Below are positions 1 to 64,000 of a stretch of 64,000 nucleotides of DNA, piece after piece (within the stretch, counting starts at the first letter, position 1; the number at the start of each line of letters is the position of its first letter). Made by a program: the position numbers and the translations under genes. This DNA is from a virus: IMG/VR virus record IMGVR_UViG_3300048834_000169, positions 17,796 to 81,795 of that record. The stretch is one strand, 5' to 3'. Below the pieces are notes generated by a model, which ran no database searches, had not been told where the DNA came from, and saw only the letters and a program-made list of their open reading frames with translations.

Positions 1-68
1 TTACTTAGTGTAGACGGACGATTGTAGTAAAGCTCTCTAGTTATTGCGATAAAGTTTAGCACTTGCAC
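1..68 (-). CDS. Hypothetical protein, partial (runs off window start; MQVLNFIAIT...)
   Basis: GTG at 68, preceded by AAGGAG inside the 3' end of the ankyrin gene; no stop before position 1. Confidence 0.4.
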   Translation of the reverse strand, partial: MQVLNFIAITRELYYNRPSTLS

Positions 69-754
69 TTCTTAAGCTCCTTAATAACGTTTTCTAAATA
101 TTGTACGACGTCTTTGTGTCCATTATGCGCCGCCTCGCGTAGCGCCTCGTCGTCACGGGCCCTAACGTTAGCGCCCTTTTCGATTAGGTACTGCACTACG
201 GCTAGGTGACCATTCTCCGCCGCGTTACGCAGCGCCTCGTCGTTACGGGCCCTAACGTCAGCGCCCTTTTCGATTAGGTACTGCACTACGGCTAGGTGAC
301 CGTTATCCGCCGACCAGCGTAGCGCCGAGTCGTCACAGGCCCTAACTTTAGCGCCCTTTTCGATGAGGAGCTGTACTACGTCTAAGTGACCGTTACGAGC
401 CGCCCAGTGTAGCGCCGCGTCGTTATAGGCCCTAACGTTAGCACCCTTTTCGATGAGGTACTGCACTACGGCTAGGTGCCCGTTAGTAGCCGCCCGGTGT
501 AGCGCCTCGACATCATCGGCCCTAACGTCAGCGCCCTTTTCGATTAGGTACTGCACGATGTCTAGGTGTCCATTCTCCGCCGCCCTGCGTAGCGCCGCGT
601 CGCCACGGGCCCTAACGTTAGCGCCCTTTTCGATTAGGTACTGCACTACGGCTAGGTGCCCGTGGCGGCTAAACTTGATTAAAGCGTCGCTAAGCTCTGT
701 TTGAAAATGTGCGGTACCGCTATTTACTTTGTTGTTGGTTAAAGTCATAGGCAT
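56..754 (-). CDS. Ankyrin-repeat protein A (6 variable 30-aa repeats)
   Basis: Tandem GHLxVVQYLIEKGAxVRAxxDxALxxAAxx units with a 90-nt DNA period; start may be 748. Confidence 0.95.
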   Translation of the reverse strand: MPMTLTNNKVNSGTAHFQTELSDALIKFSRHGHLAVVQYLIEKGANVRARGDAALRRAAENGHLDIVQYLIEKGADVRADDVEALHRAATNGHLAVVQYLIEKGANVRAYNDAALHWAARNGHLDVVQLLIEKGAKVRACDDSALRWSADNGHLAVVQYLIEKGADVRARNDEALRNAAENGHLAVVQYLIEKGANVRARDDEALREAAHNGHKDVVQYLENVIKELKKCKC

Positions 755-956
755 AATATACTGTATTTATTTCCAGTTGTGATATGATTTCGGCCCTATC
801 TGTGGACGTGGCTACCGTCTCTACGTGCATAACTTCGTCCCCGTGCATCTTTAACTTACGTAACTCAAAACCATCATGAGTCACTGCAATTCCAAGCACA
901 TAGTAAGGTCCTTTGTCTTCTTGTTTCATTCTAATTGATCTTCCTATTTTTGCCAT
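720..956 (-). CDS. Hypothetical protein
   Basis: AGGAG SD; upstream TGGACA-17-TAGATT promoter-like element. Confidence 0.75.
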   Translation of the reverse strand: MAKIGRSIRMKQEDKGPYYVLGIAVTHDGFELRKLKMHGDEVMHVETVATSTDRAEIISQLEINTVYYAYDFNQQQSK

Positions 957-1006
957 ATGTCTCCTATATGTTATAATCTAGCAAAAGCGCGAAACTATGT
1001 CCACAC

Positions 1007-2152
1007 TTACTTTTCAATCTTAACTACATCTTTATTATTATTATGCCAGCATACTGAGTAATACGGGCATATTAGGCTTCCATTCTTACAGGCTGACATG
1101 TTTCTCGGGAATACCTGGGCCTTTATAGCATGGTTAACTTCTTCGAAGTTCTGGATAGTTATGGCCTCCGTTTGTTCCGGGATATCTGATATAAGTACTT
1201 GGATATCCGCTGCCGGCCTCAGCACTTCTTCCCACTCTCCTGAACACCGCTTACCGCCTATTTCGTTATTACAGGTTCTAGCTCTGTTGCCCTCCCCGTC
1301 CATATTACACACGCTGCACTTCTTACTAGCGTTCTTATTAATAAGTTTTCGTAATACTATGAACCCTGCTGTCCTAGACTTAAGCTCATTCTCGAGTGCG
1401 TGCGAATATATAGCTAGTTGCGGGCTCTTTAGAACAGCGTCGGCTTCGTACTCCCTAGCCGAGGTTTTGTTATCAAATACTATAGTTCTTCCGTCTTCCC
1501 ATATGGCAATTAAATCTATAAATCCCGTAATAGAGTCTCCACTGTCGCTTTGAATATCGATTGCCCGCTGAGCGCTTATCACTCTTTTAATTCTAGGTAT
1601 AATCTTCTCTAGATAAGCTTTTATCATCAGCTCACCTTTAATACTTAAGCATAGCCAGTTAGCGTAGTTATAGTACTTGCGCTGATCGTCGTTAAGGTTA
1701 TTCCAGCCGTCCGCTTCTTTTTGCTTACCTATAGCCTTAAATAGGTCCACTAGATCGGCGTGATCCCCTTTAGGTAATGGCCCTACTCCTGGATATAGGG
1801 ACGTGGCCGCAGTAAGTAGCGCATCAAAGTCTTTATTAGACATTAACTTCCAGTCCATATCTGACGCTGCGTAGACTACATCAGGGTTATCATATAAATC
1901 TACGATCTTTTTATTAACTTCGCCTCGGCGCCAATTATTGATAAACGTGGTCTTATACGTCTGTCCTAGCCAGTCTATGTTATTTGCCGCATGATCATTT
2001 AGCATATCCGTGAGTGCCTTGTCTATTGCCGTGCCGAATAGTAGCGCCGCACTAGGATTTTTGGGGTACAGCTTTTCTATATACCGAAGTTTGTACTTAT
2101 ATGCACAAGTAGTATAAGTAGATACTGAACTATGGGATAACTTATTAGTCAT
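1007..2152 (-). CDS. PD-(D/E)XK nuclease (RecB/AddB/Cas4-like exonuclease) with Cys-rich insert
   Basis: N-terminal SHSSVSTYTTC, GFIDL...FDNKT, QLAIY, C-terminal C...CPYYSVC. Confidence 0.85.
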   Translation of the reverse strand: MTNKLSHSSVSTYTTCAYKYKLRYIEKLYPKNPSAALLFGTAIDKALTDMLNDHAANNIDWLGQTYKTTFINNWRRGEVNKKIVDLYDNPDVVYAASDMDWKLMSNKDFDALLTAATSLYPGVGPLPKGDHADLVDLFKAIGKQKEADGWNNLNDDQRKYYNYANWLCLSIKGELMIKAYLEKIIPRIKRVISAQRAIDIQSDSGDSITGFIDLIAIWEDGRTIVFDNKTSAREYEADAVLKSPQLAIYSHALENELKSRTAGFIVLRKLINKNASKKCSVCNMDGEGNRARTCNNEIGGKRCSGEWEEVLRPAADIQVLISDIPEQTEAITIQNFEEVNHAIKAQVFPRNMSACKNGSLICPYYSVCWHNNNKDVVKIEK

Positions 2153-2205
2153 GCTTATACACTAACTCAAATAATGCACGTTGTAAATAGCTATACTTTT
2201 GACAC

Positions 2206-2234
2206 TTGCATATACTAAGGTACTAATGTATATT
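2206..2234 (+). promoter_or_regulatory. sigma70-like promoter in divergent intergenic region
   Basis: TTGCAT-17-TATATT upstream of GAGGAG SD and ATG 2258. Confidence 0.6.
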
Positions 2235-2257
2235 GATCATGTGAGGAGAGTAATATC

Positions 2258-2485
2258 ATGAAAGTTATACTAGAATTTGAAGTGCCCGGGGAGCAATACG
2301 AACTAGATTGTGCCCAAAAGGGGATGGCCTATAAGCACGCAGTGCAGGAGTATGATCAAGAACTTCGCAGTATTGTGAAGTACGGCGGAGAGGAATATTC
2401 GGAAGATTATACTAAAGCCGTAGCAGAAATGCGAAAGAAGTTGCATGATATATTTTTAAGTGAGGGGCTAAGCATCCATGACTAA
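2258..2485 (+). CDS. Hypothetical protein
   Basis: Strong SD; overlaps the start of the next gene. Confidence 0.8.
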   Translation: MKVILEFEVPGEQYELDCAQKGMAYKHAVQEYDQELRSIVKYGGEEYSEDYTKAVAEMRKKLHDIFLSEGLSIHD

Positions 2486-3395
2486 GAAATTTGACCTACA
2501 AGCATTTAAAAAGTCGCTTCAGGCGGCAAGCGTTCCGTACAAGAAAGAGAATTATATCCAATGGGACGATGCCCTAAAAGAAGTATCCGGATTACCTGGT
2601 CTACCTTTAGGCCATATAACTCAAATCTACGGACCTAGTAACGGCGGAAAGACTACCCTAGCTCTTACTTTGGCGGCAAAAGCGCTGCAGCAAAACGTGC
2701 TGCCCATATTCATAATCACAGAAGGTAAGTTTATGCCGGAGCGGGCCGCGACTATGGGCGTCGACGTGGATGCAGTCCTATCTGTTGACGTAACGTATAT
2801 CGAAGAGATTTTTGATGAGATTCATAAGTTCCTATCTGCACAAAGCAAGGGCGACATACCTAAAGATATTTTATTTATAGTGGACTCTATCGGAAATACC
2901 ATTAGTAGAGATTCTGTACGCATTGCTAAAGACGGTAATACTGAGGTTGGCGGCGCTATGATGAAAACGTCAAAAGTAATTCGCGAGCAGATGCGGGTAG
3001 TTAGTCATAGGATTAACGATACGCGTAAAGTAAATAGCCCGCATTTTGCAGGCCTGGTATTCATTAACCATTCGTATAAGCAGCCGCCAGCGTTTCCTGG
3101 AGGGCCTACTACAGACGTTCCTTACGGCGGGGATGGGATTTACTATTCGTCTAGCTTAGTTATTAAAGTGCGTAAGACACGTCAGCTTAAGGCCGTAAAG
3201 GACGGACGAGACGTTTCTTTCGGGATAGCAGCCAAGCTGGCTGTTGAGAAGAACCACATTAATGGGGTATCCAATGAGGGCCCTTTCTTAATTACTTCTA
3301 ACGCTATTATACCGGACGATCCTGCAGCGCTTAAGCAGTACAAAGAAGATAATAAAGATTCCTGGGGCAACGTAAAGATAGACGTTGAGGAGTGA
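2478..3395 (+). CDS. recA: RecA/UvsX-like recombinase
   Basis: GLPLGHITQIYGPSNGGKTT Walker A, FIVDS Walker B, GGDGIYYSSS, VEKNH. Confidence 0.9.
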   Translation: MTKKFDLQAFKKSLQAASVPYKKENYIQWDDALKEVSGLPGLPLGHITQIYGPSNGGKTTLALTLAAKALQQNVLPIFIITEGKFMPERAATMGVDVDAVLSVDVTYIEEIFDEIHKFLSAQSKGDIPKDILFIVDSIGNTISRDSVRIAKDGNTEVGGAMMKTSKVIREQMRVVSHRINDTRKVNSPHFAGLVFINHSYKQPPAFPGGPTTDVPYGGDGIYYSSSLVIKVRKTRQLKAVKDGRDVSFGIAAKLAVEKNHINGVSNEGPFLITSNAIIPDDPAALKQYKEDNKDSWGNVKIDVEE

Positions 3396-3676
3396 CTATG
3401 TACGCTTATTTGATGTTTATGGCGTCCTTTACTGCGTGTCCCGCTACTGAGATTATAAATAAAACTTTTATACCAATTAATCAATTTGATATGCGGCAGT
3501 TAAGTAGAGCGCAGTTACGTTGCCGACAGCTGTATAAAAAAAGCCCGTGTCTTAAAATCTTCACTAAAATAGGGGAGCAGGATTACACCGCGATTTGCGG
3601 TAAGACTCGCAGCGCAGAGGTTGCGATAAGATCGGTATCGCCCGACGACATTGATGCTAGTGTACCGCTATACTAG
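3392..3676 (+). CDS. Hypothetical Cys-containing protein
   Basis: GTGA overlap with recA, GAGGA SD. Confidence 0.7.
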   Translation: MTMYAYLMFMASFTACPATEIINKTFIPINQFDMRQLSRAQLRCRQLYKKSPCLKIFTKIGEQDYTAICGKTRSAEVAIRSVSPDDIDASVPLY

Positions 3677-3708
3677 ATTCTTAAGCTTGAGCAGAAGGTT
3701 ATATAAGT

Positions 3709-3909
3709 ATGTTAACAGTAGAGTGTCAAAACGATCTTAACAACGACTTAATCACGTTTAGTCGCTACGGTCACCTAGCCGTAGTGCAGTACCTAATCGA
3801 AAAGGGCGCTAACGTTAGGGCCGATGGCGATGCGGCGCTACGCTGGGCGGCGAATAACGGGCACCTAGCCGTAGTACAGTATTTAAAGAATGTTATCGGG
3901 GAGAATTAA
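3709..3909 (+). CDS. Ankyrin-repeat protein B (1 variable repeat)
   Basis: N-cap, one repeat and C-cap; first 96 nt identical to 61498-61593. Confidence 0.9.
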   Translation: MLTVECQNDLNNDLITFSRYGHLAVVQYLIEKGANVRADGDAALRWAANNGHLAVVQYLKNVIGEN

Positions 3910-3912
3910 ATC

Positions 3913-4596
3913 ATGATACAGTATTTTAGAGATCTAACAGTGCTTCTAGTTGTCCTAATCTCAGTAACTGTATTAGCTGAAACACGTAAGAAAGTAGTTA
4001 TTATTGATTCTGGGATGCCGGAAACGTCGCAAGTATTGCCATACTTATGCTCGTCTGGTCATGCAGATTTCACTAAGACAAAGCTAGAGGATTATCACGG
4101 GCACGGTACTAACGTAGCCGGGCTAATAGCTAAGGGCCTTAATCCTAAGACACACTGTATGATTATTCTAAAATTCTACCATACGAAGGAGTTTCCTGGT
4201 GGGGCTCAGGTATCCGCCTCAGATAGTTACCTAAGAGCTTTAGATTACGCTAAAACTCTAAAGCCGCATATTATTAATCTGAGTCTTGCGGGACCTTACT
4301 TTATTCCTAAAGAAGCCGAGCTTATATCTAGTTTATTAAAAAGTGGTACCACAATCGTAACCGCTGCAGGTAATCTAAGGCTAGACTTGTCACAAAGTTG
4401 TAACGCATTTCCTGCATGTTACGAGTTTGGTATACCTGGTTTTTATGTGGTCGCGAGTCCGTCTATACTCAGCAATAAAAATGGTCCGGTAACTCATATT
4501 AGGGACGGTAATTATCAATGCGGCTTTAACGTATGTCTAAATGGAACTAGTCAGGCTGCGGCAAATTTTACCGCAGAACTCCTTACAGGCGAATAA
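3913..4596 (+). CDS. Compact subtilisin-family (S8) serine protease with signal peptide
   Basis: VVIIDSG (Asp), HGHGTNVAG (His), AAGN (oxyanion Asn), GTSQAA (Ser); hydrophobic N-terminus. Confidence 0.9.
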   Translation: MIQYFRDLTVLLVVLISVTVLAETRKKVVIIDSGMPETSQVLPYLCSSGHADFTKTKLEDYHGHGTNVAGLIAKGLNPKTHCMIILKFYHTKEFPGGAQVSASDSYLRALDYAKTLKPHIINLSLAGPYFIPKEAELISSLLKSGTTIVTAAGNLRLDLSQSCNAFPACYEFGIPGFYVVASPSILSNKNGPVTHIRDGNYQCGFNVCLNGTSQAAANFTAELLTGE

Positions 4597-4597
4597 C

Positions 4598-5032
4598 ATG
4601 AAGTGTACCAGTTCTAGATGTAATAATAAAAGACATCTTATTAAAGGCCTATGTAGATCCTGTTACGGTAAAAAATGGCGTAGAAAGAATGGACAACGTA
4701 ATGAGGATTATAGAAGAACGGCCGATAACTTAATATACAGAATTCATAGCCGAATGCGCGATAGGGTACTGGGCAAATATTGCTCAACTCCTAAACTATT
4801 TAAAGGTCTTGCCGTTGTAGCGTTTCCTAAATTTAAAGCGTGGGCAAAATCAGATCCGCAATTCTTAAAACTATTCAACGAGTATATAGGCAGTAATAGG
4901 AATATCAAGCTCGCACCCGTGGCCTATAGACTTAACCCAGATTTAGGCTATACTATAGGTAACATGGAATGGGTAACTTTTTCAGAATCTAGTAGAAGAG
5001 CTATCACAGCTAGAAGGAGATTTAGTAAATGA
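4598..5032 (+). CDS. Basic protein, possibly a degenerate HNH-like endonuclease
   Basis: N-terminal Cys motif; PVAYRLNPDLGYTIGNMEWVT resembles the PSxDRID..GY...N..W motif; ATG 4598 preferred over 4541. Confidence 0.5.
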   Translation: MKCTSSRCNNKRHLIKGLCRSCYGKKWRRKNGQRNEDYRRTADNLIYRIHSRMRDRVLGKYCSTPKLFKGLAVVAFPKFKAWAKSDPQFLKLFNEYIGSNRNIKLAPVAYRLNPDLGYTIGNMEWVTFSESSRRAITARRRFSK

Positions 5033-6336
5033 AGCGATACGTAATTGCGTCGGCGGTGCCGGGCTGCGCAGCTCATGATGGATTTTTATCCGCTATTAAA
5101 AATTACTGTGCTAGAAATAAGGCAAAGCTCCTTATCCTGCCCACGCCTCCGCTGGCTAAAAAGGACACGCTAGATCCAAAGCTTAAGACCTACGGTACTG
5201 TAGTAACAGAGGACTTGTCGCTAAACTCAAAATTAATGCTGTCTACTATCCCCGTAGGAGCTGAACAGCCAGATCCTATATCAGGGTTAGAACGATTATC
5301 TGGAATCGACACTAGCGTAATATACTCGTCCCCTAAGCAAAGATTAAAGTCCGTGGCATCTCCTAGCAACGAACTTCCTAGAGTACTAATGACTCCTGGA
5401 GCGGTAACGCGGCCTCACAAAAAACGCTCTAAAAGATCTTTAATCGCAAATTTAGATCACGTAATCGGAGCTATAATTGTAGAGGTAAAGGGATCATCGC
5501 TATATCATTTTAGACAAGTACAGGCTAGTAGAGACGGTAGTTTCATAGACTTAGCTAAAACTTATACGCCTGATGGTAAAGTACTCGAGGCTAATGTGGC
5601 AGCTTTAATTCCTGGGGACTGGCACACCGGATACACCGATCCTAAAGTTAAACGCATAGTCAAAGAGATTATGCACAGGTTTAAGCCTGATTATCTCTTT
5701 ATGCACGATTTATTTGACGGTATTTCTGTAAACCATCATATAGAGCATAAGCTTCTTATGAAGGCATTACTAGGCTCCCAGAATAGCTTGGCCTCTGAGT
5801 TACATAATACTGCTATCGAGCTGGCTGAGTTAGAGAAATTACCTAAGAAAAAACTCGTAGTAGTTAAGAGTAATCACGATGAATTTTTGGATAGATGGTT
5901 AGAGGCAGGTAATTATTTAGAGGACTCGCAAAATCACGTGCTCGGTCTGGAGCTAGCTTTAGCTAAAGCTAGGGGTAGCGACCCTCTCGAATACGGGGTG
6001 GCTAAGTACCAGAGGCTAAAGAAGACTAAATTTCTCAGCTCAGAGGAATCCTTTAAGATTACTAAGAAACAGATAGAGTGCGGCATGCACGGTCACTTAG
6101 GATCTAATGGCGCTAGAGGGTCTACTATATCCCTAGAAAAGGCCTACTTACTTTCAGTAAGCGGGCATACGCATTCCCCAGAAATTCAGCGAGGCGCTTG
6201 GGTAGTAGGTACCAGTTCCTACCTTAAGCTTAATTATAATAAAGGTCCAAGTTCGTGGATGCATACTATGTGCCTAGTGTATGAGAATGGCTCTAGGCAA
6301 TTAATTAACGTTATTAAAGGCGAGTGGCGTGGTTAG
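5029..6336 (+). CDS. Calcineurin-like metallophosphoesterase (T5 A1-like)
   Basis: GDWH, HDLFDG, SNHD, HGH, GHTHS, YNKGPSSW motifs. Confidence 0.75.
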   Translation: MKRYVIASAVPGCAAHDGFLSAIKNYCARNKAKLLILPTPPLAKKDTLDPKLKTYGTVVTEDLSLNSKLMLSTIPVGAEQPDPISGLERLSGIDTSVIYSSPKQRLKSVASPSNELPRVLMTPGAVTRPHKKRSKRSLIANLDHVIGAIIVEVKGSSLYHFRQVQASRDGSFIDLAKTYTPDGKVLEANVAALIPGDWHTGYTDPKVKRIVKEIMHRFKPDYLFMHDLFDGISVNHHIEHKLLMKALLGSQNSLASELHNTAIELAELEKLPKKKLVVVKSNHDEFLDRWLEAGNYLEDSQNHVLGLELALAKARGSDPLEYGVAKYQRLKKTKFLSSEESFKITKKQIECGMHGHLGSNGARGSTISLEKAYLLSVSGHTHSPEIQRGAWVVGTSSYLKLNYNKGPSSWMHTMCLVYENGSRQLINVIKGEWRG

Positions 6337-6368
6337 ACTTTTAGCCCATTTTTAGGTAAACTAATATT

Positions 6369-6728
6369 ATGGCCAAAAGAAAACCAAAGACCTCTATTAA
6401 GTTACAGGTAAACGAAGAAATGTGGACGTGTCAGTTGTGGCCAGCTAAGGTCTATGAAAAACTACACGGTAACGATAGTAACGCAATTACTGATATTGAA
6501 GAATGTACCATAGACTTTAGGGACGACGCAGTCACTTTGGCAATATGCGGCCACGAGCTTATGCACGCCTACTTTAAAAACCTACACTTAGATTCTGTAG
6601 TTCAGCCTAAAATAGAAGACGTAGAAGAGATTATAGCTTCGTGGATCGGAGCTAACTTTGTAAAATTTTACCACAAGGCTAATCTTATTTACTCGGCGCT
6701 TGAGCCATATAAGCTGGAGGCAAAATGA
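6369..6728 (+). CDS. HExxH metallopeptidase-like protein
   Basis: HELMHA followed by downstream EE. Confidence 0.55.
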   Translation: MAKRKPKTSIKLQVNEEMWTCQLWPAKVYEKLHGNDSNAITDIEECTIDFRDDAVTLAICGHELMHAYFKNLHLDSVVQPKIEDVEEIIASWIGANFVKFYHKANLIYSALEPYKLEAK

Positions 6729-7375
6729 CTATTATAGGTTTAATCGGAAAAAAAGGCTCAGGTAAAACTACGGCGGCTAGACTGCTCACTAATAAGGGCT
6801 ATAAACCTTTGGCCTTTGCGGACGCCATAAAGCAAGCTGCGGCTGACGTATTCGACATTAGCTTAGACATACTCCACGATCCCGCGACAAAGGAAACAGC
6901 TAATGTACCTGTAAACCTCTCTAATACTGCTTTAAAGGCTTACCTTTGGGCGCTAAGTGATCGGTATATGCAAATACACCCCTCTGTAATTGAAGAGGCT
7001 GTGGGGCTTTATAACGGCCCTAAAAACACGTCTACTCCACGCCAGTTACTTCAAGTGTTAGGCTCTGAACTAGTCCGAGATTGCGTTGACCAAGACTATT
7101 GGCTAAAGGCCATAGCTTCCCAAATACAGTTCGACGGTAAATACGCAATCCACGACGTGCGCTTTCAGAATGAGGCCGACTATATTGTAAACAAGCTGGG
7201 CGGTAAGCTAATGATGATAAAACGCCCAGGGCTAGTAAATTCCGACTCGCACGCTTCTGAACAATTCGAACCTAAGGCTGTAGATATTACAATCATAAAC
7301 AATTCAACTCTACTTCAATTTGAAGCAGATGTAATAGCCGCTATTTCTAAATTAACCGATGGGCAAGCGACCTAA
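6725..7375 (+). CDS. Deoxynucleoside monophosphate kinase
   Basis: GKKGSGKTT, FADAIK, PRQLLQVLGSE, DVRFQNEA, HASE. Confidence 0.9.
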   Translation: MTIIGLIGKKGSGKTTAARLLTNKGYKPLAFADAIKQAAADVFDISLDILHDPATKETANVPVNLSNTALKAYLWALSDRYMQIHPSVIEEAVGLYNGPKNTSTPRQLLQVLGSELVRDCVDQDYWLKAIASQIQFDGKYAIHDVRFQNEADYIVNKLGGKLMMIKRPGLVNSDSHASEQFEPKAVDITIINNSTLLQFEADVIAAISKLTDGQAT

Positions 7376-7676
7376 AACTCGTAGCGAGCTAGAACACTTA
7401 CGCGGAGTTATTAGATCTCTAGAGGCCGAGAATAGACAACTCCGTAAGCAGCTAGCCCGCTCAGATAAAGAACTACAAAAAGCAGTAGATATGGCGTCTA
7501 CCGTTCTAGACGATATCACATATCATGATATGCAATACTCTTCCGAACCTAAGTGTCCTAAGTGTGCGAATAAACTAAAGCACGTTGACTTAGGTACTAG
7601 AACTTTGGTATTATGCAGTAATACCGAGTGTACATATAGGAAGACTAATAAGCATGGCCAAACGAAAACAAACTAA
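7359..7676 (+). CDS. Coiled-coil / zinc-ribbon protein
   Basis: Heptad-like N-terminal half; CPKC...CSNTEC. Confidence 0.65.
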   Translation: MGKRPKTRSELEHLRGVIRSLEAENRQLRKQLARSDKELQKAVDMASTVLDDITYHDMQYSSEPKCPKCANKLKHVDLGTRTLVLCSNTECTYRKTNKHGQTKTN

Positions 7677-8361
7677 AAAGAAGTCTAATGCCGTTCTCGC
7701 TAAGACTAATATTAAGTTCCCCATTACATATACCGAAGGTAAGCACGGGTTTCTATTAGTAGACCCTAGCTCCAGCCACTTAGCGTGGGTTTTAGTCCAA
7801 TTAGATCTAGACGCTAAAGAAATGTACGTAGTAGCTACAGGCATGCTGTGGACTAAGGATTCCTGGTCTAAGGCTCAGCGCTATCGTTATATGCTAAAGG
7901 CCGCCGGCATTCTATTAGACGGCACCGATCACATAATTCCTCACGTAGTTGTTACAGAGTCATTCTTTATGAATCCTAAGCTGCCAATGGGTTCCGCTGT
8001 AGTTCCGACTATCAACGCTCTTATAAGCATGGCCGCCGATGAAAAAGAGGTAATCTATCAAGAACTAGGCCCGTCAGCCTGGCGAGCTATATTAGGCATT
8101 AAAAGCGTTACAGTAGGCTCTAAACGAGACTATAAGATTCCTACTGCTAATTACGTTAAGAAGTTTATATCAGTGCCGGAAAATATCAAAAGCAATATTA
8201 ATTTAAAAGAGAGACAGCTTCCACATGATATAACTGACGCTCTGGCTATAGCTCTAGCAGTAGCTAAGCATCACGGGGTCTATAAGATCGAAGTAGCTAA
8301 TACGGCATTTACGCCGTTTACAGTTTTAGAAAAACTTAGTAAATTAGGGGAGACTATTTAA
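7654..8361 (+). CDS. ruvC: RuvC-like Holliday junction resolvase
   Basis: LLVDPSSSHLAW, VVTES, PSAWR, DITDALAIALA. Confidence 0.75.
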   Translation: MAKRKQTKKKSNAVLAKTNIKFPITYTEGKHGFLLVDPSSSHLAWVLVQLDLDAKEMYVVATGMLWTKDSWSKAQRYRYMLKAAGILLDGTDHIIPHVVVTESFFMNPKLPMGSAVVPTINALISMAADEKEVIYQELGPSAWRAILGIKSVTVGSKRDYKIPTANYVKKFISVPENIKSNINLKERQLPHDITDALAIALAVAKHHGVYKIEVANTAFTPFTVLEKLSKLGETI

Positions 8362-8642
8362 TGTCATTTTTAAAGAAATCGTGGAAAGTAATTGTAACTA
8401 TTCTTAGCGCTATCCTGGGACTAATCTTGCTCAGACAATACTTTACTAGGGGTTTACTGGCTAAGCTCGGGTTAGTCAAGACGGGGCAGGATTCTGCGGT
8501 AATCGATGCTAAGATCGGTGGGCTTAAAGATAATGAGGCTGGACTGCAGTCTGAGGCTGATAAGCTTAGGGAAGCTGGCAATAAGCCGGCAGAAGATCTT
8601 AGCTCTAAGGAAGTAGAAGACTTCTGGAATAAGAAGAAATAA
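8361..8642 (+). CDS. Membrane-anchored coiled-coil protein (possibly spanin-like)
   Basis: N-terminal TM helix then polar helical tail; TAATG coupling. Confidence 0.55.
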   Translation: MSFLKKSWKVIVTILSAILGLILLRQYFTRGLLAKLGLVKTGQDSAVIDAKIGGLKDNEAGLQSEADKLREAGNKPAEDLSSKEVEDFWNKKK

Positions 8643-8644
8643 CT

Positions 8645-9067
8645 ATGTCTTATAGTACATTCAAATCTAAGCTTAATATGTCCTATAGGTTATTAGCGTT
8701 CGTGGCCGCGATTGCTATTGCGGCGCCGACTACGGCCCAGGTCCAGTTCGTAGAAAAAGGTCAGGCGGCCCCCTTCACCGGCTACTTATTTAGCCCAGAT
8801 AAAGAAAAAGAAGCTCGTCAAGATTCCGAATCCCTCCGCTACTACAAGACCTTAGATGAGACTAATATCAAACTCATGGCCCTTAAAGATCGGGAAATGG
8901 AGCTTATTAGGGAGCAGTCTAAAATGTGGCAGGAGCAGTCTTCTGAACTATCTAAGCAGCTTCAACAATCCAAAGACTCTAATTTCTGGAAGACTACCCT
9001 GTATTTTGGCTTAGGTGCCTTATTGACTACTGCCCTAGCGTTTGGGGTTAATCAAGCTACTAAATAA
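8645..9067 (+). CDS. Exported coiled-coil protein with C-terminal TM (possibly spanin-like)
   Basis: Signal-like segment, APFTGYL motif, coiled coil, C-terminal hydrophobic helix. Confidence 0.55.
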   Translation: MSYSTFKSKLNMSYRLLAFVAAIAIAAPTTAQVQFVEKGQAAPFTGYLFSPDKEKEARQDSESLRYYKTLDETNIKLMALKDREMELIREQSKMWQEQSSELSKQLQQSKDSNFWKTTLYFGLGALLTTALAFGVNQATK

Positions 9068-9068
9068 T

Positions 9069-9542
9069 ATGGGCAAGCACAAGAAGACTATAGCTGAGCT
9101 TATAGAGGTCGCTAGACAGCCTATAAGCCTCGCCATTGAGACTTCTGTAGACCTAGGGCCCCTACTAGCCGCCGCGCTGTCGGACGGCCCTATAAACGAT
9201 TCTGAGCTGTCTTATGAGGAGCGCCAAGTCAAGGCCTTTATCTACGATAATGACATTGTAGAGGGTACTCGCGCCGTTCCGCTCAGGCTTATTTATCAGA
9301 TATACGCTAGTAAAGCTAAAGACCCTATTCCAATGAGAAAGTTCTTTAAATTGTTTAGAAATTACTTTACAAGCAAGGTATCAGGTGCTATAATATTTAC
9401 ATACTTAGACCCCACGACGGTTGGTCTACCAAGTACATACAGTATGTACATGGATACGAGATTTTTCAGGAAGAAAAGCAATGGCAAAAAAAGCGGCTCC
9501 AACAAAGCAAAAACGAAAACTAAAGCTAAAGTCCAAGACTAA
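9069..9542 (+). CDS. Hypothetical protein
   Basis: ATG 9069 directly follows the upstream stop. Confidence 0.65.
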   Translation: MGKHKKTIAELIEVARQPISLAIETSVDLGPLLAAALSDGPINDSELSYEERQVKAFIYDNDIVEGTRAVPLRLIYQIYASKAKDPIPMRKFFKLFRNYFTSKVSGAIIFTYLDPTTVGLPSTYSMYMDTRFFRKKSNGKKSGSNKAKTKTKAKVQD

Positions 9543-9972
9543 GCTAGATACTGATAAACAAGTCATTCCTCGTCACAGAGAAAAATACGCCGCACTCAAC
9601 TTTAAGCGGCAGGTAAAGACTAGACTAGACCAGTTAGAAACTGACTATATTGATAAGCTTAGCGATAAAGATAAGGCGTGGCTTAATGCTTTTCTCGAAG
9701 AGACAGTAATCACTAATTTCCAGCACAAAGGTAAAAAATTCTACAAGAGTAAGAAAGCTAAACGAGAGCTGTGGGGCACGAATAACGCTAGAAATAGATG
9801 TATGTTTACCAAAGCTAAGGCTATGAATGCTATTGTAAATACCGAAAATCCCCAGGCTCTGGCGTCCATCTTAGATTCTGAATATATGAGCACTATGCAT
9901 CCAGGGGAATACGAGGATGCTGTTTTAGAAGCTATTATGATTAAGCGTAATTTAGAAGAGGACGATACCTAA
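9481..9972 (+). CDS. Hypothetical basic protein
   Basis: ATG 9481; DYIDKLSDKDKAWLNAF...NNARNR. Confidence 0.7.
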   Translation: MAKKAAPTKQKRKLKLKSKTKLDTDKQVIPRHREKYAALNFKRQVKTRLDQLETDYIDKLSDKDKAWLNAFLEETVITNFQHKGKKFYKSKKAKRELWGTNNARNRCMFTKAKAMNAIVNTENPQALASILDSEYMSTMHPGEYEDAVLEAIMIKRNLEEDDT

Positions 9973-10254
9973 TTGTCTAAGCGCCAGCAGTAATCCTATA
10001 CTTGCTGATATGCCAGCGAATACCCACATAATACCTTTAACTCCATACGACACCATGTCCACGTGTTTTTTAATAGGCCCCAGTTCTTTATAGAATCTGC
10101 CTTCAATTTTAGATACGTGCGTCTCAAGAGTGGTACTGCGTCTGTGATGCTCTTCCATAATGGTAGTATTACGGACAAGGACTTGCTCAACTTTATCTAG
10201 CCGCTCATCGATCTTATCTAGCTTAGCATTAATCCTATTGAATTTATCGTCCAT
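9952..10254 (-). CDS. Coiled-coil plus C-terminal TM protein (holin/XhlA-like architecture)
   Basis: AGGTG SD; last gene of the late block. Confidence 0.6.
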   Translation of the reverse strand: MDDKFNRINAKLDKIDERLDKVEQVLVRNTTIMEEHHRRSTTLETHVSKIEGRFYKELGPIKKHVDMVSYGVKGIMWVFAGISASIGLLLALRQLGIVLF

Positions 10255-10264
10255 AAATCACCTA

Positions 10265-12751
10265 TTACTTGTCAGAATTATCCTTATCAAATTGGTCAAA
10301 AGGTATAGCGTCCATATTATCAAACGAAGTGACGTCTGATGACTCTAAATCTCCCGCCTCTAATGCTCTTGCATATTCTGACTTTAGACCAGGATCTTGG
10401 CTAAGCATGAATAGGGCAGCATTCCGGCTGATGTTAGTTGGGCCAATTGCGGACTTAGCTAGGGCGCCTAAGCCTTTATAGCCTTTTCTAATAAGTTCCT
10501 CAGACTTAGCCATTAACTGTTCGTCAGGTAAATCGGAGAATGTCTTAGCGGCCGACTTAACGATGCCTGCGGGCGTCTTTACTGCGATGTCCTCGGCTTT
10601 TTGTGCTAATCCGCCTAGGGTATATGGAATACCAGAAATACCGCCGCCCTCTGACTGAGCCAATTTCATTACGGTTCCAGTAACCCCTCCAGATGCAAAA
10701 TTAGTATCCGGCTCTGCTGTCAAGTTTAGCATTTTACCTAGTTTGCCGGCACGCTCAATTTTAGGCGTCTTCTCAGTCGTAAGACCAGGAGCTAGAAATT
10801 CTGCCGCTGCTTGTAAATCTTTTCCTTGTTCTGTAGAACGGAGGCCCATATTAGTAGGGTCTGCCGTACCTATAGCCGCCTCTATCCCTCTGAACTCTCG
10901 TCCAGGCACAGAGGAAGACGCATCTAAGAACTTATTGCGTATAGCCTCTGCTTGCTTAAAGGCTTTTCCTGAAGCTTCGCTTTCAGCCAAAACTCGTTGT
11001 GCAGTAGGTTGGTCAGAAACTGACTTTAATAGCGCTTCAACGTTTACGCGCTCTGTTTGCGCTCCTGAGCGAGTCTGGTCTGACAAATTAGCGAGCCAGT
11101 CAGTGAATTGAGGACTAACTACCGACTCAGTTAATTCAGTATCTTTAGCGGTCCTACCTAGCTGTGCCTGTTTAGCGTAAAGTTTTCGACTTTCTAGGAA
11201 CTGCTTAGCTGTGCTTTCGTTCAGCATGGCACCCTCAACTTCAGCCAACATCTTTTTAAATCCAAGCTGTGTAGCCGGGTCGCTAGTCATTTGAACTTTG
11301 TCTGACAGTGCCTTATGTATTTTGTATAAGTCTTTAATAGGAGCTTCAGTTCTAGTGACGGCAGGTATAGTAAGCTCATCAGTACGACTCACCGTCTCTG
11401 TTGTTCCAGCAGGGCCTTCTGTAAGTCCTTGGGCAGTCTGTCCTTGTTTAGACTGCATAGCCTTAGTATCGTCCAAGAGCTTCTGCAAGTCTTCAGAACT
11501 TACGTCCACGTCCTTACTTCGTAAGGTAGTTTTAGTAGTGTCTACTGGAAGGCCAGTCTCTGGATCTAGTTTTCTAGTTAGCGCCTCAGTCCTAGTTAGT
11601 TTCGCCTCAGGCTTGACTATAGAAAGATCATCTACCATTTTCATGACTTTAGCTGCAATTGGTGCTTCGTCTGGAGACATATCAAATTTTTCTGCTATTT
11701 TACGAACTTTGTCCGCTAGCTTAGAAATATCTGTCGGACTGTCGGACGCTGCCATTTGACGAACAATGGTATCTATTTCTTTAGCGCTTTTAGACTTAGC
11801 TGCTGAAGTTAATTCTAAGATTTCATTTGCAGATTTCATCAGGCCTGCGTATGCTTGCTGCTTCTTAGCTGCAGCGGCTGCGGTTAAGGGTTCGCCAATT
11901 TCTCGCGCTACTTGTTGAATTTCAGATAGCGCTAGTTCGCGACCTTCTCTAGAACCTGGCATAAGTCCGGTAGTCTTTGTAAATTCTTTACCAAACTTAG
12001 CGCTCTGAGCTGGACTAGTCTTAGACAGTAGATTCAATAATGCGGGCGTAGTCTGTAACGGGACGTTAGCTAATTGAGGAAGGATATGGGCAGGGGAAGA
12101 TAAAGCTTCGCTTACGGCATCTAACTTATCTCCTTCTGTCCTACCGGCAGCAGACAGGGCTGTAGCCGTCGCAATGTCGCCGGACGAGCCTAGCAATCTA
12201 CCAAAGTATCCCAGGTCCTTAGTCTTAGCTGCAGCCTGTACTGCTTTAGTGGCGGGGGCGTAGGCTAGTTGCGCTGCTTTGGATAGCATTGGTAATCTTG
12301 AGAGGGCTGCTGGCGCGGCACCTACTGGCGATATTGCCATGGGGGCGACTGTGCCTAATATTTTACCAGCGGTGTAGGCTTTTGGGCTAGATTCATACAG
12401 CTCGTCAAAAGCTCGTCTAAAGTCCTTAGAGTCTACTCCTGGCATTAAGCCTAAAGCGTCATCCAGTAGGTCATAGGTTAAGCCTTCAGCGGCGCCTAGT
12501 CCGGCAGCGGCCCCAGTCTTGATAGCACCTCCTAATAGATCAGCAGGAGTTTCTTTTTTAGTAAGATTTTCGGCTGCTAGTTGGTTTGCAAATGCCTCCG
12601 CCTGTAGCTTCTTACCTTCTTCTACGCCGGCTTTTAGTGCCTGTGGGGAAGAGCCTAGCAACGCAGCTTGTGAATTATCTGAGCCTTCAGGCGATGACTC
12701 GCCCTGCTCTGCTAAGAAATCTTCAAAGTCAACTACGTCGTCTTTAGCCAT
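10265..12751 (-). CDS. Large internal virion / ejection protein
   Basis: Ala/Gly/Lys-rich, helical, Cys-free; downstream of nozzle gene. Confidence 0.65.
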   Translation of the reverse strand: MAKDDVVDFEDFLAEQGESSPEGSDNSQAALLGSSPQALKAGVEEGKKLQAEAFANQLAAENLTKKETPADLLGGAIKTGAAAGLGAAEGLTYDLLDDALGLMPGVDSKDFRRAFDELYESSPKAYTAGKILGTVAPMAISPVGAAPAALSRLPMLSKAAQLAYAPATKAVQAAAKTKDLGYFGRLLGSSGDIATATALSAAGRTEGDKLDAVSEALSSPAHILPQLANVPLQTTPALLNLLSKTSPAQSAKFGKEFTKTTGLMPGSREGRELALSEIQQVAREIGEPLTAAAAAKKQQAYAGLMKSANEILELTSAAKSKSAKEIDTIVRQMAASDSPTDISKLADKVRKIAEKFDMSPDEAPIAAKVMKMVDDLSIVKPEAKLTRTEALTRKLDPETGLPVDTTKTTLRSKDVDVSSEDLQKLLDDTKAMQSKQGQTAQGLTEGPAGTTETVSRTDELTIPAVTRTEAPIKDLYKIHKALSDKVQMTSDPATQLGFKKMLAEVEGAMLNESTAKQFLESRKLYAKQAQLGRTAKDTELTESVVSPQFTDWLANLSDQTRSGAQTERVNVEALLKSVSDQPTAQRVLAESEASGKAFKQAEAIRNKFLDASSSVPGREFRGIEAAIGTADPTNMGLRSTEQGKDLQAAAEFLAPGLTTEKTPKIERAGKLGKMLNLTAEPDTNFASGGVTGTVMKLAQSEGGGISGIPYTLGGLAQKAEDIAVKTPAGIVKSAAKTFSDLPDEQLMAKSEELIRKGYKGLGALAKSAIGPTNISRNAALFMLSQDPGLKSEYARALEAGDLESSDVTSFDNMDAIPFDQFDKDNSDK

Positions 12752-12757
12752 AAGTTA

Positions 12758-14410
12758 CTATTTACCTTTAGCTGCTTTAGCGGCAGCCTCTTCGTATTTA
12801 GTTAATTCTGTCTGTAAATTCGCCTCTTCGGCGTGCCAAGGCGGGAGAAGGCCTTTACTTAAAGCCGCCGCAGACTGCGCATTAGATACTGCTACTTTTC
12901 TTTTGGTTTTAGGATCAATCCATAACGTTGGTGTGTCAATTAGCCCACCAAGTATGGCGCGACCAGCAGTTTGCTCTGGTACCCCAATCCTAACTAAGTC
13001 CTCTGTATAACGATTTGTAGCTTCTTTGAGCTTATCCTGAGTTTTTCGCTGAATAACTAACGCTAGCTGTTTGGCGTACTTTTGATCGTCTGGAGACAAG
13101 TCCTTACCTTGAGTTTCAAGAATAGCCATTCTGGTAAGTCGCGCTAAGGCGCTCTGCTCGCCGCCGAATTGCTGAACGTCTTCGTTAGTAAAGCGGCCAC
13201 CACTCTCAAACATCTTAAGTAGTCCGCGCTTGATAGCTCCGCCTGAGCCTGGAATATTTGCGTCTATCAAAGATAGAGCCATGTCCACGGACATCAAAGA
13301 ATCCCTAGCCTCTGCCACTAGTTTATCCTTAGTGACTTGGTCACGGAAATCCATTACTTTATCTTTTTGTGCTCTATTTAAATCGTAATAATCTTTTCTA
13401 ATTTGCTCATTGTAAGTTAATGGTCTGTCAGTAGGTAGATCAAGTGCAGCTTTTTGCCCTAATGGGATAGTAGTTTTGGAGCGGGGCAGGAATATCTTAT
13501 TTTCGCCTGTGTCCAAATCTTTCATAAGCTGGCCCTTCTCGGCCATCTTAACGTTAGGCTCAATTGATAGTTGTCGAGTTTGGGTATTATACCAGGCAGG
13601 GTGTCCGCCCTCAACTGCGCCCATATACACGAATTTACCGTCGCCTCCGCCCAGCACGCCCTTACCAAGAACGCCCTCTAGCGCTCGCGCAGTTTCATTG
13701 CCCTTAAGCTTTAGGCCAGCTTTCTCAGCGACTGTGCGATACGTCTGGGATATTTGACTATTAGGGTCGTCTTTTTCAGCCTCTAGGCGCATATCCATGC
13801 CGTACTTATCTCGGTCCATTTTCATTTTAGTGGCATCTTGCAGCATTTTCTGCATTGTGGTAATGTCTTTTTGAGCGGCATCTATTCCGCTAACGTCGGG
13901 CTTTACATCTACTCCCTGCACTCTGCTAGCAAGTCCGCCGCCCATTTGTGCAGCTCCTCGAAGCATGGTGAGCAGCGCCATAGAATTATCAGGCTGTTCG
14001 ACCGGATACAGCCTATTAAGCTCGGACGCTCGTGCGTCTCGCTTAGACTTAGCTGAAAGCTCTTCTTCCATGAGGGATGAATCTGATGAGCTGGGGAGCG
14101 CTGGTGCCTTAGGTTCGGCAGGGGCTTTATTGGCCGGCTTGGCTGCGGTATCTTCTGTAGCGTCTGGAGGTGTTGGCGTAGTTAGATTAGAAAGGTCCGC
14201 TAACATCTTAGATACTGGGGTTTCTATCTCCGGTGCCGGAGCATCTGGCTGTACAGGCGCGGGCGATGGTTGTGCCGGTGCCGTAGCAATATTTGCCAAC
14301 GCCTCTTGAATAAAGCCATCTTGAGATGCGGGTGCGCTAGAAGCCAAGGGTTCAGAAGATAACGGGAACAGTGAGGACAGGGTTTCTAGATATGACGGCT
14401 TCTTTTTCAT
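12758..14410 (-). CDS. Internal virion / ejection protein
   Basis: Pro/Ala-rich N-terminus, helical body; synteny. Confidence 0.65.
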   Translation of the reverse strand: MKKKPSYLETLSSLFPLSSEPLASSAPASQDGFIQEALANIATAPAQPSPAPVQPDAPAPEIETPVSKMLADLSNLTTPTPPDATEDTAAKPANKAPAEPKAPALPSSSDSSLMEEELSAKSKRDARASELNRLYPVEQPDNSMALLTMLRGAAQMGGGLASRVQGVDVKPDVSGIDAAQKDITTMQKMLQDATKMKMDRDKYGMDMRLEAEKDDPNSQISQTYRTVAEKAGLKLKGNETARALEGVLGKGVLGGGDGKFVYMGAVEGGHPAWYNTQTRQLSIEPNVKMAEKGQLMKDLDTGENKIFLPRSKTTIPLGQKAALDLPTDRPLTYNEQIRKDYYDLNRAQKDKVMDFRDQVTKDKLVAEARDSLMSVDMALSLIDANIPGSGGAIKRGLLKMFESGGRFTNEDVQQFGGEQSALARLTRMAILETQGKDLSPDDQKYAKQLALVIQRKTQDKLKEATNRYTEDLVRIGVPEQTAGRAILGGLIDTPTLWIDPKTKRKVAVSNAQSAAALSKGLLPPWHAEEANLQTELTKYEEAAAKAAKGK

Positions 14411-14423
14411 AAATCAGTCCTTA

Positions 14424-15458
14424 TTATACTTTTTTAGTGCCGAGTAGTCCAGCGTTTTTTGCGCCTACAGCGACGGTACCGGCACCAGTCATAGTATCGA
14501 TCCAGCCCTTTGAAGCCGCAGCTTCAGTCGCATCTTGTGCCTTGCCTGCAGTAGTAGCCATTCCATGCCTAGCTAACAGGCCCTGGTTCTTATCAGCAGC
14601 CGCGGCCAACCTTTGATTACGCTGATCTTGTGCGTATGTATTACGTAGATCTACGTTTTTATTGCTAAGATCCCTGGCGTACTGAAGGTCGTACTGTTGT
14701 GCCTGATTACTGCGATCAACGTTACGCTGCTGTACGTCTTGTCTAGTTTGTACGTTAAACCTAGACAGCGCATCGCGCCTATCTGCTAATCCAATATCTC
14801 GCCCATATTCATCTTGCTGCATATTACGGGCTAAATTAAATTTATCTTGAATAAGCTGCCCTTGTCTGCGGTTAGCTTCTGCGGCAATATTAAGTTGCTG
14901 CTGAGCTTGCATATCTTGCGCGCCTTGAGCTGCCTGCAACTGCATGGCCAACTCTTGTCCAGCTCCTGACATACCTTGCTGAGCCATACGGGCCATAATT
15001 GCTTCGCGATTGCCTTGAGCATCCCTAGCGGCATCTCGCTGAGCTTGGAGCATTCTAGCCTCGTCTTCCAAGTCAAAACCTCCACCTTGAAGTTTAAGTT
15101 CGAGACGAGCTAGAGCATCACGCTGAGCCTGTTGATACGCCGGGTCTAACGATATTTGCTCCGCTGCTGAGGCTTCTTGAAGTATGGCGGCTTCCATTTC
15201 TGGGCTAAATTGTCCGACGCTTTGATAATACTCCAGAGCATATTGACGTTGTTCGGGGGTTGCTATCTCCCAGTTATTTTTAATGTCGTCAGCGGCTTCT
15301 CTAGCAGCCTTTGCTTCAGCAGATTCCCCGCCGCTAATTAGCCCACCTAATCCTCCGATAATCCCGCCAATTGCCGTGCCCCATCCGGGTAAAATAGCTG
15401 TTCCGGCAGCCGCTCCGCTAGCTGCTCCGCCTAATGCTGTACCTAGTTTATTTACCAT
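14424..15458 (-). CDS. DNA pilot / ejection protein
   Basis: Gly-zipper GAASGAAAGTAILPGWGTAIGGIIGGLGG followed by Gln/Ala coiled coil. Confidence 0.75.
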   Translation of the reverse strand: MVNKLGTALGGAASGAAAGTAILPGWGTAIGGIIGGLGGLISGGESAEAKAAREAADDIKNNWEIATPEQRQYALEYYQSVGQFSPEMEAAILQEASAAEQISLDPAYQQAQRDALARLELKLQGGGFDLEDEARMLQAQRDAARDAQGNREAIMARMAQQGMSGAGQELAMQLQAAQGAQDMQAQQQLNIAAEANRRQGQLIQDKFNLARNMQQDEYGRDIGLADRRDALSRFNVQTRQDVQQRNVDRSNQAQQYDLQYARDLSNKNVDLRNTYAQDQRNQRLAAAADKNQGLLARHGMATTAGKAQDATEAAASKGWIDTMTGAGTVAVGAKNAGLLGTKKV

Positions 15459-15470
15459 AGTGTTTCCCTT

Positions 15471-16892
15471 TTATTTATACTGAGCTAAAACCTTACGTAA
15501 TGCGTCGCTAGCAGCGTTTCTAACAATGCCCGCATATTTCGCGTCAGATGCATATCCTAAGTCCTTACGCATAGACTGCTTATGAAGCGCATCGTAAGCA
15601 GATTCCATAGAATTACCTATTCGGCGCCCTCGCAAAAGCGGCTCAAGTTGACGCGCTATGTCCTGATGTACTGCTGCAATTTTATTAGCGTCCACCGCAG
15701 CGTTTGATAACGATTGAGCTGTTTGTCCAGCTCGGAACTGCGTAGTACCTTGTACGGCATCAGCTAATTTAGCATACACGGCAGCCTTAATTGGATCAAG
15801 TTGTGAGATTGTGCCAAAATCTCCAGATGAAAGTTGTTGGGCGAATGCATTCTGTGGTAGCACCCCCATATTCCTAAGCATATCATCAGACGCTGTGAAT
15901 CCTAGGTACGCCGAAGTATCGCCGGAAAATCCACTCCAAAGTGGCGGCAGCTCGCCCTTTTTCTGTTCTGGTGCCTGGCGACTCAGGTCAAAGTTGAAAT
16001 TCTTCATGGCCGCTCTGGCAGCATCCGCGTCCTGTTTAATAACTCTGTTAGCCTCTTCTTGTGCACGTTGTTTAGCAGTAGCCTCTGCCTGAGTCAGAAC
16101 TTTACCAACTTGCGCTCCAGTATCAGTCTTTAACTGTCCAATATCCCCCTGAACTCCAGCTATGTCTGCTGCTGCTTGCTGTCTGGCCATGGCAGCTTGT
16201 TTTTGAAATTCTGGAGCTTGTCGCCTAATGTCTGATAGTTCTCGAGTTTGTTGACCAAGCAACAGATTGTCTAAAGATGTTTGGCCGGATGTGTAGGTAG
16301 GATTCTGTCTTCCGAAGAATCTTTGGAGTAGCGCGGCGCGCCCTGGGTCTGATTTAGCGGCTTGCCCTATTTGTGATAGGTTCTGAGCCTGAGCCGCGAT
16401 TTTATCCTGACTACCCAGTTGGTCAGGACCAGCATACTGCATGTTATATGCAGTTGAAATATCCGCAATAGATTGTTCAGCTTTTGCTTGATCTGGAGAA
16501 TACGAGTTCTGGCTTAGCGCTGTAATAGCATCGGTAACTTTATCCTTAGACGCATCAACTTGATCACGAACGACGCCTAATTGTCCGCCTAGTGTATTTT
16601 GCGCCTGGGATAAAGTGCTAGCTGCTTTTTGCTTCTCTTCTTGAGTCTTGCCCTTAACCATTTGGCCTAGTTGATTGCCTTGATTAGCTTTAATAAAATT
16701 TCTTACGTTAGTGAAACTTCCAGAACTAGAAGGTCCTTGGGGGGCCGCTTGACCCGCTTGAGGAGCTTGACCGCCACCCTGACCTGCCATAGAAGATTGG
16801 CCTGAAGATGTTGCAAAAGTAGATTGTTCACCTTGAGCGTCAACTGCTTGATCCTTTGCTTTATCTTGATTTTGTTTAAGAATTGTGGCCAT
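15471..16892 (-). CDS. Gln/Ala-rich internal virion protein
   Basis: Composition, synteny and upstream late motif. Confidence 0.65.
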   Translation of the reverse strand: MATILKQNQDKAKDQAVDAQGEQSTFATSSGQSSMAGQGGGQAPQAGQAAPQGPSSSGSFTNVRNFIKANQGNQLGQMVKGKTQEEKQKAASTLSQAQNTLGGQLGVVRDQVDASKDKVTDAITALSQNSYSPDQAKAEQSIADISTAYNMQYAGPDQLGSQDKIAAQAQNLSQIGQAAKSDPGRAALLQRFFGRQNPTYTSGQTSLDNLLLGQQTRELSDIRRQAPEFQKQAAMARQQAAADIAGVQGDIGQLKTDTGAQVGKVLTQAEATAKQRAQEEANRVIKQDADAARAAMKNFNFDLSRQAPEQKKGELPPLWSGFSGDTSAYLGFTASDDMLRNMGVLPQNAFAQQLSSGDFGTISQLDPIKAAVYAKLADAVQGTTQFRAGQTAQSLSNAAVDANKIAAVHQDIARQLEPLLRGRRIGNSMESAYDALHKQSMRKDLGYASDAKYAGIVRNAASDALRKVLAQYK

Positions 16893-16919
16893 ACTTCCCT
16901 ATTAATAATTTGTTTAATG

Positions 16920-17321
16920 CTATGTGAAACAGTAAATACGTAATGAATACCGCGATCCTGCAGTTAAGTTGGTGATATTAGTTACTTTTATATTAGCACC
17001 GGCGGATTCAAATGTAAAGAAGGGCTGGCCAGTGGGCTGAGTACCTTGTCCAATCAGCTCAGCGGCTATACAAACGATGCCGCGACACGGGCCCTTTAAA
17101 GTACTTCTAAAAAACAATGGGGAGGCATTTGTAGGTAGCGTACTAACGTCCAGAACAGTCTCCTGTGCCGAAAGATTATCGGCAACAGAAAGATTATTGT
17201 TCATGGCGTTAGATAAACTATCAATCGCGTCATTAATCGGTAATAGCAGCTTATCAGTCAAATCTGAATATTGCGAAGGCAAATCTTCAGACAAGATTCG
17301 CTTAAGTTTTATTCGCGCCAT
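16920..17321 (-). CDS. Putative virion protein
   Basis: TAATG-coupled to the nozzle gene. Confidence 0.6.
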   Translation of the reverse strand: MARIKLKRILSEDLPSQYSDLTDKLLLPINDAIDSLSNAMNNNLSVADNLSAQETVLDVSTLPTNASPLFFRSTLKGPCRGIVCIAAELIGQGTQPTGQPFFTFESAGANIKVTNITNLTAGSRYSLRIYCFT

Positions 17322-20300
17322 TATCTGTTAATCCTTGGGCTGCTTACTTCAACTACTAATGATATGCCCTCTAACTGCCACTCTTCTCGAGCGACTTTAT
17401 GCTTGAACTGACAATTGAGCAAACTACATCGCTGCTTACCTAATGGTATGTATGTTCTAAATCCGCGCTGCCTAGAGTCTCCGCCCCAGGGCACTCCGCC
17501 CCACGGGAAGTAGCCCCAGTTACCTAGGCCCGGCCCTAATAACTGTATTTCTTCAAATCCAGACTGTAAGTCACTACTAAAGGCCAGCACTGGCGTAGTG
17601 ATCCTAGACTTCTTAAAACGCGCTGTAGCCTCTCTAAATTGCTTTATTTCACCTTCATTGCCCGCATCCTCAGGCGCCCATGTGATCTTGCACTGGTAAG
17701 CCTTATAGAGCGTTATAGGGCCTGTTATAAGGTCGTATACAGTCTCTACAGTTACGGTAGATCTAGCCGCGTTCACTGCTACCACTTTAGCCTCGACCTC
17801 ATAATCATATGATCCGTAGTCTAGTTCCATAGTGTGACTAACGGTCTGTACCAGAATATCGCCTATAGCTACATTAGCTACGCTAGACAACGTGGCGATA
17901 GAATTAGTAGCATCATATGATACTATCGACAGTGCGTATTCTCGGTCAGCATAGTCTGATCTAGTAAATGATTTACGCTCTTGCTCTATTGCGTTAATAT
18001 CAGAAGCGCCTAGGTAAAGCTTGTCATCATTGGAATTTACTATGGCGCAGGTCTTAGATTGTATCCAATTAGTCCACGCTTGTGTGACATTATTATATAC
18101 CCACGCTCTTTGCGATACTGTATCATTTGAGTCTTCCGGTAACCACAGGATATATTTACGGTCAGTTTGGTAAAACACGGCGAAGGCTGTAGATGGTATA
18201 TTTGCGTTGGGAGCTAGCTTTAATAGTTGATCCTCTACTGGTCTGGATATGACTAATACGCCATTATCTGATATGGTGCACACGCCTTGGTTAGAAAATG
18301 CGTAGATTTGGTTATTACCGATTGCGACGGTGTCTGGGCCTCGCACTTGTGCGGACAAGTCGAAAGCGTCCACAATAAGGCTAGAAGTAGTCTCGCCACT
18401 GATTCTGTACACGCCGTCTGCTTTAAGTACAAAAAGACTGTCGCGCAGAGCAACGATTCTAAGTATGTCTTTATCACCACTACCTACGTTAAAGAAGTTT
18501 AGGGTAGGTACGGCCTCATAAATATTCTGCTTAGAGTAGTAGATTCGGTTCTTAGTTACCTCATTATCTGATACTACCGCTAGTGCTGCTTTTTTAAAGA
18601 ATCCACGAGCAGTGCTTCCGCTTGTAGTAGTATTCACTGCAACAGTAAACGTATTAGATGATCGTGCTGTAATAGTCCTAAGGCCATCGCACAGCTCATC
18701 GGTATCAGTGTCCACTAAGTACACCTGATCGCCTACCTGTAGGCCATGCGCCGTAGTGGTAGTGATTACTGCTGAGGTAGCCGAGCTTATTGATGTAATG
18801 GGATTATTCTCTGGCGCTACACTAGGGCTGAAATTAGTGCTACCTACTGTAACGCTGTTAGACATTACGTAAAACGCACTAGAACTTATGGAGCGAGCCT
18901 CTAATAGTAATTTACCTGGAATATCGTCCACGCCGGAAATATAGTAAGCGTATATCGCGGTATTATCTGCGTATCTGTTTATAGTCCTGACTAAGTTACG
19001 CGCAGTTGTGTCCACATTTTGAGCAGGAGTGCCAGAAGTCTGAACTTCTATTTCATTTCCGTTAGCCGGAGTACCGGATACAAAGTCATACCTAGTATTG
19101 CCCACCCACAAGGAAGTTCCCACTAATCCAGAAACTCCCGTTAATGATAAGAGTCGCTTGTGGCGAGTCTTAGTATTAGCATAGAATGCAATGTTTTTAT
19201 AAATAGCGACATCTTTGGCAAAAGGGGGTTGCTCGTTAGCCTGCAGTATTCCCTCTTGTCTAGGGTTAGTGTAGAGGTCTGCTCCTCTAAAGCCGTCTGG
19301 CGTCTCGTCTGTCACTTCGATAATACCGTCTAGTATTTGCTGGGCTGTAGGGTTACTTTCGAATACTAGGCCCATATCGTCGCCAGGATTGATATTAAGA
19401 CCTGATGAAGCCTGGGTTCTGTATATCTGATAGAAGTAGTTAGTTGTAATGCCTTCGGGTACTGTAAAGGTTAGTGTAACGTTCTTACCTTGAATGGCGT
19501 TGGTGAAGTTCGCCGCTAACTGGGCTTGACCAATATAGTCCGCAGTACCTGATACTGTTATATCAGCGGCTACGGTAATGTCGAATGTAGTGGCGGTTAC
19601 GTTAGATATAGTGTAAGTGCCGTCTATGCTAGGAGTAGTGGTTGATCCTGTTATCTCCACGGAAGCGCCATTGGCCATTAGGTGCGTATCGTTAGTAGTG
19701 ACTGATATGGCGCCGGCTAGGCCAGTAGGAATAGTTAAAGTACCTTGAGCTGAAATATGTGCGTTAGGCTCGGCTATTAAAGCATCTACTACTTCGTCAA
19801 AGAAAGCTTGCTGCTCAATGAAGGCTTCCTCATTATCCACCTCAGGTGCAGGATAGTACTGAGCAATGCCGCTAGTCCACGAGCCCACGTCTACCCCTGT
19901 AGCTGCTACTGTAATAGCCTGATCTATTTTAATAGTGAAGTTAGTTGCTGTACGAGCAGTAATATCGTATGTACCGTCGATAGATGGAAAGCTGGTTGTA
20001 TTGGCTAAGGTAACAGAATCGCCTACTGATAGCGTGTTATTGGCAGTGATAATTACGGAAGAGCCAGCGGTGCCTGTAGGAATATTCGTGATTACGCCTG
20101 TGCTACCATAAACTGCGGGGTCCGGATTAGAGTGGCCAATATCGGCCTCTAATTTAAAGCATAGCTCTTTAAGCGCTGCGTTTAGTTCTACAGCACTAGC
20201 GGTAGTTCCTATGGCAAGCGTGTTGTAATCCGTATCAGTAAGAGTGCCGGTATTTATTGCGGCAGCGTCGTCTAATTTATCCAAAAGAGCGTTGAAGTCT

Positions 20301-21133
20301 GGGATGGCTAGGCTACTCGCGGATAAGCCTATTGTAGAGCTTGTGCTAGGCGCCCCTAATATTAAGTTTTGATTAGAGTCTTTATAGCCCCATACTACGC
20401 GATAAGCTACTTGTGAATTCTGCGGCATTATAGGCGAAGTTGCTGCATCTACTAATTCTAGGTCCGTATCCAGAGCTTTAGGGGCTCCAATTTCAGACAC
20501 GTATCCAGATACGCGGTCCAACTTTTTCATGCCAGTATCTGACGTGAAATAAAAGTTACTATTTACAGCTTCCACTCCACGGATCTTATTAGACGAGTCT
20601 ATCTGATTAATGTGGTAAGTCTTGGCTTCAAGGACAGGGCCTGGAATAGTTGCGGAGCCTGATGGCGTCCCAGTCATGGTATAGGTAAATGTAGTGGAGT
20701 TACTTACAGTAACGGTAAAAGTACCGTTATATTCGTCTTTATCGGCACCAGAAATTACTACGGAGTCTCCGGTAACTAGTTTATGTGGCTTAAAAGAAAC
20801 ATAAGTAGCAGTAGTTCCAGAGTTTGTAAGTGAGTTAGCATATACCCACATTTGCTCTTTATATATAGTAAACGTGCCTGGACTAGCTACTAAGTCGTAC
20901 GACAATAAGTCAGAATGGTGTCTTAAGATCGTGTCCTTATAGTCCAGCATCTGCTTAGCGGTGCCGCCACTAAACTCCACGCCGTATACCTTAAAACCAC
21001 GCCGAGACTCTAGTACGTCGTCACTGTCGATAATTACGTTCTCAGCTTCAACAAGCGCGCCCTCTGGAACTGATCCAATGGAGTTGGGGTCGGTATACAG
21101 GCCCGCAATCTTAAGTAGGGTACGGACAGCCAC
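17321..21133 (-). CDS. Tail nozzle / tubular protein B-like, with inserted beta modules
   Basis: ALVEAENV..D....ESRRG start, NRIYYSK, LFVLKADGVYRI propeller-type motifs, WGYFPWGGVPWG end. Confidence 0.7.
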   Translation of the reverse strand: MAVRTLLKIAGLYTDPNSIGSVPEGALVEAENVIIDSDDVLESRRGFKVYGVEFSGGTAKQMLDYKDTILRHHSDLLSYDLVASPGTFTIYKEQMWVYANSLTNSGTTATYVSFKPHKLVTGDSVVISGADKDEYNGTFTVTVSNSTTFTYTMTGTPSGSATIPGPVLEAKTYHINQIDSSNKIRGVEAVNSNFYFTSDTGMKKLDRVSGYVSEIGAPKALDTDLELVDAATSPIMPQNSQVAYRVVWGYKDSNQNLILGAPSTSSTIGLSASSLAIPDFNALLDKLDDAAAINTGTLTDTDYNTLAIGTTASAVELNAALKELCFKLEADIGHSNPDPAVYGSTGVITNIPTGTAGSSVIITANNTLSVGDSVTLANTTSFPSIDGTYDITARTATNFTIKIDQAITVAATGVDVGSWTSGIAQYYPAPEVDNEEAFIEQQAFFDEVVDALIAEPNAHISAQGTLTIPTGLAGAISVTTNDTHLMANGASVEITGSTTTPSIDGTYTISNVTATTFDITVAADITVSGTADYIGQAQLAANFTNAIQGKNVTLTFTVPEGITTNYFYQIYRTQASSGLNINPGDDMGLVFESNPTAQQILDGIIEVTDETPDGFRGADLYTNPRQEGILQANEQPPFAKDVAIYKNIAFYANTKTRHKRLLSLTGVSGLVGTSLWVGNTRYDFVSGTPANGNEIEVQTSGTPAQNVDTTARNLVRTINRYADNTAIYAYYISGVDDIPGKLLLEARSISSSAFYVMSNSVTVGSTNFSPSVAPENNPITSISSATSAVITTTTAHGLQVGDQVYLVDTDTDELCDGLRTITARSSNTFTVAVNTTTSGSTARGFFKKAALAVVSDNEVTKNRIYYSKQNIYEAVPTLNFFNVGSGDKDILRIVALRDSLFVLKADGVYRISGETTSSLIVDAFDLSAQVRGPDTVAIGNNQIYAFSNQGVCTISDNGVLVISRPVEDQLLKLAPNANIPSTAFAVFYQTDRKYILWLPEDSNDTVSQRAWVYNNVTQAWTNWIQSKTCAIVNSNDDKLYLGASDINAIEQERKSFTRSDYADREYALSIVSYDATNSIATLSSVANVAIGDILVQTVSHTMELDYGSYDYEVEAKVVAVNAARSTVTVETVYDLITGPITLYKAYQCKITWAPEDAGNEGEIKQFREATARFKKSRITTPVLAFSSDLQSGFEEIQLLGPGLGNWGYFPWGGVPWGGDSRQRGFRTYIPLGKQRCSLLNCQFKHKVAREEWQLEGISLVVEVSSPRINR

Positions 21134-21135
21134 GA

Positions 21136-22104
21136 TTAATACCTCCGCAAGCGTCGATTAAATGAATTACCTATAAATGTGTTAGGGTTTTTAACTTTAC
21201 GTCCAGGAGCTTCTACTCTGCTGTCTATAACACTCAAGAGCTTTACTTCCATTTCCTGGAGTTTAGCATTAGCGTTAGCTAATCCTTGAGTATCGCCAAT
21301 AGCTTCAAGTACGCGACAAGCTACTGCCTGCGCCACCATTACTTGTAGTTCTGATGGCACTTGAGGGATAACAGTCTCGCCGGCTGTGCAAACAAAGTCG
21401 CCTACGATTAGTTCAGAAGGAACGTCAACAGTGTTGATTGTAATAGTTCGGCTAGCGGCGCTTACAGCCTGAACTGTAATATCATAGCCTTTTGTCTTGT
21501 GGTTGGATTTAGCTTGTATAAAGTCTACTTCTGAGCCTGTAGTGAAGTTAGTAGGCATAGTTGTGCTAATTACTATGTCCGTTAGAGTGGTATTGCCAAC
21601 TCTCTCTGTTATGGAAGTAATCTGGCCGCCGCGACTCATTGGCACTACCTTATTAGGTTTCATGTAATACTTCATCACTAGGGACGACGTTACCGTTCCC
21701 TGAATAGGCGGCAGAATGACTAGTTCATCCGACTGAAGATAGAACCCAGCTTCTTGAAATGAGAAGGATGTAGCTTGATAGTCTGGTAGGAACTCCATGC
21801 CTATTTGTGCAAGCGGTCTAGATGTTCCGTCAGATGTGAGTAAATAAACGTAGCGCACTTTACCGCCAATAGCGCGGTACGGTATCTTATAATTAGACTG
21901 ATTAGCAACGAGGGGGACTGTCTCGGTAGTAACGTAGAATTCTTCTCTAACTGATAAGATAGAAGGGACGATTTTAAGGTCGATTTCTTCTGTAGCGAAG
22001 TTTAATAAATCAGCATCAGTAAACGAAATCTGGGCAAGTGGAACTGCCGCCCTCAATTTAATGGAGGCTAGTAGTTCACTCGAGTCCATATATAGCTTTG
22101 ACAT
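21136..22104 (-). CDS. Head-tail adaptor / tubular protein A-like
   Basis: Position before the nozzle gene; helical termini, PQVPSELQVMVAQAVA. Confidence 0.6.
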   Translation of the reverse strand: MSKLYMDSSELLASIKLRAAVPLAQISFTDADLLNFATEEIDLKIVPSILSVREEFYVTTETVPLVANQSNYKIPYRAIGGKVRYVYLLTSDGTSRPLAQIGMEFLPDYQATSFSFQEAGFYLQSDELVILPPIQGTVTSSLVMKYYMKPNKVVPMSRGGQITSITERVGNTTLTDIVISTTMPTNFTTGSEVDFIQAKSNHKTKGYDITVQAVSAASRTITINTVDVPSELIVGDFVCTAGETVIPQVPSELQVMVAQAVACRVLEAIGDTQGLANANAKLQEMEVKLLSVIDSRVEAPGRKVKNPNTFIGNSFNRRLRRY

Positions 22105-22130
22105 GTTAGCTCCTTTTTCAGCTAACTAGC

Positions 22131-22493
22131 TTAAGCTTTAAGTTTCTTGGCCTTGAGAGCAGCTAATTTAGCTTCTAATTCTGCAATTTCGTCAGATTCG
22201 TCAGACATTTCTTCAGATGACTCTTCAGCAAGTTCTTCCATATCATCTGAATCTTCAGACTCTTTAGAGTCTAAGGGCATATCTTCTAAGATGTCTTCAG
22301 CTTTTTCTAAGCCCTTTTTAAGACCTTCAGAATCTTTAGCAGCTACGGTAACTTTCTTCATACCGTCGAGCTCCATGTCGTCTTCGCCCATACCTTCGTG
22401 GATAAGGCCCATAGCCATTTTACGAAGACTCTTGAGCAAATCAAGCTTAGCTTTTTTGTCCATTGACATCTCTTCTTTTTGTTTCTTTTCCAT
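22131..22493 (-). CDS. Acidic hypothetical late protein
   Basis: KKVTVAAKDSEGLKKGLEKA with E/D/S-rich tail; late motif upstream. Confidence 0.7.
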   Translation of the reverse strand: MEKKQKEEMSMDKKAKLDLLKSLRKMAMGLIHEGMGEDDMELDGMKKVTVAAKDSEGLKKGLEKAEDILEDMPLDSKESEDSDDMEELAEESSEEMSDESDEIAELEAKLAALKAKKLKA

Positions 22494-22528
22494 GTGTTAA
22501 CTAATCCCCTATACTACTAATTTGTTTC

Positions 22529-22984
22529 TTACTTCGTCACTAGCCAAGCGGCTAAAGCGACGTATTTAATAATTCCAAGCACTACCATAGCTTTTACCCA
22601 TACCGGAATGTGCTTAACTTCCTTAATTACTGGTATTTTAATGATTTTTTCAACTTCTTTAACTACTTCAACTTCCCTAATCACTTCGACAGGAACCTCT
22701 ACTGTACGCACTACTTCTTTTACAACTTCCTTTACAACCTCTTTTACAACTTCCTTAATTACAGGAACTTCTTCTTTACGTTCAACAATCACTTCCTTGA
22801 TCACAGGTACTTCTACTATAACTTCCTTAATTACTTCGATAGGACGCTCTATAATCTCTTTTACGACGACTTCTCTATCCAAAGGCGCATTGCTCATGTC
22901 TTCCACTAAAGTTTCAATAGCGGGGCTTATAGCGCGTTTAACGGGCTGTGTGGGGCCCTTTTTGTTAAGGTATAGTCGTCCCAT
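22529..22984 (-). CDS. Membrane protein with V/I-K-E-V repeats
   Basis: VKEV/VPV low-complexity tract, C-terminal TM. Confidence 0.75.
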   Translation of the reverse strand: MGRLYLNKKGPTQPVKRAISPAIETLVEDMSNAPLDREVVVKEIIERPIEVIKEVIVEVPVIKEVIVERKEEVPVIKEVVKEVVKEVVKEVVRTVEVPVEVIREVEVVKEVEKIIKIPVIKEVKHIPVWVKAMVVLGIIKYVALAAWLVTK

Positions 22985-22990
22985 TGTAGG

Positions 22991-23476
22991 TTAGCTCCTA
23001 GCCAATAAATGAAGTGTGGCAGTACCTACTGTAATTGAATTAGCGCCAGAAAGCACTACTCTAACTCGTCGAGCCAGGTCAGTGACTTTAGCGGATTTTA
23101 GATTTGCGGTCCCCGTAATAGCTAGTGTAGTTCCGCTAGGAATCCACACGTTGCCCGAGTCTTCGGGACTTATTTCAATGGATACTGTAGCTGAGCCTGT
23201 TATGCCTGCGCCTACGTCTACTAGGAGCTGCATCTCTTGTCGACCCGAAACGTCTAAAGCCGCTACTAAAGTTCCCGTAGATGCGCTATCGATTGAGCCT
23301 TCTTCTGAAACTAAGCTTTTTTCTGCAGCTACGCTATCGCCGTCAGCCGCGCTAAGCTCAATAGCTATTCCGGAGGTGTCGGCTAGAATAATCCGAACTG
23401 CATCGTCATTAGCGTCGATAGTACGCTTCTGAGCTTGTTGCAAGTCGAGAGATGTTAGGTTTGGGTTTAATGCCAT
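22991..23476 (-). CDS. Putative virion / decoration protein
   Basis: Beta-rich C-terminal domain within the late operon. Confidence 0.6.
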   Translation of the reverse strand: MALNPNLTSLDLQQAQKRTIDANDDAVRIILADTSGIAIELSAADGDSVAAEKSLVSEEGSIDSASTGTLVAALDVSGRQEMQLLVDVGAGITGSATVSIEISPEDSGNVWIPSGTTLAITGTANLKSAKVTDLARRVRVVLSGANSITVGTATLHLLARS

Positions 23477-23477
23477 G

Positions 23478-23762
23478 TTACTGACCTTCCTTGTTTTTAG
23501 CGTCTAAACTAGCGTTATCTTTATTGCCACTAATCCTTCGGCCTAGATACGCGCCAAGCGTTATTATAACCAAATAATTAGCATTATTCAAGTCTACGTC
23601 TCCGATAAGATTAGTTACTTTTCCAATTTGACCAAGCAAGGCTGTAGTAAAGCTAATAACCGCCATAGTGCCTGTTACAGTGGGCGCGCCATTAATGCGT
23701 AATAGTGGCAGAGGGACGCCCTGCTCGTTCATCTTCTGTATTAATAGCTTTAGCTTTTGCAT
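23478..23762 (-). CDS. Small two-TM membrane protein (holin candidate)
   Basis: Two hydrophobic segments, AYLGRR, charged tail. Confidence 0.5.
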   Translation of the reverse strand: MQKLKLLIQKMNEQGVPLPLLRINGAPTVTGTMAVISFTTALLGQIGKVTNLIGDVDLNNANYLVIITLGAYLGRRISGNKDNASLDAKNKEGQ

Positions 23763-23773
23763 TATAGTAATCC

Positions 23774-25786
23774 TTATACGCTAAGTGCCCACGCTCTAAA
23801 TTTAATCGTACAGGAAACGAACCCACTCGCATTGCCGGAGGTGTACTGTACCTGACCTGCGTTAGTAATAGTTAAATCAATACCTGAGAGGTCTCCGCTA
23901 GATGTTTCAGCAAGATCCCAAGAAGCACCTTTTTGGATGCCCCTGAGTTCTTTTACTTCATATGCGTCTGTGTCGGCGTCAAGGGTGATGGTCGCCAGGG
24001 CTTTAAATCCTCGCACTACGCCGTTAGCGAAAGCTAATCCGGTAACGTTAGCTGGAGATCCTTGGTTATTAGCCGCGCTAAAGCTAGTCTCTGCGATATC
24101 GCCTGCGCTAGCTCCGGCTGCTGCGATTTCAATAGATCCAGCTCCGTTAGTGATACTAATTCCAGCACCAGCGGTCAAGGTAGCAGCAGCGGGAGAAGCT
24201 CCAGTAGAGCCTATAAGAAGTTGGCCGTCAGTAAGGGCGGCAGCTTCTGACATTACGCCAGTGCCGTCGTTAATTAATACTCTGTGCGCGTTACCGCTAG
24301 CTAGTTTAGACCTAGCGATTGCAGCAGCGGCAGCTACTTGGGTATTTGTAATACCGCTATCAGCGACTTTTAATCCGTCAACTGATTTAGAGAGCGTAGC
24401 GCCGTCTAGCTCAAGAGCTAACTGCCCGCCCACTAAGTCCAGACCCTCGCCGTCGTGGTCGATGCTAAGAGGAGAGCCAGCTCCGCCAGCAATACCGTCG
24501 CCAGCTACTGAAGCGTTTAATTTGTCTTCGTTTACTGCGCCGTCCGTAATTTGAACGTCTGTAATACCGTTATCTGCTACTTTAAGGCCGCTAGCAGACT
24601 TAGATAGCGTAGATCCGTCAAGTTCAAGAGCTAGTTGCGTAGCTGTGAACTGAAGGCCTTGACCATCGTGGTCTACGGAAATGTTAGATCCAGAGACAGT
24701 GATACCGTCTCCGCCCACAAGAGATGAGCTGGAGTTAAAGAATACAAAGTCGATATCGCTTACGCCGATAGTAGCTACAGTACCAGACTGAACGTATACT
24801 TTACCGGTATTAGCTGTACCTTCTTGAACAGCTACCATTGCACCGTTAATTTCATCGATAGGGCTAAGGCTGTCAAAGTCTGTAGCCCTAACAGGAGCGC
24901 CAGAAGCTTGAACTACATATATACCGTTCTCAGTAGCATCGGCCTGATCTTTGATAAGAACGCGGTTGCCAGTAGCCAGTACTACGCCGTCTACGGTGTC
25001 GCCGTTTTCGAAGTCGGACGCTAAAGTCAGCGGGCCGGTAGTAGCTACGCGTGCTGCAGTTTTAGGCTTAAGTCCTTCAGCTACGGAGTCTACGTAAGCT
25101 TTGGTAGCAGCGTCGGTAGACAGCGTAGGGGCACCTAGTCCAGTAACTTTATTGCCGCCCATAGCTAGATCGCCTGACATGGTGTCGCCAGCTTTAGCTA
25201 CTTTATCGTCAAGTTGATCTTGGATGGCCGATGTGACGCCGCTGAGGTAGCTTAACTCAGTGCTAGTGGTAGCTGAGGCTGTAATAACGCCAGAGCCGTC
25301 TGACTCTAGCGCTCGGCTAGCGGTGACTGGGGCGAGTTTATCTAAATCAATATTAGCGCCAGCGTTAATTTCAGTATTAGTAACTGCTCCGGCTTTAATC
25401 TCTAAACCGCCAAGCTCTGTTGCTAGGATATCGCCTAAAGTTCCGGTATCTACGGCAGCGGCTTCGTTAGAAGCATTTCCAACTAAGATATGCTCTTCGT
25501 TTAGTGCGAGATCTACTTTATCGTCTAATTGATCTTGGATTGCGCTAGTTACGCCGTTAAGGTACTGAAATTCAGTGTTAGATACTGACCCATCGGCTAA
25601 CTTAGCTGCGTCGATGGCCGCGCCAGATTTAATGTCGGCGTTCTCGATGTTAGTTATAGTATTCTGATCGGCATCAATAGTCTTGTTAGTTACTGACTGC
25701 GCTGTAGACTCCTTTAACACTTCTACGCTGTTTACTGTGAGTGACGAGCCTTGTACTACTAGATTACCCTTAATTCTTTGTGACAT
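23774..25786 (-). CDS. Tail fibre-like protein
   Basis: GVTSAIQDQLDDK twice, DAATKAYVD, RVLIKDQADATENGIY, SVDHDG repeats. Confidence 0.75.
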   Translation of the reverse strand: MSQRIKGNLVVQGSSLTVNSVEVLKESTAQSVTNKTIDADQNTITNIENADIKSGAAIDAAKLADGSVSNTEFQYLNGVTSAIQDQLDDKVDLALNEEHILVGNASNEAAAVDTGTLGDILATELGGLEIKAGAVTNTEINAGANIDLDKLAPVTASRALESDGSGVITASATTSTELSYLSGVTSAIQDQLDDKVAKAGDTMSGDLAMGGNKVTGLGAPTLSTDAATKAYVDSVAEGLKPKTAARVATTGPLTLASDFENGDTVDGVVLATGNRVLIKDQADATENGIYVVQASGAPVRATDFDSLSPIDEINGAMVAVQEGTANTGKVYVQSGTVATIGVSDIDFVFFNSSSSLVGGDGITVSGSNISVDHDGQGLQFTATQLALELDGSTLSKSASGLKVADNGITDVQITDGAVNEDKLNASVAGDGIAGGAGSPLSIDHDGEGLDLVGGQLALELDGATLSKSVDGLKVADSGITNTQVAAAAAIARSKLASGNAHRVLINDGTGVMSEAAALTDGQLLIGSTGASPAAATLTAGAGISITNGAGSIEIAAAGASAGDIAETSFSAANNQGSPANVTGLAFANGVVRGFKALATITLDADTDAYEVKELRGIQKGASWDLAETSSGDLSGIDLTITNAGQVQYTSGNASGFVSCTIKFRAWALSV

Positions 25787-25798
25787 TTTTTATACCCT

Positions 25799-26134
25799 TT
25801 ATAAAATTAAAACTAGTCCGGCAAATCGCGTGTCCGGCGTTTCTAAAACCTTAATCGATACGTCTCCAGATGAGTTTATCTGAAGCGCGTTAACTCCTAC
25901 TAATTCATATACACCTGCGCCCATATCTTCATACACAAGAGCCGCGGGGTATAAGCCCTTTCCGTGCGTAGCTGCGGCAATAGTAATAGTATACTCGCCA
26001 CCGCTAGCTGAGCCCCAAGAAGTAGTGGCATTAAAAGTAGAGGTATAACGTTCAGCCGGACCTCCGCCCCCACCGCCTCCGCCGGCCCCCACTAAATCAA
26101 AATTCCCTGTTATAGGGTTAAATTGGAGGCTCAA
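25799..26134 (-). CDS. Small virion protein
   Basis: FNPITGNFDLVG plus poly-Gly linker; TTG start. Confidence 0.6.
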   Translation of the reverse strand: MSLQFNPITGNFDLVGAGGGGGGGGPAERYTSTFNATTSWGSASGGEYTITIAAATHGKGLYPAALVYEDMGAGVYELVGVNALQINSSGDVSIKVLETPDTRFAGLVLIL

Positions 26135-26135
26135 G

Positions 26136-26405
26136 TTATACTACCCTCTCGGCAGAGAGTAGGGTCTGCCTAGTTCCGTCAGTGTAAATAATGCGTAAAG
26201 TGTACAGTACTGCGGCGTTTTCTGAAAATTCTAAATCTGTAGTATCGTTGGGCACTGTAGTAGTTAGTATAGTTTGGGTAATTTTGCGCCCGATCTTACC
26301 AACTAGAAAGCCGCTAGTCGTAATGGACTGGTCTTCGAGATTAACCGATCCCTGTAGTACTTGTGATCCTTCTACGTTAGCTAATCCTTTAGTAGTTTTT
26401 GCCAT
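26136..26405 (-). CDS. Small virion protein
   Basis: Tightly packed in the late operon. Confidence 0.6.
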   Translation of the reverse strand: MAKTTKGLANVEGSQVLQGSVNLEDQSITTSGFLVGKIGRKITQTILTTTVPNDTTDLEFSENAAVLYTLRIIYTDGTRQTLLSAERVV

Positions 26406-26409
26406 ACAC

Positions 26410-29277
26410 TCAACCTATCCCGCCCCGTTTATTTATGCTGAAATGATTTTGTTGAGCGGAAGCGCTCAGCGGAACAGTCCCGCCTGAGTTTTGGTTAATG
26501 TAAAACTCAATGTAGTCTCCTGCGTCCATTCTCATAGTTGTACCACCATTCAAACTAACAACTATTGATGTGCCAGTTACGCCGCCGAATCTTGCAAGAG
26601 TTTTCCTATCGGGGAATGTGACAGATCCATTTTTCCTAATTTCAAGTTCAGCGCGTTCGTTTACAGCCCAACCGTTTTCAGAGGCAAATGTGACAATTGC
26701 TCGAATGTCATACAATCCAGAAATTGGAGCAGTAAATCTGTTAGTTGAAGTGTTCCATGTCCCATCATGAGTATTGTGCGCAAGAGTAGCGAATGGCAAA
26801 ACCGTGTCTGTGTTGTTCGAGATGCTAGTTCCTAATGCATTTCCATAGCTCAAAGAAACAACTTCACTTGCAGCGATTTGTGCAGGCCCCGCAGACCTTT
26901 TTATAGATATTGCGCAATCAGCTCCTGAACCTCCAGTTGAAACTATTGTACTACTTCCAGAAGCTTGAGAGATCCTAACGTCTATTAAATCTCCGGCCAC
27001 GCAAGGAACAATGAGAGTCCCTGAGTTAATAATACTAAACGATGAAGTAGTTGGATAACGCTGGGCATCTAAATAACCAAATTGAGTGCCGTTTTTGAAA
27101 ACTCGAAGACTTGTTCCATTGTTTACTGCACCCGCTGTGACGTTCCCGAGTGTGACATATCCATTCACTTCATAATCTCCGGCAACTGGTGCCCGAAAAT
27201 TCCAAGAAGCTCCGGTTGTAACCGCGCTGTGAGTGTCTTTAATCTTCACGTTGCAATCAACAACAAAGGTGTTAGCGGTAGTGAGTGTTGGCGTAGCAGT
27301 TGCGCCGCTGATTTGATATATGGCGGAAATATCTCTCGTGTCAGCGTCTTGTCCGAGAATTGCGGTTGCTCCCCAACCAGAGATAGGAACTCGGAAGTTT
27401 CCTCCGAAAATAGTGCCGTTAGCCCACGTTGTTCCTGGACTACCTGCCGTCAAAGACGATCCGCTACCAATTAAAAATACTTTATCGTTTGCAGATGCTT
27501 TTGCAATAGTTCCGCTGAAGGGCGTCGCAGATGCGGCTAAATCGCCCACAACTGTGTTTTGACCGATTTTTGTGCTGTCTGCTGTAGTACCTGCTGGAAG
27601 TGAAATTGAAACAGCCGTTCCAGAGTGCGTTCCGCCAGTCACGGTAAAGTGAACAACCAAGTCCGCCCCATCTCTCCAGTAATACGCCGTAAGAGCGGAA
27701 ACTGTTCCAAGACCCTCAAATGTTGGAGAATAAGAAGTTGGTCCCGTTATTACTGCGCCATTTACGACCTTACTTGGACCTACCTGGAAGTTATCGAACT
27801 TCACGGTGTATCCAGTGTCCGCTGTCACTTGATGAATCAAAAGCCTGTAGCTTGTTGAGTTCGATGCTGCTTGAAATTCAAATCTAAGTTCTGCGGAGCC
27901 AATAACCCGCTGGATGCTATAATTACTGGGCTGAATGAGCAGCGCATTAGTCACATCGTAGATCCAGATAGCCAAGTCACCATTATCAAAGCTAGAGGGC
28001 GTATTTATTTCCATGTACACTGTGCCGGTAAGAACTTGAGCCTTCAAAGCTGAATCTACCGTAAAGTCTGTACTTACACCGTTTCCGAGAGCTCCTGGCG
28101 TATACAAAAAGCTAGCTGCGCCAACTAATGGTGAACTAGTAGATCTAGTCCAAGTGGCTGTAGGCGAGCCGCCAGTGCCGTCTACAGGGATAGCAGAGCC
28201 GTCTGCATAAGTAGTCCACCCAGTAGTTGAACTTTCCGCGTCGGGGTTCTGGATATAGTTTATGCCGCCGCCGCTGCCCGCGCCTACTTTAGACTCAGTC
28301 CCATCATCATTCTGCTGGTACAAGAATCCGTCTGATTTAGCATACAGATTGAGATACCCAGAAGCTGGCGTAGCTGGAGTAGCTAATTCAGGCAATCTTA
28401 GCGGCGATCCTTCTACAGAAACTACTCCAGTCCCGTTAGGATCTAGTAATATGTTGCCGTTAGTGTCCGTCGAGCTAAGAGTATTGCCGTCCAGGCGAAG
28501 ATTGTCTACGTTTAAAAGTCCAGTTACGGTGGTAGGTGCCTGAAGATCGACGATCCCAGTACCATCTGGCAAAAGGGTAATATTCCCATTTGTATCTGTA
28601 GATGCAATTGTATTACCGTCAAAAGACAGATTGTCTACGGCAAGGGAGCCGCTAACTTCTACTGGCCCAGTAGCTGCGATAGCGCCGCCACCCGAAACAG
28701 TTAGATTTATGTTATTACCTGCAGCCGCAGATAAGTCTAATGACGAGGTAGGCGATGATACTGTATTAGCGTCAATACGCACATCGTCCACGTCTAGCTG
28801 CGTAATTCCGGAAACTTCGTCAGTATCGCTGACTACAATTCCAGAAGCTTGGATTACGTCTCCACCTGTGCCATCGAATCTTGGTAAAGTATTATCTACT
28901 GATACCGCTGGCCCTTCGACTTTATCATCTAATTGACCTTGAATAGGAGCGCTAACGCCGTCTAAGTACTGATACTCTGCGTTAGATACAGAACCGTCTG
29001 CGATCTTAGTAGCGTCAATGGCCGCGCCGGCTTTGATATTAGCATCTGCTACGTTTAAAAGCGTATTGGCGTCGGCGTCGATGGTACTAGACTCTATGTT
29101 TTTATTGTTAAGGTCCTGAGCTTTGTCTTCAGAAACTAGAGAATCAGTGGTAGAAGCTCCGCGAATCTTAGCTTTGTCAGTGGCGCTATCGTACGCTATT
29201 TCGCCTTGCACAGTGAGTGTAGGACTAGCTACGGGAATCAGTACTGCGGACTTTTTTATTTTGAATGGGGTATCCAT
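26410..29277 (-). CDS. Tail fibre / receptor-binding protein with two C1q-like C-terminal domains
   Basis: DNLRLDGNTLSSTDTNGNI repeats; FRAPVAGDYEV and FTAPISGLYDI...MDAGDYIE. Confidence 0.75.
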   Translation of the reverse strand: MDTPFKIKKSAVLIPVASPTLTVQGEIAYDSATDKAKIRGASTTDSLVSEDKAQDLNNKNIESSTIDADANTLLNVADANIKAGAAIDATKIADGSVSNAEYQYLDGVSAPIQGQLDDKVEGPAVSVDNTLPRFDGTGGDVIQASGIVVSDTDEVSGITQLDVDDVRIDANTVSSPTSSLDLSAAAGNNINLTVSGGGAIAATGPVEVSGSLAVDNLSFDGNTIASTDTNGNITLLPDGTGIVDLQAPTTVTGLLNVDNLRLDGNTLSSTDTNGNILLDPNGTGVVSVEGSPLRLPELATPATPASGYLNLYAKSDGFLYQQNDDGTESKVGAGSGGGINYIQNPDAESSTTGWTTYADGSAIPVDGTGGSPTATWTRSTSSPLVGAASFLYTPGALGNGVSTDFTVDSALKAQVLTGTVYMEINTPSSFDNGDLAIWIYDVTNALLIQPSNYSIQRVIGSAELRFEFQAASNSTSYRLLIHQVTADTGYTVKFDNFQVGPSKVVNGAVITGPTSYSPTFEGLGTVSALTAYYWRDGADLVVHFTVTGGTHSGTAVSISLPAGTTADSTKIGQNTVVGDLAASATPFSGTIAKASANDKVFLIGSGSSLTAGSPGTTWANGTIFGGNFRVPISGWGATAILGQDADTRDISAIYQISGATATPTLTTANTFVVDCNVKIKDTHSAVTTGASWNFRAPVAGDYEVNGYVTLGNVTAGAVNNGTSLRVFKNGTQFGYLDAQRYPTTSSFSIINSGTLIVPCVAGDLIDVRISQASGSSTIVSTGGSGADCAISIKRSAGPAQIAASEVVSLSYGNALGTSISNNTDTVLPFATLAHNTHDGTWNTSTNRFTAPISGLYDIRAIVTFASENGWAVNERAELEIRKNGSVTFPDRKTLARFGGVTGTSIVVSLNGGTTMRMDAGDYIEFYINQNSGGTVPLSASAQQNHFSINKRGGIG

Positions 29278-29279
29278 AA

Positions 29280-29942
29280 TTATGTGTTTCCTTCATTTTC
29301 CGGAAATTGTTGTTTATGTTTTGAGATAAATACTACTCTATCTTTTTTGTTATTTGAGGCGGACTTATCATTCATACAGCGCCCTAGTGTTCTTAAACTT
29401 ATACCATATGCTCTTGCTGCGCTGCTTAGTCCGAGAAAAGAAGTTTTGTTTCCATTTTTCTCAAACGTAAAGACAAATTTCTTTTTTTCGGACATTTTTT
29501 TGACCTGTTCTTCTGGCATTTTCTTACCTAAACAAGCTGCTCGACATGCCGCAATTCTTTTAGCCACCATGGCCGGAGTGTGCAGGTGGGCAGGCTTTTT
29601 ACCTTTTTTACTTTGCGATAATTTTTTTCTGCTTTCTTCATTAAATTGAACACTACCGTCCCCGCCCGAGGTCATATTGTACCCAAATTCTTGTAAATTA
29701 CTTCTATACTTTGCTATGTAATATTTTTCTAGTTCCTGTAGTAAGCTATGGTCATTTGAGTACATATTAAATAAGATTACGACTTTAAAATTGTCTATAC
29801 CATACTTCGCAGCTGCACGCTTTAGCGCTACGTTTGTTGTGGCCGTAGCCCAGCATTTTCCGTATCTATACTTAAAGCACTTATAAGTCTTACCTATATA
29901 ACACTTATTATTAACTGTATTTAGTATTTGATATATTTGCAT
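29280..29942 (-). CDS. Free-standing GIY-YIG homing endonuclease
   Basis: QIYQI...CYIGKT, ELEKYYI, GYNMTSGG, NUMOD3-like repeats. Confidence 0.9.
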   Translation of the reverse strand: MQIYQILNTVNNKCYIGKTYKCFKYRYGKCWATATTNVALKRAAAKYGIDNFKVVILFNMYSNDHSLLQELEKYYIAKYRSNLQEFGYNMTSGGDGSVQFNEESRKKLSQSKKGKKPAHLHTPAMVAKRIAACRAACLGKKMPEEQVKKMSEKKKFVFTFEKNGNKTSFLGLSSAARAYGISLRTLGRCMNDKSASNNKKDRVVFISKHKQQFPENEGNT

Positions 29943-29947
29943 AATTG

Positions 29948-30418
29948 TTATTTAGGTAACGCTCTCACTCGAAAGCGCATTTTGCCTGAGATGTAAGTTC
30001 CCGACATAGCCGAAGCTGTGTACTGAAGCTGGTTTACGTTCATTGCGAACGTGACTAGGGTCTCGCCCACTTTACTGCCGACTTGAGCTATAGACCACTC
30101 GCCTGCAGCATCATTATAGTTAAAATAAAGGGTTCCAGACTCTACGAGTTCTAGTGGAGAGTCGGATATGCGCTGGATATAGTATTCGGCGGTGGCGGCC
30201 TGAATTAGGCTAGAGTCGAGAATAAAGTCCGTGACGTCGTTTGTCCCGCTAGCCGCAATGTTTACTAAAATTTCGGGAGGTATGTCCCCCACTACCACTA
30301 CGTTGGCTAGCTCTTCGCCTAAAGCCACTAAATAGTCTGTAGTATTAACACCCCACAACTCATCGTTAGGACTGGGTACCTGATAAGTTATGCCGGCTAC
30401 TGTTACTGAAACTGCCAT
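29948..30418 (-). CDS. Virion structural protein
   Basis: GAGGT SD and late motif; C-terminus (LQYTAS...MRFR) resembles the C-terminus of the 23774-25786 fibre. Confidence 0.65.
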   Translation of the reverse strand: MAVSVTVAGITYQVPSPNDELWGVNTTDYLVALGEELANVVVVGDIPPEILVNIAASGTNDVTDFILDSSLIQAATAEYYIQRISDSPLELVESGTLYFNYNDAAGEWSIAQVGSKVGETLVTFAMNVNQLQYTASAMSGTYISGKMRFRVRALPK

Positions 30419-30531
30419 TAAAAGACCTCTTTTAAGATTATATCCCTAGCTAATAAGATTTGTTATGCGCGGTTAAGTGCGCGTAAGTAGACTAAATTTA
30501 AGGTATAATAGCCGACTAAATAAACGGGGCT

Positions 30532-31122
30532 TTAGGGCATGAACTGGCGAGGCTTACATCCAGGTCGATTCATTTCTGCCCTTACGATATAATCTACATG
30601 TGCCCAGCCTTCGGTTTTACTGGGATGCTCTTGCCACATGCCTAATCTAGCTAATACTTCTTGAGCAGAGTCGGATTGCAGGATAGAGTCTAGACTACCG
30701 TCTTTATCTGCAAAATCGATAGCTAGCCCTCTTAGGTGGCCGGATCTCTTAGCCGCGCCGGATATAGTTGCATTTACGGCAGATGGGCGAAATCCGGAAG
30801 ACACCTTAGGCTTTGGTAAGTCTAATTCTCGAAATAAGGCGTTTACTTTATCTACTAAGCCCATGGCGGCTGAGCGTATCTCATACGTAAGTTCTGGGTT
30901 AGTAGCACGTTCTGGGTACTTGCCTGAGGACGTAATCCAATCGTCTAATGTTATTGCCGGCTCAGCTACGGCCACGTCTTCTTGCACTAGACGCTCTATA
31001 GGCTCGATTACGGGACTTTCTTTTACGGGGACGGAGGTAGGCCGGGGCAGGTCTTTTGTGCTTAATGATGCGCCTTTAAACACGTTTAATAGCAGTTTAA
31101 GTATGCCTATAAGCAAGTCCAT
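30532..31122 (-). CDS. Endolysin, peptidase M15 family
   Basis: SSGFRP...SGHLRGLAID...WAHVD zinc-ligand pattern. Confidence 0.85.
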   Translation of the reverse strand: MDLLIGILKLLLNVFKGASLSTKDLPRPTSVPVKESPVIEPIERLVQEDVAVAEPAITLDDWITSSGKYPERATNPELTYEIRSAAMGLVDKVNALFRELDLPKPKVSSGFRPSAVNATISGAAKRSGHLRGLAIDFADKDGSLDSILQSDSAQEVLARLGMWQEHPSKTEGWAHVDYIVRAEMNRPGCKPRQFMP

Positions 31123-31160
31123 TAGTACCTCGTCGTCTGGAATTGACGCTGATTCGTCTA

Positions 31161-32756
31161 CTAATATTTGTTGCCGCTGTAAACTAATTTAATCTTTCCG
31201 CAGTCATAGACGCGCTTAAAACCATCTTTTGTGGCGTGCTCCAGTTCGGTCATTCCGGCCGGGGTGTTCACTAGGCGCTTTTGACGAGATTGCTTGGAGA
31301 CTACTGAACCATCCTGGCTGGACACATAAAAATAGTCTGGGGCTAATACGTTTACCACTTCCCAGCCGGCTTTAACGTAAGATTGGCCGTCAGACAGTGT
31401 TTTGTGGACCCATGTATAGATAGCTGTGTTAAAGTGCTTAGTGGCTATTTTAGAGAATTTAGATAGTGCCCCGGCCACCGATATGTCATCCTTAAAACAC
31501 AGTCGAGACAGCACGATCTCGTTTGAATTTCTATGATGACTAGAGAATGTGGCTAAACCGACTAGTTCGTTATTGTAAAAAGCTCCTAAAGATAGCTTAG
31601 AGTGTTGCGGCGCCCCTTGTATGTGATTTGCTTCGCAGAAATCTCTAGCTGTGGTCCAGTCTACTGGCCTAAACTCACACTTACGCGCTCCAATAGTAGT
31701 ACTGAGGCCTAGTTTAGGTTTTAGGAAGTTTAGGACTTGCTTGCGTCGATTTAGCCATTCGTGCTTCCATATGACCATCTTACCGCGTAACTGGGGGTCT
31801 TTTAGGTCCAGTTTGTAGTCACTTATGGCCACAGACTTTAAGACATTTATTCCACTAACGCCCAGAGCCGATGCCATGTCTTGCTCAAGGTCCGGCATTC
31901 TTTTCCATACGTATCCCTTATAGGGTTTACCTGAATCGATAGACTTTTTAATAGGCGTATTTTGATACCCAGCAGCAGTGGCTTCTATGCCAGCGTCGAA
32001 CACTAAAGTAGTTTTATCAGAATCTACTGGAACTGCTACAAGAGACTTTTTAATAGCGTCCCTCAATTTTTTCTTGTATTCGGGATCTTTTTTGAATTTT
32101 GCAGATATGGTTGCAGATATACGAGCATTCTTAGCATCAAGTCTAGTTCTTTTCTCCTCTTGAGTAAGTCTGGTATATTTTACATACTTAGAGCTATATG
32201 CATTATTGCATTCTCTGCATCTTGGATTTAATTTAGGCTGCTCTAGCACTACGCCCCTTCGTTTTCGTATTTCAGAGAAATTGGATGTTGGTAGAAGTCT
32301 TTTACACAGGCCACACTTTTTATGAGGCCTCCCTTCTACCATTTCTATGCGAAACGCGTTCCAAGCTGGCTTACCGGTAGGTCTCTTATTAGCTGCAGAT
32401 ATCTTATCCCTTACTTCTTGAGTGAATATGACTCTTTCTGGGGTCTGAAGAACAGAGTTATACCCATTAGGAAGAAGCGCAGAGTAGTAGTTAATAAAGT
32501 ACTCCTCTAGCCAATTTAGATCGATTTGGGTTTTAGCTGAAGCTAGTATACTCGTTTCAAATCCGTCCCAGGAATACTTCTTCAGAGCCCTGTAAAAAGC
32601 TTTACAAGATGCATAGCTGCTAATGCCGTTACTTTCGTTTTTGAACCTTCTAGCCGGGTCTTGTCTAGTTTGTCCTACATATGCCTTGCCGTTATGCTTA
32701 TTAATATGAACATAAACTATGCCGTAAGGAAGTTTATCATAATTATCTAAAGTCAT
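31161..32756 (-). CDS. GIY-YIG endonuclease fused to a Hef-like C-terminal region
   Basis: GIVY...YVGQT, PNGYN; CxxC...CxxC; ARKCE...NHIQG...RVYDCG. The ORF-track TTG start at 32792 coincides with a -35 box, so ATG 32756 is preferred. Confidence 0.8.
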   Translation of the reverse strand: MTLDNYDKLPYGIVYVHINKHNGKAYVGQTRQDPARRFKNESNGISSYASCKAFYRALKKYSWDGFETSILASAKTQIDLNWLEEYFINYYSALLPNGYNSVLQTPERVIFTQEVRDKISAANKRPTGKPAWNAFRIEMVEGRPHKKCGLCKRLLPTSNFSEIRKRRGVVLEQPKLNPRCRECNNAYSSKYVKYTRLTQEEKRTRLDAKNARISATISAKFKKDPEYKKKLRDAIKKSLVAVPVDSDKTTLVFDAGIEATAAGYQNTPIKKSIDSGKPYKGYVWKRMPDLEQDMASALGVSGINVLKSVAISDYKLDLKDPQLRGKMVIWKHEWLNRRKQVLNFLKPKLGLSTTIGARKCEFRPVDWTTARDFCEANHIQGAPQHSKLSLGAFYNNELVGLATFSSHHRNSNEIVLSRLCFKDDISVAGALSKFSKIATKHFNTAIYTWVHKTLSDGQSYVKAGWEVVNVLAPDYFYVSSQDGSVVSKQSRQKRLVNTPAGMTELEHATKDGFKRVYDCGKIKLVYSGNKY

Positions 32757-32763
32757 GTATATA

Positions 32764-32792
32764 AACATATCACACTTAGTACACATAGTCAA
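32764..32792 (-). promoter_or_regulatory. sigma70-like promoter for the endonuclease (near-leaderless)
   Basis: TTGACT-17-TATGTT, 7 nt before ATG 32756. Confidence 0.55.
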
Positions 32793-32862
32793 CTAAATAA
32801 GTTTGATTCTATAATACTAGTGCGCTTATTCTGACAAACTACTCTTAGTTATTTTAGGCAAT

Positions 32863-32897
32863 AAAAAACCCCCGGCCTATTTCTAGGTCCGAGGGTT
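32863..32897 (-). terminator. Rho-independent terminator after major capsid gene
   Basis: ACCCTCGGACCTA-GAAA-TAGGCCGGGGGT followed by a T run. Confidence 0.85.
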
Positions 32898-32922
32898 AGT
32901 ATCGCTAATTACTTAAAATTAT

Positions 32923-35900
32923 TTAAGAATTGATGATGTTATGAATGAGAATCAGTTTACCGGGGCAAGCGACAAACAATGCTTGATCCGAATAGGCTCT
33001 GATTTCGAAGCCCGCGACGTTCGGTATAGCTAAGAAGAACGCATCTCCACCGTTGGTCTGGTCCAGAGGTTGCTTGAAGGTAATGTCGGTAGATCCAACG
33101 CGCATCAATTCAGCTACGGGCAAGATGAAAGCGAGAGACTCTTTTACGTAAGTAGAAGGTCTGATTTCAACTCCACCGTTCTGAGCGTAGAACTTGATAG
33201 ACTGAGCGCCGTTCTCTGATTTTTCAACACTGTAAGAAGAGTCGAATTTACGGAGAGCAGCTTGGTCTGTCATGAGCTTAGCCCAAGTCTTGGGGTTAAC
33301 CAAGCAAAGAACGTCTTCGTCAAGGCCTTTTTCAACGCCACGAGCGATAGCTTGTTGAATTTTAGCGAAAGAGAGGTCAGCTCCGCCAGCATCATATTCA
33401 GTAGCTTTGAACAAGCTGTACTGAGAAGGGTTAATGCCGAACAAAGAAGAAGTCTCAGTCATGATAGCGTGGAGACCTTTGAATTCGTTACCCATAGAAC
33501 CTTTGAAGAAGATCCTGTCGGTAGCTACAACTGTGGCCAAGTTAGAGCTCAGCGTGAGGGTGCGGTCTTCCAAATTAACTCCAGTGATTGTTCTTTCGCC
33601 GCGAAGGGTCAAAAGATCAGCAGAGTAGATTTCGATTACTGCGTTCTCAGCGCCAACCCAGATACCAGGAGCCCAGTCAGCTTGAGAAATCTCAAGTACT
33701 GAACCGGTCATAGCGTCGTCAGCTTTAGCGAGTTCTTTTTGACCGTAGAACATGACGATTTCTAATCGCTTAGCGAAAGATCGAACCATGTTAGCTACGA
33801 TGAATTTCGTGCCGCGCTCGAAAGCTGCTTTGCTAGAAGCAGAACGTGTAGCTACAGACAAAGCAATTTGAGATCGCAGAAGGAACTCATATCCTTGGAT
33901 TGTAGCGTCGCGAACTGTTCCGGGAATAGCGTCGTTCAAGTTAAACGCTGTTCCAGCGGAGCCTCCGTAAGATACATGTGTTACCCTAAAGGCTTTTTAT
34001 CCCTTAGTTCTTATAGTTTCCTATAAGGTCAGCATATCTTTTCACCCTCCCGAGAGGGGTTGAGGACTCGTGGGTATGTTATAGTCTAGCTAATAAAGCT
34101 AGGATCAATACCTATGCGTTGCACGTGTATAGACATTTTAATATCTACACTTCCGTTCTGATTAACATAGTCTGAATAGTACATAAAAGTATGCGCCTTG
34201 TGCATTTGGCGTGCGCTTCGTTTCTTACATATCTGAACAACATTGCTCTTGTGAAATCCGTCATTTTTGACATCCATTAACATGTCATAAATCTTAATAG
34301 CTCCGGTTTTTAGGCATATCGCTACTATCTTCTCTTGACTGAATTTTCTTGATATTTGCTGCTTTGTTTGTTCAGTGTGTGGACGATTAAATCCGGGCTT
34401 GAAAATTTTAGCAGACCTTTTTATTCCGTCCGATATTCTTTTTCGAGCTAGTGGCGTGTGCTTTGTTCCGCCGTGGCCGCCGTCCTTTAGATTAAAACCA
34501 TCTGGGCTCAGAGTATTATACGCTTTCACTAACAAGTATTCTGCCTCGTTCAATGATTGCTCGCTAAACGCTATAAAAAGTTCTTCAACCTTAAATGCGC
34601 CTCTTCCATACTTACGAAGAGCCATATCAATATACATTTTAGACGAAGTTTTCCAGTAATGATCATTAAATCGATCCATTACCGAATCTCTCGTAGTCTT
34701 ACCTACATAAGCTTTTCCATCGCTTATTCTGGTAATTTTATATATTGATCCAAAACGTTTCATACTTTTATTATACCTTATTAGACTTTAGTCTTCCAGG
34801 TTTTTTCCTCAATTCTCGTAAACTTATTACTAAGTCTACCGGGCTATCTTAAAGCTTTAACCCGTGTTCGTGCATTCTGTTAACCTCTATTTCTAGAGTC
34901 CTTAGACATTTCTGCTAAGGTCTACCGTTTTATTTATGTCGGTAGTTCGGACTATCGCATCCCTCTCGGGTCTTCTCACTTAGTCTCTCAGGCTGCTTTC
35001 GCTTGCCCCTTGTTGCCCTGTTTCTCAGGATGTTCAAGTCAATCAGAGAAGATTTTACTTGGGCCAAATTAACCCAAAATTACTGGTTGATGATCTTATT
35101 GTTATCATTAGAGTTTTTTATCTCTAACATCTTATAGTTACCTATAAGGTCAGCATACATTTTCACATTTAAGTGTCGGAAGCTCTTGCCCAGATTATAT
35201 TCTCTTTCGAGGTTCACTGAGTATGCGTTACGAAGTTTTGGATTCGTTAGGTCCAATTCCCCTCGGTATTAACCTTTTATAAGGCCTTCACCGATACATC
35301 CCGATTTTTATACGAATTTAAAGTGATATCCGCCGGTACTAATTCTTAGTCCATTACAAACTAAGCTAATTTTGCTATAGTGTAAATTTAAATCTCTAGC
35401 GGCTTCTCTAGCCGACTTATAAACTTTACCAGTTTCTAAACACATTACCGGCTTAGGTCTAATTATTTTATCCTGATGCTCTTTACTATTTTTATGTCCG
35501 AGTCTTGCAATTCTATTCTTAGCTGCGTGCTCTTCTGAAACTTTCTTGCCTTTGCGGTCTTTGGACCATCTAGCCTTCATTTCAGGGGAGTGTAAATTTG
35601 AATAGCCGTTAATCGACTTTGGGCTAACGTTTAACCCGTCTACTCTAGTATTATATTGTAATATAAGCATCTCTTCTAAAATAACTGCCTGATCCAGCGT
35701 CAAATGCTCCTGAATAAGGACTATTTTGTAATGAGCCCTATTCCACTTACGTTTAGTAACGTGCTGAGCAAATCGTCTAGATAATGGCTGACCCGTCAGC
35801 CCTACGTAGACCGTCTTGTCATTTATATCTTGGATTTGATATACTTTATAATTCTTCAAGGTATTGTTCCTAAAAGGATTCTACCATATAGCGGGGGCTT

Positions 35901-36073
35901 TTTCTACCCGCAATCTCCATCTTCAACTTTTAGAGATTACCGGTTTGTTTGTCCATGGGAACGAAGTCAACTTCTTTCATGAGGACTACGTTATCAGGAA
36001 CTAAGTTTTCTACTTGATTCGCATAAAGTTCTTTAAAAAATCCATTAAGTGTTGCAACTGTATTTGCTGCCAT
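32923..36073 (-). CDS. Major capsid protein, spliced: exons 36073-35932, 35094-35072, 34872-34860, 33974-32923 (409 aa)
   Basis: Exons total 142+23+13+1052=1230 nt in one frame: MAANTVATLNGFFKELY...KQTGNL-YHQPVILG-HEHGL-SYGGSAG...; follows the scaffold gene and ends at a strong terminator. Confidence 0.88.
33975..34859 (-). mobile_element. Group I intron 3 (885 nt) carrying a GIY-YIG gene
   Basis: P1 CGGGU/GCCCG with U-G wobble; P10 TAAGATA pairs with 3' exon TATCTTA; P3 TTGAGGA/TCCTCAA; P7 GCATA/TATGC; terminal G at 33975. Confidence 0.9.
34086..34763 (-). CDS. Intron-encoded GIY-YIG homing endonuclease
   Basis: GSIYKI...AYVGKT, PDGFNL, NUMOD3-like repeats. Confidence 0.9.
   Translation of the reverse strand: MKRFGSIYKITRISDGKAYVGKTTRDSVMDRFNDHYWKTSSKMYIDMALRKYGRGAFKVEELFIAFSEQSLNEAEYLLVKAYNTLSPDGFNLKDGGHGGTKHTPLARKRISDGIKRSAKIFKPGFNRPHTEQTKQQISRKFSQEKIVAICLKTGAIKIYDMLMDVKNDGFHKSNVVQICKKRSARQMHKAHTFMYYSDYVNQNGSVDIKMSIHVQRIGIDPSFIS
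34873..35071 (-). mobile_element. Group I intron 2 (199 nt, no ORF)
   Basis: P1 TTGGGU/GCCCAA; P3 TCTTCTC/GAGAAGA; R element CTGAGAGACTA and S element GATGCGATAGTCC; terminal G at 34873. Confidence 0.9.
35095..35931 (-). mobile_element. Group I intron 1 (837 nt) carrying a GIY-YIG gene
   Basis: P1 AATCTCU/GGAGATT; P10 GTTGAAGAT against exon 2 ATCATCAAC (8/9); P7 GCATAC/GTATGC; terminal G at 35095. Confidence 0.9.
35308..35859 (-). CDS. Intron-encoded GIY-YIG endonuclease with NUMOD1-like HTH
   Basis: KVYQI...VYVGLT...RRFAQH; KPVMCLETGKVYKSAREAARDL. Confidence 0.85.
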   Translation of the reverse strand: MKNYKVYQIQDINDKTVYVGLTGQPLSRRFAQHVTKRKWNRAHYKIVLIQEHLTLDQAVILEEMLILQYNTRVDGLNVSPKSINGYSNLHSPEMKARWSKDRKGKKVSEEHAAKNRIARLGHKNSKEHQDKIIRPKPVMCLETGKVYKSAREAARDLNLHYSKISLVCNGLRISTGGYHFKFV

Positions 36074-36246
36074 TTTATTATTTTCCTTTTATTTAATTTT
36101 AGTTATTGGTTGGTTTAATAAAAAGGAACTGAGATAAGCCTTGTCTCGGCGTAACGGGATGCCAGAAGCAGTAAAGTATCCTGGGTCCATAGAGTTACGC
36201 GCCTAGACGTAGCCTAAGCGCATATCCTTTACTATTACTATTTGTT
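36074..36246 (-). promoter_or_regulatory. Late motif and structured 5' leader of the capsid gene
   Basis: AACAAAT at 36246-36240; AAAGGA/TCCTTT closing stem around internal hairpins. Confidence 0.55.
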
Positions 36247-36251
36247 ATGGC

Positions 36252-37277
36252 TTATTTGCCGCGCAGCCAGTCGCGCATACTGATCTTAGCCTTCTTAGCC
36301 GGCTCAGAACTAGGTGATGCTACTTCCTTAACTTCCGCTACTTTAGGGGCAGCGGCTTTAGTCGCCTCTCTAGCCTTAGCTATCTGACGATCTCGGAGCT
36401 TTTTAACCTTTTCAGCGCTAATATAAGCTTCTAGAGCGTCTTCGGGCAATACGTCAATATATTGCTGAATATCTCTTTGCATCTCTTTCTTAATAATATT
36501 AAGAGCTTGCTTAGGGCTAATGTCCTTATTGTTCTCGGCTGCCGTGATCATGACATCAGCTAAACGCTTAAGAACAAAGGGAGATTTAGGCAACTGAGAT
36601 GCTTCAAAAGCTTCAGTGATCTGCTCTTCCAGTTGAGCTTCTTGCTGCTGCACGAGTCTTTCATATTCTGCCGCCTGACGACGCTCTTCTTCTTGCTTCA
36701 TGTGTGCACGGAGGTCTTCGAGTTCGCGCTGAAGGCGTTCTTTTTCACGTACTTCAGGGCTCTTCTGATCGTCTTCGAGTTTTCTAGACAGGATCTTTTG
36801 GGCTAATTCGATAACCTTATCTTCTGAACCTAGGATATTGGGGTCAGCGAGTACAGCTTCTGGGTTGGTTCTAAGCATTTGTACTAATTGAATGGCTTCT
36901 TGCTTAATTCTAGCCGCTTCTTCCATTCTAGATTGGCCCGCGCGCCCTAATTGAGCGTACTTGACCATTTCTTCTTTATTAAGCTCTAAAAGCTGACCGT
37001 CTACCTTGATTGTGTACTTTTCGGGGTCGGCTTTAGACTGTTTAGCGTCTACCTTAGCCGCCGCCTGCTTAACTTCTTTCTTGCTGGGCTCTGAACCCTC
37101 GCTAGAAGCCTCATTAGACGCGTTTAAAGCCTCGCCATTGGACGAAGATTCTTCGCTAGACTGATTACCTTCAAGATTAATAGACTCGTTACCTTGGGCG
37201 TTTAAATCGGTATTAGACGCTTCTGAAGAGCTTGAGTCTGAGCTATTGATGGGGGCAGAACTGCCGTTATCTGACAT
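36252..37277 (-). CDS. Capsid scaffolding protein
   Basis: Acidic/Ser-rich N-terminus, YTIKVDG motif, coiled coil; immediately upstream of the capsid gene. Confidence 0.8.
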   Translation of the reverse strand: MSDNGSSAPINSSDSSSSEASNTDLNAQGNESINLEGNQSSEESSSNGEALNASNEASSEGSEPSKKEVKQAAAKVDAKQSKADPEKYTIKVDGQLLELNKEEMVKYAQLGRAGQSRMEEAARIKQEAIQLVQMLRTNPEAVLADPNILGSEDKVIELAQKILSRKLEDDQKSPEVREKERLQRELEDLRAHMKQEEERRQAAEYERLVQQQEAQLEEQITEAFEASQLPKSPFVLKRLADVMITAAENNKDISPKQALNIIKKEMQRDIQQYIDVLPEDALEAYISAEKVKKLRDRQIAKAREATKAAAPKVAEVKEVASPSSEPAKKAKISMRDWLRGK

Positions 37278-37368
37278 GTGATATACTCCTATGCCTATCC
37301 CTAGTTTAGGGGTAAGGTTTAAGCTAGGCGTCGCGTAATTGCGATAGCCTTATCTATATAGGATTTGT

Positions 37369-37521
37369 TTATTTGAGTAACCAGACTAGGGCGCTAATGG
37401 TAACTGCGTTTAGGATAATCGACGCTATTGCTATCCGCTTCCACTTGGATATTCTAGAGAGGGTAGCCGGCTTTAGAGTATGGGTTGCGTTCTTACTTGG
37501 GGTCAATCTTAGTCTGGCCAT
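37369..37521 (-). CDS. Small membrane protein (50 aa; not in ORF track)
   Basis: GAGGT SD; MARLRLTPSK...IAIASIILNAVTISALVWLLK. Confidence 0.65.
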   Translation of the reverse strand: MARLRLTPSKNATHTLKPATLSRISKWKRIAIASIILNAVTISALVWLLK

Positions 37522-38017
37522 CTAATACCTCGTAAATATATCTAGGACCTACTAAGTTTAAGTCCTCTGTTATACTAACACCTAACATGCTAATTATTCT
37601 TGCCGCTATTTCAGAACACACGTTCCCTTTAGTGAACGGATTCTTTATCTTGCACCCGATTTTCCTAGCTATTTTAATTATCCCAATACCTAGTACTTGT
37701 AGATGGCCATACTGCGTTCTGGAGTTATCAATGCAAAACTGGAGTATCTCTGTCTTTTCTTGAGGGCTTACCTCTAATTCAAATGTAGCTACTACTTTAT
37801 TCTTTTTATTAAACGAGTGCTCATTAGTAAAATTAACCCCATCTCCGCGAGCTTCATATATAAGAGTTCTATTTAACGAGCTAGAGTGCCAACTTATGAA
37901 TACGTGGCTATACGGGGTCCTTCCTTCAAATAGCCTTATCAAATGAGCTAGAACGGCTAATTTAGATTTTGGCCTAGAAAACCCTATAGTTATGTACTGT
38001 GCTCTACTCTCCGACAT
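37493..38017 (-). CDS. Permuted papain-like (NlpC/P60, YiiX-type) hydrolase
   Basis: YSHV (His) precedes VCSEIAA (Cys); ATG 38017 preferred. Confidence 0.75.
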   Translation of the reverse strand: MSESRAQYITIGFSRPKSKLAVLAHLIRLFEGRTPYSHVFISWHSSSLNRTLIYEARGDGVNFTNEHSFNKKNKVVATFELEVSPQEKTEILQFCIDNSRTQYGHLQVLGIGIIKIARKIGCKIKNPFTKGNVCSEIAARIISMLGVSITEDLNLVGPRYIYEVLDGQTKIDPK

Positions 38018-38450
38018 ATGATGTAATCCTGTCAATAGCATACTGCAGCTCTTCTGCGTGGTCTGGGTGCATAGGCTTAATGAGCTGAATTATACCTCTA
38101 GCGGTCTTTAATGCTCCGCCTTCAAGTACAAAACCTATATTAATTAGTTGACTAACCAATACAGCTATATCTGCTTCAGATTTATTTAGTATTAAGTTTC
38201 TAGCGCCTATTCTAGCGGTTACGTCGTCTTTAAGACTTTTTCCAAACTGAATAGCTGCCGCCACACTTTGTTGCAGCAGTGGTTTAGGTGACAGCCTATT
38301 ACCATCTAATACCCACCCTATTCCAGGCTGCGGAGTCATGTCATCTATACTTATTAACATTTGAACATTTCTAGCCACGTCGTGAATTTCATCTTCAGAG
38401 ATGTCTACTATTTCTACTACTACGTTATTATCTAGTATCGCGTGCTTCAT
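38004..38450 (-). CDS. Hypothetical, possibly a fibre-assembly chaperone
   Basis: HAILDNNVVVEIV...PGIGWVLDG start. Confidence 0.5.
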   Translation of the reverse strand: MKHAILDNNVVVEIVDISEDEIHDVARNVQMLISIDDMTPQPGIGWVLDGNRLSPKPLLQQSVAAAIQFGKSLKDDVTARIGARNLILNKSEADIAVLVSQLINIGFVLEGGALKTARGIIQLIKPMHPDHAEELQYAIDRITSYVGE

Positions 38451-38453
38451 GTG

Positions 38454-39008
38454 CTACTCGTCCAGTTTAGTTATGTCTAGGAAGTCAACTGCGTTTCTTA
38501 GTCTAACTACGCTATCATATATTCCCAGGTGGTTCACGTATATTCTGTCTCTATATGTTACGCCGGATCTTATAACTGTACCTTCTATCATTAAGGTAGT
38601 ATCGCCATCTAAAGATGCTCCAGTTATGCTTGTAATATCTATATCAGCGAAATAATAGCTGTTAGTTTGCTCTATGCCGCCCAAGTTCGCAATAAATACT
38701 TCGTTCCATTTAGGTGTAGTAATGTCCTCTACCCTATAAATGCTAAATGTGGCAGAGGCCGCGCTATCTACGCTGGCATTATCGGAGTTATACAAGTATC
38801 CGATAAGTCTAATTTTATCTAAGGTGCTGGTATCCAGTTGGGCGGCTAACTTTATTACGCGACTTCCAGTAGACAGTGCGCTATTAGGTCCAAATAGAAA
38901 CTGCCACTCTGGCGATACATTAACTATATATCTAGAGTTGTGATCTACTTTTAGCCACTGATTCTCTTCGTTATTATGTTGAGCTAATAACTTTCTAGTA
39001 ACTGGCAT
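38454..39008 (-). CDS. Putative virion protein
   Basis: Tightly coupled within the operon. Confidence 0.6.
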   Translation of the reverse strand: MPVTRKLLAQHNNEENQWLKVDHNSRYIVNVSPEWQFLFGPNSALSTGSRVIKLAAQLDTSTLDKIRLIGYLYNSDNASVDSAASATFSIYRVEDITTPKWNEVFIANLGGIEQTNSYYFADIDITSITGASLDGDTTLMIEGTVIRSGVTYRDRIYVNHLGIYDSVVRLRNAVDFLDITKLDE

Positions 39009-39009
39009 A

Positions 39010-40368
39010 CTATGATCCTAGAAGCGTAAAGCCTTTATAAGCTACTCGTTCAACTCCTTGCACTACAATACCGACTTTGGCACTATAGTGGGTTAAGTCG
39101 GTGAGTAAAGCCGCGCTTACTGGTGTAGTATTAAATCTTCCGTTAACGTCGGCGGTTATGCCGGTCTCAGTAAGTCCCGCTACTGGCACCCCGTCTTTAT
39201 CATAAATCGTATAGTTTGCAGCTCCTAGATTACTAGTCTGTACGCGCCCGTTAGAAGTCTCTACCCAAAACGTAGCTTGTAGCTGGTTTAACGCGTTTAT
39301 AGAGAATGTAGCTTTGGCAAATTGTTCTGCTCTTACTGATGTCATCGGAATAAGAGATGTTCTCGCTATTCCATCAACTTCCACTGTAATTCTAGCCGTA
39401 TATAACTGTAAGGACGCGGGGTCTATTCCGGAAACTGGGGTAATTGTATATGTGCCTTGCGCGCCAGCCACTATTCCAGATTCGGATAAGCCTCCAACTA
39501 TGGCACCATCTTGATCTAGTACGTCGTATGATCCTACACCAAGTCTAGCTAATTCGGATATCTGAGTGTCTGCTTCGTCCCTTGCCCAGAATATACCGAC
39601 TAAGTCGCCGCTGTTGTCGAAAGTATATTGTCCAGACGTTCCGTAGCTAGGTACTTTTTGAACAATTCCAACATTATCTGTTCTAACTTCTCCGTCGATA
39701 GATATAGAACATTTTACTACGTAATGATCTAGGGACTCTTGTAAAGAAGATGGTACCGCGGTTATCTTAAACTGTCCGTTAGCATCGGCTGTAATACCAG
39801 ATTGTGACATACCTACTACGGCCGCACCAGTCTTGTCATATACTTGGTACGAGGCAGTTCCTAGTACAGTACTGACAGACGTGGCTAGCTCCCCGTTTTT
39901 TTTACCCCAAATAGTTCCCTGAAACTCGCCTTCCGGTGCTAAAGAAAAAGCCCCGTCCACGTCATATGTGTCGATTGCCGTTAGTACACCAGTAGAAATT
40001 ACGCTCATAGAAACGGTATTGCTATCTCTGTTATTTACACCGTCTATAGCACGCACGCCAACATAATAAGTAGTCCCATTAACTAAGAACGACCCATCTG
40101 GCATAGTAAAAATGTCATACTGCAGATTTGGACTAACTGCTATGATGTTAGCGGTATTGAATAAGCCCACCGCTGAAGACGCTTGGATATAGACTTCGTA
40201 TCTAATAGGTGGGGTCGGGTCGGTGGCTGCGGACCACCCGGCTCGGATTTGGCCGCGAGACTCTACGTCCAAAAAAGTTATTCCAGCGAACGTAGGAGGC
40301 GTTAGGTCTGCTATACACGCCTCAGATGTTCCCTGATAGAAATTATTTTCTACTAGGAAATTAGCCAT
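39010..40368 (-). CDS. Virion protein with an FN3-like domain and three internal beta repeats
   Basis: DLTPPTFAG...WSAATD...YEVY...YYVGVRAID; three copies of G.ASY..YDK.G..V.G..ESGI.A. Confidence 0.65.
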   Translation of the reverse strand: MANFLVENNFYQGTSEACIADLTPPTFAGITFLDVESRGQIRAGWSAATDPTPPIRYEVYIQASSAVGLFNTANIIAVSPNLQYDIFTMPDGSFLVNGTTYYVGVRAIDGVNNRDSNTVSMSVISTGVLTAIDTYDVDGAFSLAPEGEFQGTIWGKKNGELATSVSTVLGTASYQVYDKTGAAVVGMSQSGITADANGQFKITAVPSSLQESLDHYVVKCSISIDGEVRTDNVGIVQKVPSYGTSGQYTFDNSGDLVGIFWARDEADTQISELARLGVGSYDVLDQDGAIVGGLSESGIVAGAQGTYTITPVSGIDPASLQLYTARITVEVDGIARTSLIPMTSVRAEQFAKATFSINALNQLQATFWVETSNGRVQTSNLGAANYTIYDKDGVPVAGLTETGITADVNGRFNTTPVSAALLTDLTHYSAKVGIVVQGVERVAYKGFTLLGS

Positions 40369-40370
40369 TT

Positions 40371-42431
40371 TTAACTCTCCTTAAGTCCTGGACGTGCGTC
40401 TGTGCCTGGAGGCGATGTGAAGCTATATCTTAGCAACGTACCTACTACGTTAGGGACAGTCCCTAAAAGAGTCCAAGACGTGCCGTTATCCGTTGAGTAC
40501 TCAAAATTCGCAGCGTTTGTGACTGTGTTGTGATTTACTAGCTGAACGTTAGTCAAATCATATGCTCTATAGTAAAGAGTCGGAACTGAGCTAGTGTAGG
40601 CTTTTTTAAGTCTAAATGCTGTCCGAGATGGAACACCATTGTCTGAAAAATCGTCTGAGAATTCCCAATTATCGGAAATCTCTGTGTTAGATTCAAAGCC
40701 TAAAAAGAATTCGCATAATTGAGCGGGTATAGATGTGTCTAGTCCCAAGGTAGCAAAATTAATCTTAAACTGAACTTGTTCGCCAGAAGCGACAGCAGTA
40801 AGATCCTCTGCAAATCCAATAGGGAGCCATCCTCCAGAAATAGAGCCAAATCCCGAAGTTCTGTAGAATACTTCTAGGCTTCCAGTGTCATCATATAGTT
40901 TATCTATAGTAGTAATAAATTTATAAACAGAATTAGGCGTATCTAGCACTTTAGTTACGACAAATGAGTAGTCAAATACAGAATCTGATCTTAGGTCTGC
41001 CAATATAACTCCGCGCTGGCCTGCAGTGGCTCCAGTTTGAAGCACAAGCCACCCATCTTCTACATCTATAGCGCCTACTGTTAGTGTACCTACTGGTACG
41101 GCGTCACTAGTTGTGGCCTCTCTGTATATATTGTTAGATCCGCCAAATATATCGTCAATGCTGTTATTAACTACTTGCTTAATCACGAATATATTTGTAT
41201 TTGTAAGATATACGGCCCTATCTAAAACGTTAGACCAAGTTGCTAAAGTTAGTGCGGGGGTTACTATTTGGTTTACAGTGCCTAAAAGATTAGCTGCAAC
41301 TAATGACGGCCATGTTACTGCCCCTGACGTTAACTCAGATATTTGCCCTAAATATAAGGAAGTACTAGTGCAGAAAAATATACAAGGCTGACCTGCATTA
41401 GTTGTGTGGTTAGGTACTGCATAATCTTCTGAGTCGGAGATGATAAGCGTCCCGGTCAGCGCGGGTAAGTTACCTGTCTTGTGTACCCACGCAGAGCCTG
41501 TAGTTCCAAAAGCTCTGCAAACATCCGCAGTACCGGCTAAGGTTATGTTGATTGCGGCGCCCCCTGAAGTGGCAGATACTTGAAAGTCGTTTACCGTACT
41601 ATTTCTAACAAAATATACAGTATTATTAGAAAGTCCTGTTCCGCCCACTAGACTGCTAATAAAAATAGGAGTGTTATCTACGTAACCATGTGCAGTTATT
41701 GTAATCCTATCTGTAATATCGTCTATAGTTCCAGAAGAAACTGGGCAGTCTAGTGTTGCGTTGGTAGAATACACGTAGAATTGATGCGTAGCCGAGATTC
41801 CATTATGGACATAAATATTATTATTAGGTAGGTCAAGCGTGATGCCGGCGGTCTGTATATTTAATTGACCTACTCCGATATTTGACGGGTCTTGAAGTAG
41901 ATATGTAGCCTTTTGATCAGACCCTGTAGCATTAGGGAATAAAGTTCCAGGACCAACGGCTACAAAGTCAGCTAAGTTTACATTATTTACACAGTAAAGT
42001 CCTCCGTTAATCGACACGTTAGCCGTAGTAGCTAGGAATATTCTCCACCCAGTAGTACCACTATCTACTACTTTAAGGCCGCGCATAACGTGTGTAGACG
42101 ATGCTATGTCTGCAATTTGCATCCTTATGGTTCCTATAAAAGTAGGTGATCCAGTAGTTAAATCAACAGTGTGTAAGCTAACGTTAACTATGCCTCCAGC
42201 CTCCGCGCCGATTGAAAATAAGCGGCCATTAGGGGACATGTAAGTCAATAAAGGTACTACACTAGAAGAGGCTGCGGTATCCGCTACAGTATCAACATAT
42301 TTATTAAGTGGAGGCCCTAATGCGTCATCTCCGCCTATGCTCTTAACTTGAGCCCTACCTTGAACGGTAGTCTTAGTTTGATCATATGTTCCAACTACAT
42401 CGGCTAATAAGTCTGCTTTTACGTATTTCAT
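40371..42431 (-). CDS. Large beta-rich virion / fibre protein
   Basis: Thr/Ser/Gly/Val-rich; ITAHG...YFVRN...FQVSATSGG module. Confidence 0.6.
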   Translation of the reverse strand: MKYVKADLLADVVGTYDQTKTTVQGRAQVKSIGGDDALGPPLNKYVDTVADTAASSSVVPLLTYMSPNGRLFSIGAEAGGIVNVSLHTVDLTTGSPTFIGTIRMQIADIASSTHVMRGLKVVDSGTTGWRIFLATTANVSINGGLYCVNNVNLADFVAVGPGTLFPNATGSDQKATYLLQDPSNIGVGQLNIQTAGITLDLPNNNIYVHNGISATHQFYVYSTNATLDCPVSSGTIDDITDRITITAHGYVDNTPIFISSLVGGTGLSNNTVYFVRNSTVNDFQVSATSGGAAINITLAGTADVCRAFGTTGSAWVHKTGNLPALTGTLIISDSEDYAVPNHTTNAGQPCIFFCTSTSLYLGQISELTSGAVTWPSLVAANLLGTVNQIVTPALTLATWSNVLDRAVYLTNTNIFVIKQVVNNSIDDIFGGSNNIYREATTSDAVPVGTLTVGAIDVEDGWLVLQTGATAGQRGVILADLRSDSVFDYSFVVTKVLDTPNSVYKFITTIDKLYDDTGSLEVFYRTSGFGSISGGWLPIGFAEDLTAVASGEQVQFKINFATLGLDTSIPAQLCEFFLGFESNTEISDNWEFSDDFSDNGVPSRTAFRLKKAYTSSVPTLYYRAYDLTNVQLVNHNTVTNAANFEYSTDNGTSWTLLGTVPNVVGTLLRYSFTSPPGTDARPGLKES

Positions 42432-42441
42432 TTAAGTCCTC

Positions 42442-43407
42442 TTAAGGTAATATTGCCCAGTCTATACTGTCACGTCGGTAGTTTACTCCAACTAGTGTAT
42501 AAGTAAAGGTCTTCCTAGCAATTATACCAGGAAACGTGGCACTTGTATAGTCAATTTGTGTAACTCTTTGATTTTTAGTTCCAAAATCCGCATAAGTTAT
42601 ATCTTGTTCTCTATCATGTGCTGCTAATATTTGTTGACGAACGTTATATACGAATGGGTATTCAGTACCTGATGGGGTACCGTCTATAGTACCTGATATC
42701 TTAATAGGCTCGGAGCTTATCGTGACTGGTATTGCTGGCTGATCTGAGGCTAGTACTACGGACATACTAGCGGCTGAGGCTAACTGCCCAATAGAGTCAG
42801 GTATTCCAGCTTCTATCGCGTCTAGTATTGTAATTTGAGCATCTTGCTTGGCTTCTGTTGCTGCTCCGGCGGGTAGTGGAAGAGTGCCAGATACGTTTAC
42901 ATCTATCGCTGGCTGGTCTGAAGCTAACACAACAGACACGCTATTAGCTGCCGTGAGTTGTCCTAGAGTGGTCGGTAGTTGATTTGATATGGCTGTTAGT
43001 GTTGTATTGGCTGCCTGTAACTCTGTTACTGCGTCTACGTCTATAACTCTAAGTTTTAGATCCGACCCTACTACTAAAGCGTGTTTTGTGCCTGTCTGCG
43101 TGCCATCTTCAGAGCCTACTATTAATACGTTATCGGCTGGCACTTTCGTAAAAGAATCTAGGGTTACGGAGACCGAGCCACCACCTCCAGCAATAATGTT
43201 CACATCTAAGCCAGTTTTAGGGCCTATCGTAGTCGCTGTTATTAGGCTTACACCGTCCCCTAATCTAATAGAGTCCGTAGTATGGTCTATCGCTACTTCT
43301 AGATCACCGCCTAATGTTATATTAGCGCCTATATCTACACGCAGTCGATTCAGTACTTGATCGTATACTGCTTGTATTATCTGACCTTGGTCTAGTAAAG
43401 ATGGCAT
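42442..43407 (-). CDS. Fibre / decoration-like protein
   Basis: SVVLASDQPAI twice, LPAGAATEAKQ. Confidence 0.6.
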   Translation of the reverse strand: MPSLLDQGQIIQAVYDQVLNRLRVDIGANITLGGDLEVAIDHTTDSIRLGDGVSLITATTIGPKTGLDVNIIAGGGGSVSVTLDSFTKVPADNVLIVGSEDGTQTGTKHALVVGSDLKLRVIDVDAVTELQAANTTLTAISNQLPTTLGQLTAANSVSVVLASDQPAIDVNVSGTLPLPAGAATEAKQDAQITILDAIEAGIPDSIGQLASAASMSVVLASDQPAIPVTISSEPIKISGTIDGTPSGTEYPFVYNVRQQILAAHDREQDITYADFGTKNQRVTQIDYTSATFPGIIARKTFTYTLVGVNYRRDSIDWAILP

Positions 43408-43480
43408 ATCAATAACTTAGCTTATAGAACAGCTTATAGCCTCCTCAAATAGCAAAGGGTTATGTCACCCATATCCAGCC

Positions 43481-45526
43481 TTATCCTTGTGGATCTGTGT
43501 TAGCTGGGTTAGTTGGTAAATTCTGAAATGGAGCTGGTGGAGTGGGCATTTGTGGTGCCGCTATTTCCTGGCCTGCTGCAAAGTTAGTCTGAGCTTCCAT
43601 AGCTTCGGGAATCATCTCAGCGCCTTCCATAGCCTCTTGGGTAGGGCCTTGCGGTGCTTGTGGTCCAGGAGCTCCTTGAGGAGGCATGGGCGGCTGTAAG
43701 GGCGGCAACGCTTGCTGACGAGTTACTGCAAGTACGCCAGGATCGGTATTTCTTAGGAGCTCAATATGTTCCTGGATGTGAGACAGGACCACTTCTACTA
43801 GCTGCTCATCGTTTCTAAGATCGGGGTCGGCCAGCAATGCTTTGTGCTCTTGAATATGGAGTGCGTGGTTATCTAGGCTAAGGGCCCTAGCATAAGTCCC
43901 GTCCATCATTTTCTCATTCTCAGATTTAACTAGTAACAGCTCTGCTTGATCGCCTTCTGTCATTGAATCTAATCTACCGGTGTTCAGCACCGTAAAATAT
44001 TGATCAACGTTCTTTACTAGCCCCATCTGGATTAGTTGATTGGCGATCTCTGCGCGTCCTGCAGTAGTCTTAGCTAAGGCATTAGAGACTTCTACAGCGA
44101 CCCTACCTATTTGTAGCAGATCTTTTGAGGAGAATTCTTTTAAATACGCTCTTTGTGACTTGCCTACGATAGCCGCTACTCTAGGGTATTTAGCGTAGTC
44201 TTGTAACGTTTGAATTACGCCATTTCCGATATTCTCAATAGCCTTAACGTACGAATGCTGAAGAAGTGATGAGAATTGAACAGCTTGCGCCTGAATAAGG
44301 GCTAGCGAGCTAGCAGATCGAAGGCTAGCCTCTGGCTGCCCTCTGGTTACACTATTAATTCCGGAGATAGTCTCCATTTGCTGCTCAAGAATCTTAATCA
44401 TCTCAAAGATTTCAGCGGGAGTCTGGGTCAAGTTAAGAGCTTCTGGCTTAGCATTATTGAGAGCATTATATTCGATTAGGTTAAGGCCGCCAGCTAACTG
44501 TGTCCATGTAAAGTCTGCGCCCTTAGGTACAAGTACGTTCTGTACTCCAAATGCGTTCTGGTTAGTAATAATAGTGCTATACAACATGTTGATAGCTTCT
44601 TGAATAGGTAGAAGGTCAAACATTACAGTATAGCCAAAAGGACTTCCTAAGATATTCTCAGGAGAAATTCGATATATTGGCGTTTCTCTATAAGGGAGTG
44701 GACCGTCATACAAGATAGCTTCAGGGGTTACGAATACTATGTAGCGACCATCTGGAAGAGCATCGTTTTTGTTATGGAAGAACTCGTACACTGGAACGTC
44801 ATCAGTCTTTTCCATATTAAAGCTTCCAGACTTTAACTCGCCCAGATCATCTTTAGATGGAGCACTTAGAATTTGATCTTCGATTTCAGGATATTTAGCT
44901 GCTAATGCGAACTTATTCTTATATGATCTGACGATAAGCCAATCATGGCTGGCAGTATCTTCTTTAGATGGGTCTCGAATAACGTCTAATGGGGATACGT
45001 TAGTGAACTCTAGGTCACCCTCGTAAAAGCGCTCGCCGCTATTCTCGTCCTGCTCAAACATTTGACCGGCAGTAGCGTTCCAGCCGAGACGAATATATCC
45101 TTCACCAAATACGATGGCATATTCAGTAGCCTTACTGACATACGACTCTAAATTCTTTTCTCTGAAGTAGTACTCCAAAAGTCCATCTGCTAGTATGGTT
45201 TGAGACTGCGATCTTACGTCTGTATTAATAGCGCGTGTTTTAAGACTAGGGCGATTAGCCGTAGTCATATTTAGCAAGTGCCTGGCGATGTTTCTATAGT
45301 GGTTTACTGGGAATCGTACAAGTTCGTTCTGCTCGCCAGTAAAGCTCAATCCGTGATCTCCTGATCCAGAAGTGAAGTTACCGTGATAAAACGACCAACT
45401 ACGGCGAAGCTTGTCTACGTATTCGTTGGCTAATGCGCTCGAGCCCCAATCTTGGGCCTTGTGATAGATCTCTGAAACGGCCTCTTTTGAGGGTAAAGCT
45501 GCGAAATATTTGTCTTTATTAGCCAT
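43481..45526 (-). CDS. Portal protein
   Basis: Follows TerL; 681 aa; ISGINSVTRG; Pro/Gln-rich tail as in podoviral portals. Confidence 0.85.
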   Translation of the reverse strand: MANKDKYFAALPSKEAVSEIYHKAQDWGSSALANEYVDKLRRSWSFYHGNFTSGSGDHGLSFTGEQNELVRFPVNHYRNIARHLLNMTTANRPSLKTRAINTDVRSQSQTILADGLLEYYFREKNLESYVSKATEYAIVFGEGYIRLGWNATAGQMFEQDENSGERFYEGDLEFTNVSPLDVIRDPSKEDTASHDWLIVRSYKNKFALAAKYPEIEDQILSAPSKDDLGELKSGSFNMEKTDDVPVYEFFHNKNDALPDGRYIVFVTPEAILYDGPLPYRETPIYRISPENILGSPFGYTVMFDLLPIQEAINMLYSTIITNQNAFGVQNVLVPKGADFTWTQLAGGLNLIEYNALNNAKPEALNLTQTPAEIFEMIKILEQQMETISGINSVTRGQPEASLRSASSLALIQAQAVQFSSLLQHSYVKAIENIGNGVIQTLQDYAKYPRVAAIVGKSQRAYLKEFSSKDLLQIGRVAVEVSNALAKTTAGRAEIANQLIQMGLVKNVDQYFTVLNTGRLDSMTEGDQAELLLVKSENEKMMDGTYARALSLDNHALHIQEHKALLADPDLRNDEQLVEVVLSHIQEHIELLRNTDPGVLAVTRQQALPPLQPPMPPQGAPGPQAPQGPTQEAMEGAEMIPEAMEAQTNFAAGQEIAAPQMPTPPAPFQNLPTNPANTDPQG

Positions 45527-45540
45527 ATTATTGCCTACCT

Positions 45541-47010
45541 TTATTTGTTTATCTTGTTTTTAACGAACATGCTCTTGACGGCTTGGGCGGTAGAACTCAA
45601 GTAATCCGCGCTTTTACCGAACATATTGAACGCTTGTAGCGATCTTTCAGTGGGGTATGGATTTTTATGCCACTGTACATTTCTAACTAAGTAAATTAGC
45701 GCAGCTAGTAAATCCTGGTGACCGCCCTGGTCAGTTCGTTCAAATGTCTTGCGGTTCTTACTCCAAGTTGCTGATTTAAGCTGGTATATTAGATTCGCGC
45801 ATTTTGGGTTAATGATAATATTCTCGTCAGCTAGGCGAATTCGCACGTCGTTAATGGCTGCTTCGCGGTTATCTTTTCTAGTTGGAATAAATATGAGTCC
45901 GTGCTGTCTTTGGAGGTCGTTTAGTGTTATTAGGTCGTCGTCGGATACTCTTAAGTACGCTGGCTTTGATTCTTTGGAGATGGGGTCTATCCATAGGGAT
46001 GCCTCCTTCTCTTTTACTTTATTAGCTAGATTTTTTACTGTAACTTCTTGCCCGTTCATCCACATTTCATCTTCTATTACAAGCTTATTCTCTCTAAAAT
46101 CATAGTATGCAAATAAAGCTGCAGTATAATCTACAAAGCCTAAGTCTAGACTGGTATATGCGTCGTAATGCGCTGGCCTAACCCAAGTTTTAATTACCCT
46201 CGATGCCAGATCATCATTAAACTCAGGTATTACGGCTCTAGTAGCGTCAATTTCTAGCTGACAAAGAAACTCGCGCTTCCATGTAGTAGAGTTCTCTCCG
46301 CCGCTGGCCTCTTTTAGCTCATTAACGATGTCTGGGTTTAGCCTAGACTTCATGTGTGGAGGATCGTTCTTAATATCTTCCATAGCGTCGACGATTGTCT
46401 TCTTTATATAAGCGTCGTGCTTTTCAGTTTCTTTTACGAGATCTGCAAATGGGTGCGCCGGACTCTTTGGCGGAGTTGATGCTATTAATAGCTTACCGTT
46501 GGTCGTAAGTGCTTGCGGCAGGAGGATGTCGTTTATAACATAGTTGAGATCGTCCATGAATCCTGCCTCATCTAGGATGCTTAGGTGACTGGCAGTTCCT
46601 CTTAACTTCTCAGCATTGCCTTCATCAGTACCTTCGATCTGGATTATTGATCCGTTCTTAAAGTAGAAGCATTTGTCAGCCCTGACATAGTCTGGTTTAA
46701 TGTCTTTTGGACAGTCTTCTAAAATACTACGGATGGTGGGGAGGATAATTTTCTGGCCGGCTACCGCTGTGAATGTAGCATACTTAATTTGAGTATTAGG
46801 GTTCTTTAGTGCATACTCCAGCGCCACTATTAGCAGTGAGTAGCTTTTGCCGATCCTTCGGCTAGCGTTCCACACTACTTTTCTGTACTTAGATGTCTTG
46901 AACTTCTCATATAGTTTTTTTTGACATGAGTCCAATTTCCAGGAAAGCTCTCCGATACGCCAAAGCGTGTCTATAGCTTCTGCCTTAGTTGGAGGGCGTT
47001 TTCTTGACAT
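45541..47010 (-). CDS. terL: Terminase large subunit
   Basis: ASRRIGKS Walker A, LRG...ILDEAGF Walker B, ASTP, REFLC, SLDLG nuclease motif. Confidence 0.95.
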   Translation of the reverse strand: MSRKRPPTKAEAIDTLWRIGELSWKLDSCQKKLYEKFKTSKYRKVVWNASRRIGKSYSLLIVALEYALKNPNTQIKYATFTAVAGQKIILPTIRSILEDCPKDIKPDYVRADKCFYFKNGSIIQIEGTDEGNAEKLRGTASHLSILDEAGFMDDLNYVINDILLPQALTTNGKLLIASTPPKSPAHPFADLVKETEKHDAYIKKTIVDAMEDIKNDPPHMKSRLNPDIVNELKEASGGENSTTWKREFLCQLEIDATRAVIPEFNDDLASRVIKTWVRPAHYDAYTSLDLGFVDYTAALFAYYDFRENKLVIEDEMWMNGQEVTVKNLANKVKEKEASLWIDPISKESKPAYLRVSDDDLITLNDLQRQHGLIFIPTRKDNREAAINDVRIRLADENIIINPKCANLIYQLKSATWSKNRKTFERTDQGGHQDLLAALIYLVRNVQWHKNPYPTERSLQAFNMFGKSADYLSSTAQAVKSMFVKNKINK

Positions 47011-47314
47011 CTAAGTCTTCCTTGACTTCGTTCTTAACTTCAAAGAACTCCTGCGCAGCCTGCGCTATTTGAATAAGTTCCGTAGTAGATACGGCCTCTA
47101 CCTTTTCTGACTGACCTTCTATATCTCCAGAGGCTTTCTCGCTTAGAAGAAGGTTTTTAGTCAGTAAATCAAAGATCTTAGTTTCTTCAAATGTTAGTAA
47201 ACGATCTCTAGAAATAGCTCTAAGGCGCTCTAATTGCACCTCAGCTATCTCTTGGAAATGCCTGATCTCTTCAATTACGAGTTCTTGTTTTGGCTTTACT
47301 AGTTTCTTTTTCAT
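46985..47314 (-). CDS. Terminase small subunit candidate
   Basis: Helical 109-aa ORF overlapping the terL start; position only. Confidence 0.45.
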   Translation of the reverse strand: MKKKLVKPKQELVIEEIRHFQEIAEVQLERLRAISRDRLLTFEETKIFDLLTKNLLLSEKASGDIEGQSEKVEAVSTTELIQIAQAAQEFFEVKNEVKEDLDVKKTPSN

Positions 47315-47480
47315 AACGAGCTATCCTTTGCTCTAGTACTAATTTCTCTGCTTCCAGCTTACAAATATCCGACTCTAATTGTCTGATCTTGTTATTAAGT
47401 TTTTCAGTAGCTGATGCTACGGCGCTGTGCTGTCTTATGTGCTCGCGCAATTTAGAGGCGCCCTTACTGTACTTAAACAT
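47271..47480 (-). CDS. Hypothetical coiled-coil protein
   Basis: Overlaps both neighbours. Confidence 0.6.
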   Translation of the reverse strand: MFKYSKGASKLREHIRQHSAVASATEKLNNKIRQLESDICKLEAEKLVLEQRIARYEKETSKAKTRTRN

Positions 47481-47751
47481 TTCTACGTGTTATCCCAAAG
47501 CCTGCCATCTTAGCTTCAATGCTAGCTAGTTTAGCTGCCTGCTGCTCCTCAAACTCGGCCATCTTCTTAGAAAGCGCGTCCATTTTAGTTTGACTGGACA
47601 ATAACTCTTTACGGCTAGACATATATTCCTGCACTACGTCTGAAATAAGGCCTACTGCTGCAATAACTGTCATGTATACTGATGGAGCAACTATAATACT
47701 GTGTATTACGGCAACGAGTGCCGCTAATTTGCCAGTGCTTAAATGCTTCAT
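47473..47751 (-). CDS. Membrane protein with coiled-coil tail
   Basis: Hydrophobic N-terminal half. Confidence 0.65.
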   Translation of the reverse strand: MKHLSTGKLAALVAVIHSIIVAPSVYMTVIAAVGLISDVVQEYMSSRKELLSSQTKMDALSKKMAEFEEQQAAKLASIEAKMAGFGITRRNV

Positions 47752-47753
47752 AC

Positions 47754-48026
47754 TTAGCTCTTATCGGAAGAAGCGTCGGCTTCTACTTGAAGCTTAGACT
47801 CGGCCTCAGCTTGCTTCTCAAGCTCTAGTCCCTCTTCGACACTCTTCATAAATTGCGCATGAAGAGAGGTGTAGTTGTCATTAAGGAATTTGAGGAGCTT
47901 AGCGGCGTCCTCGATAGACTTTCCAGGAAATGTTGCGGCTTTAACGGCATTACGGTAGTCGTTAAGCTCTGACAGTGCCTTATTCAGGCCCTCAGTCTTT
48001 TTAGTAAGTTCTTCTAGCTTAGTCAT
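47754..48026 (-). CDS. Hypothetical late protein
   Basis: AAGGAG SD, structured leader and late motif. Confidence 0.75.
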   Translation of the reverse strand: MTKLEELTKKTEGLNKALSELNDYRNAVKAATFPGKSIEDAAKLLKFLNDNYTSLHAQFMKSVEEGLELEKQAEAESKLQVEADASSDKS

Positions 48027-48201
48027 TTATTCTCCTTAAACCGCCTAATGGTAGGTTTATAGTAAACCATCAACGATAATCGTCGGTAGGTTGTAAATAA
48101 AAATAAGATTGGTCGTTGCAGCTCGTTTTCGCTTATTTTTAAGCACTTGCCTTATTTAAGGCTGTCTGTCTTGACCCTAAAATCCTATACTTATATTTGT
48201 T

Positions 48202-48552
48202 TCAAGCCTGTGGAGTAGATCCATCGCTATTAGTACCAGGAAACTTTATAACCTTATTAGGGTCTACTGTCTTAGCTATACTATTTTGAATCTCTTTAAT
48301 AGTATTCTCAAGTTCCTTGCGCACAAGCTGCTTATTCTCTGGTGTCTCGGCCATCGCGGCAGCCGATAGCACTTCTCTAATAGAACTAAATAAAAGCTCA
48401 ACAATCATGATAGATTTCTGCCTAACGAAAGGGTCGTCTGACATAACGTCCTCAGAAAATGCCCTTACAGCCTGCATAAGATTTAGAACTACTCCGTAGT
48501 TTACGTGTACTCCAGATATACCTTCCATATAGATATTATATACGCTTTTCAT
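48202..48552 (-). CDS. Hypothetical protein
   Basis: ORF with NKVIKFP tail. Confidence 0.65.
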   Translation of the reverse strand: MKSVYNIYMEGISGVHVNYGVVLNLMQAVRAFSEDVMSDDPFVRQKSIMIVELLFSSIREVLSAAAMAETPENKQLVRKELENTIKEIQNSIAKTVDPNKVIKFPGTNSDGSTPQA

Positions 48553-48587
48553 ATGATAGTCAAATTAATACGCTTTTACGATTTTAC

Positions 48588-48615
48588 TTGACAAGATTGA
48601 TTTTTGGTGTATAAT
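48588..48615 (+). promoter_or_regulatory. Consensus sigma70 promoter
   Basis: TTGACA-16-TATAAT. Confidence 0.75.
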
Positions 48616-48984
48616 AAATCCAGGACAGGCCTAGAGTTGTGCAAAACGTTCACTAAGCTTACACGATGATTATACCGCCCAGAAAGCGCGAAAGCTTTAT
48701 GGGCTTCGCAACGATAGAGACTGCGCCTGATTTAAGGATACGTGTATGTACCCTTGTACATTATTAGATTTCACACTTTCGTTTAAAGGTCTCAGGATGT
48801 ACAGACATCCTAAGATGTCATTGTAGACGTATATAGTGCGTACTATACTATGTACTATATATAGTCCTATATTAGTACTCCCCCCTCCCCAGTAGGAGGT
48901 CTGTAATTTGAAATATAGCATTAGATCTTGCGCTTGTCAAATACGTGTGGTATTATTAACACTCTAGCAGACAAGAAAGGAATT

Positions 48985-49740
48985 ATGTCGAATATTCGTA
49001 CCACAATTAAAAGGAGTTTAAGAATTAAACTCAAGGTAGCTGCAGTGCTGTCAGGTATGGCGCTGTTTACAGGGGTAGTAGTGCTCCTGGGGGCATTGGC
49101 TCCAGGGCTTCATAACTCGTACATTAGGTCTACCGTAGGCGCTAAGGTAGTACGACTTACTAACTTAGCAGAGAATAGCGGTGGAACAGGATTTGCCCTT
49201 AAAGCTGCGTCTGGTAGGACTTATATTATAACTAACGCACATGTGTGTAATATTCCCGGCTCATATCTTTATTCCAGGGATGTTAATGGTAAGCGCATCA
49301 GATTTACCCGGGTAAAAGTGTCAATTGTTACAGATTTATGTGCCTTATCTAATCCTACGAATATTGAAGGTCTTACTGTATCAGGTGGAGTAGAGCTTGG
49401 GGAGACTGTGGGAATTCTCGGGCATCCTAAACTTCAACCACTGACACTTACTTTGGGTGAAATTGTTGGTTATGAGCAAGTGGCTGTGTTAGTTCGCCCT
49501 GGCCCATGTAAGCTAGAGCGCGGAATGTATAAAACCGAGCAAACAATCTCCGGTCCCCTGTGCACCCAGCTTGTGCGAGACGCAGGCCTTACTAACATAC
49601 CAGTTAGGGGCGGATCTTCTGGGTCTCCTGTAGTAAATTTTTTCGGTAACGTAGTGGGCGTACTGTTTGCCGGCGATGAGCTGGGATGGGGCGTTGTTAT
49701 TTCTAGAAAAGAATTAGTAAAATTTTTACGTAATTTATAA
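48985..49740 (+). CDS. Membrane-anchored trypsin-like (S1) serine protease
   Basis: TNAHVC, DLC, GGSSGSPV; N-terminal TM; AAAGGA SD before ATG 48985. Confidence 0.9.
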   Translation: MSNIRTTIKRSLRIKLKVAAVLSGMALFTGVVVLLGALAPGLHNSYIRSTVGAKVVRLTNLAENSGGTGFALKAASGRTYIITNAHVCNIPGSYLYSRDVNGKRIRFTRVKVSIVTDLCALSNPTNIEGLTVSGGVELGETVGILGHPKLQPLTLTLGEIVGYEQVAVLVRPGPCKLERGMYKTEQTISGPLCTQLVRDAGLTNIPVRGGSSGSPVVNFFGNVVGVLFAGDELGWGVVISRKELVKFLRNL

Positions 49741-49741
49741 T

Positions 49742-49939
49742 ATGACAAAAAGAGATTTAGATCAGCAATTTAAAGATGCTCTTACTGGAATCTTTATGAT
49801 TCTATGCGGATACGTGTCTATGGGGCTCGGGTTCTATAGCTTATCCGTAGGAAGTCCCTACTTCGCTATAGTAGAATTTGTAGTGGCAGGGGGATTAATG
49901 ATTGCAGGTAGACATGTAGTCAGAAAGGCGGTAAAATGA
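49742..49939 (+). CDS. Small two-TM membrane protein
   Basis: Two hydrophobic helices. Confidence 0.7.
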   Translation: MTKRDLDQQFKDALTGIFMILCGYVSMGLGFYSLSVGSPYFAIVEFVVAGGLMIAGRHVVRKAVK

Positions 49940-50190
49940 ATAAAGAAGCGGTTAAATTATCTATTAACGCATACGAAGTGGTAGAAAAGACATTAAATGC
50001 TTTAGACGAAGCTTCTGAGGAAATTGCTAAGTATACGGTGGCCAGTACAGTATCAGAGGTTTTGAGCGATACGGCAGGTATGATTGTCATGTACGCCAAA
50101 GCTTCAGCAGAGGGTAGAGCCGCACTTAGGAGAGATCTAGGTCTACAGCGAAAGGTAGTGGAGCAGTATGAAAAAGAATTCAAAAAATAA
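49936..50190 (+). CDS. Hypothetical protein
   Basis: ATGA overlap. Confidence 0.7.
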   Translation: MNKEAVKLSINAYEVVEKTLNALDEASEEIAKYTVASTVSEVLSDTAGMIVMYAKASAEGRAALRRDLGLQRKVVEQYEKEFKK

Positions 50191-50470
50191 AGCTATTCTT
50201 AGTGAAATCGCTACTCGCCTGGGCATGCAAGACGAGCCGCTAATTACAATTCAACCTAAAAGCTTAGTTAGTAAAGAAACTAAGTACGAATTAGTCAATA
50301 ATCATAAGAGATTCGTAAAAGGAATTCTTAAACTGCCACTGGCTGAGCAAGATCGAAGAATTAAGCTTCTCTTGGAAAAGATGGATGAATTCGAAGCTGA
50401 GCAGGCTCGTAATGCTGCTATCGACGCTGCGAAGGCCGCTGCTGCTGCTGCTGCCAAGAGCGAGGAATAA
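50168..50470 (+). CDS. Hypothetical protein
   Basis: Overlapping operon gene. Confidence 0.7.
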   Translation: MKKNSKNKAILSEIATRLGMQDEPLITIQPKSLVSKETKYELVNNHKRFVKGILKLPLAEQDRRIKLLLEKMDEFEAEQARNAAIDAAKAAAAAAAKSEE

Positions 50471-50471
50471 A

Positions 50472-50984
50472 ATGCTAGTTGCGTCTGAGATACTGGAAAA
50501 CATTAGCTCCGGCAATATTAAAATATCTAGCTTTAATGTGGATAATTTAGGGCCCAACTCGTACAACTTGTCAATATCTGATGAGGTTACAGAGCTTTCC
50601 GATCCGATCTTAGACCCTAAAGCTAAGCCAACTACTTACGTTACAAAGATAGGTGCAGAGCCTTATATCTTGTACCCAGGAAGGGTATACCTAGTGAAGT
50701 CCCAGGAGGTAGTGGCTACTGACGGAGTAGTAGCTATCCTCTATGGGCGTTCTAGTGCAGCTAGATTAGGCATCTCAGTGACTAGCGATGGCGGACTTGG
50801 CGATAATGGTTACAGCGGCCAGTGGACTATGGCTATATCCGTGCAGCAGCCAGTAAAAATCTACAGAGGCATGTCACTTAGTCAGTTAGTATTCTTTAAA
50901 GTTACGGAATCTACTCAGAAATATTCAGGTAAATACTTAGACGGAACTGCTGTTAGTAAGTATAATGAGGAGATCGGCAAATGA
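50472..50984 (+). CDS. dcd: dCTP deaminase / dUTPase-fold protein
   Basis: LGPNSYNL, GRSSAARLG, DNGYSG, SQLVF, YSGKY; GAGGA SD before ATG 50472. Confidence 0.8.
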   Translation: MLVASEILENISSGNIKISSFNVDNLGPNSYNLSISDEVTELSDPILDPKAKPTTYVTKIGAEPYILYPGRVYLVKSQEVVATDGVVAILYGRSSAARLGISVTSDGGLGDNGYSGQWTMAISVQQPVKIYRGMSLSQLVFFKVTESTQKYSGKYLDGTAVSKYNEEIGK

Positions 50985-51094
50985 ACGAGATTAAGTTTGC
51001 TAGTATAATGATATTAGTGTATTTATTTGTACTAGGTCTATTTACTTACGCGGTGTCTCGGGCTTTGGTAGCTTTTCTTTCACTTTTTTCTTAA
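50981..51094 (+). CDS. Small membrane peptide (37 aa)
   Basis: ATGA overlap; hydrophobic. Confidence 0.45.
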   Translation: MNEIKFASIMILVYLFVLGLFTYAVSRALVAFLSLFS

Positions 51095-51214
51095 ACTTAG
51101 TCATTAGTTTTTGAAAAGGCGTCTTACGGCGCTTATCTGATGATACTCCGCCTTGAATCTCTTTATACATTCCCTCGAGATTAGCTATATTATTCGCGGC
51201 CACGCTAGATTGCC

Positions 51215-52294
51215 TTATTTTTTGAACTTAGAACGGAGTCTTTGTAATCTTGCACTATCATCTGCGAATATAATCCCACCGTGCTTACCAGCTACAGGAT
51301 TAAGCTTGGAGTTTCTGATAGCATCCGCAGTACTAGTACCTTTAATTTCGTCAAACACGGTATCTGTACGTGCTTTAGTCTCAGCCAGTGAAGTTGGTCT
51401 AGTGGGCTTAGCCGGCAGTACGGGACCTTGTTGAGCAGCCGCAGCAGATTCCCCAACTGTCTCTCTCCAAAGCTTCTCAAGTCCCGCTTCTTTTTTAGCC
51501 TCTTCGGCCATCTTAATTTTTTGAGCTAGCTCCTCAGCTCTTTTAGCCTTAGCTGAGGCAATTAACTGCTCAGAAGCGCTCATTGGCTTTGTGGATAATG
51601 CTTGCATCGTGTCGGCGGCTTTAATGGCTCTAGCGGCATCTTCTGCAGTTCCGGCAGTCTTAGCAGCACTAGCGGCTGTTTCTGCGGCTTTAACGGCTCT
51701 AGCAGCGTCGGCTGCAGTATCTACACCCTTTACCACTTTAGCAGCGTCGCCAGCAGCATCAACGGCCTTAAGCGCCTTTAATCCAATAAGTGGCACGCTA
51801 GCTAATTTAAGTCCGCCAGTAATAGCGGAGCTAGGATCTGCGGCCAACTCTAGTGCAGTGCCGGCTACAGCAGCCGGAATACCTTCTAACTGCATTTTCT
51901 TAGCGAGATCAGCGCCTGATGGAGCTTTAGTAGGCTTTTCCCCAAACTGCTCAGCATAAGCTCTAGCTGCGCCTGGAAGGTCAGTAAAGTCGTCTTGCAG
52001 CTTAGAGATAGCAGATCTAGCAGGAGCGCCAGTATAAGCGTCTAAGTGCTCTAGTACCCCAGAAGGCGCATCAGTAACAGCCTCGTCGCCCATAATGAGC
52101 TTCTTAAGTCCGCTCCAGTTACCGGCACTCTGTTTAGTAGCGCCACTCAGTTGGCGCATATCTTCGTCAGTCATTCGCCTTGATCTAAGTTGACGCATAT
52201 CTTCGTCAGTCATAGGTGCTATAGCAGAATCTTGATTTAGTTTAGCTTCGCTAAGCATTCTTAAGATAGCGGCTTCTTGTTCTTTTTTAGTCAT
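51215..52294 (-). CDS. Ala/Lys-rich putative internal virion protein
   Basis: MTDEDMRQL twice, AADAARA repeats; downstream of a late motif. Confidence 0.6.
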   Translation of the reverse strand: MTKKEQEAAILRMLSEAKLNQDSAIAPMTDEDMRQLRSRRMTDEDMRQLSGATKQSAGNWSGLKKLIMGDEAVTDAPSGVLEHLDAYTGAPARSAISKLQDDFTDLPGAARAYAEQFGEKPTKAPSGADLAKKMQLEGIPAAVAGTALELAADPSSAITGGLKLASVPLIGLKALKAVDAAGDAAKVVKGVDTAADAARAVKAAETAASAAKTAGTAEDAARAIKAADTMQALSTKPMSASEQLIASAKAKRAEELAQKIKMAEEAKKEAGLEKLWRETVGESAAAAQQGPVLPAKPTRPTSLAETKARTDTVFDEIKGTSTADAIRNSKLNPVAGKHGGIIFADDSARLQRLRSKFKK

Positions 52295-52488
52295 TAACTA
52301 TCCTTTTGAGCAGAGTCTAACTCCGACTTAGCTTTTACATAAGCATCGTGAGCTTCTTGTTCAGTTTTATAGTAACCTAAATGCTTTAGCTTACCGTTAA
52401 TACGAATAGTCGATTTGAACTTCTTAATACGAGGACCACTGTCCACAGATACGCCCTTTAAGAGTTTAGGTTTAGTAATAAAGTCCAT
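52294..52488 (-). CDS. Stand-alone AP2-domain DNA-binding protein
   Basis: KFKSTIRINGKLKHLGYYKTEQEAHDAY. Confidence 0.8.
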   Translation of the reverse strand: MDFITKPKLLKGVSVDSGPRIKKFKSTIRINGKLKHLGYYKTEQEAHDAYVKAKSELDSAQKDS

Positions 52489-52552
52489 ATTATTGCCTAC
52501 TAATATTTGTTTATAGCTTGTAAATATTATAAGTATGCGTTATTATAACTAA

Positions 52553-53530
52553 ATGGCAGGAAAATTCATACTTAAGAATATTGCAGATTTCAGCACGATG
52601 GAGCTTGGGGCTGAGATTCAAGAAGCTGATTTCACCATATTATCGACTAATAATAAGTTAATGCAGTTTGGATTTAAAACGGACGAGGGCGCTAAGTTTA
52701 AGAAAACTCCCGTTTTGCCCGGTCTATTTACTATGGCTATAGTAGATCAGGCTTTATCACTAGTCCCTACGGAATTTACCTCGCAGGATATACTAGACCA
52801 GTACGTAGAGGTTATGGCAGTGGAGCGCGGGGTTGAGGTATTTTTTAATCGCCTCAATATTTACGAAGAGCTTAAAATCGACCCTAAACGATCATTTCTA
52901 TTATACGGCCCCCCAGGTTGCGGCAAAAGTACAGTAATAGCAAAAGTGTGTAATAAATATGTCGCTAGTAATGATACGGCTATTGTGTTATGGCCAACTG
53001 ACAAGTACGAGGCTAGCGTAGTAAAGACGTTCCTGAACTCTTTTGATTACGAGACTCACGGGATTAAGCGTTTCTTTCTGATAATTGAAGATCTTGGCGG
53101 AGTAGAGTCTGCTGACGCTTACAGACCGTCCGAATCATCCTTACTAGCGCTATTAGATAACGTAGAGCGCACGTTTAAAGTTCCTACGGTTATCCTAGCC
53201 ACCACTAACTTTCCGGAAATGTTCTTAGAGAATCTGACCAATAGACCTCAAAGATTCGACGATGTAATTGAAGTCAAGCCGCCAAATCCAGAGTTTAGGG
53301 CAGCGTTACTTAACTTCTTTATGGCAGGGGCTGCTAACGAAGAGGCTATGCTTCAGATTAAAAAAGATAAGTACTCTAAACTATCTGCAGCACATATAAA
53401 AGAAATTGTAGTTAGGTCCAAACTTTACGATATTACGCTGCAAAATAGCATCGATCTTATTTACGATAAAAGTGCAAAAGCTGCTAAAAAATTCTCATCC
53501 AGACGAAGTTTAGGGATTGATAATGAGTAA
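52553..53530 (+). CDS. AAA+ ATPase
   Basis: PKRSFLLYGPPGCGKS, IIEDL, ATTN, RPQRFD. Confidence 0.9.
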   Translation: MAGKFILKNIADFSTMELGAEIQEADFTILSTNNKLMQFGFKTDEGAKFKKTPVLPGLFTMAIVDQALSLVPTEFTSQDILDQYVEVMAVERGVEVFFNRLNIYEELKIDPKRSFLLYGPPGCGKSTVIAKVCNKYVASNDTAIVLWPTDKYEASVVKTFLNSFDYETHGIKRFFLIIEDLGGVESADAYRPSESSLLALLDNVERTFKVPTVILATTNFPEMFLENLTNRPQRFDDVIEVKPPNPEFRAALLNFFMAGAANEEAMLQIKKDKYSKLSAAHIKEIVVRSKLYDITLQNSIDLIYDKSAKAAKKFSSRRSLGIDNE

Positions 53531-53765
53531 GCCTATTGATTATCCGGAAAATATGGCCCTAGTTAGATATATGGAAGAACTCATACAATACCGAGAAAAT
53601 ACATCAAATTTACCGGACGTTGGGGAGGTTAATAGTAACGTATATCTAGTAAGTGGTTTTGAGCCCCATCTAGCTATTAACTCTTTTGACTGCAGTAAAG
53701 TTAGGCGCCTTAATAGGCGGGAGTGGGGCTTGCTACAAGCTAAGGAATACTATCTGAACTACTAG
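53517..53765 (+). CDS. Hypothetical protein
   Basis: Overlaps the AAA gene end. Confidence 0.55.
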   Translation: MIMSKPIDYPENMALVRYMEELIQYRENTSNLPDVGEVNSNVYLVSGFEPHLAINSFDCSKVRRLNRREWGLLQAKEYYLNY

Positions 53766-54417
53766 GGTCTGACGCCTTGGCTTTTCTAGCAGCTTCCTCT
53801 AATTTCTTGAATCTTCTAGCACTTTCGCGACGAAACTTCTTAGTATAATCGTGCTTTTCTATTGTAGCATCACTGGGAATTTTAGAATCCTTCATTGCGT
53901 GGCCTTGATTCCACATAAACGCTCTTTTAGCAAGATTCTCGTCTCCTGGAAATCTATGTTCTAGGTGTCGCTCTAAGTATCTGGCAGCTCTTTGAGTCAT
54001 ATCAGGGAATTCGCGCATAGCGAACGCTACTTCATCAATATTAGGATGCCTGGCCCATTGTTCTATTTCTGGGTCACCTTCAAAATCGGGGGCTAGGCCT
54101 AGCTCTTCTTTGCGTAATCGAACTCTATTAGCGACGTCCTTAAAAGTTAGTGGCATCATTCCCAACGGGCCTTGCGCCGCCGTACCGGCATGTATTCCCG
54201 TCTTCATAGTCTTATGATCTAAATCAGTTCCATAAGACGACTCTACGCCAGATAGCGGGTATAACAGCGCGTCTTCTTCTGAGATAGGCCCCTTATCCTG
54301 CAACTCCTGAGCTGACTTTAGTTTTTGGCGTTTCATTGTCTGCTTATATTTGTTCTTGGCTTCAGATGGCATCGCCCAGACCATTATTACCATAATAATT
54401 GCAATAAATTGACTCAT
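53740..54417 (-). CDS. Lytic transglycosylase-like (lysozyme fold) protein
   Basis: VESSYG (catalytic Glu), AQGPLGMMPLT, WNQG, YTKK. Confidence 0.65.
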   Translation of the reverse strand: MSQFIAIIMVIMVWAMPSEAKNKYKQTMKRQKLKSAQELQDKGPISEEDALLYPLSGVESSYGTDLDHKTMKTGIHAGTAAQGPLGMMPLTFKDVANRVRLRKEELGLAPDFEGDPEIEQWARHPNIDEVAFAMREFPDMTQRAARYLERHLEHRFPGDENLAKRAFMWNQGHAMKDSKIPSDATIEKHDYTKKFRRESARRFKKLEEAARKAKASDPSSSDSIP

Positions 54418-54490
54418 ATTCTTATTATTAGCACATTATGATCAAAATATCTACTTTACTTGAGCGATGCTTGCTGCTATAATGGAGTCT

Positions 54491-54670
54491 ATGCAAGTAC
54501 TTAAGGATGCTATTATGGCTATCTTCATGATTTTATTACTAATGGCGGCAGTTGTAGGACTGGGCGCACACCTATTAGGTAACATTCAGCGTCGGGCCGT
54601 AGAGGAAATGTGTCTTGATCGTTCTTTAGTCGATCAGCGATGTGATTTAATTAGAGAAAGCGTTGAATAG
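54491..54670 (+). CDS. Small membrane protein
   Basis: TTTACT-17-TATAAT, then ATG 54491. Confidence 0.6.
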   Translation: MQVLKDAIMAIFMILLLMAAVVGLGAHLLGNIQRRAVEEMCLDRSLVDQRCDLIRESVE

Positions 54671-54674
54671 ATCC

Positions 54675-54839
54675 ATGCGCGTTGTAATGCTGAGCCTAAT
54701 GCTAAGCCTCTTGCAAGGATGCGCGTCACTATTCTTTACTCCTAAACAAGAAATACAGCTACTTATAGATCCTGCAGAGATAAACTACAAGTGCTTTAGG
54801 CAGCTAGATCAAAATATAATTTGCTATAAGCTAGATTAA
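54675..54839 (+). CDS. Small lipoprotein (54 aa; not in ORF track)
   Basis: MRVVMLSLMLSLLQGC lipobox-like signal. Confidence 0.55.
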   Translation: MRVVMLSLMLSLLQGCASLFFTPKQEIQLLIDPAEINYKCFRQLDQNIICYKLD

Positions 54840-54851
54840 AAGGAACTAATC

Positions 54852-55067
54852 ATGACAAAACGAGCTAATACTTATGAATTCTTGTACATAGACACGCAAG
54901 ATCGTAGCGACTCCGAACTTAAATCTAAGTTCCAAGAAATCGTGCAAAATGAGATCGACTATGGTTACGAGCTTATTGACGTAGTTGATAATAACTATAA
55001 GATTTTATTTGTATTAGCTTCAAAATCTGACTCAAAGCGAGAGTTCAGGGTAACGGTCAAGTTTTAA
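54852..55067 (+). CDS. Hypothetical protein
   Basis: AAGGA SD. Confidence 0.7.
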   Translation: MTKRANTYEFLYIDTQDRSDSELKSKFQEIVQNEIDYGYELIDVVDNNYKILFVLASKSDSKREFRVTVKF

Positions 55068-55076
55068 AGCGTGCCC

Positions 55077-55265
55077 TTACTCAGTAAAGTCGTCGACTAA
55101 AACGTACCCTAAGGTCTCTGGTGAGAAGGTAGAGTAGATCTTACCTTGAGCTGATTCAAATATGTAAACTATGCCGGTAGGTGCATACAAGTAGTCTGTA
55201 GACTCCACTACCCAAAGATCTCCATTAGTATCTTGATAGAGTTTTTTAGTGTCGTCAGGCTTCAT
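55077..55265 (-). CDS. Hypothetical protein
   Basis: Late motif immediately upstream of ATG. Confidence 0.6.
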   Translation of the reverse strand: MKPDDTKKLYQDTNGDLWVVESTDYLYAPTGIVYIFESAQGKIYSTFSPETLGYVLVDDFTE

Positions 55266-55304
55266 ATAAAGATTTGTTGTGAGCTACGGCCTAGCCCTAA
55301 GGTA

Positions 55305-55433
55305 CTATTTATCGCCTAATATCGAGGCTACGTAGTTAAGTACTCGAAATACAAACACCATAGCCTGAGGCATAATAACTAAAAAGAATATAGCGAAGCT
55401 AAAGTAAATGCCTAGGCCTAGAATAGTGTCCAT
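55305..55433 (-). CDS. Small membrane peptide (42 aa)
   Basis: MDTILGLGIYFSFAIFFLVIM...; hydrophobic. Confidence 0.45.
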   Translation of the reverse strand: MDTILGLGIYFSFAIFFLVIMPQAMVFVFRVLNYVASILGDK

Positions 55434-55547
55434 TAGAGTTTAATAATAGCGCATAACTAGGCTGATAACTAGGGGGGGGGGGTAGGCGCGGCACGGCAGG
55501 AGCGGTCAGCGCATGCCGTTTAAGTGATGCAGTGCTCGCTTGATAAA

Positions 55548-55835
55548 TTAAGTCAGCGGGAGGGGCATATTAAATAACGCCTTTACGATTAAATAACAGG
55601 TACCTACGATAGTCCCTATCAAAGCAGTGAACAGGCCTAGGTCATACCAAAACCCTGAGCTTAAAAGTCCCTCATTATCTAATTCTATCCAAGAATCTAT
55701 CAACTCTAAATGCTGGGTTTTAATAGGGTTACCTCTTGAATCCAATATTCTATAGTTACTCGTACTCACTTGAGTATACAGTTCCCCTGTCTTCCTATGC
55801 ACGTACAAGTTAATAATTTTACCTTTAGTCTGCAT
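55548..55835 (-). CDS. Hypothetical protein with C-terminal TM
   Basis: AAGGAG SD. Confidence 0.7.
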   Translation of the reverse strand: MQTKGKIINLYVHRKTGELYTQVSTSNYRILDSRGNPIKTQHLELIDSWIELDNEGLLSSGFWYDLGLFTALIGTIVGTCYLIVKALFNMPLPLT

Positions 55836-56668
55836 TATCGTCTCCTTATGCTATTACCCATTTAAACGGCCTATACGCCCCGCTATTAAGCGTAGCCTAG
55901 TCTAGGCCACCTACGTACTACCTTTAAGCTAATCGTTTAATCTAGGCCTTCCTAGCGCGTTATACGCCCTAAGCCTAAACTACGCTACCTTTGGATATAG
56001 CCTCGACTAGCTTAGTCACTCTAAGCTCCATTATAACCTAGCCTAGACTTCTAGTCCAGTGTACCCTAGCGGGTATGCTTTTAGAGCTTTAGGTCTAGTT
56101 TATACCTTTAGAGGTATGATACGGTCGCGACTAGCAGTTACTCAAACTTATAGCCGTCTGGATTTTGGAGGGGGCAGGGCGCTTGTGCAGTTACTCAGTT
56201 TGGGGGCGGTCTAAACTTCGGGGCCGGATTTAAAAAAGGGGTCGGGGTGTGTGTCTGGCAATAGGCCCGTACGACGGTGCCGTTGGCCACAGGGGGGGGG
56301 CTATTCCCTATGTCAAGCCTTGCCTAGACTTAGCTATGCCTAGGCTATGCCTATAGTCTATACTCCTGCTCAAGTCTAACATGTCTATAGTCTACACCAT
56401 GCCCGCCACGCCGTCTATTGTATGTACAAAATAATGCACCGACCCATCGACCAAACTAATGACACCTGTCTATAACTTCTACACCTAAGCTAAGTAGTTG
56501 AAGTCATGGGACTATCAGGCGGGGCTAACCTAATCTTAATAAAAGTGTAAAGAACTTCTACATCATATGATCTACACAATCCAATGATTATCAACAGTTA
56601 GTCTTGGCACACGCCTTGCATGTATATAAGTATAAGACCTAAACAGAATAGGAAAGGGAAATAAACAT
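55836..56668. other. Long non-coding strand-switch region (candidate genome end, pac or ori)
   Basis: About 830 bp without a credible ORF, G runs, divergent flanking genes. Confidence 0.5.
56604..56620 (+). promoter_or_regulatory. sigma54 (-24/-12) consensus promoter
   Basis: TTGGCAC-ACGCC-TTGCA, 48 nt upstream of ATG 56669. Confidence 0.65.
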
Positions 56669-56851
56669 ATGCAACCAATCAAGTTCAAGTACCATCATAA
56701 ACACATTGTATTCTTTATTAAGTGGAGAGGGACTGAGGTAGAGATCATGCGGTCAGGACTAGTAGACAATGTTCAAGACTTAATCAGACTTCGCAAAATA
56801 GCGCAGGCCAAAGCTAACGACATGCTAGGAGTATTGAGGTTAGCCGCCTAA
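56669..56851 (+). CDS. Hypothetical early protein
   Basis: AAGGGA SD. Confidence 0.65.
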   Translation: MQPIKFKYHHKHIVFFIKWRGTEVEIMRSGLVDNVQDLIRLRKIAQAKANDMLGVLRLAA

Positions 56852-56920
56852 ATCTTAACGTAAAATTAATTAGCCCGGCCTAAAAAATCGGGCATTATAA
56901 GATTATAAGGAGTAAATAAA

Positions 56921-57022
56921 ATGACATTCAACGGAATCATTGCAATAGCGCTACTGAGTTTAGCCTTTGGGGCAGTCGGACACGCAATCATTCAATTAGC
57001 CGCCTTTGTGGCGGTACAGTAA
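56921..57022 (+). CDS. Small membrane peptide (33 aa)
   Basis: AAGGAG SD; hydrophobic. Confidence 0.5.
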   Translation: MTFNGIIAIALLSLAFGAVGHAIIQLAAFVAVQ

Positions 57023-57107
57023 GGGGGCAACGTATGAGACTAATCATGGAGTTTCAGGCCTGACCTGAATCAGTACTATATTACTATTAAGGATAGGGGG
57101 TTTTAAA

Positions 57108-57320
57108 ATGACTAGAGTTAACGAATTCGAATTATACAGGGGTTTCTTAAATGAACTGCCGCCGGTCAAAATAGGCGGGTATGAGTACTTGCAAGGGGAT
57201 GCGCTCAAAGTAGTGGACCCCATAGCCTTTAGGGTAGGGGCGGCTGACTACGCCGATGCTTTGGCACAAGGCGGAGAACTAGAGCAAGGACCTGACGGCG
57301 AGTACTACGCCAAAGAGTAA
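57108..57320 (+). CDS. Hypothetical early protein
   Basis: GGGGG SD; ALKVVDPIAFRVG. Confidence 0.7.
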   Translation: MTRVNEFELYRGFLNELPPVKIGGYEYLQGDALKVVDPIAFRVGAADYADALAQGGELEQGPDGEYYAKE

Positions 57321-57548
57321 CTAGTCGGGCGTCGCGTATAGTGATTGCGTAACTAGTTGATATCGCGTAGAGGGGGCAGGCGGGCTATTAAGGGCGGGCT
57401 ACACTCTACCCCAGTTTAGAGTATATCCTATAGGCAATGATAGGTCTATAGTGTGTTATTTTTACACCGATATATCACTGATTTAAAACTGATACTTAAG
57501 CCGTAAGACACGGCCTAAATGCTAGAAAGACAATACTAAGGGGGATTT

Positions 57549-57737
57549 ATGGATAGTTTAGACATGAGTACAGTACAGGGGGAGCTGGTAGAGCTTCAAT
57601 TAGAGCTGAATGCGATGACTATAGCCTATAGAGGGGCTGAGGGGATAGAGCGGGCGGCTCTAGGGGAGTGGATAGAAGTGGCCAGTGCTTATAGGCGGGC
57701 ATTGTGGGATAGGCTTTGGGAATTGAGACAGGGCTAA
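57549..57737 (+). CDS. Hypothetical early protein
   Basis: AGGGGG SD. Confidence 0.6.
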   Translation: MDSLDMSTVQGELVELQLELNAMTIAYRGAEGIERAALGEWIEVASAYRRALWDRLWELRQG

Positions 57738-58283
57738 GTAGTTGAGTTTATGGGGGAGAAGAGGGTGTGAGTGTGACTATAACCATCACTCCTCCACCTC
57801 ATCGCTCACTCTCAATCCAAAGCTTTGAATAGATTAACGAATAGTACACCTGTACTCACCTAGACTTAAGACTCTATTAGACGCTCTATACGCCCTATAG
57901 TCGGTACTTTGCTATATGTCCTATAGAACACCCTATACTAATGATTAAGTCTTCACTATAGCCTTTACACACAGTCTATTTATATGTGTACATGTTATGG
58001 ATAATGATTATCTATTCTATATAGACGTATTAGTGGCCCGTTCTGCTAAGTAGCTGATTTTAGTTAGAGCTGAATAGACTTAATTTAGGCTTAAGGTTAC
58101 GCAGTCGAGGCCCTAAATTCAAAACGAGCTTAAGTGGCGAGTTTAGCCTAGACTTAAGTAACTGATAGTTAAGCAGAAAGCTTTAAATAGACCTAACGCA
58201 GATTTAATATAAACTTAATACACTATAGCAGCATAGTGCTATATAGTGGCTAACATAACAAGCAAAAGAAAGGATAAGCCAGT

Positions 58284-58889
58284 ATGCACGCATTTAAAAT
58301 AGAGGATATGCCTGAGTTGAGTACGAGCGAGGCCGATAGCTTAGAGCAAATGTTGAGAGACTTTTTAATAGAGGGTCTAGGCTTTAGCCGCGACAGAATA
58401 GACCGATTAGAGTGCAGATCCAGAGACGGGTTCATGCCTTATAGTCACAACAAGGGCGGATTAGAGGCTATATCTTATCTAGACAACAGACACGCAGAGT
58501 ACGCTCTGTCAGGTATCTTCGAAAACGCACACAAGACCCTAGATGAGTTTTATAAATACAACTTAGAGGCCTTTAAGGAGGCGCGTAAAATACCAGCAGA
58601 TGCTGAATTGACGGATGATCAGTTAGACGATTTTGATAATTATAGAGCAGAGGATTCAGAGTCTACGACATTAATAGGGGCCGATCTTATGTTGACAGGA
58701 CCTAATGAACTTAATATACGGCTAACGGTTAGCGTCAAGGATGCACCATATCACCGTAAATACGACGATTTAAAGAGTATAGACATTGAATTTAGCTCTA
58801 TATTCGAGTTAGTAACGCAGTTAGATAAGCTTTTAAAGACAGACAGCTTTGTTGCCAGCATAGCCGACGCTGCTGGAGAGGGTGTTTAA
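58284..58889 (+). CDS. Hypothetical acidic protein
   Basis: AAGGA SD; RSRDGFMPYS motif. Confidence 0.75.
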   Translation: MHAFKIEDMPELSTSEADSLEQMLRDFLIEGLGFSRDRIDRLECRSRDGFMPYSHNKGGLEAISYLDNRHAEYALSGIFENAHKTLDEFYKYNLEAFKEARKIPADAELTDDQLDDFDNYRAEDSESTTLIGADLMLTGPNELNIRLTVSVKDAPYHRKYDDLKSIDIEFSSIFELVTQLDKLLKTDSFVASIADAAGEGV

Positions 58890-58891
58890 AA

Positions 58892-59083
58892 ATGGACATA
58901 GAGTCATTTAGCACTATCCAGAGGATACTAGATAGACATAGTTTAGCTATACGGCATCTAGACTGGGGGTGGGCGCTGTACCTAAAGGACACTAAAACAG
59001 GCGCGGAGCTTAGGCATGTAACTAGCGCGCCTACATTAGAAGACTTATATAAAATAATTAAGGAGACTTATGGGACTAAATAG
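58892..59083 (+). CDS. Hypothetical protein
   Basis: Operon packing. Confidence 0.6.
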   Translation: MDIESFSTIQRILDRHSLAIRHLDWGWALYLKDTKTGAELRHVTSAPTLEDLYKIIKETYGTK

Positions 59084-59546
59084 AGTTTTTGTTTTAGCTG
59101 CACTGGCTGGATGCGGTACCGAATATCCACTATCAGTGAGCGCACCAGAGCCCGTAGGATGCCGGTCTATACCAGATTCACGAGGAGTGATCATAAGGTG
59201 CCCGGGCCATCCTGATAACTTAATTGAACATGGTGAAGATGGGGAGCAAGGGGCGCCGGGTTTAGGTGGTCCTCAAGGAGAAACTGGGCCACAGGGCGAG
59301 ACTGGGCCTCAAGGAGACCCGGGACAAAATACTAGCATGAGTGCAGTGGTCCCGTGTCTAGATACGGCGAATACAGCAACTCATCCAGAGGTTCTATTCT
59401 GTGTGAATGAGAAATTATATGCGGTCTTTTCGCCAGGTAACGCTAGTCTAATTAGATTGGTTATGCTGCTAGACAACACTAACTATGTTACTACCGATGG
59501 TAGAGGGTGTAACTTTAAAACAACGACTAGCTGTGAGCTAGAGTAA
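59070..59546 (+). CDS. Collagen-like lipoprotein
   Basis: LAGC lipobox; Gly-X-Y run GEDGEQGAPG...GPQGDPGQ; YVTTDGRGCNF tail. Confidence 0.85.
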   Translation: MGLNRVFVLAALAGCGTEYPLSVSAPEPVGCRSIPDSRGVIIRCPGHPDNLIEHGEDGEQGAPGLGGPQGETGPQGETGPQGDPGQNTSMSAVVPCLDTANTATHPEVLFCVNEKLYAVFSPGNASLIRLVMLLDNTNYVTTDGRGCNFKTTTSCELE

Positions 59547-59555
59547 GGGGCGGAC

Positions 59556-59780
59556 ATGTTAGATTATTTAGTGGGTATAGAATATGCAGGTAAGTTATAT
59601 AGTGTGCCGGTATCCCTGAAGAGCGACGATTATTTCGAAGACCCGAGACTTATGGCGGCCCTAGCCGCGGAGGACGTACTAACTGACTACCTATCTGCTA
59701 AACTTAGGCGACCTTATAACTTAGTACGCCTATCCCTAAGGGTTATAGAAATTAAATCAGAGAGCGCGCATATATGTTAA
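59556..59780 (+). CDS. Hypothetical protein
   Basis: AGGGG SD; stop overlaps the start of ankyrin C. Confidence 0.65.
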   Translation: MLDYLVGIEYAGKLYSVPVSLKSDDYFEDPRLMAALAAEDVLTDYLSAKLRRPYNLVRLSLRVIEIKSESAHIC

Positions 59781-60352
59781 CAGTAGAATTACTAGATGAT
59801 CTAAACCGCGACTTGGTTACCTTTAGCCGCCTCGGGCACCTAGCCGTAGTGCAGTACCTCATCGAAAAGGGCGCTGACGTTAGGGCCCGTGACGACTTGG
59901 CGCTACGCTACGCGGCGGAGAAGGGCCACCTAGACGTAGTGCAGTACCTCGTCGAAAAGGGAGCCGACGTACGGGCCCGTAACGACGAGGCGCTACGCTA
60001 CGCGGCGGAGAAGGGCCACCTAGACGTAGTGCAGTACCTCGTCGAAAAGGGAGCCGACGTACGGGCCCGTAACGACGCGGCGCTACGCTGGGCGGCGAAT
60101 AACGGGCACCTAGACGTAGTGCAGTACCTCGTCGAAAAGGGAGCCGACGTACGGGCCCGTAACGACGAGGCGCTAAGCTGGGCGGCGAATAACGGGCACC
60201 TAGCCGTAGTGCAGTACCTCATCGAAAAGGGCGCCGACGTTAGGGCCTGGGACGACGAGGCGCTACGCTGGGCGGCGGGTAACGGTCACCTCGCCGTAGT
60301 ACAATATTTAGAGAATGTTATTAAGGAGTCTAAAAATGCAAGTGCTAACTAA
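59774..60352 (+). CDS. Ankyrin-repeat protein C (5 variable repeats)
   Basis: Same 90-nt repeat family. Confidence 0.95.
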   Translation: MLTVELLDDLNRDLVTFSRLGHLAVVQYLIEKGADVRARDDLALRYAAEKGHLDVVQYLVEKGADVRARNDEALRYAAEKGHLDVVQYLVEKGADVRARNDAALRWAANNGHLDVVQYLVEKGADVRARNDEALSWAANNGHLAVVQYLIEKGADVRAWDDEALRWAAGNGHLAVVQYLENVIKESKNASAN

Positions 60353-60560
60353 ATCTATGATTATAGACATATTAACTCAACTAGGAGGACGCACGCTATA
60401 TGTAGAACTAGTCTCTAAACTAGAACGACGACTAGGTACGCATAAAATTAGACAAAAAATAGTGGACTTTTTACAAAATCTAGCAGATACTGGCGTAGTG
60501 TCTATCAAGACAGATCCGGTAACTTGGGTTAAGTCTATAAATTTAAATAAGGAGGCATGA
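60336..60560 (+). CDS. Hypothetical, possibly winged-helix
   Basis: AAGGAG SD inside the ankyrin C cap; ATG 60336. Confidence 0.6.
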   Translation: MQVLTKSMIIDILTQLGGRTLYVELVSKLERRLGTHKIRQKIVDFLQNLADTGVVSIKTDPVTWVKSINLNKEA

Positions 60561-60820
60561 TGCGTTCCGGTGTAATGACTTCTAGCTTTTTATATAACGG
60601 TAGAGAGTTCGAAGTAGACTTTAGATTCTATGGAGGTAAACCTGATCTTGTATACAACGGTAATTACTTGCCCGGCGATCCCCCCGAACTAGAAATATTA
60701 GGCGGTAAAGTAGAGCTTAGATCATACTCTGGCCTTTCTACACGTAAAGTGCTTCTCTCAGAAGAGCAGATTCTGTGGTATATCCCGCAGCATGTGCTAA
60801 ATAAAAACATTCTTATTTAA
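60557..60820 (+). CDS. Hypothetical protein
   Basis: AGGAGG SD, ATGA overlap. Confidence 0.7.
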   Translation: MMRSGVMTSSFLYNGREFEVDFRFYGGKPDLVYNGNYLPGDPPELEILGGKVELRSYSGLSTRKVLLSEEQILWYIPQHVLNKNILI

Positions 60821-60833
60821 AGGAGAATATAAA

Positions 60834-61529
60834 ATGCAACAGTTAACTAAATACTTGACCTATAATAACCCTAGCGCCGAAGTTCAGAATTGGATTAGGA
60901 CTGTGCTGGCCGCCACTATCAAAAAGGGCACCGAGAATCAGGTCGAAATAGAGCACATTCTGGACTTTTTAGCGTCAGACAAAGCGCCTACTAGACTTAA
61001 GAAAATGAGCTACGCGCAGGCTAAAGCTGCAACGGACAAGTGGAATAAGACCCTCATAAAAAAGGGCGAGCATATCCAAGAATCTGAGGCCGACATTAAA
61101 GTACTTAAGAGATTTAGCGACGGATTTAAATTAGTAGAGTTAGTCGGCGAAAATGCCTTTAAAAGAGAAGGCTATCTTATGCGACACTGTGCGGGGAGTT
61201 ACGCTAACAGGACTAATACTAAGGTCCTTTCTTTACGAGACCCCCTTAACATGCCTCATGCCACTTTTGAACTTCAACAAGATCAAATGAATCAAATTAA
61301 AGGCAAAGGGAATGGTTCTATCCACCCTGATTATATCAAAAAGGTATTAGCCGTGTTGAAAATGTTTAAAGTAGATGTTAGATCCTCTGAAATGGAGAAT
61401 CTGGGCTACATTGAAGTGAGCGATACAGTAGGTACTATGCTTAAAAAAGAGTTCACGGGCGCTAAATTTTTAAAGATAAAGGATAGCGAATATTTTTATG
61501 TTAACAGTAGAGTGTCAAAACGATCTTAA
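60834..61529 (+). CDS. PcfJ-like domain protein
   Basis: REGYLMRHCAGSY...LSLRD...HATFEL...QIKGKGN. Confidence 0.8.
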   Translation: MQQLTKYLTYNNPSAEVQNWIRTVLAATIKKGTENQVEIEHILDFLASDKAPTRLKKMSYAQAKAATDKWNKTLIKKGEHIQESEADIKVLKRFSDGFKLVELVGENAFKREGYLMRHCAGSYANRTNTKVLSLRDPLNMPHATFELQQDQMNQIKGKGNGSIHPDYIKKVLAVLKMFKVDVRSSEMENLGYIEVSDTVGTMLKKEFTGAKFLKIKDSEYFYVNSRVSKRS

Positions 61530-61878
61530 CAACGACTTAATCACGTTTAGTCGCTACGGTCACCTAGCCGTAGTGCAGTACCTAATCGAAAAGAGCGCTG
61601 ACGTTAGGGCCTGGGACGACTATGCGCTATGCGAGGCGGCGGAGAATGGGCACCTAGACGTAGTGCAGTACCTAATCGAAAAGGGCGCTAACGTTAGGGC
61701 CCGTGACGACGCGGCGCTACGCTACGCGGCGGAGAAGGGCCACCTAGACGTAGTGCAGTACCTCGTCGAAAAGGGAGCCGACGTACGGGCCCGTAACGAC
61801 GCGGCGCTACGCTGGGCGGCGGAGAACGGTCACCTAGCCGTAGTACAATATTTAAAGAATGTTATTAAGAAAGGTTAG
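61498..61878 (+). CDS. Ankyrin-repeat protein D (3 variable repeats)
   Basis: Same repeat family; overlaps the upstream gene by 32 nt. Confidence 0.95.
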   Translation: MLTVECQNDLNNDLITFSRYGHLAVVQYLIEKSADVRAWDDYALCEAAENGHLDVVQYLIEKGANVRARDDAALRYAAEKGHLDVVQYLVEKGADVRARNDAALRWAAENGHLAVVQYLKNVIKKG

Positions 61879-61883
61879 AATAT

Positions 61884-62126
61884 ATGAAAAATCGTAATAT
61901 ATACATAACTGCGCTAGAGTATGTTACTCCCACGCAGTACCAGTTAGTGTCAAAGCCTGGTACATGGAAGGATAGCACACAGGCTTACGAATCAATAGAG
62001 CAGTGCCTGGCTAAGTCTAAGCACAATAACGTGCTCCTGTCTAAAAAAGACATTCACGTAGTTAGGATAACTGGATTTACGGTAGATGAGCGACCTATAA
62101 TTAAGCTAGAGACTATTAAGGTATGA
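61884..62126 (+). CDS. Hypothetical protein
   Basis: AAAGGT SD inside the ankyrin D cap. Confidence 0.65.
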   Translation: MKNRNIYITALEYVTPTQYQLVSKPGTWKDSTQAYESIEQCLAKSKHNNVLLSKKDIHVVRITGFTVDERPIIKLETIKV

Positions 62127-62263
62127 TTAAGTACGTAGTTCCAAGAGAGTGCCCAGGGATCAGATTAAAGATTAATAAAAGGCTAACCCTTGTAAACGCT
62201 AAGAATATTAGTAAGTATAAAGGAGCGCTTAAGAAAAGGCGTATTATAGTGGAGTTTATTTAA
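62123..62263 (+). CDS. Small basic protein (46 aa)
   Basis: ATGA overlap upstream; its TAA abuts the ATG of ankyrin E. Confidence 0.5.
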   Translation: MIKYVVPRECPGIRLKINKRLTLVNAKNISKYKGALKKRRIIVEFI

Positions 62264-62641
62264 ATGCAAAATACTCAAAACGATCTTAACAACGACTTAA
62301 TCACGTTTAGCCGCCTCGGGCACCTAGCCATAGTGCAGTACCTAATCGAAAAGGGCGCTAACGTTAGGGCCTGGGGCGACTATGCGCTATGCGAGGCGGC
62401 GGAGAGTGGGCACCTAGCCGTAGTGCAGTACCTAATCGAAAAGGGCGCTGACGTTAGGGCCCGTGACGACGAGGCGCTACGCTGGGCGGCGATTAACGGG
62501 CACCTAGCCGTAGTGCAGTACCTAATCGAAAAGGGCGCTAACGTTAGGGCCCAGGACGACGCGGCGCTACGCGAGGCGGCGCGCTACGGTCACCTAGCCG
62601 TAGTACAATATTTAAAGAATGTTATTAAGAAAGGTCAATGA
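62264..62641 (+). CDS. Ankyrin-repeat protein E (3 variable repeats)
   Basis: Same repeat family. Confidence 0.95.
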   Translation: MQNTQNDLNNDLITFSRLGHLAIVQYLIEKGANVRAWGDYALCEAAESGHLAVVQYLIEKGADVRARDDEALRWAAINGHLAVVQYLIEKGANVRAQDDAALREAARYGHLAVVQYLKNVIKKGQ

Positions 62642-62642
62642 T

Positions 62643-62810
62643 ATGCTACAAGTACTGGTTATAGGGGCCGTAATCATGCTTATTATGCTTGCGGTATTTT
62701 CGGATTTAGAGTTCCTCATAAAAGCCATGTCGATCATTCTTCTCCCGGCGGTACTCATAATGGCTGGGGTAGTAACTGTCATAGAATATTTAGGAGAAAC
62801 TAGGAAATGA
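62643..62810 (+). CDS. Small two-TM membrane protein
   Basis: ATG 62643 after AAAGGT in the ankyrin E cap. Confidence 0.65.
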   Translation: MLQVLVIGAVIMLIMLAVFSDLEFLIKAMSIILLPAVLIMAGVVTVIEYLGETRK

Positions 62811-63034
62811 GATTGCTAGAGATCGTACAACAATATTTGGATACTAATGAATTCTCTACTTACGTAGACGAGCAATTTTGGTCGGGGAAATTAGTGAACG
62901 CGGATAAGGTAATAAACTACGTACTAATGATTAATCCGAGTATGAGGGACCATAGGCCGTCCGATGAGGAGTGGTTGAAGATATATGACGAGATTGAGAC
63001 GGCTTGGCGAGTGGCCGAAAAGGGGCTATCATGA
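62807..63034 (+). CDS. Hypothetical protein
   Basis: ATGA overlap. Confidence 0.65.
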   Translation: MRLLEIVQQYLDTNEFSTYVDEQFWSGKLVNADKVINYVLMINPSMRDHRPSDEEWLKIYDEIETAWRVAEKGLS

Positions 63035-63255
63035 GCGCTGATTATACTGAATATTTTTTAAGGACATTTTTACATTCACAGGGTAGAGTAGTCGATACTT
63101 CTGCTGGCGAGGGCCGCATTGAGACCGCACTTAAGTCCTCTCAGGTTATCGACAAGCTTAAAAACACATCCTATATAGTAGGGATGCAAGCCGGTAAGAT
63201 TAGCATAAATTATAATAAGTTTATGATAACTATTATTACAGGAGCGGAAAGCTAA
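63031..63255 (+). CDS. Hypothetical protein
   Basis: AGGGG SD, ATGA overlap. Confidence 0.6.
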   Translation: MSADYTEYFLRTFLHSQGRVVDTSAGEGRIETALKSSQVIDKLKNTSYIVGMQAGKISINYNKFMITIITGAES

Positions 63256-64000
63256 TGGCGACAATCATAGGTTATAAAACCGTCCTTAACAACGACTTAA
63301 TCACGTTTAGTCGCTACGGTCACCTAGCCGTAGTGCAGTACCTAATCGAAAAGGGCGCTAACGTTAGGGCCTATAACGACTATGCGCTACGCAGGGCGGC
63401 GTATAACGGTCACCTAGACGTAGTGCAGCTCCTTATCGAAAAGGGCGCTGACGTTAGGGCCCAAGACGACGAGGCGCTACGCGAGGCGGCGTATAACGGG
63501 CACCTAGCCGTAGTGCAGTACCTAATCGAAAAGAGCGCTGACGTTAGGGCCTGGGACGACTATGCGCTATGCGAGGCGGCGCGCTACGGTCACCTAGCCG
63601 TAGTGCAGTTCCTCGTCGAAAAGGGCGCTGACGTTAGGGCCCGTGGCGACGAGGCTCTACGCTGGGCGGCGAGTAAAGGGCACCTAGCCGTAGTGCAGTA
63701 CCTAATCGAAAAGGGCGCTGACGTTAGGGCTGATAACGACTATGCGCTACGCGGAGCGGCGCGCTACGGGCACCTAGCCGTAGTGCAGTACCTAATCGAA
63801 AAGGGCGCTAACGTTAGGGCCCAGGACGACGAGGCGCTATGCGAGGCGGCGCGCTACGGTCACCTAGCCGTAGTGCAGTTCCTCGTCGAAAAGGGCGCTG
63901 ACGTTAGGGCCCGTGGCGACGAGGCTCTACGCTGGGCGGCGAGTAAAGGGCACCTAGCCGTAGTGCAGTACCTAATCGAAAAGGGCGCTGACGTTAGGGC
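63255..64000 (+). CDS. Ankyrin-repeat protein F, partial (at least 7 variable repeats; not in ORF track)
   Basis: TAATG-coupled start, MATIIGYKTVLNNDLITFSRYGHL..., open to the window end. Confidence 0.95.
   Translation, partial: MATIIGYKTVLNNDLITFSRYGHLAVVQYLIEKGANVRAYNDYALRRAAYNGHLDVVQLLIEKGADVRAQDDEALREAAYNGHLAVVQYLIEKSADVRAWDDYALCEAARYGHLAVVQFLVEKGADVRARGDEALRWAASKGHLAVVQYLIEKGADVRADNDYALRGAARYGHLAVVQYLIEKGANVRAQDDEALCEAARYGHLAVVQFLVEKGADVRARGDEALRWAASKGHLAVVQYLIEKGADVR
63564..64000 (+). repeat. Exact 167-nt internal duplication at a 270-nt offset in ankyrin F
   Basis: 63564-63730 is identical to 63834-64000. Confidence 0.9.

What the first reader, a model, noticed from the sequence alone, without database searches (positions are those of the whole stretch)
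56..64000. Dispersed phage ankyrin library: six genes from one near-invariant 90-nt repeat, diversified mainly at binding-face codons
Seen: genes at 56-754(-), 3709-3909, 59774-60352, 61498-61878, 62264-62641 and 63255->64000 carry 6, 1, 5, 3, 3 and at least 7 repeats (25 variable segments) between related N-caps and, where visible, C-caps. The 54-nt framework (GGN CAC CTA GMC GTA GTG CAG TAC CTM ATC GAA AAG GGC GCT RAC GTT AGG GCC) is almost fixed, even at synonymous sites. The segment x-x-D-x-A-L-x-x-A-A-x-x changes by whole codons. Position 1 is R/W/Y/Q/D/C, position 4 is E/A/Y/L/S, position 8 is W/E/Y/R/N/G, and the last pair is EN/EK/NN/RY/YN/SK/IN/GN/HN/TN/DN/RN/ES. Established: these positions fall on the turn and first helix, the concave surface that is randomised in DARPin libraries. 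Inference: a recombination-driven binder repertoire that varies in repeat number, order and specificity codons, possibly neutralising host defence proteins or acting on a eukaryotic co-host. No dedicated diversifying enzyme is visible in this window.
Basis: partly seen in the sequence, partly recalled or inferred. Interest (0 to 1): 0.9.

Follow-up and report, generated by a model that had tools for sequence, protein, structure and literature searches.

The report
Phage family of eight ankyrin binders
A newly seen tailed phage carries eight small ankyrin-repeat genes built from copies of one 30-residue unit that differ mainly on the predicted binding face, which looks like a recently acquired, recombining family of binder proteins whose targets are unknown.

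Summary
The window is 64 kb of an 81.8-kb tailed-phage record. The six ORFs carry 6, 1, 5, 3, 3 and at least 7 in-register 90-nt units, 25 in the window. Two more genes lie outside it, giving 8 genes and 37 units, 5.3% of the genome.

"Near-invariant" is overstated. Units are 84% identical on average, the 54-nt framework 91%.

The repeat is a 30-residue short ankyrin, the type that dominates among the closest outside homologs, one of them a Moumouvirus protein. Variation peaks at unit positions 19, 22, 26 and 29, on one face of helix 1 and the loop before it.

Units and genes are mosaics: PHI p=0.002, and gene G is 93% covered by exact tracts shared with other genes. Variable codons connect by single-base steps, so ordinary mutation suffices.

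I found no reverse transcriptase, integrase or invertase. A RecA-like gene and a nuclease are present.

Five related phage genomes have no ankyrin, and ankyrin GC3 is 64% against 39%. This points to a recent foreign acquisition that then expanded.

Function, host and population variation remain untested. The scan noted this family before, in the neighbouring window of the same genome. Verdict: new variant of a known kind, moderate interest.

The parts
56..754 (-). Ankyrin gene D, 232 aa: long N-cap, 6 full 30-residue units, C-cap. Lies next to conserved replication and recombination genes.
   Evidence: ORF; Pfam Ank_4 E 1.8e-57; 30-residue spacing
3709..3909 (+). Ankyrin gene E, 66 aa: N-cap, 1 full unit, C-cap (two structural repeats). 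Sits between the RecA-like and subtilase-like genes.
   Evidence: In relatives G005 and G006 the matches to these two flanking genes lie about 500 and 830 nt apart, and no ankyrin was found in either record
59774..60352 (+). Ankyrin gene F, 192 aa, 5 full units. Units F2-F4 carry a private synonymous framework haplotype.
   Evidence: AlphaFold2 model pLDDT 88.2, with paired helices every 30 residues. Foldseek TM about 0.8 to designed ankyrins and DARPins
61498..61878 (+). Ankyrin gene G, 126 aa, 3 full units: a mosaic.
   Evidence: 93% covered by exact tracts of 45 nt or more shared with other ankyrin genes, the longest with E (1-96), A (64-144) and F (216-324)
62264..62641 (+). Ankyrin gene H, 125 aa, 3 full units.
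   Evidence: Shares exact tracts of 66 and 63 nt with gene A
63255..64000 (+). Ankyrin gene A, 5' part (7 full units in the window). After circular closure it continues at genome 1-215: 277 aa, 8 full units.
   Evidence: Unit A4 is identical to A7
63564..63730 (+). First copy of a 167-nt exact repeat inside gene A.
   Evidence: gene A positions 310-476 equal 580-746
63834..64000 (+). Second copy of the 167-nt repeat. Its last 127 nt are the record's 'direct terminal repeat'.
   Evidence: The contig starts and ends at the last 127-mer of this repeat
2478..3395 (+). RecA-like recombinase. Proposed, not shown, to drive exchange between units.
   Evidence: Pfam RecA E 4.5e-17; conserved in relatives
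1007..2152 (-). PD-(D/E)XK nuclease, a possible recombination partner.
   Evidence: Pfam PDDEXK_1 E 3.2e-19; conserved in relatives

Best explanation
An apparently virulent tailed phage of about 81.7 kb (no integrase was found) recently acquired one short-type, 30-residue ankyrin gene from a GC-richer source. It expanded this into eight soluble, capped, all-ankyrin proteins with 2 to 9 structural repeats.

The units diverge by ordinary point mutation. Amino-acid changes are retained mostly at four to seven positions that line one face of helix 1 and the preceding loop, the target-binding groove of ankyrin domains. The rest of the unit is held by purifying selection.

The conserved framework serves as homology for recombination or gene conversion between units and between genes. 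This reassorts variable segments and changes repeat number. The phage's own RecA-like protein and nuclease are the likely machinery.

The proteins most likely act inside the infected bacterium as a set of binders for different host proteins, for host takeover or counter-defence.

Shown: the anatomy, the fold class, where variation sits, the mosaic pattern, absence from relatives, and the odd composition. Inferred: selection for diversity, the recombination machinery, and the function.
For: Phage identity:
- Portal and large terminase; major head protein.
- DnaB helicase and PolA polymerase.

Ankyrin fold:
- Pfam hits over cut-off in all six window proteins.
- PDB sequence hits down to E 1.6e-69.
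- AlphaFold2 model of gene F: pLDDT 88.2, pTM 0.83.
- Foldseek TM 0.77-0.82 to DARPins and designed ankyrins.

One founder unit:
- 37 of 37 spacings are exactly 30 residues.
- The same residue uses the same codon at a given position.

Where variation sits:
- Entropy is 2.64, 2.10, 2.18 and 2.97 bits at unit positions 19, 22, 26 and 29.
- Entropy is 0.36 bits or less at positions 23, 24, 27 and 28.
- On a helical wheel, positions 22, 25, 26, 29 and 30 fall at 300-80 degrees and the conserved four at 100-240 degrees.
- Helix 1 covers unit positions 22-30 in the model.

Control with tolerant positions:
- Four helix-2 positions (4, 7, 11, 12) that vary in 135 outside units average 2.39 bits there but 0.40 bits in the phage.
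- Seven tolerant loop and helix-1 positions average 3.01 bits outside and 1.99 bits in the phage.

Substitution rates:
- pN is 0.49-0.66 at the four hypervariable codons.
- The framework has pS 0.163 and pN 0.054.

Residues and uniqueness:
- Trp, Tyr and Arg make up 45% of residues at the four hypervariable positions.
- 36 of 37 units are unique.

Mosaicism:
- Units in the same gene differ at 13.5 sites, units in different genes at 14.2 sites.
- Framework and variable-segment distances are uncorrelated (Mantel r -0.10, p 0.83).
- PHI p=0.002, and 389 of 741 informative site pairs are incompatible.
- 40 of 136 framework site pairs show all four gametes.
- Exact inter-gene tracts reach 109 nt.
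- Gene G is 93% covered by tracts shared with other ankyrin genes.

Ordinary mutation suffices: the codon sets are linked by single-base steps.

Recent and foreign:
- Ankyrin GC is 56% and GC3 64%, against 45% and 39% in 21 large ORFs.
- 0 of 5 related phage records have an Ank_2 match. Their TerL identity is 45-60%, and 4 of them are at least 95% complete.
- No protein in the 5.8-billion-cluster search exceeded 64% identity to gene F.
- Homology stops at the ORF ends.

Cytoplasmic location: no hydrophobic N-terminus or membrane segment; the maximum 19-residue Kyte-Doolittle mean is 0.99.

Recombination genes are present.
Against: - No expression, binding or phenotype data exist.
- The host is unknown.
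- Measured against silent change in the same codons, the excess of amino-acid change is small (pN 0.42 against pS 0.30). Old variable segments combined with a framework homogenised by conversion could give a similar picture.
- Incompatible sites and a significant PHI can also come from recurrent mutation at selected sites.
- Only 1 of 45 pairs of variable positions shows association at p<0.01. This fits free reassortment but equally fits independent mutation.
- The record comes from a metagenome assembly. Repeat order inside the longer genes, and the unit count of gene A, could not be checked with reads.
- Gene E, with two structural repeats, may be too short to fold or act alone.
- The RecA-like protein and nuclease are conserved in relatives that lack ankyrins. 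They are general machinery, not a dedicated diversifier.
Confidence: 0.6

Rival explanations
1. The ankyrins act on a eukaryotic co-host (protist or animal) of the bacterial host, as the sponge Ankyphage protein ANKp does. They would be released by lysis or exported by a host secretion system.
For: - The closest outside homologs use the same 30-residue repeat. They include a Moumouvirus protein, proteins with the N-terminal domain seen in that Moumouvirus protein, F-box-like proteins and a chytrid protein.
- A Babeliaceae genome was among the weak genome hits.
- Phage ANKp lowers phagocytosis and cytokine expression (passages of 10.1101/608950).
Against: - None of the eight proteins has a signal-peptide-like N-terminus. 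Two Ankyphage ankyrins do have signal peptides.
- No integrase or resolvase was found, so long residence in a symbiont is not indicated.
- The only public runs with traces are labelled sludge and freshwater, and they hold only pieces of 151-214 nt.
- The host is unknown.
Confidence: 0.15
2. A selfish or near-neutral repeat expansion. A recombination-prone repeat spread through the genome, and the variation marks merely unconstrained surface positions, with no selected repertoire.
For: - The same positions are the most variable in 135 outside units (Spearman 0.61, p 3e-4), so the profile is generic to the repeat type.
- pN/pS within the variable codons is only 1.4.
- Gene E is minimal.
Against: - All eight ORFs are intact, capped and strictly in register, with no frameshift in 37 units.
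- Helix-2 positions that are equally tolerant elsewhere stay almost fixed here, while silent sites in the same segment vary (pS 0.16).
- Trp, Tyr and Arg make up 45% of residues at the variable positions.
Confidence: 0.12
3. Assembly artefact. The copy number, the order of units, or the mosaics between genes were created by the assembler walking through repeats.
For: - The contig begins and ends in a 127-nt overlap inside gene A.
- That overlap is the end of a 167-nt exact internal repeat.
- No read-level check was possible, because only short low-depth contigs from two runs were available.
Against: - Every gene is anchored in unique, unrelated flanks.
- All inter-gene exact tracts are 109 nt or shorter, below the 127-nt word size implied by the overlap. 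The link between the overlap and the assembler's word size is my inference.
- Pieces of genes F and A occur in contigs of two other studies at 90-99+% identity.
- The eight-unit path through gene A is the simplest one that uses the 167-nt repeat twice.
Confidence: 0.07
4. A programmed diversifier, such as a diversity-generating retroelement, an invertase shufflon or another targeted mutator, rewrites the variable codons within a phage population.
For: - Variation is focused on a few codons.
- One gene lies on the opposite strand.
- The variable positions assort almost independently.
Against: - No reverse transcriptase match at E<=0.1.
- No tyrosine or serine recombinase.
- Codon states are joined by single-base steps and are shared between units by descent.
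- No promoterless donor cassettes were seen. All eight copies are full ORFs with start codons.
Confidence: 0.04

Closest known systems
Ankyphage ANKp, the sponge-symbiont phage ankyrin (Jahn et al., bioRxiv 10.1101/608950; passages read)
   Same: A tailed-phage genome encodes a small ankyrin-repeat protein as an accessory gene. That paper found ankyrins in 418 IMG/VR phage contigs.
   Different: - Here there are eight paralogs from one founder unit rather than a single described gene per phage.
- There is no signal peptide here.
- The repeat is 30 residues long.
- The sample is not shown to be host-associated.
Ankyrin expansions in giant viruses, e.g. Bodo saltans virus with 148 copies, read as a 'genomic accordion' (PMC5871332; passages read), and Mimiviridae repeat proteins
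   Same: - A viral multigene ankyrin family, clustered, with near-identical recent copies and read as anti-host binders.
- The same 30-residue repeat subtype as a Moumouvirus protein at 59% identity.
   Different: - The host virus is an 82-kb tailed phage, not a nucleocytoplasmic large DNA virus.
- There are 8 genes, not dozens.
- The proteins are ankyrin-only, without the N-terminal domains of the giant-virus proteins.
- GC3 is 64%, unlike the AT-rich BsV (25% GC).
Wolbachia and prophage WO ankyrin genes (Siozios et al. 2013, PMC3563639; passages read)
   Same: Ankyrin genes, some prophage-associated, evolve by homologous and illegitimate recombination. This includes duplication, deletion and shuffling of repeats and chimeric repeats.
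   Different: - Those are diverse 33-residue-type genes, often with other domains, in an obligate endosymbiont and a temperate phage.
- Here a single young unit family sits in a phage without an integrase, and framework DNA identity is far higher.
DARPin libraries (designed ankyrin repeat proteins; design rules recalled, structures matched)
   Same: - Capped stacks of consensus-like repeats.
- Variable positions 19, 29 and 30 align to DARPin positions 33, 13 and 14.
- Foldseek TM is about 0.8.
   Different: - This family is natural, not designed.
- The repeat is three residues shorter, so DARPin hairpin positions 2-4 are missing.
- Extra variable positions align to DARPin framework positions 6 and 10.
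- The framework is 91% identical, not 100%.
Diversity-generating retroelements of phages (Bordetella phage BPP-1 Mtd; recalled)
   Same: Phage-encoded binding proteins with variation focused on a few surface codons.
   Different: - No reverse transcriptase is present.
- Variation is spread over 37 germline units instead of one variable repeat copied from a template.

Membership tests
Ankyrin repeat superfamily (Pfam Ank, Ank_2, Ank_4) | Profile match above the curated cut-off | tested here: met
   All six window proteins match, e.g. Ank_4 at 190 bits against a cut-off of 22.7. The weakest is Ank_2 at 38.6 bits against 27.3
Ankyrin repeat superfamily (Pfam Ank, Ank_2, Ank_4) | Stacked helix-turn-helix-loop repeats forming a solenoid | tested here: met
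   The AlphaFold2 model of gene F (pLDDT 88.2) has paired helices every 30 residues. Foldseek TM is 0.77-0.82 at rmsd 2.6-3.0 to solved ankyrins
Canonical 33-residue ankyrin repeat with TPLH motif and beta-hairpin (typical, not strictly defining) | 33-residue period and a G-x-TPLH hairpin | tested here: not met
   The period is exactly 30 in 37 of 37 intervals. HMMER places a 3-residue gap at the hairpin, and D-x-A-L-R stands in place of G-x-TPLH. The same short form dominates among homologs: a spacing of 30 occurs 135 times against 32 for a spacing of 33
Ankyphage ANKp-like secreted phage ankyrin | N-terminal signal peptide (two of the described Ankyphage ankyrins have one) | tested here: not met
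   The maximum 12-residue hydropathy in the first 46 residues is 1.32 or less, with no hydrophobic stretch. This was a simple hydropathy scan, not SignalP
Ankyphage ANKp-like secreted phage ankyrin | Modulates eukaryotic phagocytosis or immunity | not testable with these tools
   Needs cell assays
Viral 'genomic accordion' of anti-host genes | Clustered recent duplicates of one gene family, absent or single in relatives | tested here: met
   Six of eight genes lie within about 8 kb. Framework identity is 91%. 0 of 5 relatives have any ankyrin
Viral 'genomic accordion' of anti-host genes | Copy number responds to host pressure | not testable with these tools
   Needs passage experiments or population data
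Diversity-generating retroelement | Reverse transcriptase gene near the target | tested here: not met
   PF00078 gives 0 matches at E<=0.1 in the whole record. The control genomes ring
Invertase or shufflon cassette switching | Serine or tyrosine site-specific recombinase | tested here: not met
   PF00239 and PF00589 each give 0 matches
DARPin-like binder design (analogy only) | Variable residues at positions 2, 3, 5, 13, 14 and 33 on a fixed framework with N- and C-caps (positions recalled) | tested here: inconclusive
   Caps are present. Positions 33, 13 and 14 correspond to hypervariable or variable unit positions 19, 29 and 30. Positions 2-4 are deleted. The extra hypervariable positions align to DARPin positions 6 and 10

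The most novel reading that the evidence does not exclude
The phage keeps a germline 'library' of DARPin-like binders. It continuously re-sorts binding-face cassettes among eight genes by homologous recombination, so that different proteins, and different phage lineages, neutralise different host defence or surface-remodelling proteins. This would be a recombination-based counter-defence repertoire, a kind not described for tailed phages.
Probability: 0.2. Interest if true: 0.8.

Novelty: new variant of a known kind. Interest (0 to 1): 0.55.

Why it matters
Single ankyrin genes in phages and large ankyrin families in giant viruses are both known. An eight-gene family in an 82-kb tailed phage, young enough that framework, variable face and exchange tracts can be read directly from the DNA, is a compact natural case of binder-family evolution. 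My searches found no description of this in phages.

If the proteins bind distinct host factors, the family would give a set of natural, stable, small binders. It would also offer a tractable model for how viruses diversify protein-binding repertoires without a dedicated mutator.

There is also a practical warning. The record's 'direct terminal repeat', taken as a sign of completeness, is an assembly overlap inside a repeat gene.

Tried and rejected
Population and relative comparison
- An exact framework pattern found 0 stretches in viral contigs and 0 in metagenome contigs. The own record may be left out of these scans.
- The look-up of sequencing runs listed only two runs, with 0.05 of the words each and no RNA holder.
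- Laying them gave seven short contigs (151-214 nt, depth 2-4) at 90-99+% identity. One sludge contig joins the start of gene A to a framework through 21 other letters. This is too little to judge repeat number, order, habitat or expression.
- The listing of cluster members found 3 of the 9 exact sequences, each a singleton cluster seen on 2 contigs. The other 6, five ankyrins among them, were not on record under my start codons.
- Closer relatives exist as proteins: TerL at 71-74% identity, one on an 84-kb contig. I could not fetch their contigs.

Host
- No tRNA was found in the window.
- megablast against phages gave no match.
- The best cultured TerL hit is 27.8% identical, a Silvanigrella phage.
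- The genome-contig scan with gene H gave only weak ankyrin hits (35-60% identity) in assorted metagenome-assembled genomes. No host call was made.

Rejected readings
- DGR, invertase switching and lysogeny-linked roles were rejected on absent enzymes.
- Duplication of a larger segment was rejected. Flanks are unrelated and the intervening ORFs have no paralogs.
- A repeat-binder family at the same place in relative G005 was looked for and not found. The region holds collagen-like, SLT, cytidylyltransferase and amidoligase genes instead.
- I made no complex prediction, because no candidate partner exists.
- The L011 record (304 kb) was not held, so its ankyrin count is unknown.

Full report
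WHAT THE WINDOW IS. The window is bases 17796-81795 of an 81,795-bp IMG/VR virus record that is flagged as having direct terminal repeats and as 100% complete. It is a tailed phage.
- It encodes a portal protein and a large terminase, and a major head protein.
- It encodes a DnaB helicase carrying an intein, and a family A DNA polymerase.
- It encodes a RecA-like protein, a PD-(D/E)XK nuclease and a dNMP kinase, and a dCTP deaminase.
- No tRNA is present.
- It is far from cultured phages. megablast gave no match, and the best TerL hit is 27.8% identical.
- No integrase or resolvase was found, so it is probably virulent.

THE OBSERVATION. ORFs exist at all six stated places. Their translations are capped stacks of one repeat.
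- Searching the whole record with gene F gave ten matches.
- After circular closure there are eight genes:
 - A: genome 81050..215, 8 full units
 - B: 2228-2881, 6 units
 - C: 3134-3706, 5 units
 - D: window 56-754, minus strand, 6 units
 - E: window 3709-3909, 1 unit
 - F: window 59774-60352, 5 units
 - G: window 61498-61878, 3 units
 - H: window 62264-62641, 3 units
- These give 37 full units, 25 of them in the window, with a spacing of exactly 30 residues in 37 of 37 intervals.
- Together the genes are 4,299 nt, 5.3% of the genome.

The number of genes is eight rather than six.

HOW UNIFORM THE REPEAT IS. It is less uniform than claimed.
- Mean pairwise identity is 84% over 90 nt. The 54-nt framework is 91% identical and the 36-nt variable part 74%.
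- 54 of 90 sites are polymorphic.
- Framework codons show synonymous diversity pS 0.163 and non-synonymous pN 0.054.
- One sub-haplotype (GGA GCC GAC GTA CGG) marks units F2-F4 and G3.

WHAT KIND OF REPEAT. All six window proteins pass the Pfam ankyrin cut-offs. PDB sequence hits reach E 1.6e-69. An AlphaFold2 model of gene F has pLDDT 88.2 and pTM 0.83, with helix pairs every 30 residues. It superposes on DARPins and designed ankyrins at TM 0.77-0.82.

The period is 30 residues, not the usual 33. HMMER alignments to DARPins and to ankyrin-1 place a three-residue gap in the hairpin, and D-x-A-L-R replaces G-x-TPLH.

This short form is not unique.
- The best outside proteins are 50-64% identical. 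They include a Moumouvirus 'repeat protein', Burkholderia and Achromobacter ankyrins, a chytrid protein and many unnamed metagenome proteins.
- In the 120 listed homologs the commonest motif spacing is 30 (135 times), followed by 33 (32 times).
- Their consensus unit matches the phage consensus at 24 of 30 residues.

WHERE THE VARIATION SITS. With the unit starting at G-H-L, entropy in bits is:
- hypervariable: 2.64 (position 19), 2.10 (22), 2.18 (26), 2.97 (29)
- intermediate: 1.55 (30), 1.42 (20), 1.41 (4), 1.10 (15), 1.06 (25), 0.84 (10)
- the other 20 positions: 0.60 or less.

In the model, helix 2 covers unit positions 3-11, the loop 12-21 and helix 1 positions 22-30. On a helical wheel, positions 22, 25, 26, 29 and 30 occupy 300-80 degrees. 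The conserved A-L and A-A positions (23, 24, 27, 28) occupy 100-240 degrees. The variable residues therefore form one stripe on helix 1 plus the residue pair before it.

By the DARPin alignment, unit 19 is DARPin 33, units 29 and 30 are DARPin 13 and 14, unit 22 is DARPin 6, unit 26 is DARPin 10, and DARPin positions 2-4 are missing. That DARPins randomise positions 2, 3, 5, 13, 14 and 33 is recalled, not taken from a call. The correspondence to the DARPin design is partial.

IS IT SELECTION? The evidence points that way but does not prove it.
- pN at the four hypervariable codons is 0.49-0.66. For the seven-codon variable set it is 0.42.
- That is 2.6 times framework pS, but only 1.4 times the pS of the same codons (0.30).
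- A cleaner control compares positions that are tolerant in the 135 outside units.
 - Four helix-2 positions (4, 7, 11, 12) average 2.39 bits outside but 0.40 bits in the phage.
 - Seven loop and helix-1 positions average 3.01 bits outside and 1.99 bits in the phage.
- Silent sites in the same framework do vary. The near-fixity of positions 7, 11 and 12 is therefore not just homogenisation.
- Trp, Tyr and Arg make up 45% of residues at the four hypervariable positions. 36 of 37 units are unique.

These results favour retention of change on the binding face. Strict proof needs more genomes.

HOW THE VARIATION ARISES. 'Whole-codon' replacement is not needed. At positions 4, 20, 25, 29 and 30 all observed codons form one network of single-base steps. 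At positions 19, 22 and 26 they form two. The same residue uses the same codon at a given position, which points to descent rather than convergence.

The units are thoroughly reassorted.
- Units in one gene differ at 13.5 sites on average, units in different genes at 14.2.
- Framework and variable-segment distances are uncorrelated (Mantel r -0.10, p 0.83).
- 389 of 741 informative site pairs are incompatible, and PHI gives p=0.002.
- Within the framework alone, 40 of 136 site pairs show all four gametes.
- Only 1 of 45 pairs of variable positions is associated at p<0.01.
- Exact tracts shared between genes reach 109 nt (F-G), 97 nt (E-G), 87 nt (A-E), 81 nt (A-G) and 75 nt (B-D).
- Gene G is 93% covered by such tracts, the longest shared with E, A and F.

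No reverse transcriptase, tyrosine recombinase or serine recombinase is present. A RecA-like gene and a PD-(D/E)XK nuclease sit at window 2478-3395 and 1007-2152, beside genes D and E. They are conserved in relatives without ankyrins. They are therefore general recombination genes, and their role here is my inference.

ORIGIN AND AGE. The family looks like a recent foreign gain.
- The ankyrin genes have GC 56% and GC3 64%, against 45% and 39% in 21 large ORFs. All units descend from one founder, so this counts as one observation rather than 37.
- An alignment-based TerL search found 14 related viral loci.
- I searched the five longest of those records (62.7-88 kb, four of them at least 95% complete, TerL identity 45-60%). 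0 of 5 have an Ank_2 match.
- Synteny with two of them is good over the structural and replication modules.
- About 16 kb around the F-G-H-A-B-C cluster has almost no counterpart in them.
- Genes D and E sit between genes that are conserved in both relatives.
- The corresponding arm of relative G005 holds unrelated genes.
- Homology between the paralogs starts at the ATG and ends near the stop.
- The intervening ORFs have no paralogs.
- No protein among 5.8 billion clusters exceeds 64% identity to gene F.

The family therefore looks like a recent gain followed by expansion in this lineage.

ASSEMBLY CAVEAT. The 'direct terminal repeat' is exactly 127 nt, and the same 127-mer also occurs 270 nt upstream of the end. 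It is the tail of a 167-nt exact repeat inside gene A, at window 63564-63730 and 63834-64000.

I read this as a de Bruijn-graph overlap at word size 127. That is an inference; the habit of assembling with k=127 is recalled. Circular closure and eight units in gene A form the simplest path, but 5 or 11 units cannot be excluded. All inter-gene tracts are shorter than 127 nt and each gene has unique flanks. The gene set and the mosaics are therefore unlikely to be artefacts. Reads could not test this.

FUNCTION (INFERRED). The proteins are ankyrin-only, 66-277 aa, near-neutral in charge, and have no hydrophobic N-terminus or membrane segment. Six of the eight lie in the plus-strand block of small, poorly conserved genes.

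I take them to be cytoplasmic binders of host proteins during infection. Action on a eukaryotic co-host, as shown for Ankyphage ANKp, is the main rival. The giant-virus-like repeat type favours it. The lack of signal peptides and of lysogeny genes counts against it.

COMPARISON WITH WHAT IS KNOWN.
- Phage ankyrins are known: 418 IMG/VR contigs, and ANKp lowers phagocytosis (passages).
- Viral ankyrin expansions are known: BsV has 148 copies, read as an accordion in an arms race (passages).
- Recombination, duplication, deletion and shuffling of ankyrin repeats, including in prophage genes, are described for Wolbachia (passages).
- A review table gives 33 aa as the standard unit length (passage).
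- My three searches listed no paper whose title or abstract start describes a multigene, single-unit ankyrin family in a tailed phage. The search for ankyrin, anti-defense and phage listed one unrelated paper out of two holders.

I file this as a new variant of a known kind.

EARLIER NOTES OF THIS SCAN. The neighbouring window's reader described the same family (e1-6118331). Other notes listed the shared tracts (e1-6118340, e1-6118332). I re-derived those numbers independently.

Noticed in passing
window 63874-64000 and genome 1-127: The record's 127-nt 'direct terminal repeat' is an overlap inside ankyrin gene A and also occurs 270 nt upstream of the end. The DTR flag reflects a repeat node in the assembly, not a physical genome end.
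   Followed up: yes
window 32923-36073: The major head protein ORF (32923-33939) and a 47-aa piece at 35930-36073 match adjacent stretches in relative G005 (4537-5544 and 4333-4464), but lie about 2 kb apart here. A homing-endonuclease ORF lies at 31161-32792.
   Followed up: partly
L009:12215-15178 (genome coordinates, outside the window): The DnaB-like helicase is interrupted by an intein (Hint domain plus LAGLIDADG endonuclease).
   Followed up: no
L009:6401-7381 (genome coordinates, outside the window): A phage-encoded alliinase_C / class I-II aminotransferase-like PLP enzyme (Pfam E 5e-24). A homolog at 31% identity is present in relative G006.
   Followed up: partly
window 26410-29277 and 23774-25786: Two large minus-strand structural ORFs share a 75-residue segment at 59% identity. 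The second also matches head-decoration and tail-fibre PHROGs.
   Followed up: no
L012 (IMGVR_UViG_3300035698_008348, 20 kb, CheckV completeness 5%): 17 Ank_2 matches, 14 of them over the cut-off, in about ten open frames within 20 kb. This is probably a fragment of a much larger virus carrying its own ankyrin cluster.
   Followed up: partly
window 3913-4596 and 48928-49740: The phage encodes a subtilase-like peptidase and a trypsin-like peptidase. Both have counterparts in relatives G005 and G006.
   Followed up: no
window 59070-59546: A 158-aa ORF just upstream of the ankyrin cluster has a collagen-like or tail-fibre-like stretch (PHROG tail fibre hits over residues 54-108). Relative G005 also has a collagen-repeat ORF in its accessory arm.
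   Followed up: no

Follow-up and report, generated by a model that had tools for sequence, protein, structure and literature searches.

The sole major capsid gene of a metagenome-assembled phage is very probably split by three group I introns, predicted from a 64,000-nt window of its genome (positions 17,796 to 81,795 of IMG/VR record IMGVR_UViG_3300048834_000169), and production of its capsid protein would thus depend on three splicing events. All three insertion sites lie within 36 nt, in one of the gene's more conserved stretches. The introns, the four exons and every feature given below are on the minus strand; removal of 35931-35095, 35071-34873 and 34859-33975 (837, 199 and 885 nt for introns 1, 2 and 3, respectively) leaves the join 36073-35932 + 35094-35072 + 34872-34860 + 33974-32923, a 1230-nt frame of 409 codons and a stop. 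Exon 1 (35932-36073, 142 nt) supplies 47 codons and 1 nt and ends in U35932, its last 7 nt taking part in P1 of intron 1; a TAA stands directly after U35932, so that the unspliced message ends after 47 codons, as a sequence-only reading of this locus had pointed out. Exon 2 (35072-35094), a micro-exon of 23 nt, finishes the Tyr codon begun by exon 1 and adds the seven residues that follow in the conserved segment; the 8 nt at its start pair with the P10 guide of intron 1, and the 6 nt at its end are the P1 strand of intron 2. Exon 3 (34860-34872), a micro-exon of 13 nt, encodes four conserved residues and the first base of the next codon, and exon 4 (32923-33974, 1052 nt with the stop codon) encodes the C-terminal 350 capsid residues. 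The same reading had described the gene in these four pieces, and its layout stands at all boundaries; its claim that almost all of exon 3 is engaged in splice-site pairing went too far, as just the last 5 of the 13 nt form the P1 strand of intron 3 and P10 of intron 2 is marginal.

The proposed splice sites were compared with uninterrupted genes in an alignment of 94 rows, comprising the spliced product and 93 homologues of at least 397 aa each, and no gap was found at any junction. Together, the two micro-exons (36 nt) encode just the residues present there in the uninterrupted homologues, in which the predicted YHQPVILGxEHG segment is present, and the restored 409-aa frame agrees with the intron-less proteins at all three junctions. 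Conservation around the junctions is high (G45, P51 and G59 in 94/94 rows, V52 in 93/94 and E57 in 91/94), and the closest uninterrupted homologue, P0003 (79% identity along exon 4), shows no difference at any of the three junctions. All upstream exons end in U and all introns in G (G35095, G34873 and G33975 for introns 1, 2 and 3); from the sequence, any one-base slide of a splice site that kept the same mRNA would cost the terminal G.

The product is identified as the phage major capsid protein indirectly, from one protein family and from gene order. Exon 4 matches PHROG 14242 'major head protein' (E = 2.7e-14), a family that also matches 24 of 24 full-length homologues (best E 1.1e-20), and it has 1396 homologues at E <= 0.001. 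The surrounding genes form a head-assembly module in the order terminase - portal - ... - scaffold-like acidic protein - capsid, and annotated capsid genes of Arthrobacter phages gave weak tblastn matches; a Pfam search and a PDB sequence search with the capsid protein found nothing. The phage genome in this record is complete (81,795 bp, with terminal repeats), and its capsid gene is single-copy.

Each of the three inserts resembles a group I intron, with a core backed by covariation in one of two large sequence families. In every intron, the previously described P1 with its U-G wobble was verified base by base, and the P3/P7 pairings that form the pseudoknot core and the terminal G were confirmed; the clear P10 reported for introns 1 and 3 was likewise found (7/8 and 7/7 pairs, respectively). 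Intron 1 (35095-35931, 837 nt), which has putative IA2-like features and whose helices were checked, has a 7-bp P1 between 35938-35932 and the guide at 35918-35912, in which the terminal U of the exon pairs with G, as well as a P10 guide at 35926-35919 and P2 at 35911-35891. Its entire catalytic core (35304-35095) lies 3' of the endonuclease ORF and contains P3 (35304-35299 with 35181-35176), P4 (35294-35290 with 35267-35263), P5 (35286-35281 with 35276-35271), P6/P6a (35262-35232), P7 (35226-35222 with 35157-35153), P7.1 (35221-35217 with 35193-35189), P7.2 (35211-35202), P8 (about 35175-35164), P9 (35148-35131) and P9.1 (35128-35107), of which P4, P5, P6/P6a, P7.1 and P7.2 were modelled by hand. 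The minimum-energy fold of 35307-35095 (z = -2.85) recovers P4/P5, P7, P7.2, P8, P9 and P9.1, and the 3' 135 nt of the intron are 70-74% identical to ORF-less inserts in the terminase genes of Staphylococcus phage SpP and Arcanobacterium phage TPWB06.

Intron 3 (33975-34859, 885 nt) belongs to the same family as intron 1, and its helices were checked in the same way. Its 5-bp P1 joins 34864-34860 to the guide at 34844-34840, again with the terminal U paired with G, and its P10 guide occupies 34851-34845; P2 (34839-34818), P3 (34812-34806 with 34066-34060), P4 (34801-34798 with 34778-34775), P5 (34794-34783), P7 (34117-34113 with 34036-34032), P7.1 (34112-34108 with 34077-34073), P7.2 (34102-34086), P8 (34058-34045), P9 (34027-34010) and P9.1 (34007-33986) follow, with P4, P5, P7.1 and P7.2 modelled by hand. 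The 3' part of about 65 nt shares 80-89% identity with sites in 62 phage records, among them the DNA polymerase/I-BasI site of Bacillus phage Megatron and the tape-measure genes, likewise split, of phages 6ec and phiCD211. Contigs of other organisms from a single wastewater run match intron 3 only between 34048 and 33974-33979, beyond which the similarity is lost; this places the end of the shared element at the predicted 3' splice site of intron 3.

The second family is represented by intron 2 (34873-35071), a compact group I intron of 199 nt with no ORF, whose helices were also checked. Here P1 (35077-35072 with the guide at 35064-35059) has 6 bp and the same U-G end, and P10 amounts to at most about 2 bp as read from the sequence. 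The core consists of P3 (35051-35046 with 34977-34972), P4 (35038-35035 with 35012-35009), P5 (35030-35026 with 35020-35016), P6 (35008-35005 with 34993-34990), P6a (35002-34995), P7 (34985-34981 with 34954-34950), P8 (34970-34961), P9 (34945-34922), P9.1 (34920-34900) and P9.2 (34898-34885), and it has no P7.1/P7.2 helices. Its minimum-energy fold (z = -2.58) recovers P5, P6, P7, P8, P9, P9.1 and P9.2.

Covariation was then evaluated separately in the two families. At least 120 IMG/VR stretches match both core motifs of intron 2, and RNAalifold, run on 80 family members with no structure supplied, predicted P3, P4, P5, P6, P6a and P8, with compensatory changes in 18 of the 24 predicted pairs; the 5' strand of P7 is invariant in all 80 sequences and its 3' strand was fixed by the search pattern. 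Relatives of intron 2 split a P22-like coat gene and a ribonucleotide reductase gene. The family of introns 1 and 3 is matched by at least 110 IMG/VR stretches and shows compensatory changes in 14 of the 15 predicted pairs of P8, P9 and P9.1. Its P7 occurs with two different 3' strands: among the 38 records with the first, 36 hold its own complement upstream and none the other complement, and among the 18 records with the other, 16 hold their own complement and one the first. For P3, a 6-bp partner of the record's own 3' strand was found in 69 of 91 records, as compared with a mean of 27.7 and a maximum of 40 in 200 shuffles of the partners. P4-P6 and P7.1/P7.2 of introns 1 and 3 were assigned from hand models and comparison with three or four relatives. 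The P7.1/P7.2 site holds a nested helix pair between P7 and the 3' strand of P3, and the outer helix of the pair shows compensating changes among intron 1, intron 3, TPWB06 and SpP (four sequences only). Additional helices at this position, P7.1 and P7.2, are reportedly the mark of subgroup IA2 in the scheme of Michel and Westhof.

Against these results, the Rfam model RF00028 did not match any of the three introns, whether at its gathering score or with the limit relaxed to E <= 10, the relaxed search having been run for intron 2 on a 251-nt stretch around it. The model also misses relatives without an ORF in split coat, reductase and terminase genes, as well as a phiCD211 stretch annotated Intron_gpI, and at the Megatron site it scores 42.8 and 25.4 bits, below the gathering score of 50. 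Because relatives are missed too, the null result weighs more against the reach of the model than against the introns; a match to RF00028 serves to detect group I introns and does not define the class. In GenBank, the records of the split coat, reductase and terminase genes are annotated as fragments.

Introns 1 and 3 each carry an ORF for a GIY-YIG homing endonuclease, with the catalytic domain at the N-terminus. The first (35308-35859, 183 aa, TTG start) lies between the P2 region and P3 and matches PF01541 (31.4 bits; cut-off 22.6), PF22083 (37.8 bits; cut-off 27) and PHROG 314 'homing endonuclease' (E = 4.1e-23), with a C-terminal NUMOD-like DNA-binding domain. The second (34086-34763, 225 aa) lies in the P6 region, overlaps P7, P7.1 and P7.2 with its last ~30 nt and matches PF01541 (27.9 bits; cut-off 22.6) and PHROG 314 (E = 5.8e-31); the two enzymes share only 26% identity. 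The insertion hot spot is polymorphic for the presence and absence of introns: it is covered by eight related loci, seven of which are uninterrupted, and in the eighth, L007, the one insertion is an intron-2-type intron that contains an HNH ORF and occupies a fourth site. Another protein, P0002 (83% identical), starts where the truncated exon-4 ORF of the window starts, which fits a site-3 intron elsewhere. Counted across the protein family, the distinct insertion sites within about 45 nt number at least four or five. In the relative L011, a TAA replaces a conserved Gln codon inside the hot spot, so damaged alleles exist in the data sets.

If the introns act as modelled, the late pre-mRNA would lose all three by two-step, guanosine-initiated transesterification. 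In each case the 5-7 nt at the end of the upstream exon would be bound by an internal guide, the U.G wobble marking where cleavage occurs; docking of the terminal G in P7 and ligation of the exons would follow, P10 of introns 1 and 3 helping to line up the downstream exon. The 409-aa capsid protein would be encoded only by the fully spliced 1230-nt message. From the sequence we infer that splicing occurs and is self-catalysed and that both endonucleases are active. These two dissimilar GIY-YIG enzymes would presumably cleave the capsid alleles of co-infecting relatives that lack introns, and repair of the cuts would insert the introns; intron 2, being ORF-less and 23 and 13 nt from its neighbours, probably spreads with them by co-conversion.

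A more far-reaching version, which we regard as doubtful when all its parts are taken jointly, treats the three introns as one 1.96-kb mobile and splicing unit that has filled the capsid hot spot almost to its physical limit. The two GIY-YIG enzymes would cut the intron-less alleles of relatives, intron 2 would move only by co-conversion, each resident intron would destroy the target sites of the others, and the locus would be both an inter-phage weapon and a timing constraint on head assembly. Since exons 2 and 3 end alike, a correct mRNA would on this account need co-transcriptional, 5'-to-3' intron removal. On this view, the sites within about 45 nt, at least four or five of them, would make the segment a recurrent battleground.

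It is also conceivable, though unlikely, that the introns are real but do not all splice unaided: one or more would depend on a phage or host protein, or on removal in a fixed 5'-to-3' order, and the yield of capsid would then be limited or timed by splicing; possible exon-skipped by-products belong here, as in the regulatory idea put forward earlier. Four observations lend themselves to such dependence: the P10 of intron 2 with its two or so base pairs at most; the identical last four bases of exons 2 and 3, by which the guide of intron 3 could also pair with the end of exon 2; a 5-nt stretch shared by the starts of exons 2 and 4 that is able to pair with the P10 guide of intron 1; and the exon skipping reported for three similar introns of one gene of phage Twort (PMC3073962, a review). 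However, skipping exon 3 alone would shift the frame, and skipping both micro-exons, which does stay in frame as the sequence-only reading had noted, costs 12 residues including positions invariant in 94/94 rows, so skipped products would more likely be waste than isoforms; moreover, the hundreds of capsid copies in each virion argue for efficient splicing.

We consider it very unlikely that the capsid gene is dead, with endonuclease cassettes and intron remnants lying in a defective phage and nothing being spliced. A search of sequencing runs detected the locus in no RNA run and showed no form with joined exons (the four runs found hold short pieces only), and this null result, the missing Rfam match and the stop codon of L011 are what such a view can call on. 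In contrast, the frame of the four exons is intact and matches homologues residue for residue at the junctions, no helix that covaries in either family is missing from the corresponding ribozyme cores, both endonuclease reading frames are uninterrupted and score above the Pfam cut-offs, and the complete genome with its terminal repeats has no second capsid gene. Most improbable is an assembly artefact in which inserts from different strains were merged into one contig: the record is indeed metagenome-assembled and the four runs contain just short pieces, but a short read across the 23- or 13-nt exon reaches both flanking introns, so that an assembler could not join the inserts without spanning reads, and the start of P0002 fits a site-3 intron in a second source.

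The favoured reading, three splicing-competent group I introns in a functional capsid gene, would mean that hundreds of subunits per particle are made from a message that undergoes three predicted ribozyme reactions within 36 nt. As the 23- and 13-nt exons hold little beyond P1 and P10 sequences, the locus offers a natural test of packing and splicing order. That different introns and endonuclease classes cluster at a single conserved stretch of the capsid gene points to repeated targeting by homing endonucleases, which is relevant to phage-phage competition. Two intron families abundant in uncultured phages (at least 120 and at least 110 IMG/VR stretches) are missed by RF00028, the only group I model of Rfam, so that large-scale mis-annotation of split structural genes as fragments is probable. 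The locus is a densely packed case of a mobile element already familiar in kind, not a new kind of biology.

Capsid introns, three-intron phage genes and micro-exons all have precedents; the novelty lies in the 23-nt and 13-nt exons and in the combination of two intron families in one hot spot. I-BasI of phage Megatron, which we take to be an endonuclease of the HNH class, lies inside a split gene, as do the endonucleases here. Over their final ~65 nt, introns 1 and 3 share 80-85% identity with the Megatron stretch directly downstream of I-BasI (KJ489401), which is the partial RF00028 match, and intron 1 shares 80-86% with the I-BasI intron region; the shared part consists of J8/7, the 3' strand of P7, P9, P9.1 and the 3' tail. 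The host gene in Megatron is a DNA polymerase gene rather than a capsid gene and the P7 sequence differs, and the ORF sits in the P8 region, whereas the ORF of intron 1 precedes P3 and that of intron 3 lies within the P6 region.

Staphylococcus phage Twort reportedly carries three group I introns in one late gene (Landthaler and Shub, 1999). The present case is similar in that one protein-coding gene of a phage holds three group I introns and exon skipping comes into consideration, but the Twort introns are described as similar to each other while two families are mixed here (PMC3073962). In the present gene, two of the three introns carry GIY-YIG genes, and the sites lie within 36 nt with exons of 23 and 13 nt. 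Introns in capsid genes have been published for mycobacteriophage LittleE and lactococcal phage Tuc2009, and splicing in LittleE was shown by RT-PCR and N-terminal sequencing (PMC3706429). These share with our locus a split major capsid gene and the group I hallmarks of an exon-end U and an intron-end G; the LittleE intron has a putative homing endonuclease and its authors argue that splicing must be efficient (PMC3706429). LittleE and Tuc2009 have one intron per gene as against three here, and the proof of splicing is experimental there and predicted here.

Very short exons amid genes rich in mobile introns are found in the intron-rich mitochondrial cox1, cob and cox2 of Armillaria, with micro-exons of 12-15 bp (PMC6506933), the setting being a fungal organelle rather than a phage. 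In the Bastillevirinae, terminase and DNA polymerase genes hold two or three introns, mostly IA2- or IA3-like and most with a homing nuclease loop (PMC11878797). The likeness to our locus lies in the presence of as many as three group I introns per phage gene, the late terminase gene among them, and the poor coverage of the present introns by existing models agrees with that paper; the word 'capsid' is absent from its main text. The earlier remark that multi-intron late genes are uncommon seems overstated in view of the LittleE and Tuc2009 capsid introns, these terminase and DNA polymerase genes, and P22-like coat genes with two introns and, in one case, three. Such coat genes with intron-2-type introns were found in IMG/VR contigs of uncultured podoviruses (L028, L020, L030, L033, L068, L069, L074) and in GenBank (MW202674), L028 having three cores inside one coat gene, and we found no publication on multi-intron P22-like coat genes. 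They share with our locus the family of intron 2 and a major capsid gene as host; they differ in belonging to another capsid family, in holding one intron family, and in inter-intron exons of roughly 100 nt or longer.

On the minus strand of the capsid region, the listed ORFs are one of 47 codons (36073-35930), an internal pair at 35859-35308 and 34763-34086, and one of 338 codons that ends at 32923. When the sequence was read and joined by coordinate, it gave a gene of four minus-strand exons: exon 1 (36073-35932), exon 2 of 23 nt (35094-35072), exon 3 of 13 nt (34872-34860) and exon 4 (33974-32923), which add up to 1230 nt, or 409 codons plus a stop codon. The intervening inserts of 837, 199 and 885 nt (introns 1, 2 and 3 at 35931-35095, 35071-34873 and 34859-33975, respectively) each follow an exon ending in U and each end in G, and without splicing the frame terminates at a TAA immediately 3′ of U35932. 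The sequence-only reading had proposed this arithmetic, in which removal of three inserts restores a single 409-codon frame, together with the in-frame TAA, and both hold in the sequence.

Using exon 4 as a query, 1396 homologues were retrieved (E≤0.001). Among the best 120 of these, the majority are 404–421 aa long, with an N-terminus reaching ~60 residues beyond exon 4. The spliced product was aligned with 93 homologues of at least 397 aa among the matches listed (94 rows). The comparison with intron-less capsid homologues, named beforehand as a check, showed the micro-exon segment to be present and all three junctions to be gap-free; the homologous protein P0003 (79% identity over exon 4) is the same as the spliced product throughout the junction region. 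Micro-exon residues rank among the best conserved in this alignment, in which G45, P51 and G59 are found in all 94 rows, V52 in 93, E57 in 91 and Q50 in 88. Because it is implausible that 36 nt would encode a conserved segment by chance, the micro-exons are, as judged from the aligned sequences, true exons under selection, which implies that precise removal of all three inserts is required. The 36-nt coding stretch formed by exons 2 and 3, which holds all three insertion sites and is referred to here as the hot spot, showed a mean majority fraction of 0.813 relative to the gene mean of 0.716, a figure inflated by a retrieval bias towards hot-spot-matching, intron-less genes. It ranks 36 of 1192 windows (top 3%), and the idea that it is the single most conserved part of the gene was therefore rejected.

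Exon 4 matches PHROG 14242 ‘major head protein' (E=2.7e-14), as do 24 of 24 full-length homologues scanned (best E=1.1e-20). Upstream of the capsid gene, also on the minus strand, lie the genes for the large terminase subunit (47010-45541) and the portal protein (45526-43481) and an acidic scaffold-like ORF of 341 aa (37277-36252). A Pfam search of the capsid protein gave no match and a PDB profile search only a chance match (E=0.12); an HK97 fold is assumed. The IMG/VR virus record of 81,795 bp has direct terminal repeats and a completeness rating of 100%, and exon 4 matches exactly one place in it, indicating that the phage carries no second capsid gene.

The three introns belong to two families, the first comprising introns 1 and 3. 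Both contain GIY-YIG endonuclease genes exceeding the Pfam cut-off, the intron 1 enzyme having in addition a NUMOD-like DNA-binding domain; the two endonucleases share only 26% identity, so neither intron is a recent copy of the other. In 62 phage records, unannotated gaps match the 3′-terminal ~65 nt of introns 1 and 3 at 80–89% identity. In the five records inspected, the match lies directly after the gene annotated I-BasI between two DNA polymerase fragments in Bacillus phage Megatron, is flanked by an HNH gene and the tape-measure gene in Staphylococcus phage 6ec, adjoins a feature annotated Intron_gpI within the tail genes of Clostridium phage phiCD211, and lies between terminase fragments, where it is ORF-less, in Staphylococcus phage SpP and Arcanobacterium phage TPWB06.

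A degenerate pattern built from the P9.1 loop and the 3′ tail matched at least 110 IMG/VR stretches, and 118 distinct sequences of the intron-1/3 type were present among the matches listed. RNAalifold, run unguided on 70 sequences out of the 95 passing a length and motif filter, predicted P8, P9 and P9.1, with compensatory changes in 14 of the 15 predicted pairs of this 3′ domain. Covariation of P7 was evaluated independently of any alignment by counting exact complements no more than 110 nt upstream of a conserved CACGAG motif in the 57 records that came through the filters, one of which, carrying a third variant, was excluded. Records with the first 3′ strand contained its own complement in 36 of 38 cases and the other complement in 0 of 38, and those with the second 3′ strand contained their own in 16 of 18 and the first in 1 of 18. 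For P3, a 6-bp partner of the record's own 3′ strand was found within 250 nt upstream of P7 in 69 of 91 records, compared with a mean of 27.7 and a maximum of 40 when partners were shuffled among records (200 shuffles). All of P3, P7, P8, P9 and P9.1 are present in introns 1 and 3, together with a nested helix pair, P7.1/P7.2, between P7 and the P3 3′ strand, whose outer helix shows compensating differences among four sequences (intron 1, intron 3, TPWB06 and SpP). The ORF of intron 1 comes first and is followed by the entire core (single-sequence folding energy z=−2.85), and that of intron 3 lies within the P6 region, its terminal codons overlapping P7–P7.2. Two other placements, an intron 3 P7 directly before the CACGAG motif and an intron 1 P4/P5 upstream of the ORF, were rejected on comparison with relatives.

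The terminase large-subunit genes of SpP and TPWB06 are annotated as several fragments, with two intron-1/3-type elements at each locus; these are multi-intron late genes concealed in ordinary annotations. The tail gene region of phiCD211 (LN681537, positions 1307-1865 of the retrieved locus) apparently has two tandem introns, an intron-1/3-type element ending near 1576 and the Intron_gpI feature from 1600, and from its sequence the tail gene seems to have a ~33-nt exon ending in U between them.

Intron 2, 199 nt long and ORF-less, represents the second family. By blastn it is related to sequence in the uncultured podovirus MW202674, where 217 nt separate two ‘P22 coat protein' fragments, and in Roseobacter phage CRP-118, where 400 nt separate two ribonucleotide reductase fragments. 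A pattern of two core motifs with a gap between them matched at least 120 IMG/VR stretches, with 111 distinct intron-2-type cores among the matches listed. RNAalifold on 80 of these sequences predicted P3, P4, P5, P6, P6a and P8, which together make up the nested portion of a group I core, and 18 of the 24 predicted pairs showed compensatory changes; P7 is beyond this method because it crosses P3. In intron 2 itself P7 is present (34985-34981 with 34954-34950), its invariance across the set following from the inclusion of its 3′ strand in the search pattern. Downstream of the core are three hairpins and a tail ending in G, and the single-sequence folding energy of the intron gave z=−2.58. Searching the phage genome with covariance models of both families (E≤1) revealed no copies beyond the three introns; the matches at the introns follow by construction, the absence of others being the informative part.

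Introns of the second type also occur in multiples in coat genes of other phages. Two intron-2-type cores were found in the P22-like coat genes of six uncultured phages (L020, L030, L033, L068, L069 and L074) and three in that of L028 (460-2475; IMGVR_UViG_3300025598_000264), the exons separating the introns in this group being roughly 100 nt or longer. In MW202674 the annotation divides the split coat gene into two ‘P22 coat protein' CDS and a small hypothetical protein.

The Rfam group I search gave no match in the whole window or in segments of 4 kb and 251 nt. Across the window and eight relatives tested (L002-L005 and L015-L018), the group I intron model RF00028 missed the ORF-less relatives of both families as well as the phiCD211 stretch that the GenBank record labels Intron_gpI, and on Megatron it gave two sub-threshold matches of 42.8 and 25.4 bits (gathering score 50). 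Comparable detection difficulty is reported in a 2025 survey. Since relatives and the annotated phiCD211 intron are likewise missed, the Rfam failure was not taken as evidence against the introns, and it does not outweigh the covariation. The locus points to two abundant phage intron families undetected by the standard model.

We then compared the insertion sites among relatives. Eight related loci span the hot spot, of which six (L001, L006, L008, L009, L012 and L014) have no insert. L011 (Ga0137395_10004062, 70% identity) also lacks an insert, but at ~1226-1228 a TAA replaces a conserved Gln codon (Gln in 88 of the 94 aligned rows), for which sequencing error, a defective variant and other causes are all conceivable. 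The remaining locus, L007 (3563-4452; IMGVR_UViG_3300002092_000003), a capsid relative at 48% identity, carries one 890-nt insert, whose core is of the intron-2 type and whose P6 loop contains an HNH endonuclease ORF. Its insertion point, after the second base of a Val codon, falls within the equivalent of exon 2 and is therefore a fourth insertion site in the hot spot. A further 80 related loci were all uninterrupted (80/80), a count that gives no frequency estimate because one of the two search peptides was the hot-spot segment itself, favouring intron-less genes. Among the best 120 of the 1396 protein matches, 26 are shortened at the N-terminus. In 20 of these 26 the start falls at residues 46–72, a group to which the window's own ORF belongs, as does P0010, which has a nonsense codon and no intron. 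Some of the shortened homologues may be contig ends; in three of them (P0060, P0094 and P0109) unrelated residues precede the start of homology, a sequence pattern that hints at ORF calls beginning in intron sequence and continuing into the exon downstream. Taken together, presence or absence among genomes, differing sites and differing endonuclease classes constitute a homing signature. Intron 2 lacks an endonuclease gene; its simplest route of spread would be co-conversion during homing of either neighbouring intron.

The core of the sequence-only reading, a capsid gene interrupted by three group I introns, is right given the frame restoration and the covarying cores, and we consider it very probable that the inserts are three functional group I introns. 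Late transcription would yield a precursor of ~3.2 kb, in which each ribozyme would fold, an exogenous G would attack 3′ of the U·G pair of P1, and the terminal G would then enter the P7 site, leading to exon joining. The first 8 nt of exon 2 pair with the P10 guide of intron 1 and its last 6 nt form the P1 of intron 2, and the last 5 nt of exon 3 form the P1 of intron 3; the short exons therefore suffice for these demands, which do not overlap. Because exons 2 and 3 share their final four bases, the 3′ end of exon 2 could, by base complementarity, be a second partner for the guide of intron 3. An erroneous exon 2–exon 4 junction would put the message out of frame, and removal of the introns in transcription order would avoid it. 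A direct exon 1–exon 4 junction would keep the frame, in agreement with the earlier proposal, but would delete 12 residues including positions invariant in the 94-row alignment. The regulatory role suggested in that proposal for exon skipping is unsupported.

Among public sequencing runs, four share 5–6% of sampled words with the locus. They contain short pieces of exon 4 and intron fragments of other organisms over 33974-34048; these short pieces have no exon joints and are uninformative on expression, and the run search found no RNA run matching the locus.

The element type itself is known. One paper describes RT–PCR and protein sequencing across the junction for the capsid-gene intron of LittleE and cites a Tuc2009 capsid-gene intron alongside it (PMC3706429). 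Three introns in one gene of Twort, with exon skipping, are mentioned in a review (PMC3073962), and two or three introns in Bastillevirinae polymerase and terminase genes in another study (PMC11878797); 12–15 bp exons are noted for intron-rich fungal mitochondrial genes in a further paper (PMC6506933). A search of main texts in one literature collection found no description of a three-intron phage capsid gene or of micro-exons separating group I introns in phages. The apparent novelty lies in the combination: three introns drawn from two families interrupt the sole capsid gene within 36 nt, separated by exons of 23 and 13 nt. The locus is an unusually crowded case of a known element type, and it provides a test case for tightly packed ribozymes.

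Directly downstream of the capsid gene are two further GIY-YIG endonuclease genes on the minus strand (31161-32792 and 29280-29942), which look free-standing because neither adjoins a match of the two intron models. One encodes a 543-aa protein whose C-terminal part matches the homing/HNH endonuclease PHROGs 3339/559 and shows a weaker match to a Mom-like family, and the other a protein of 220 aa; with the intron-borne genes included, there are four GIY-YIG genes in ~7 kb.
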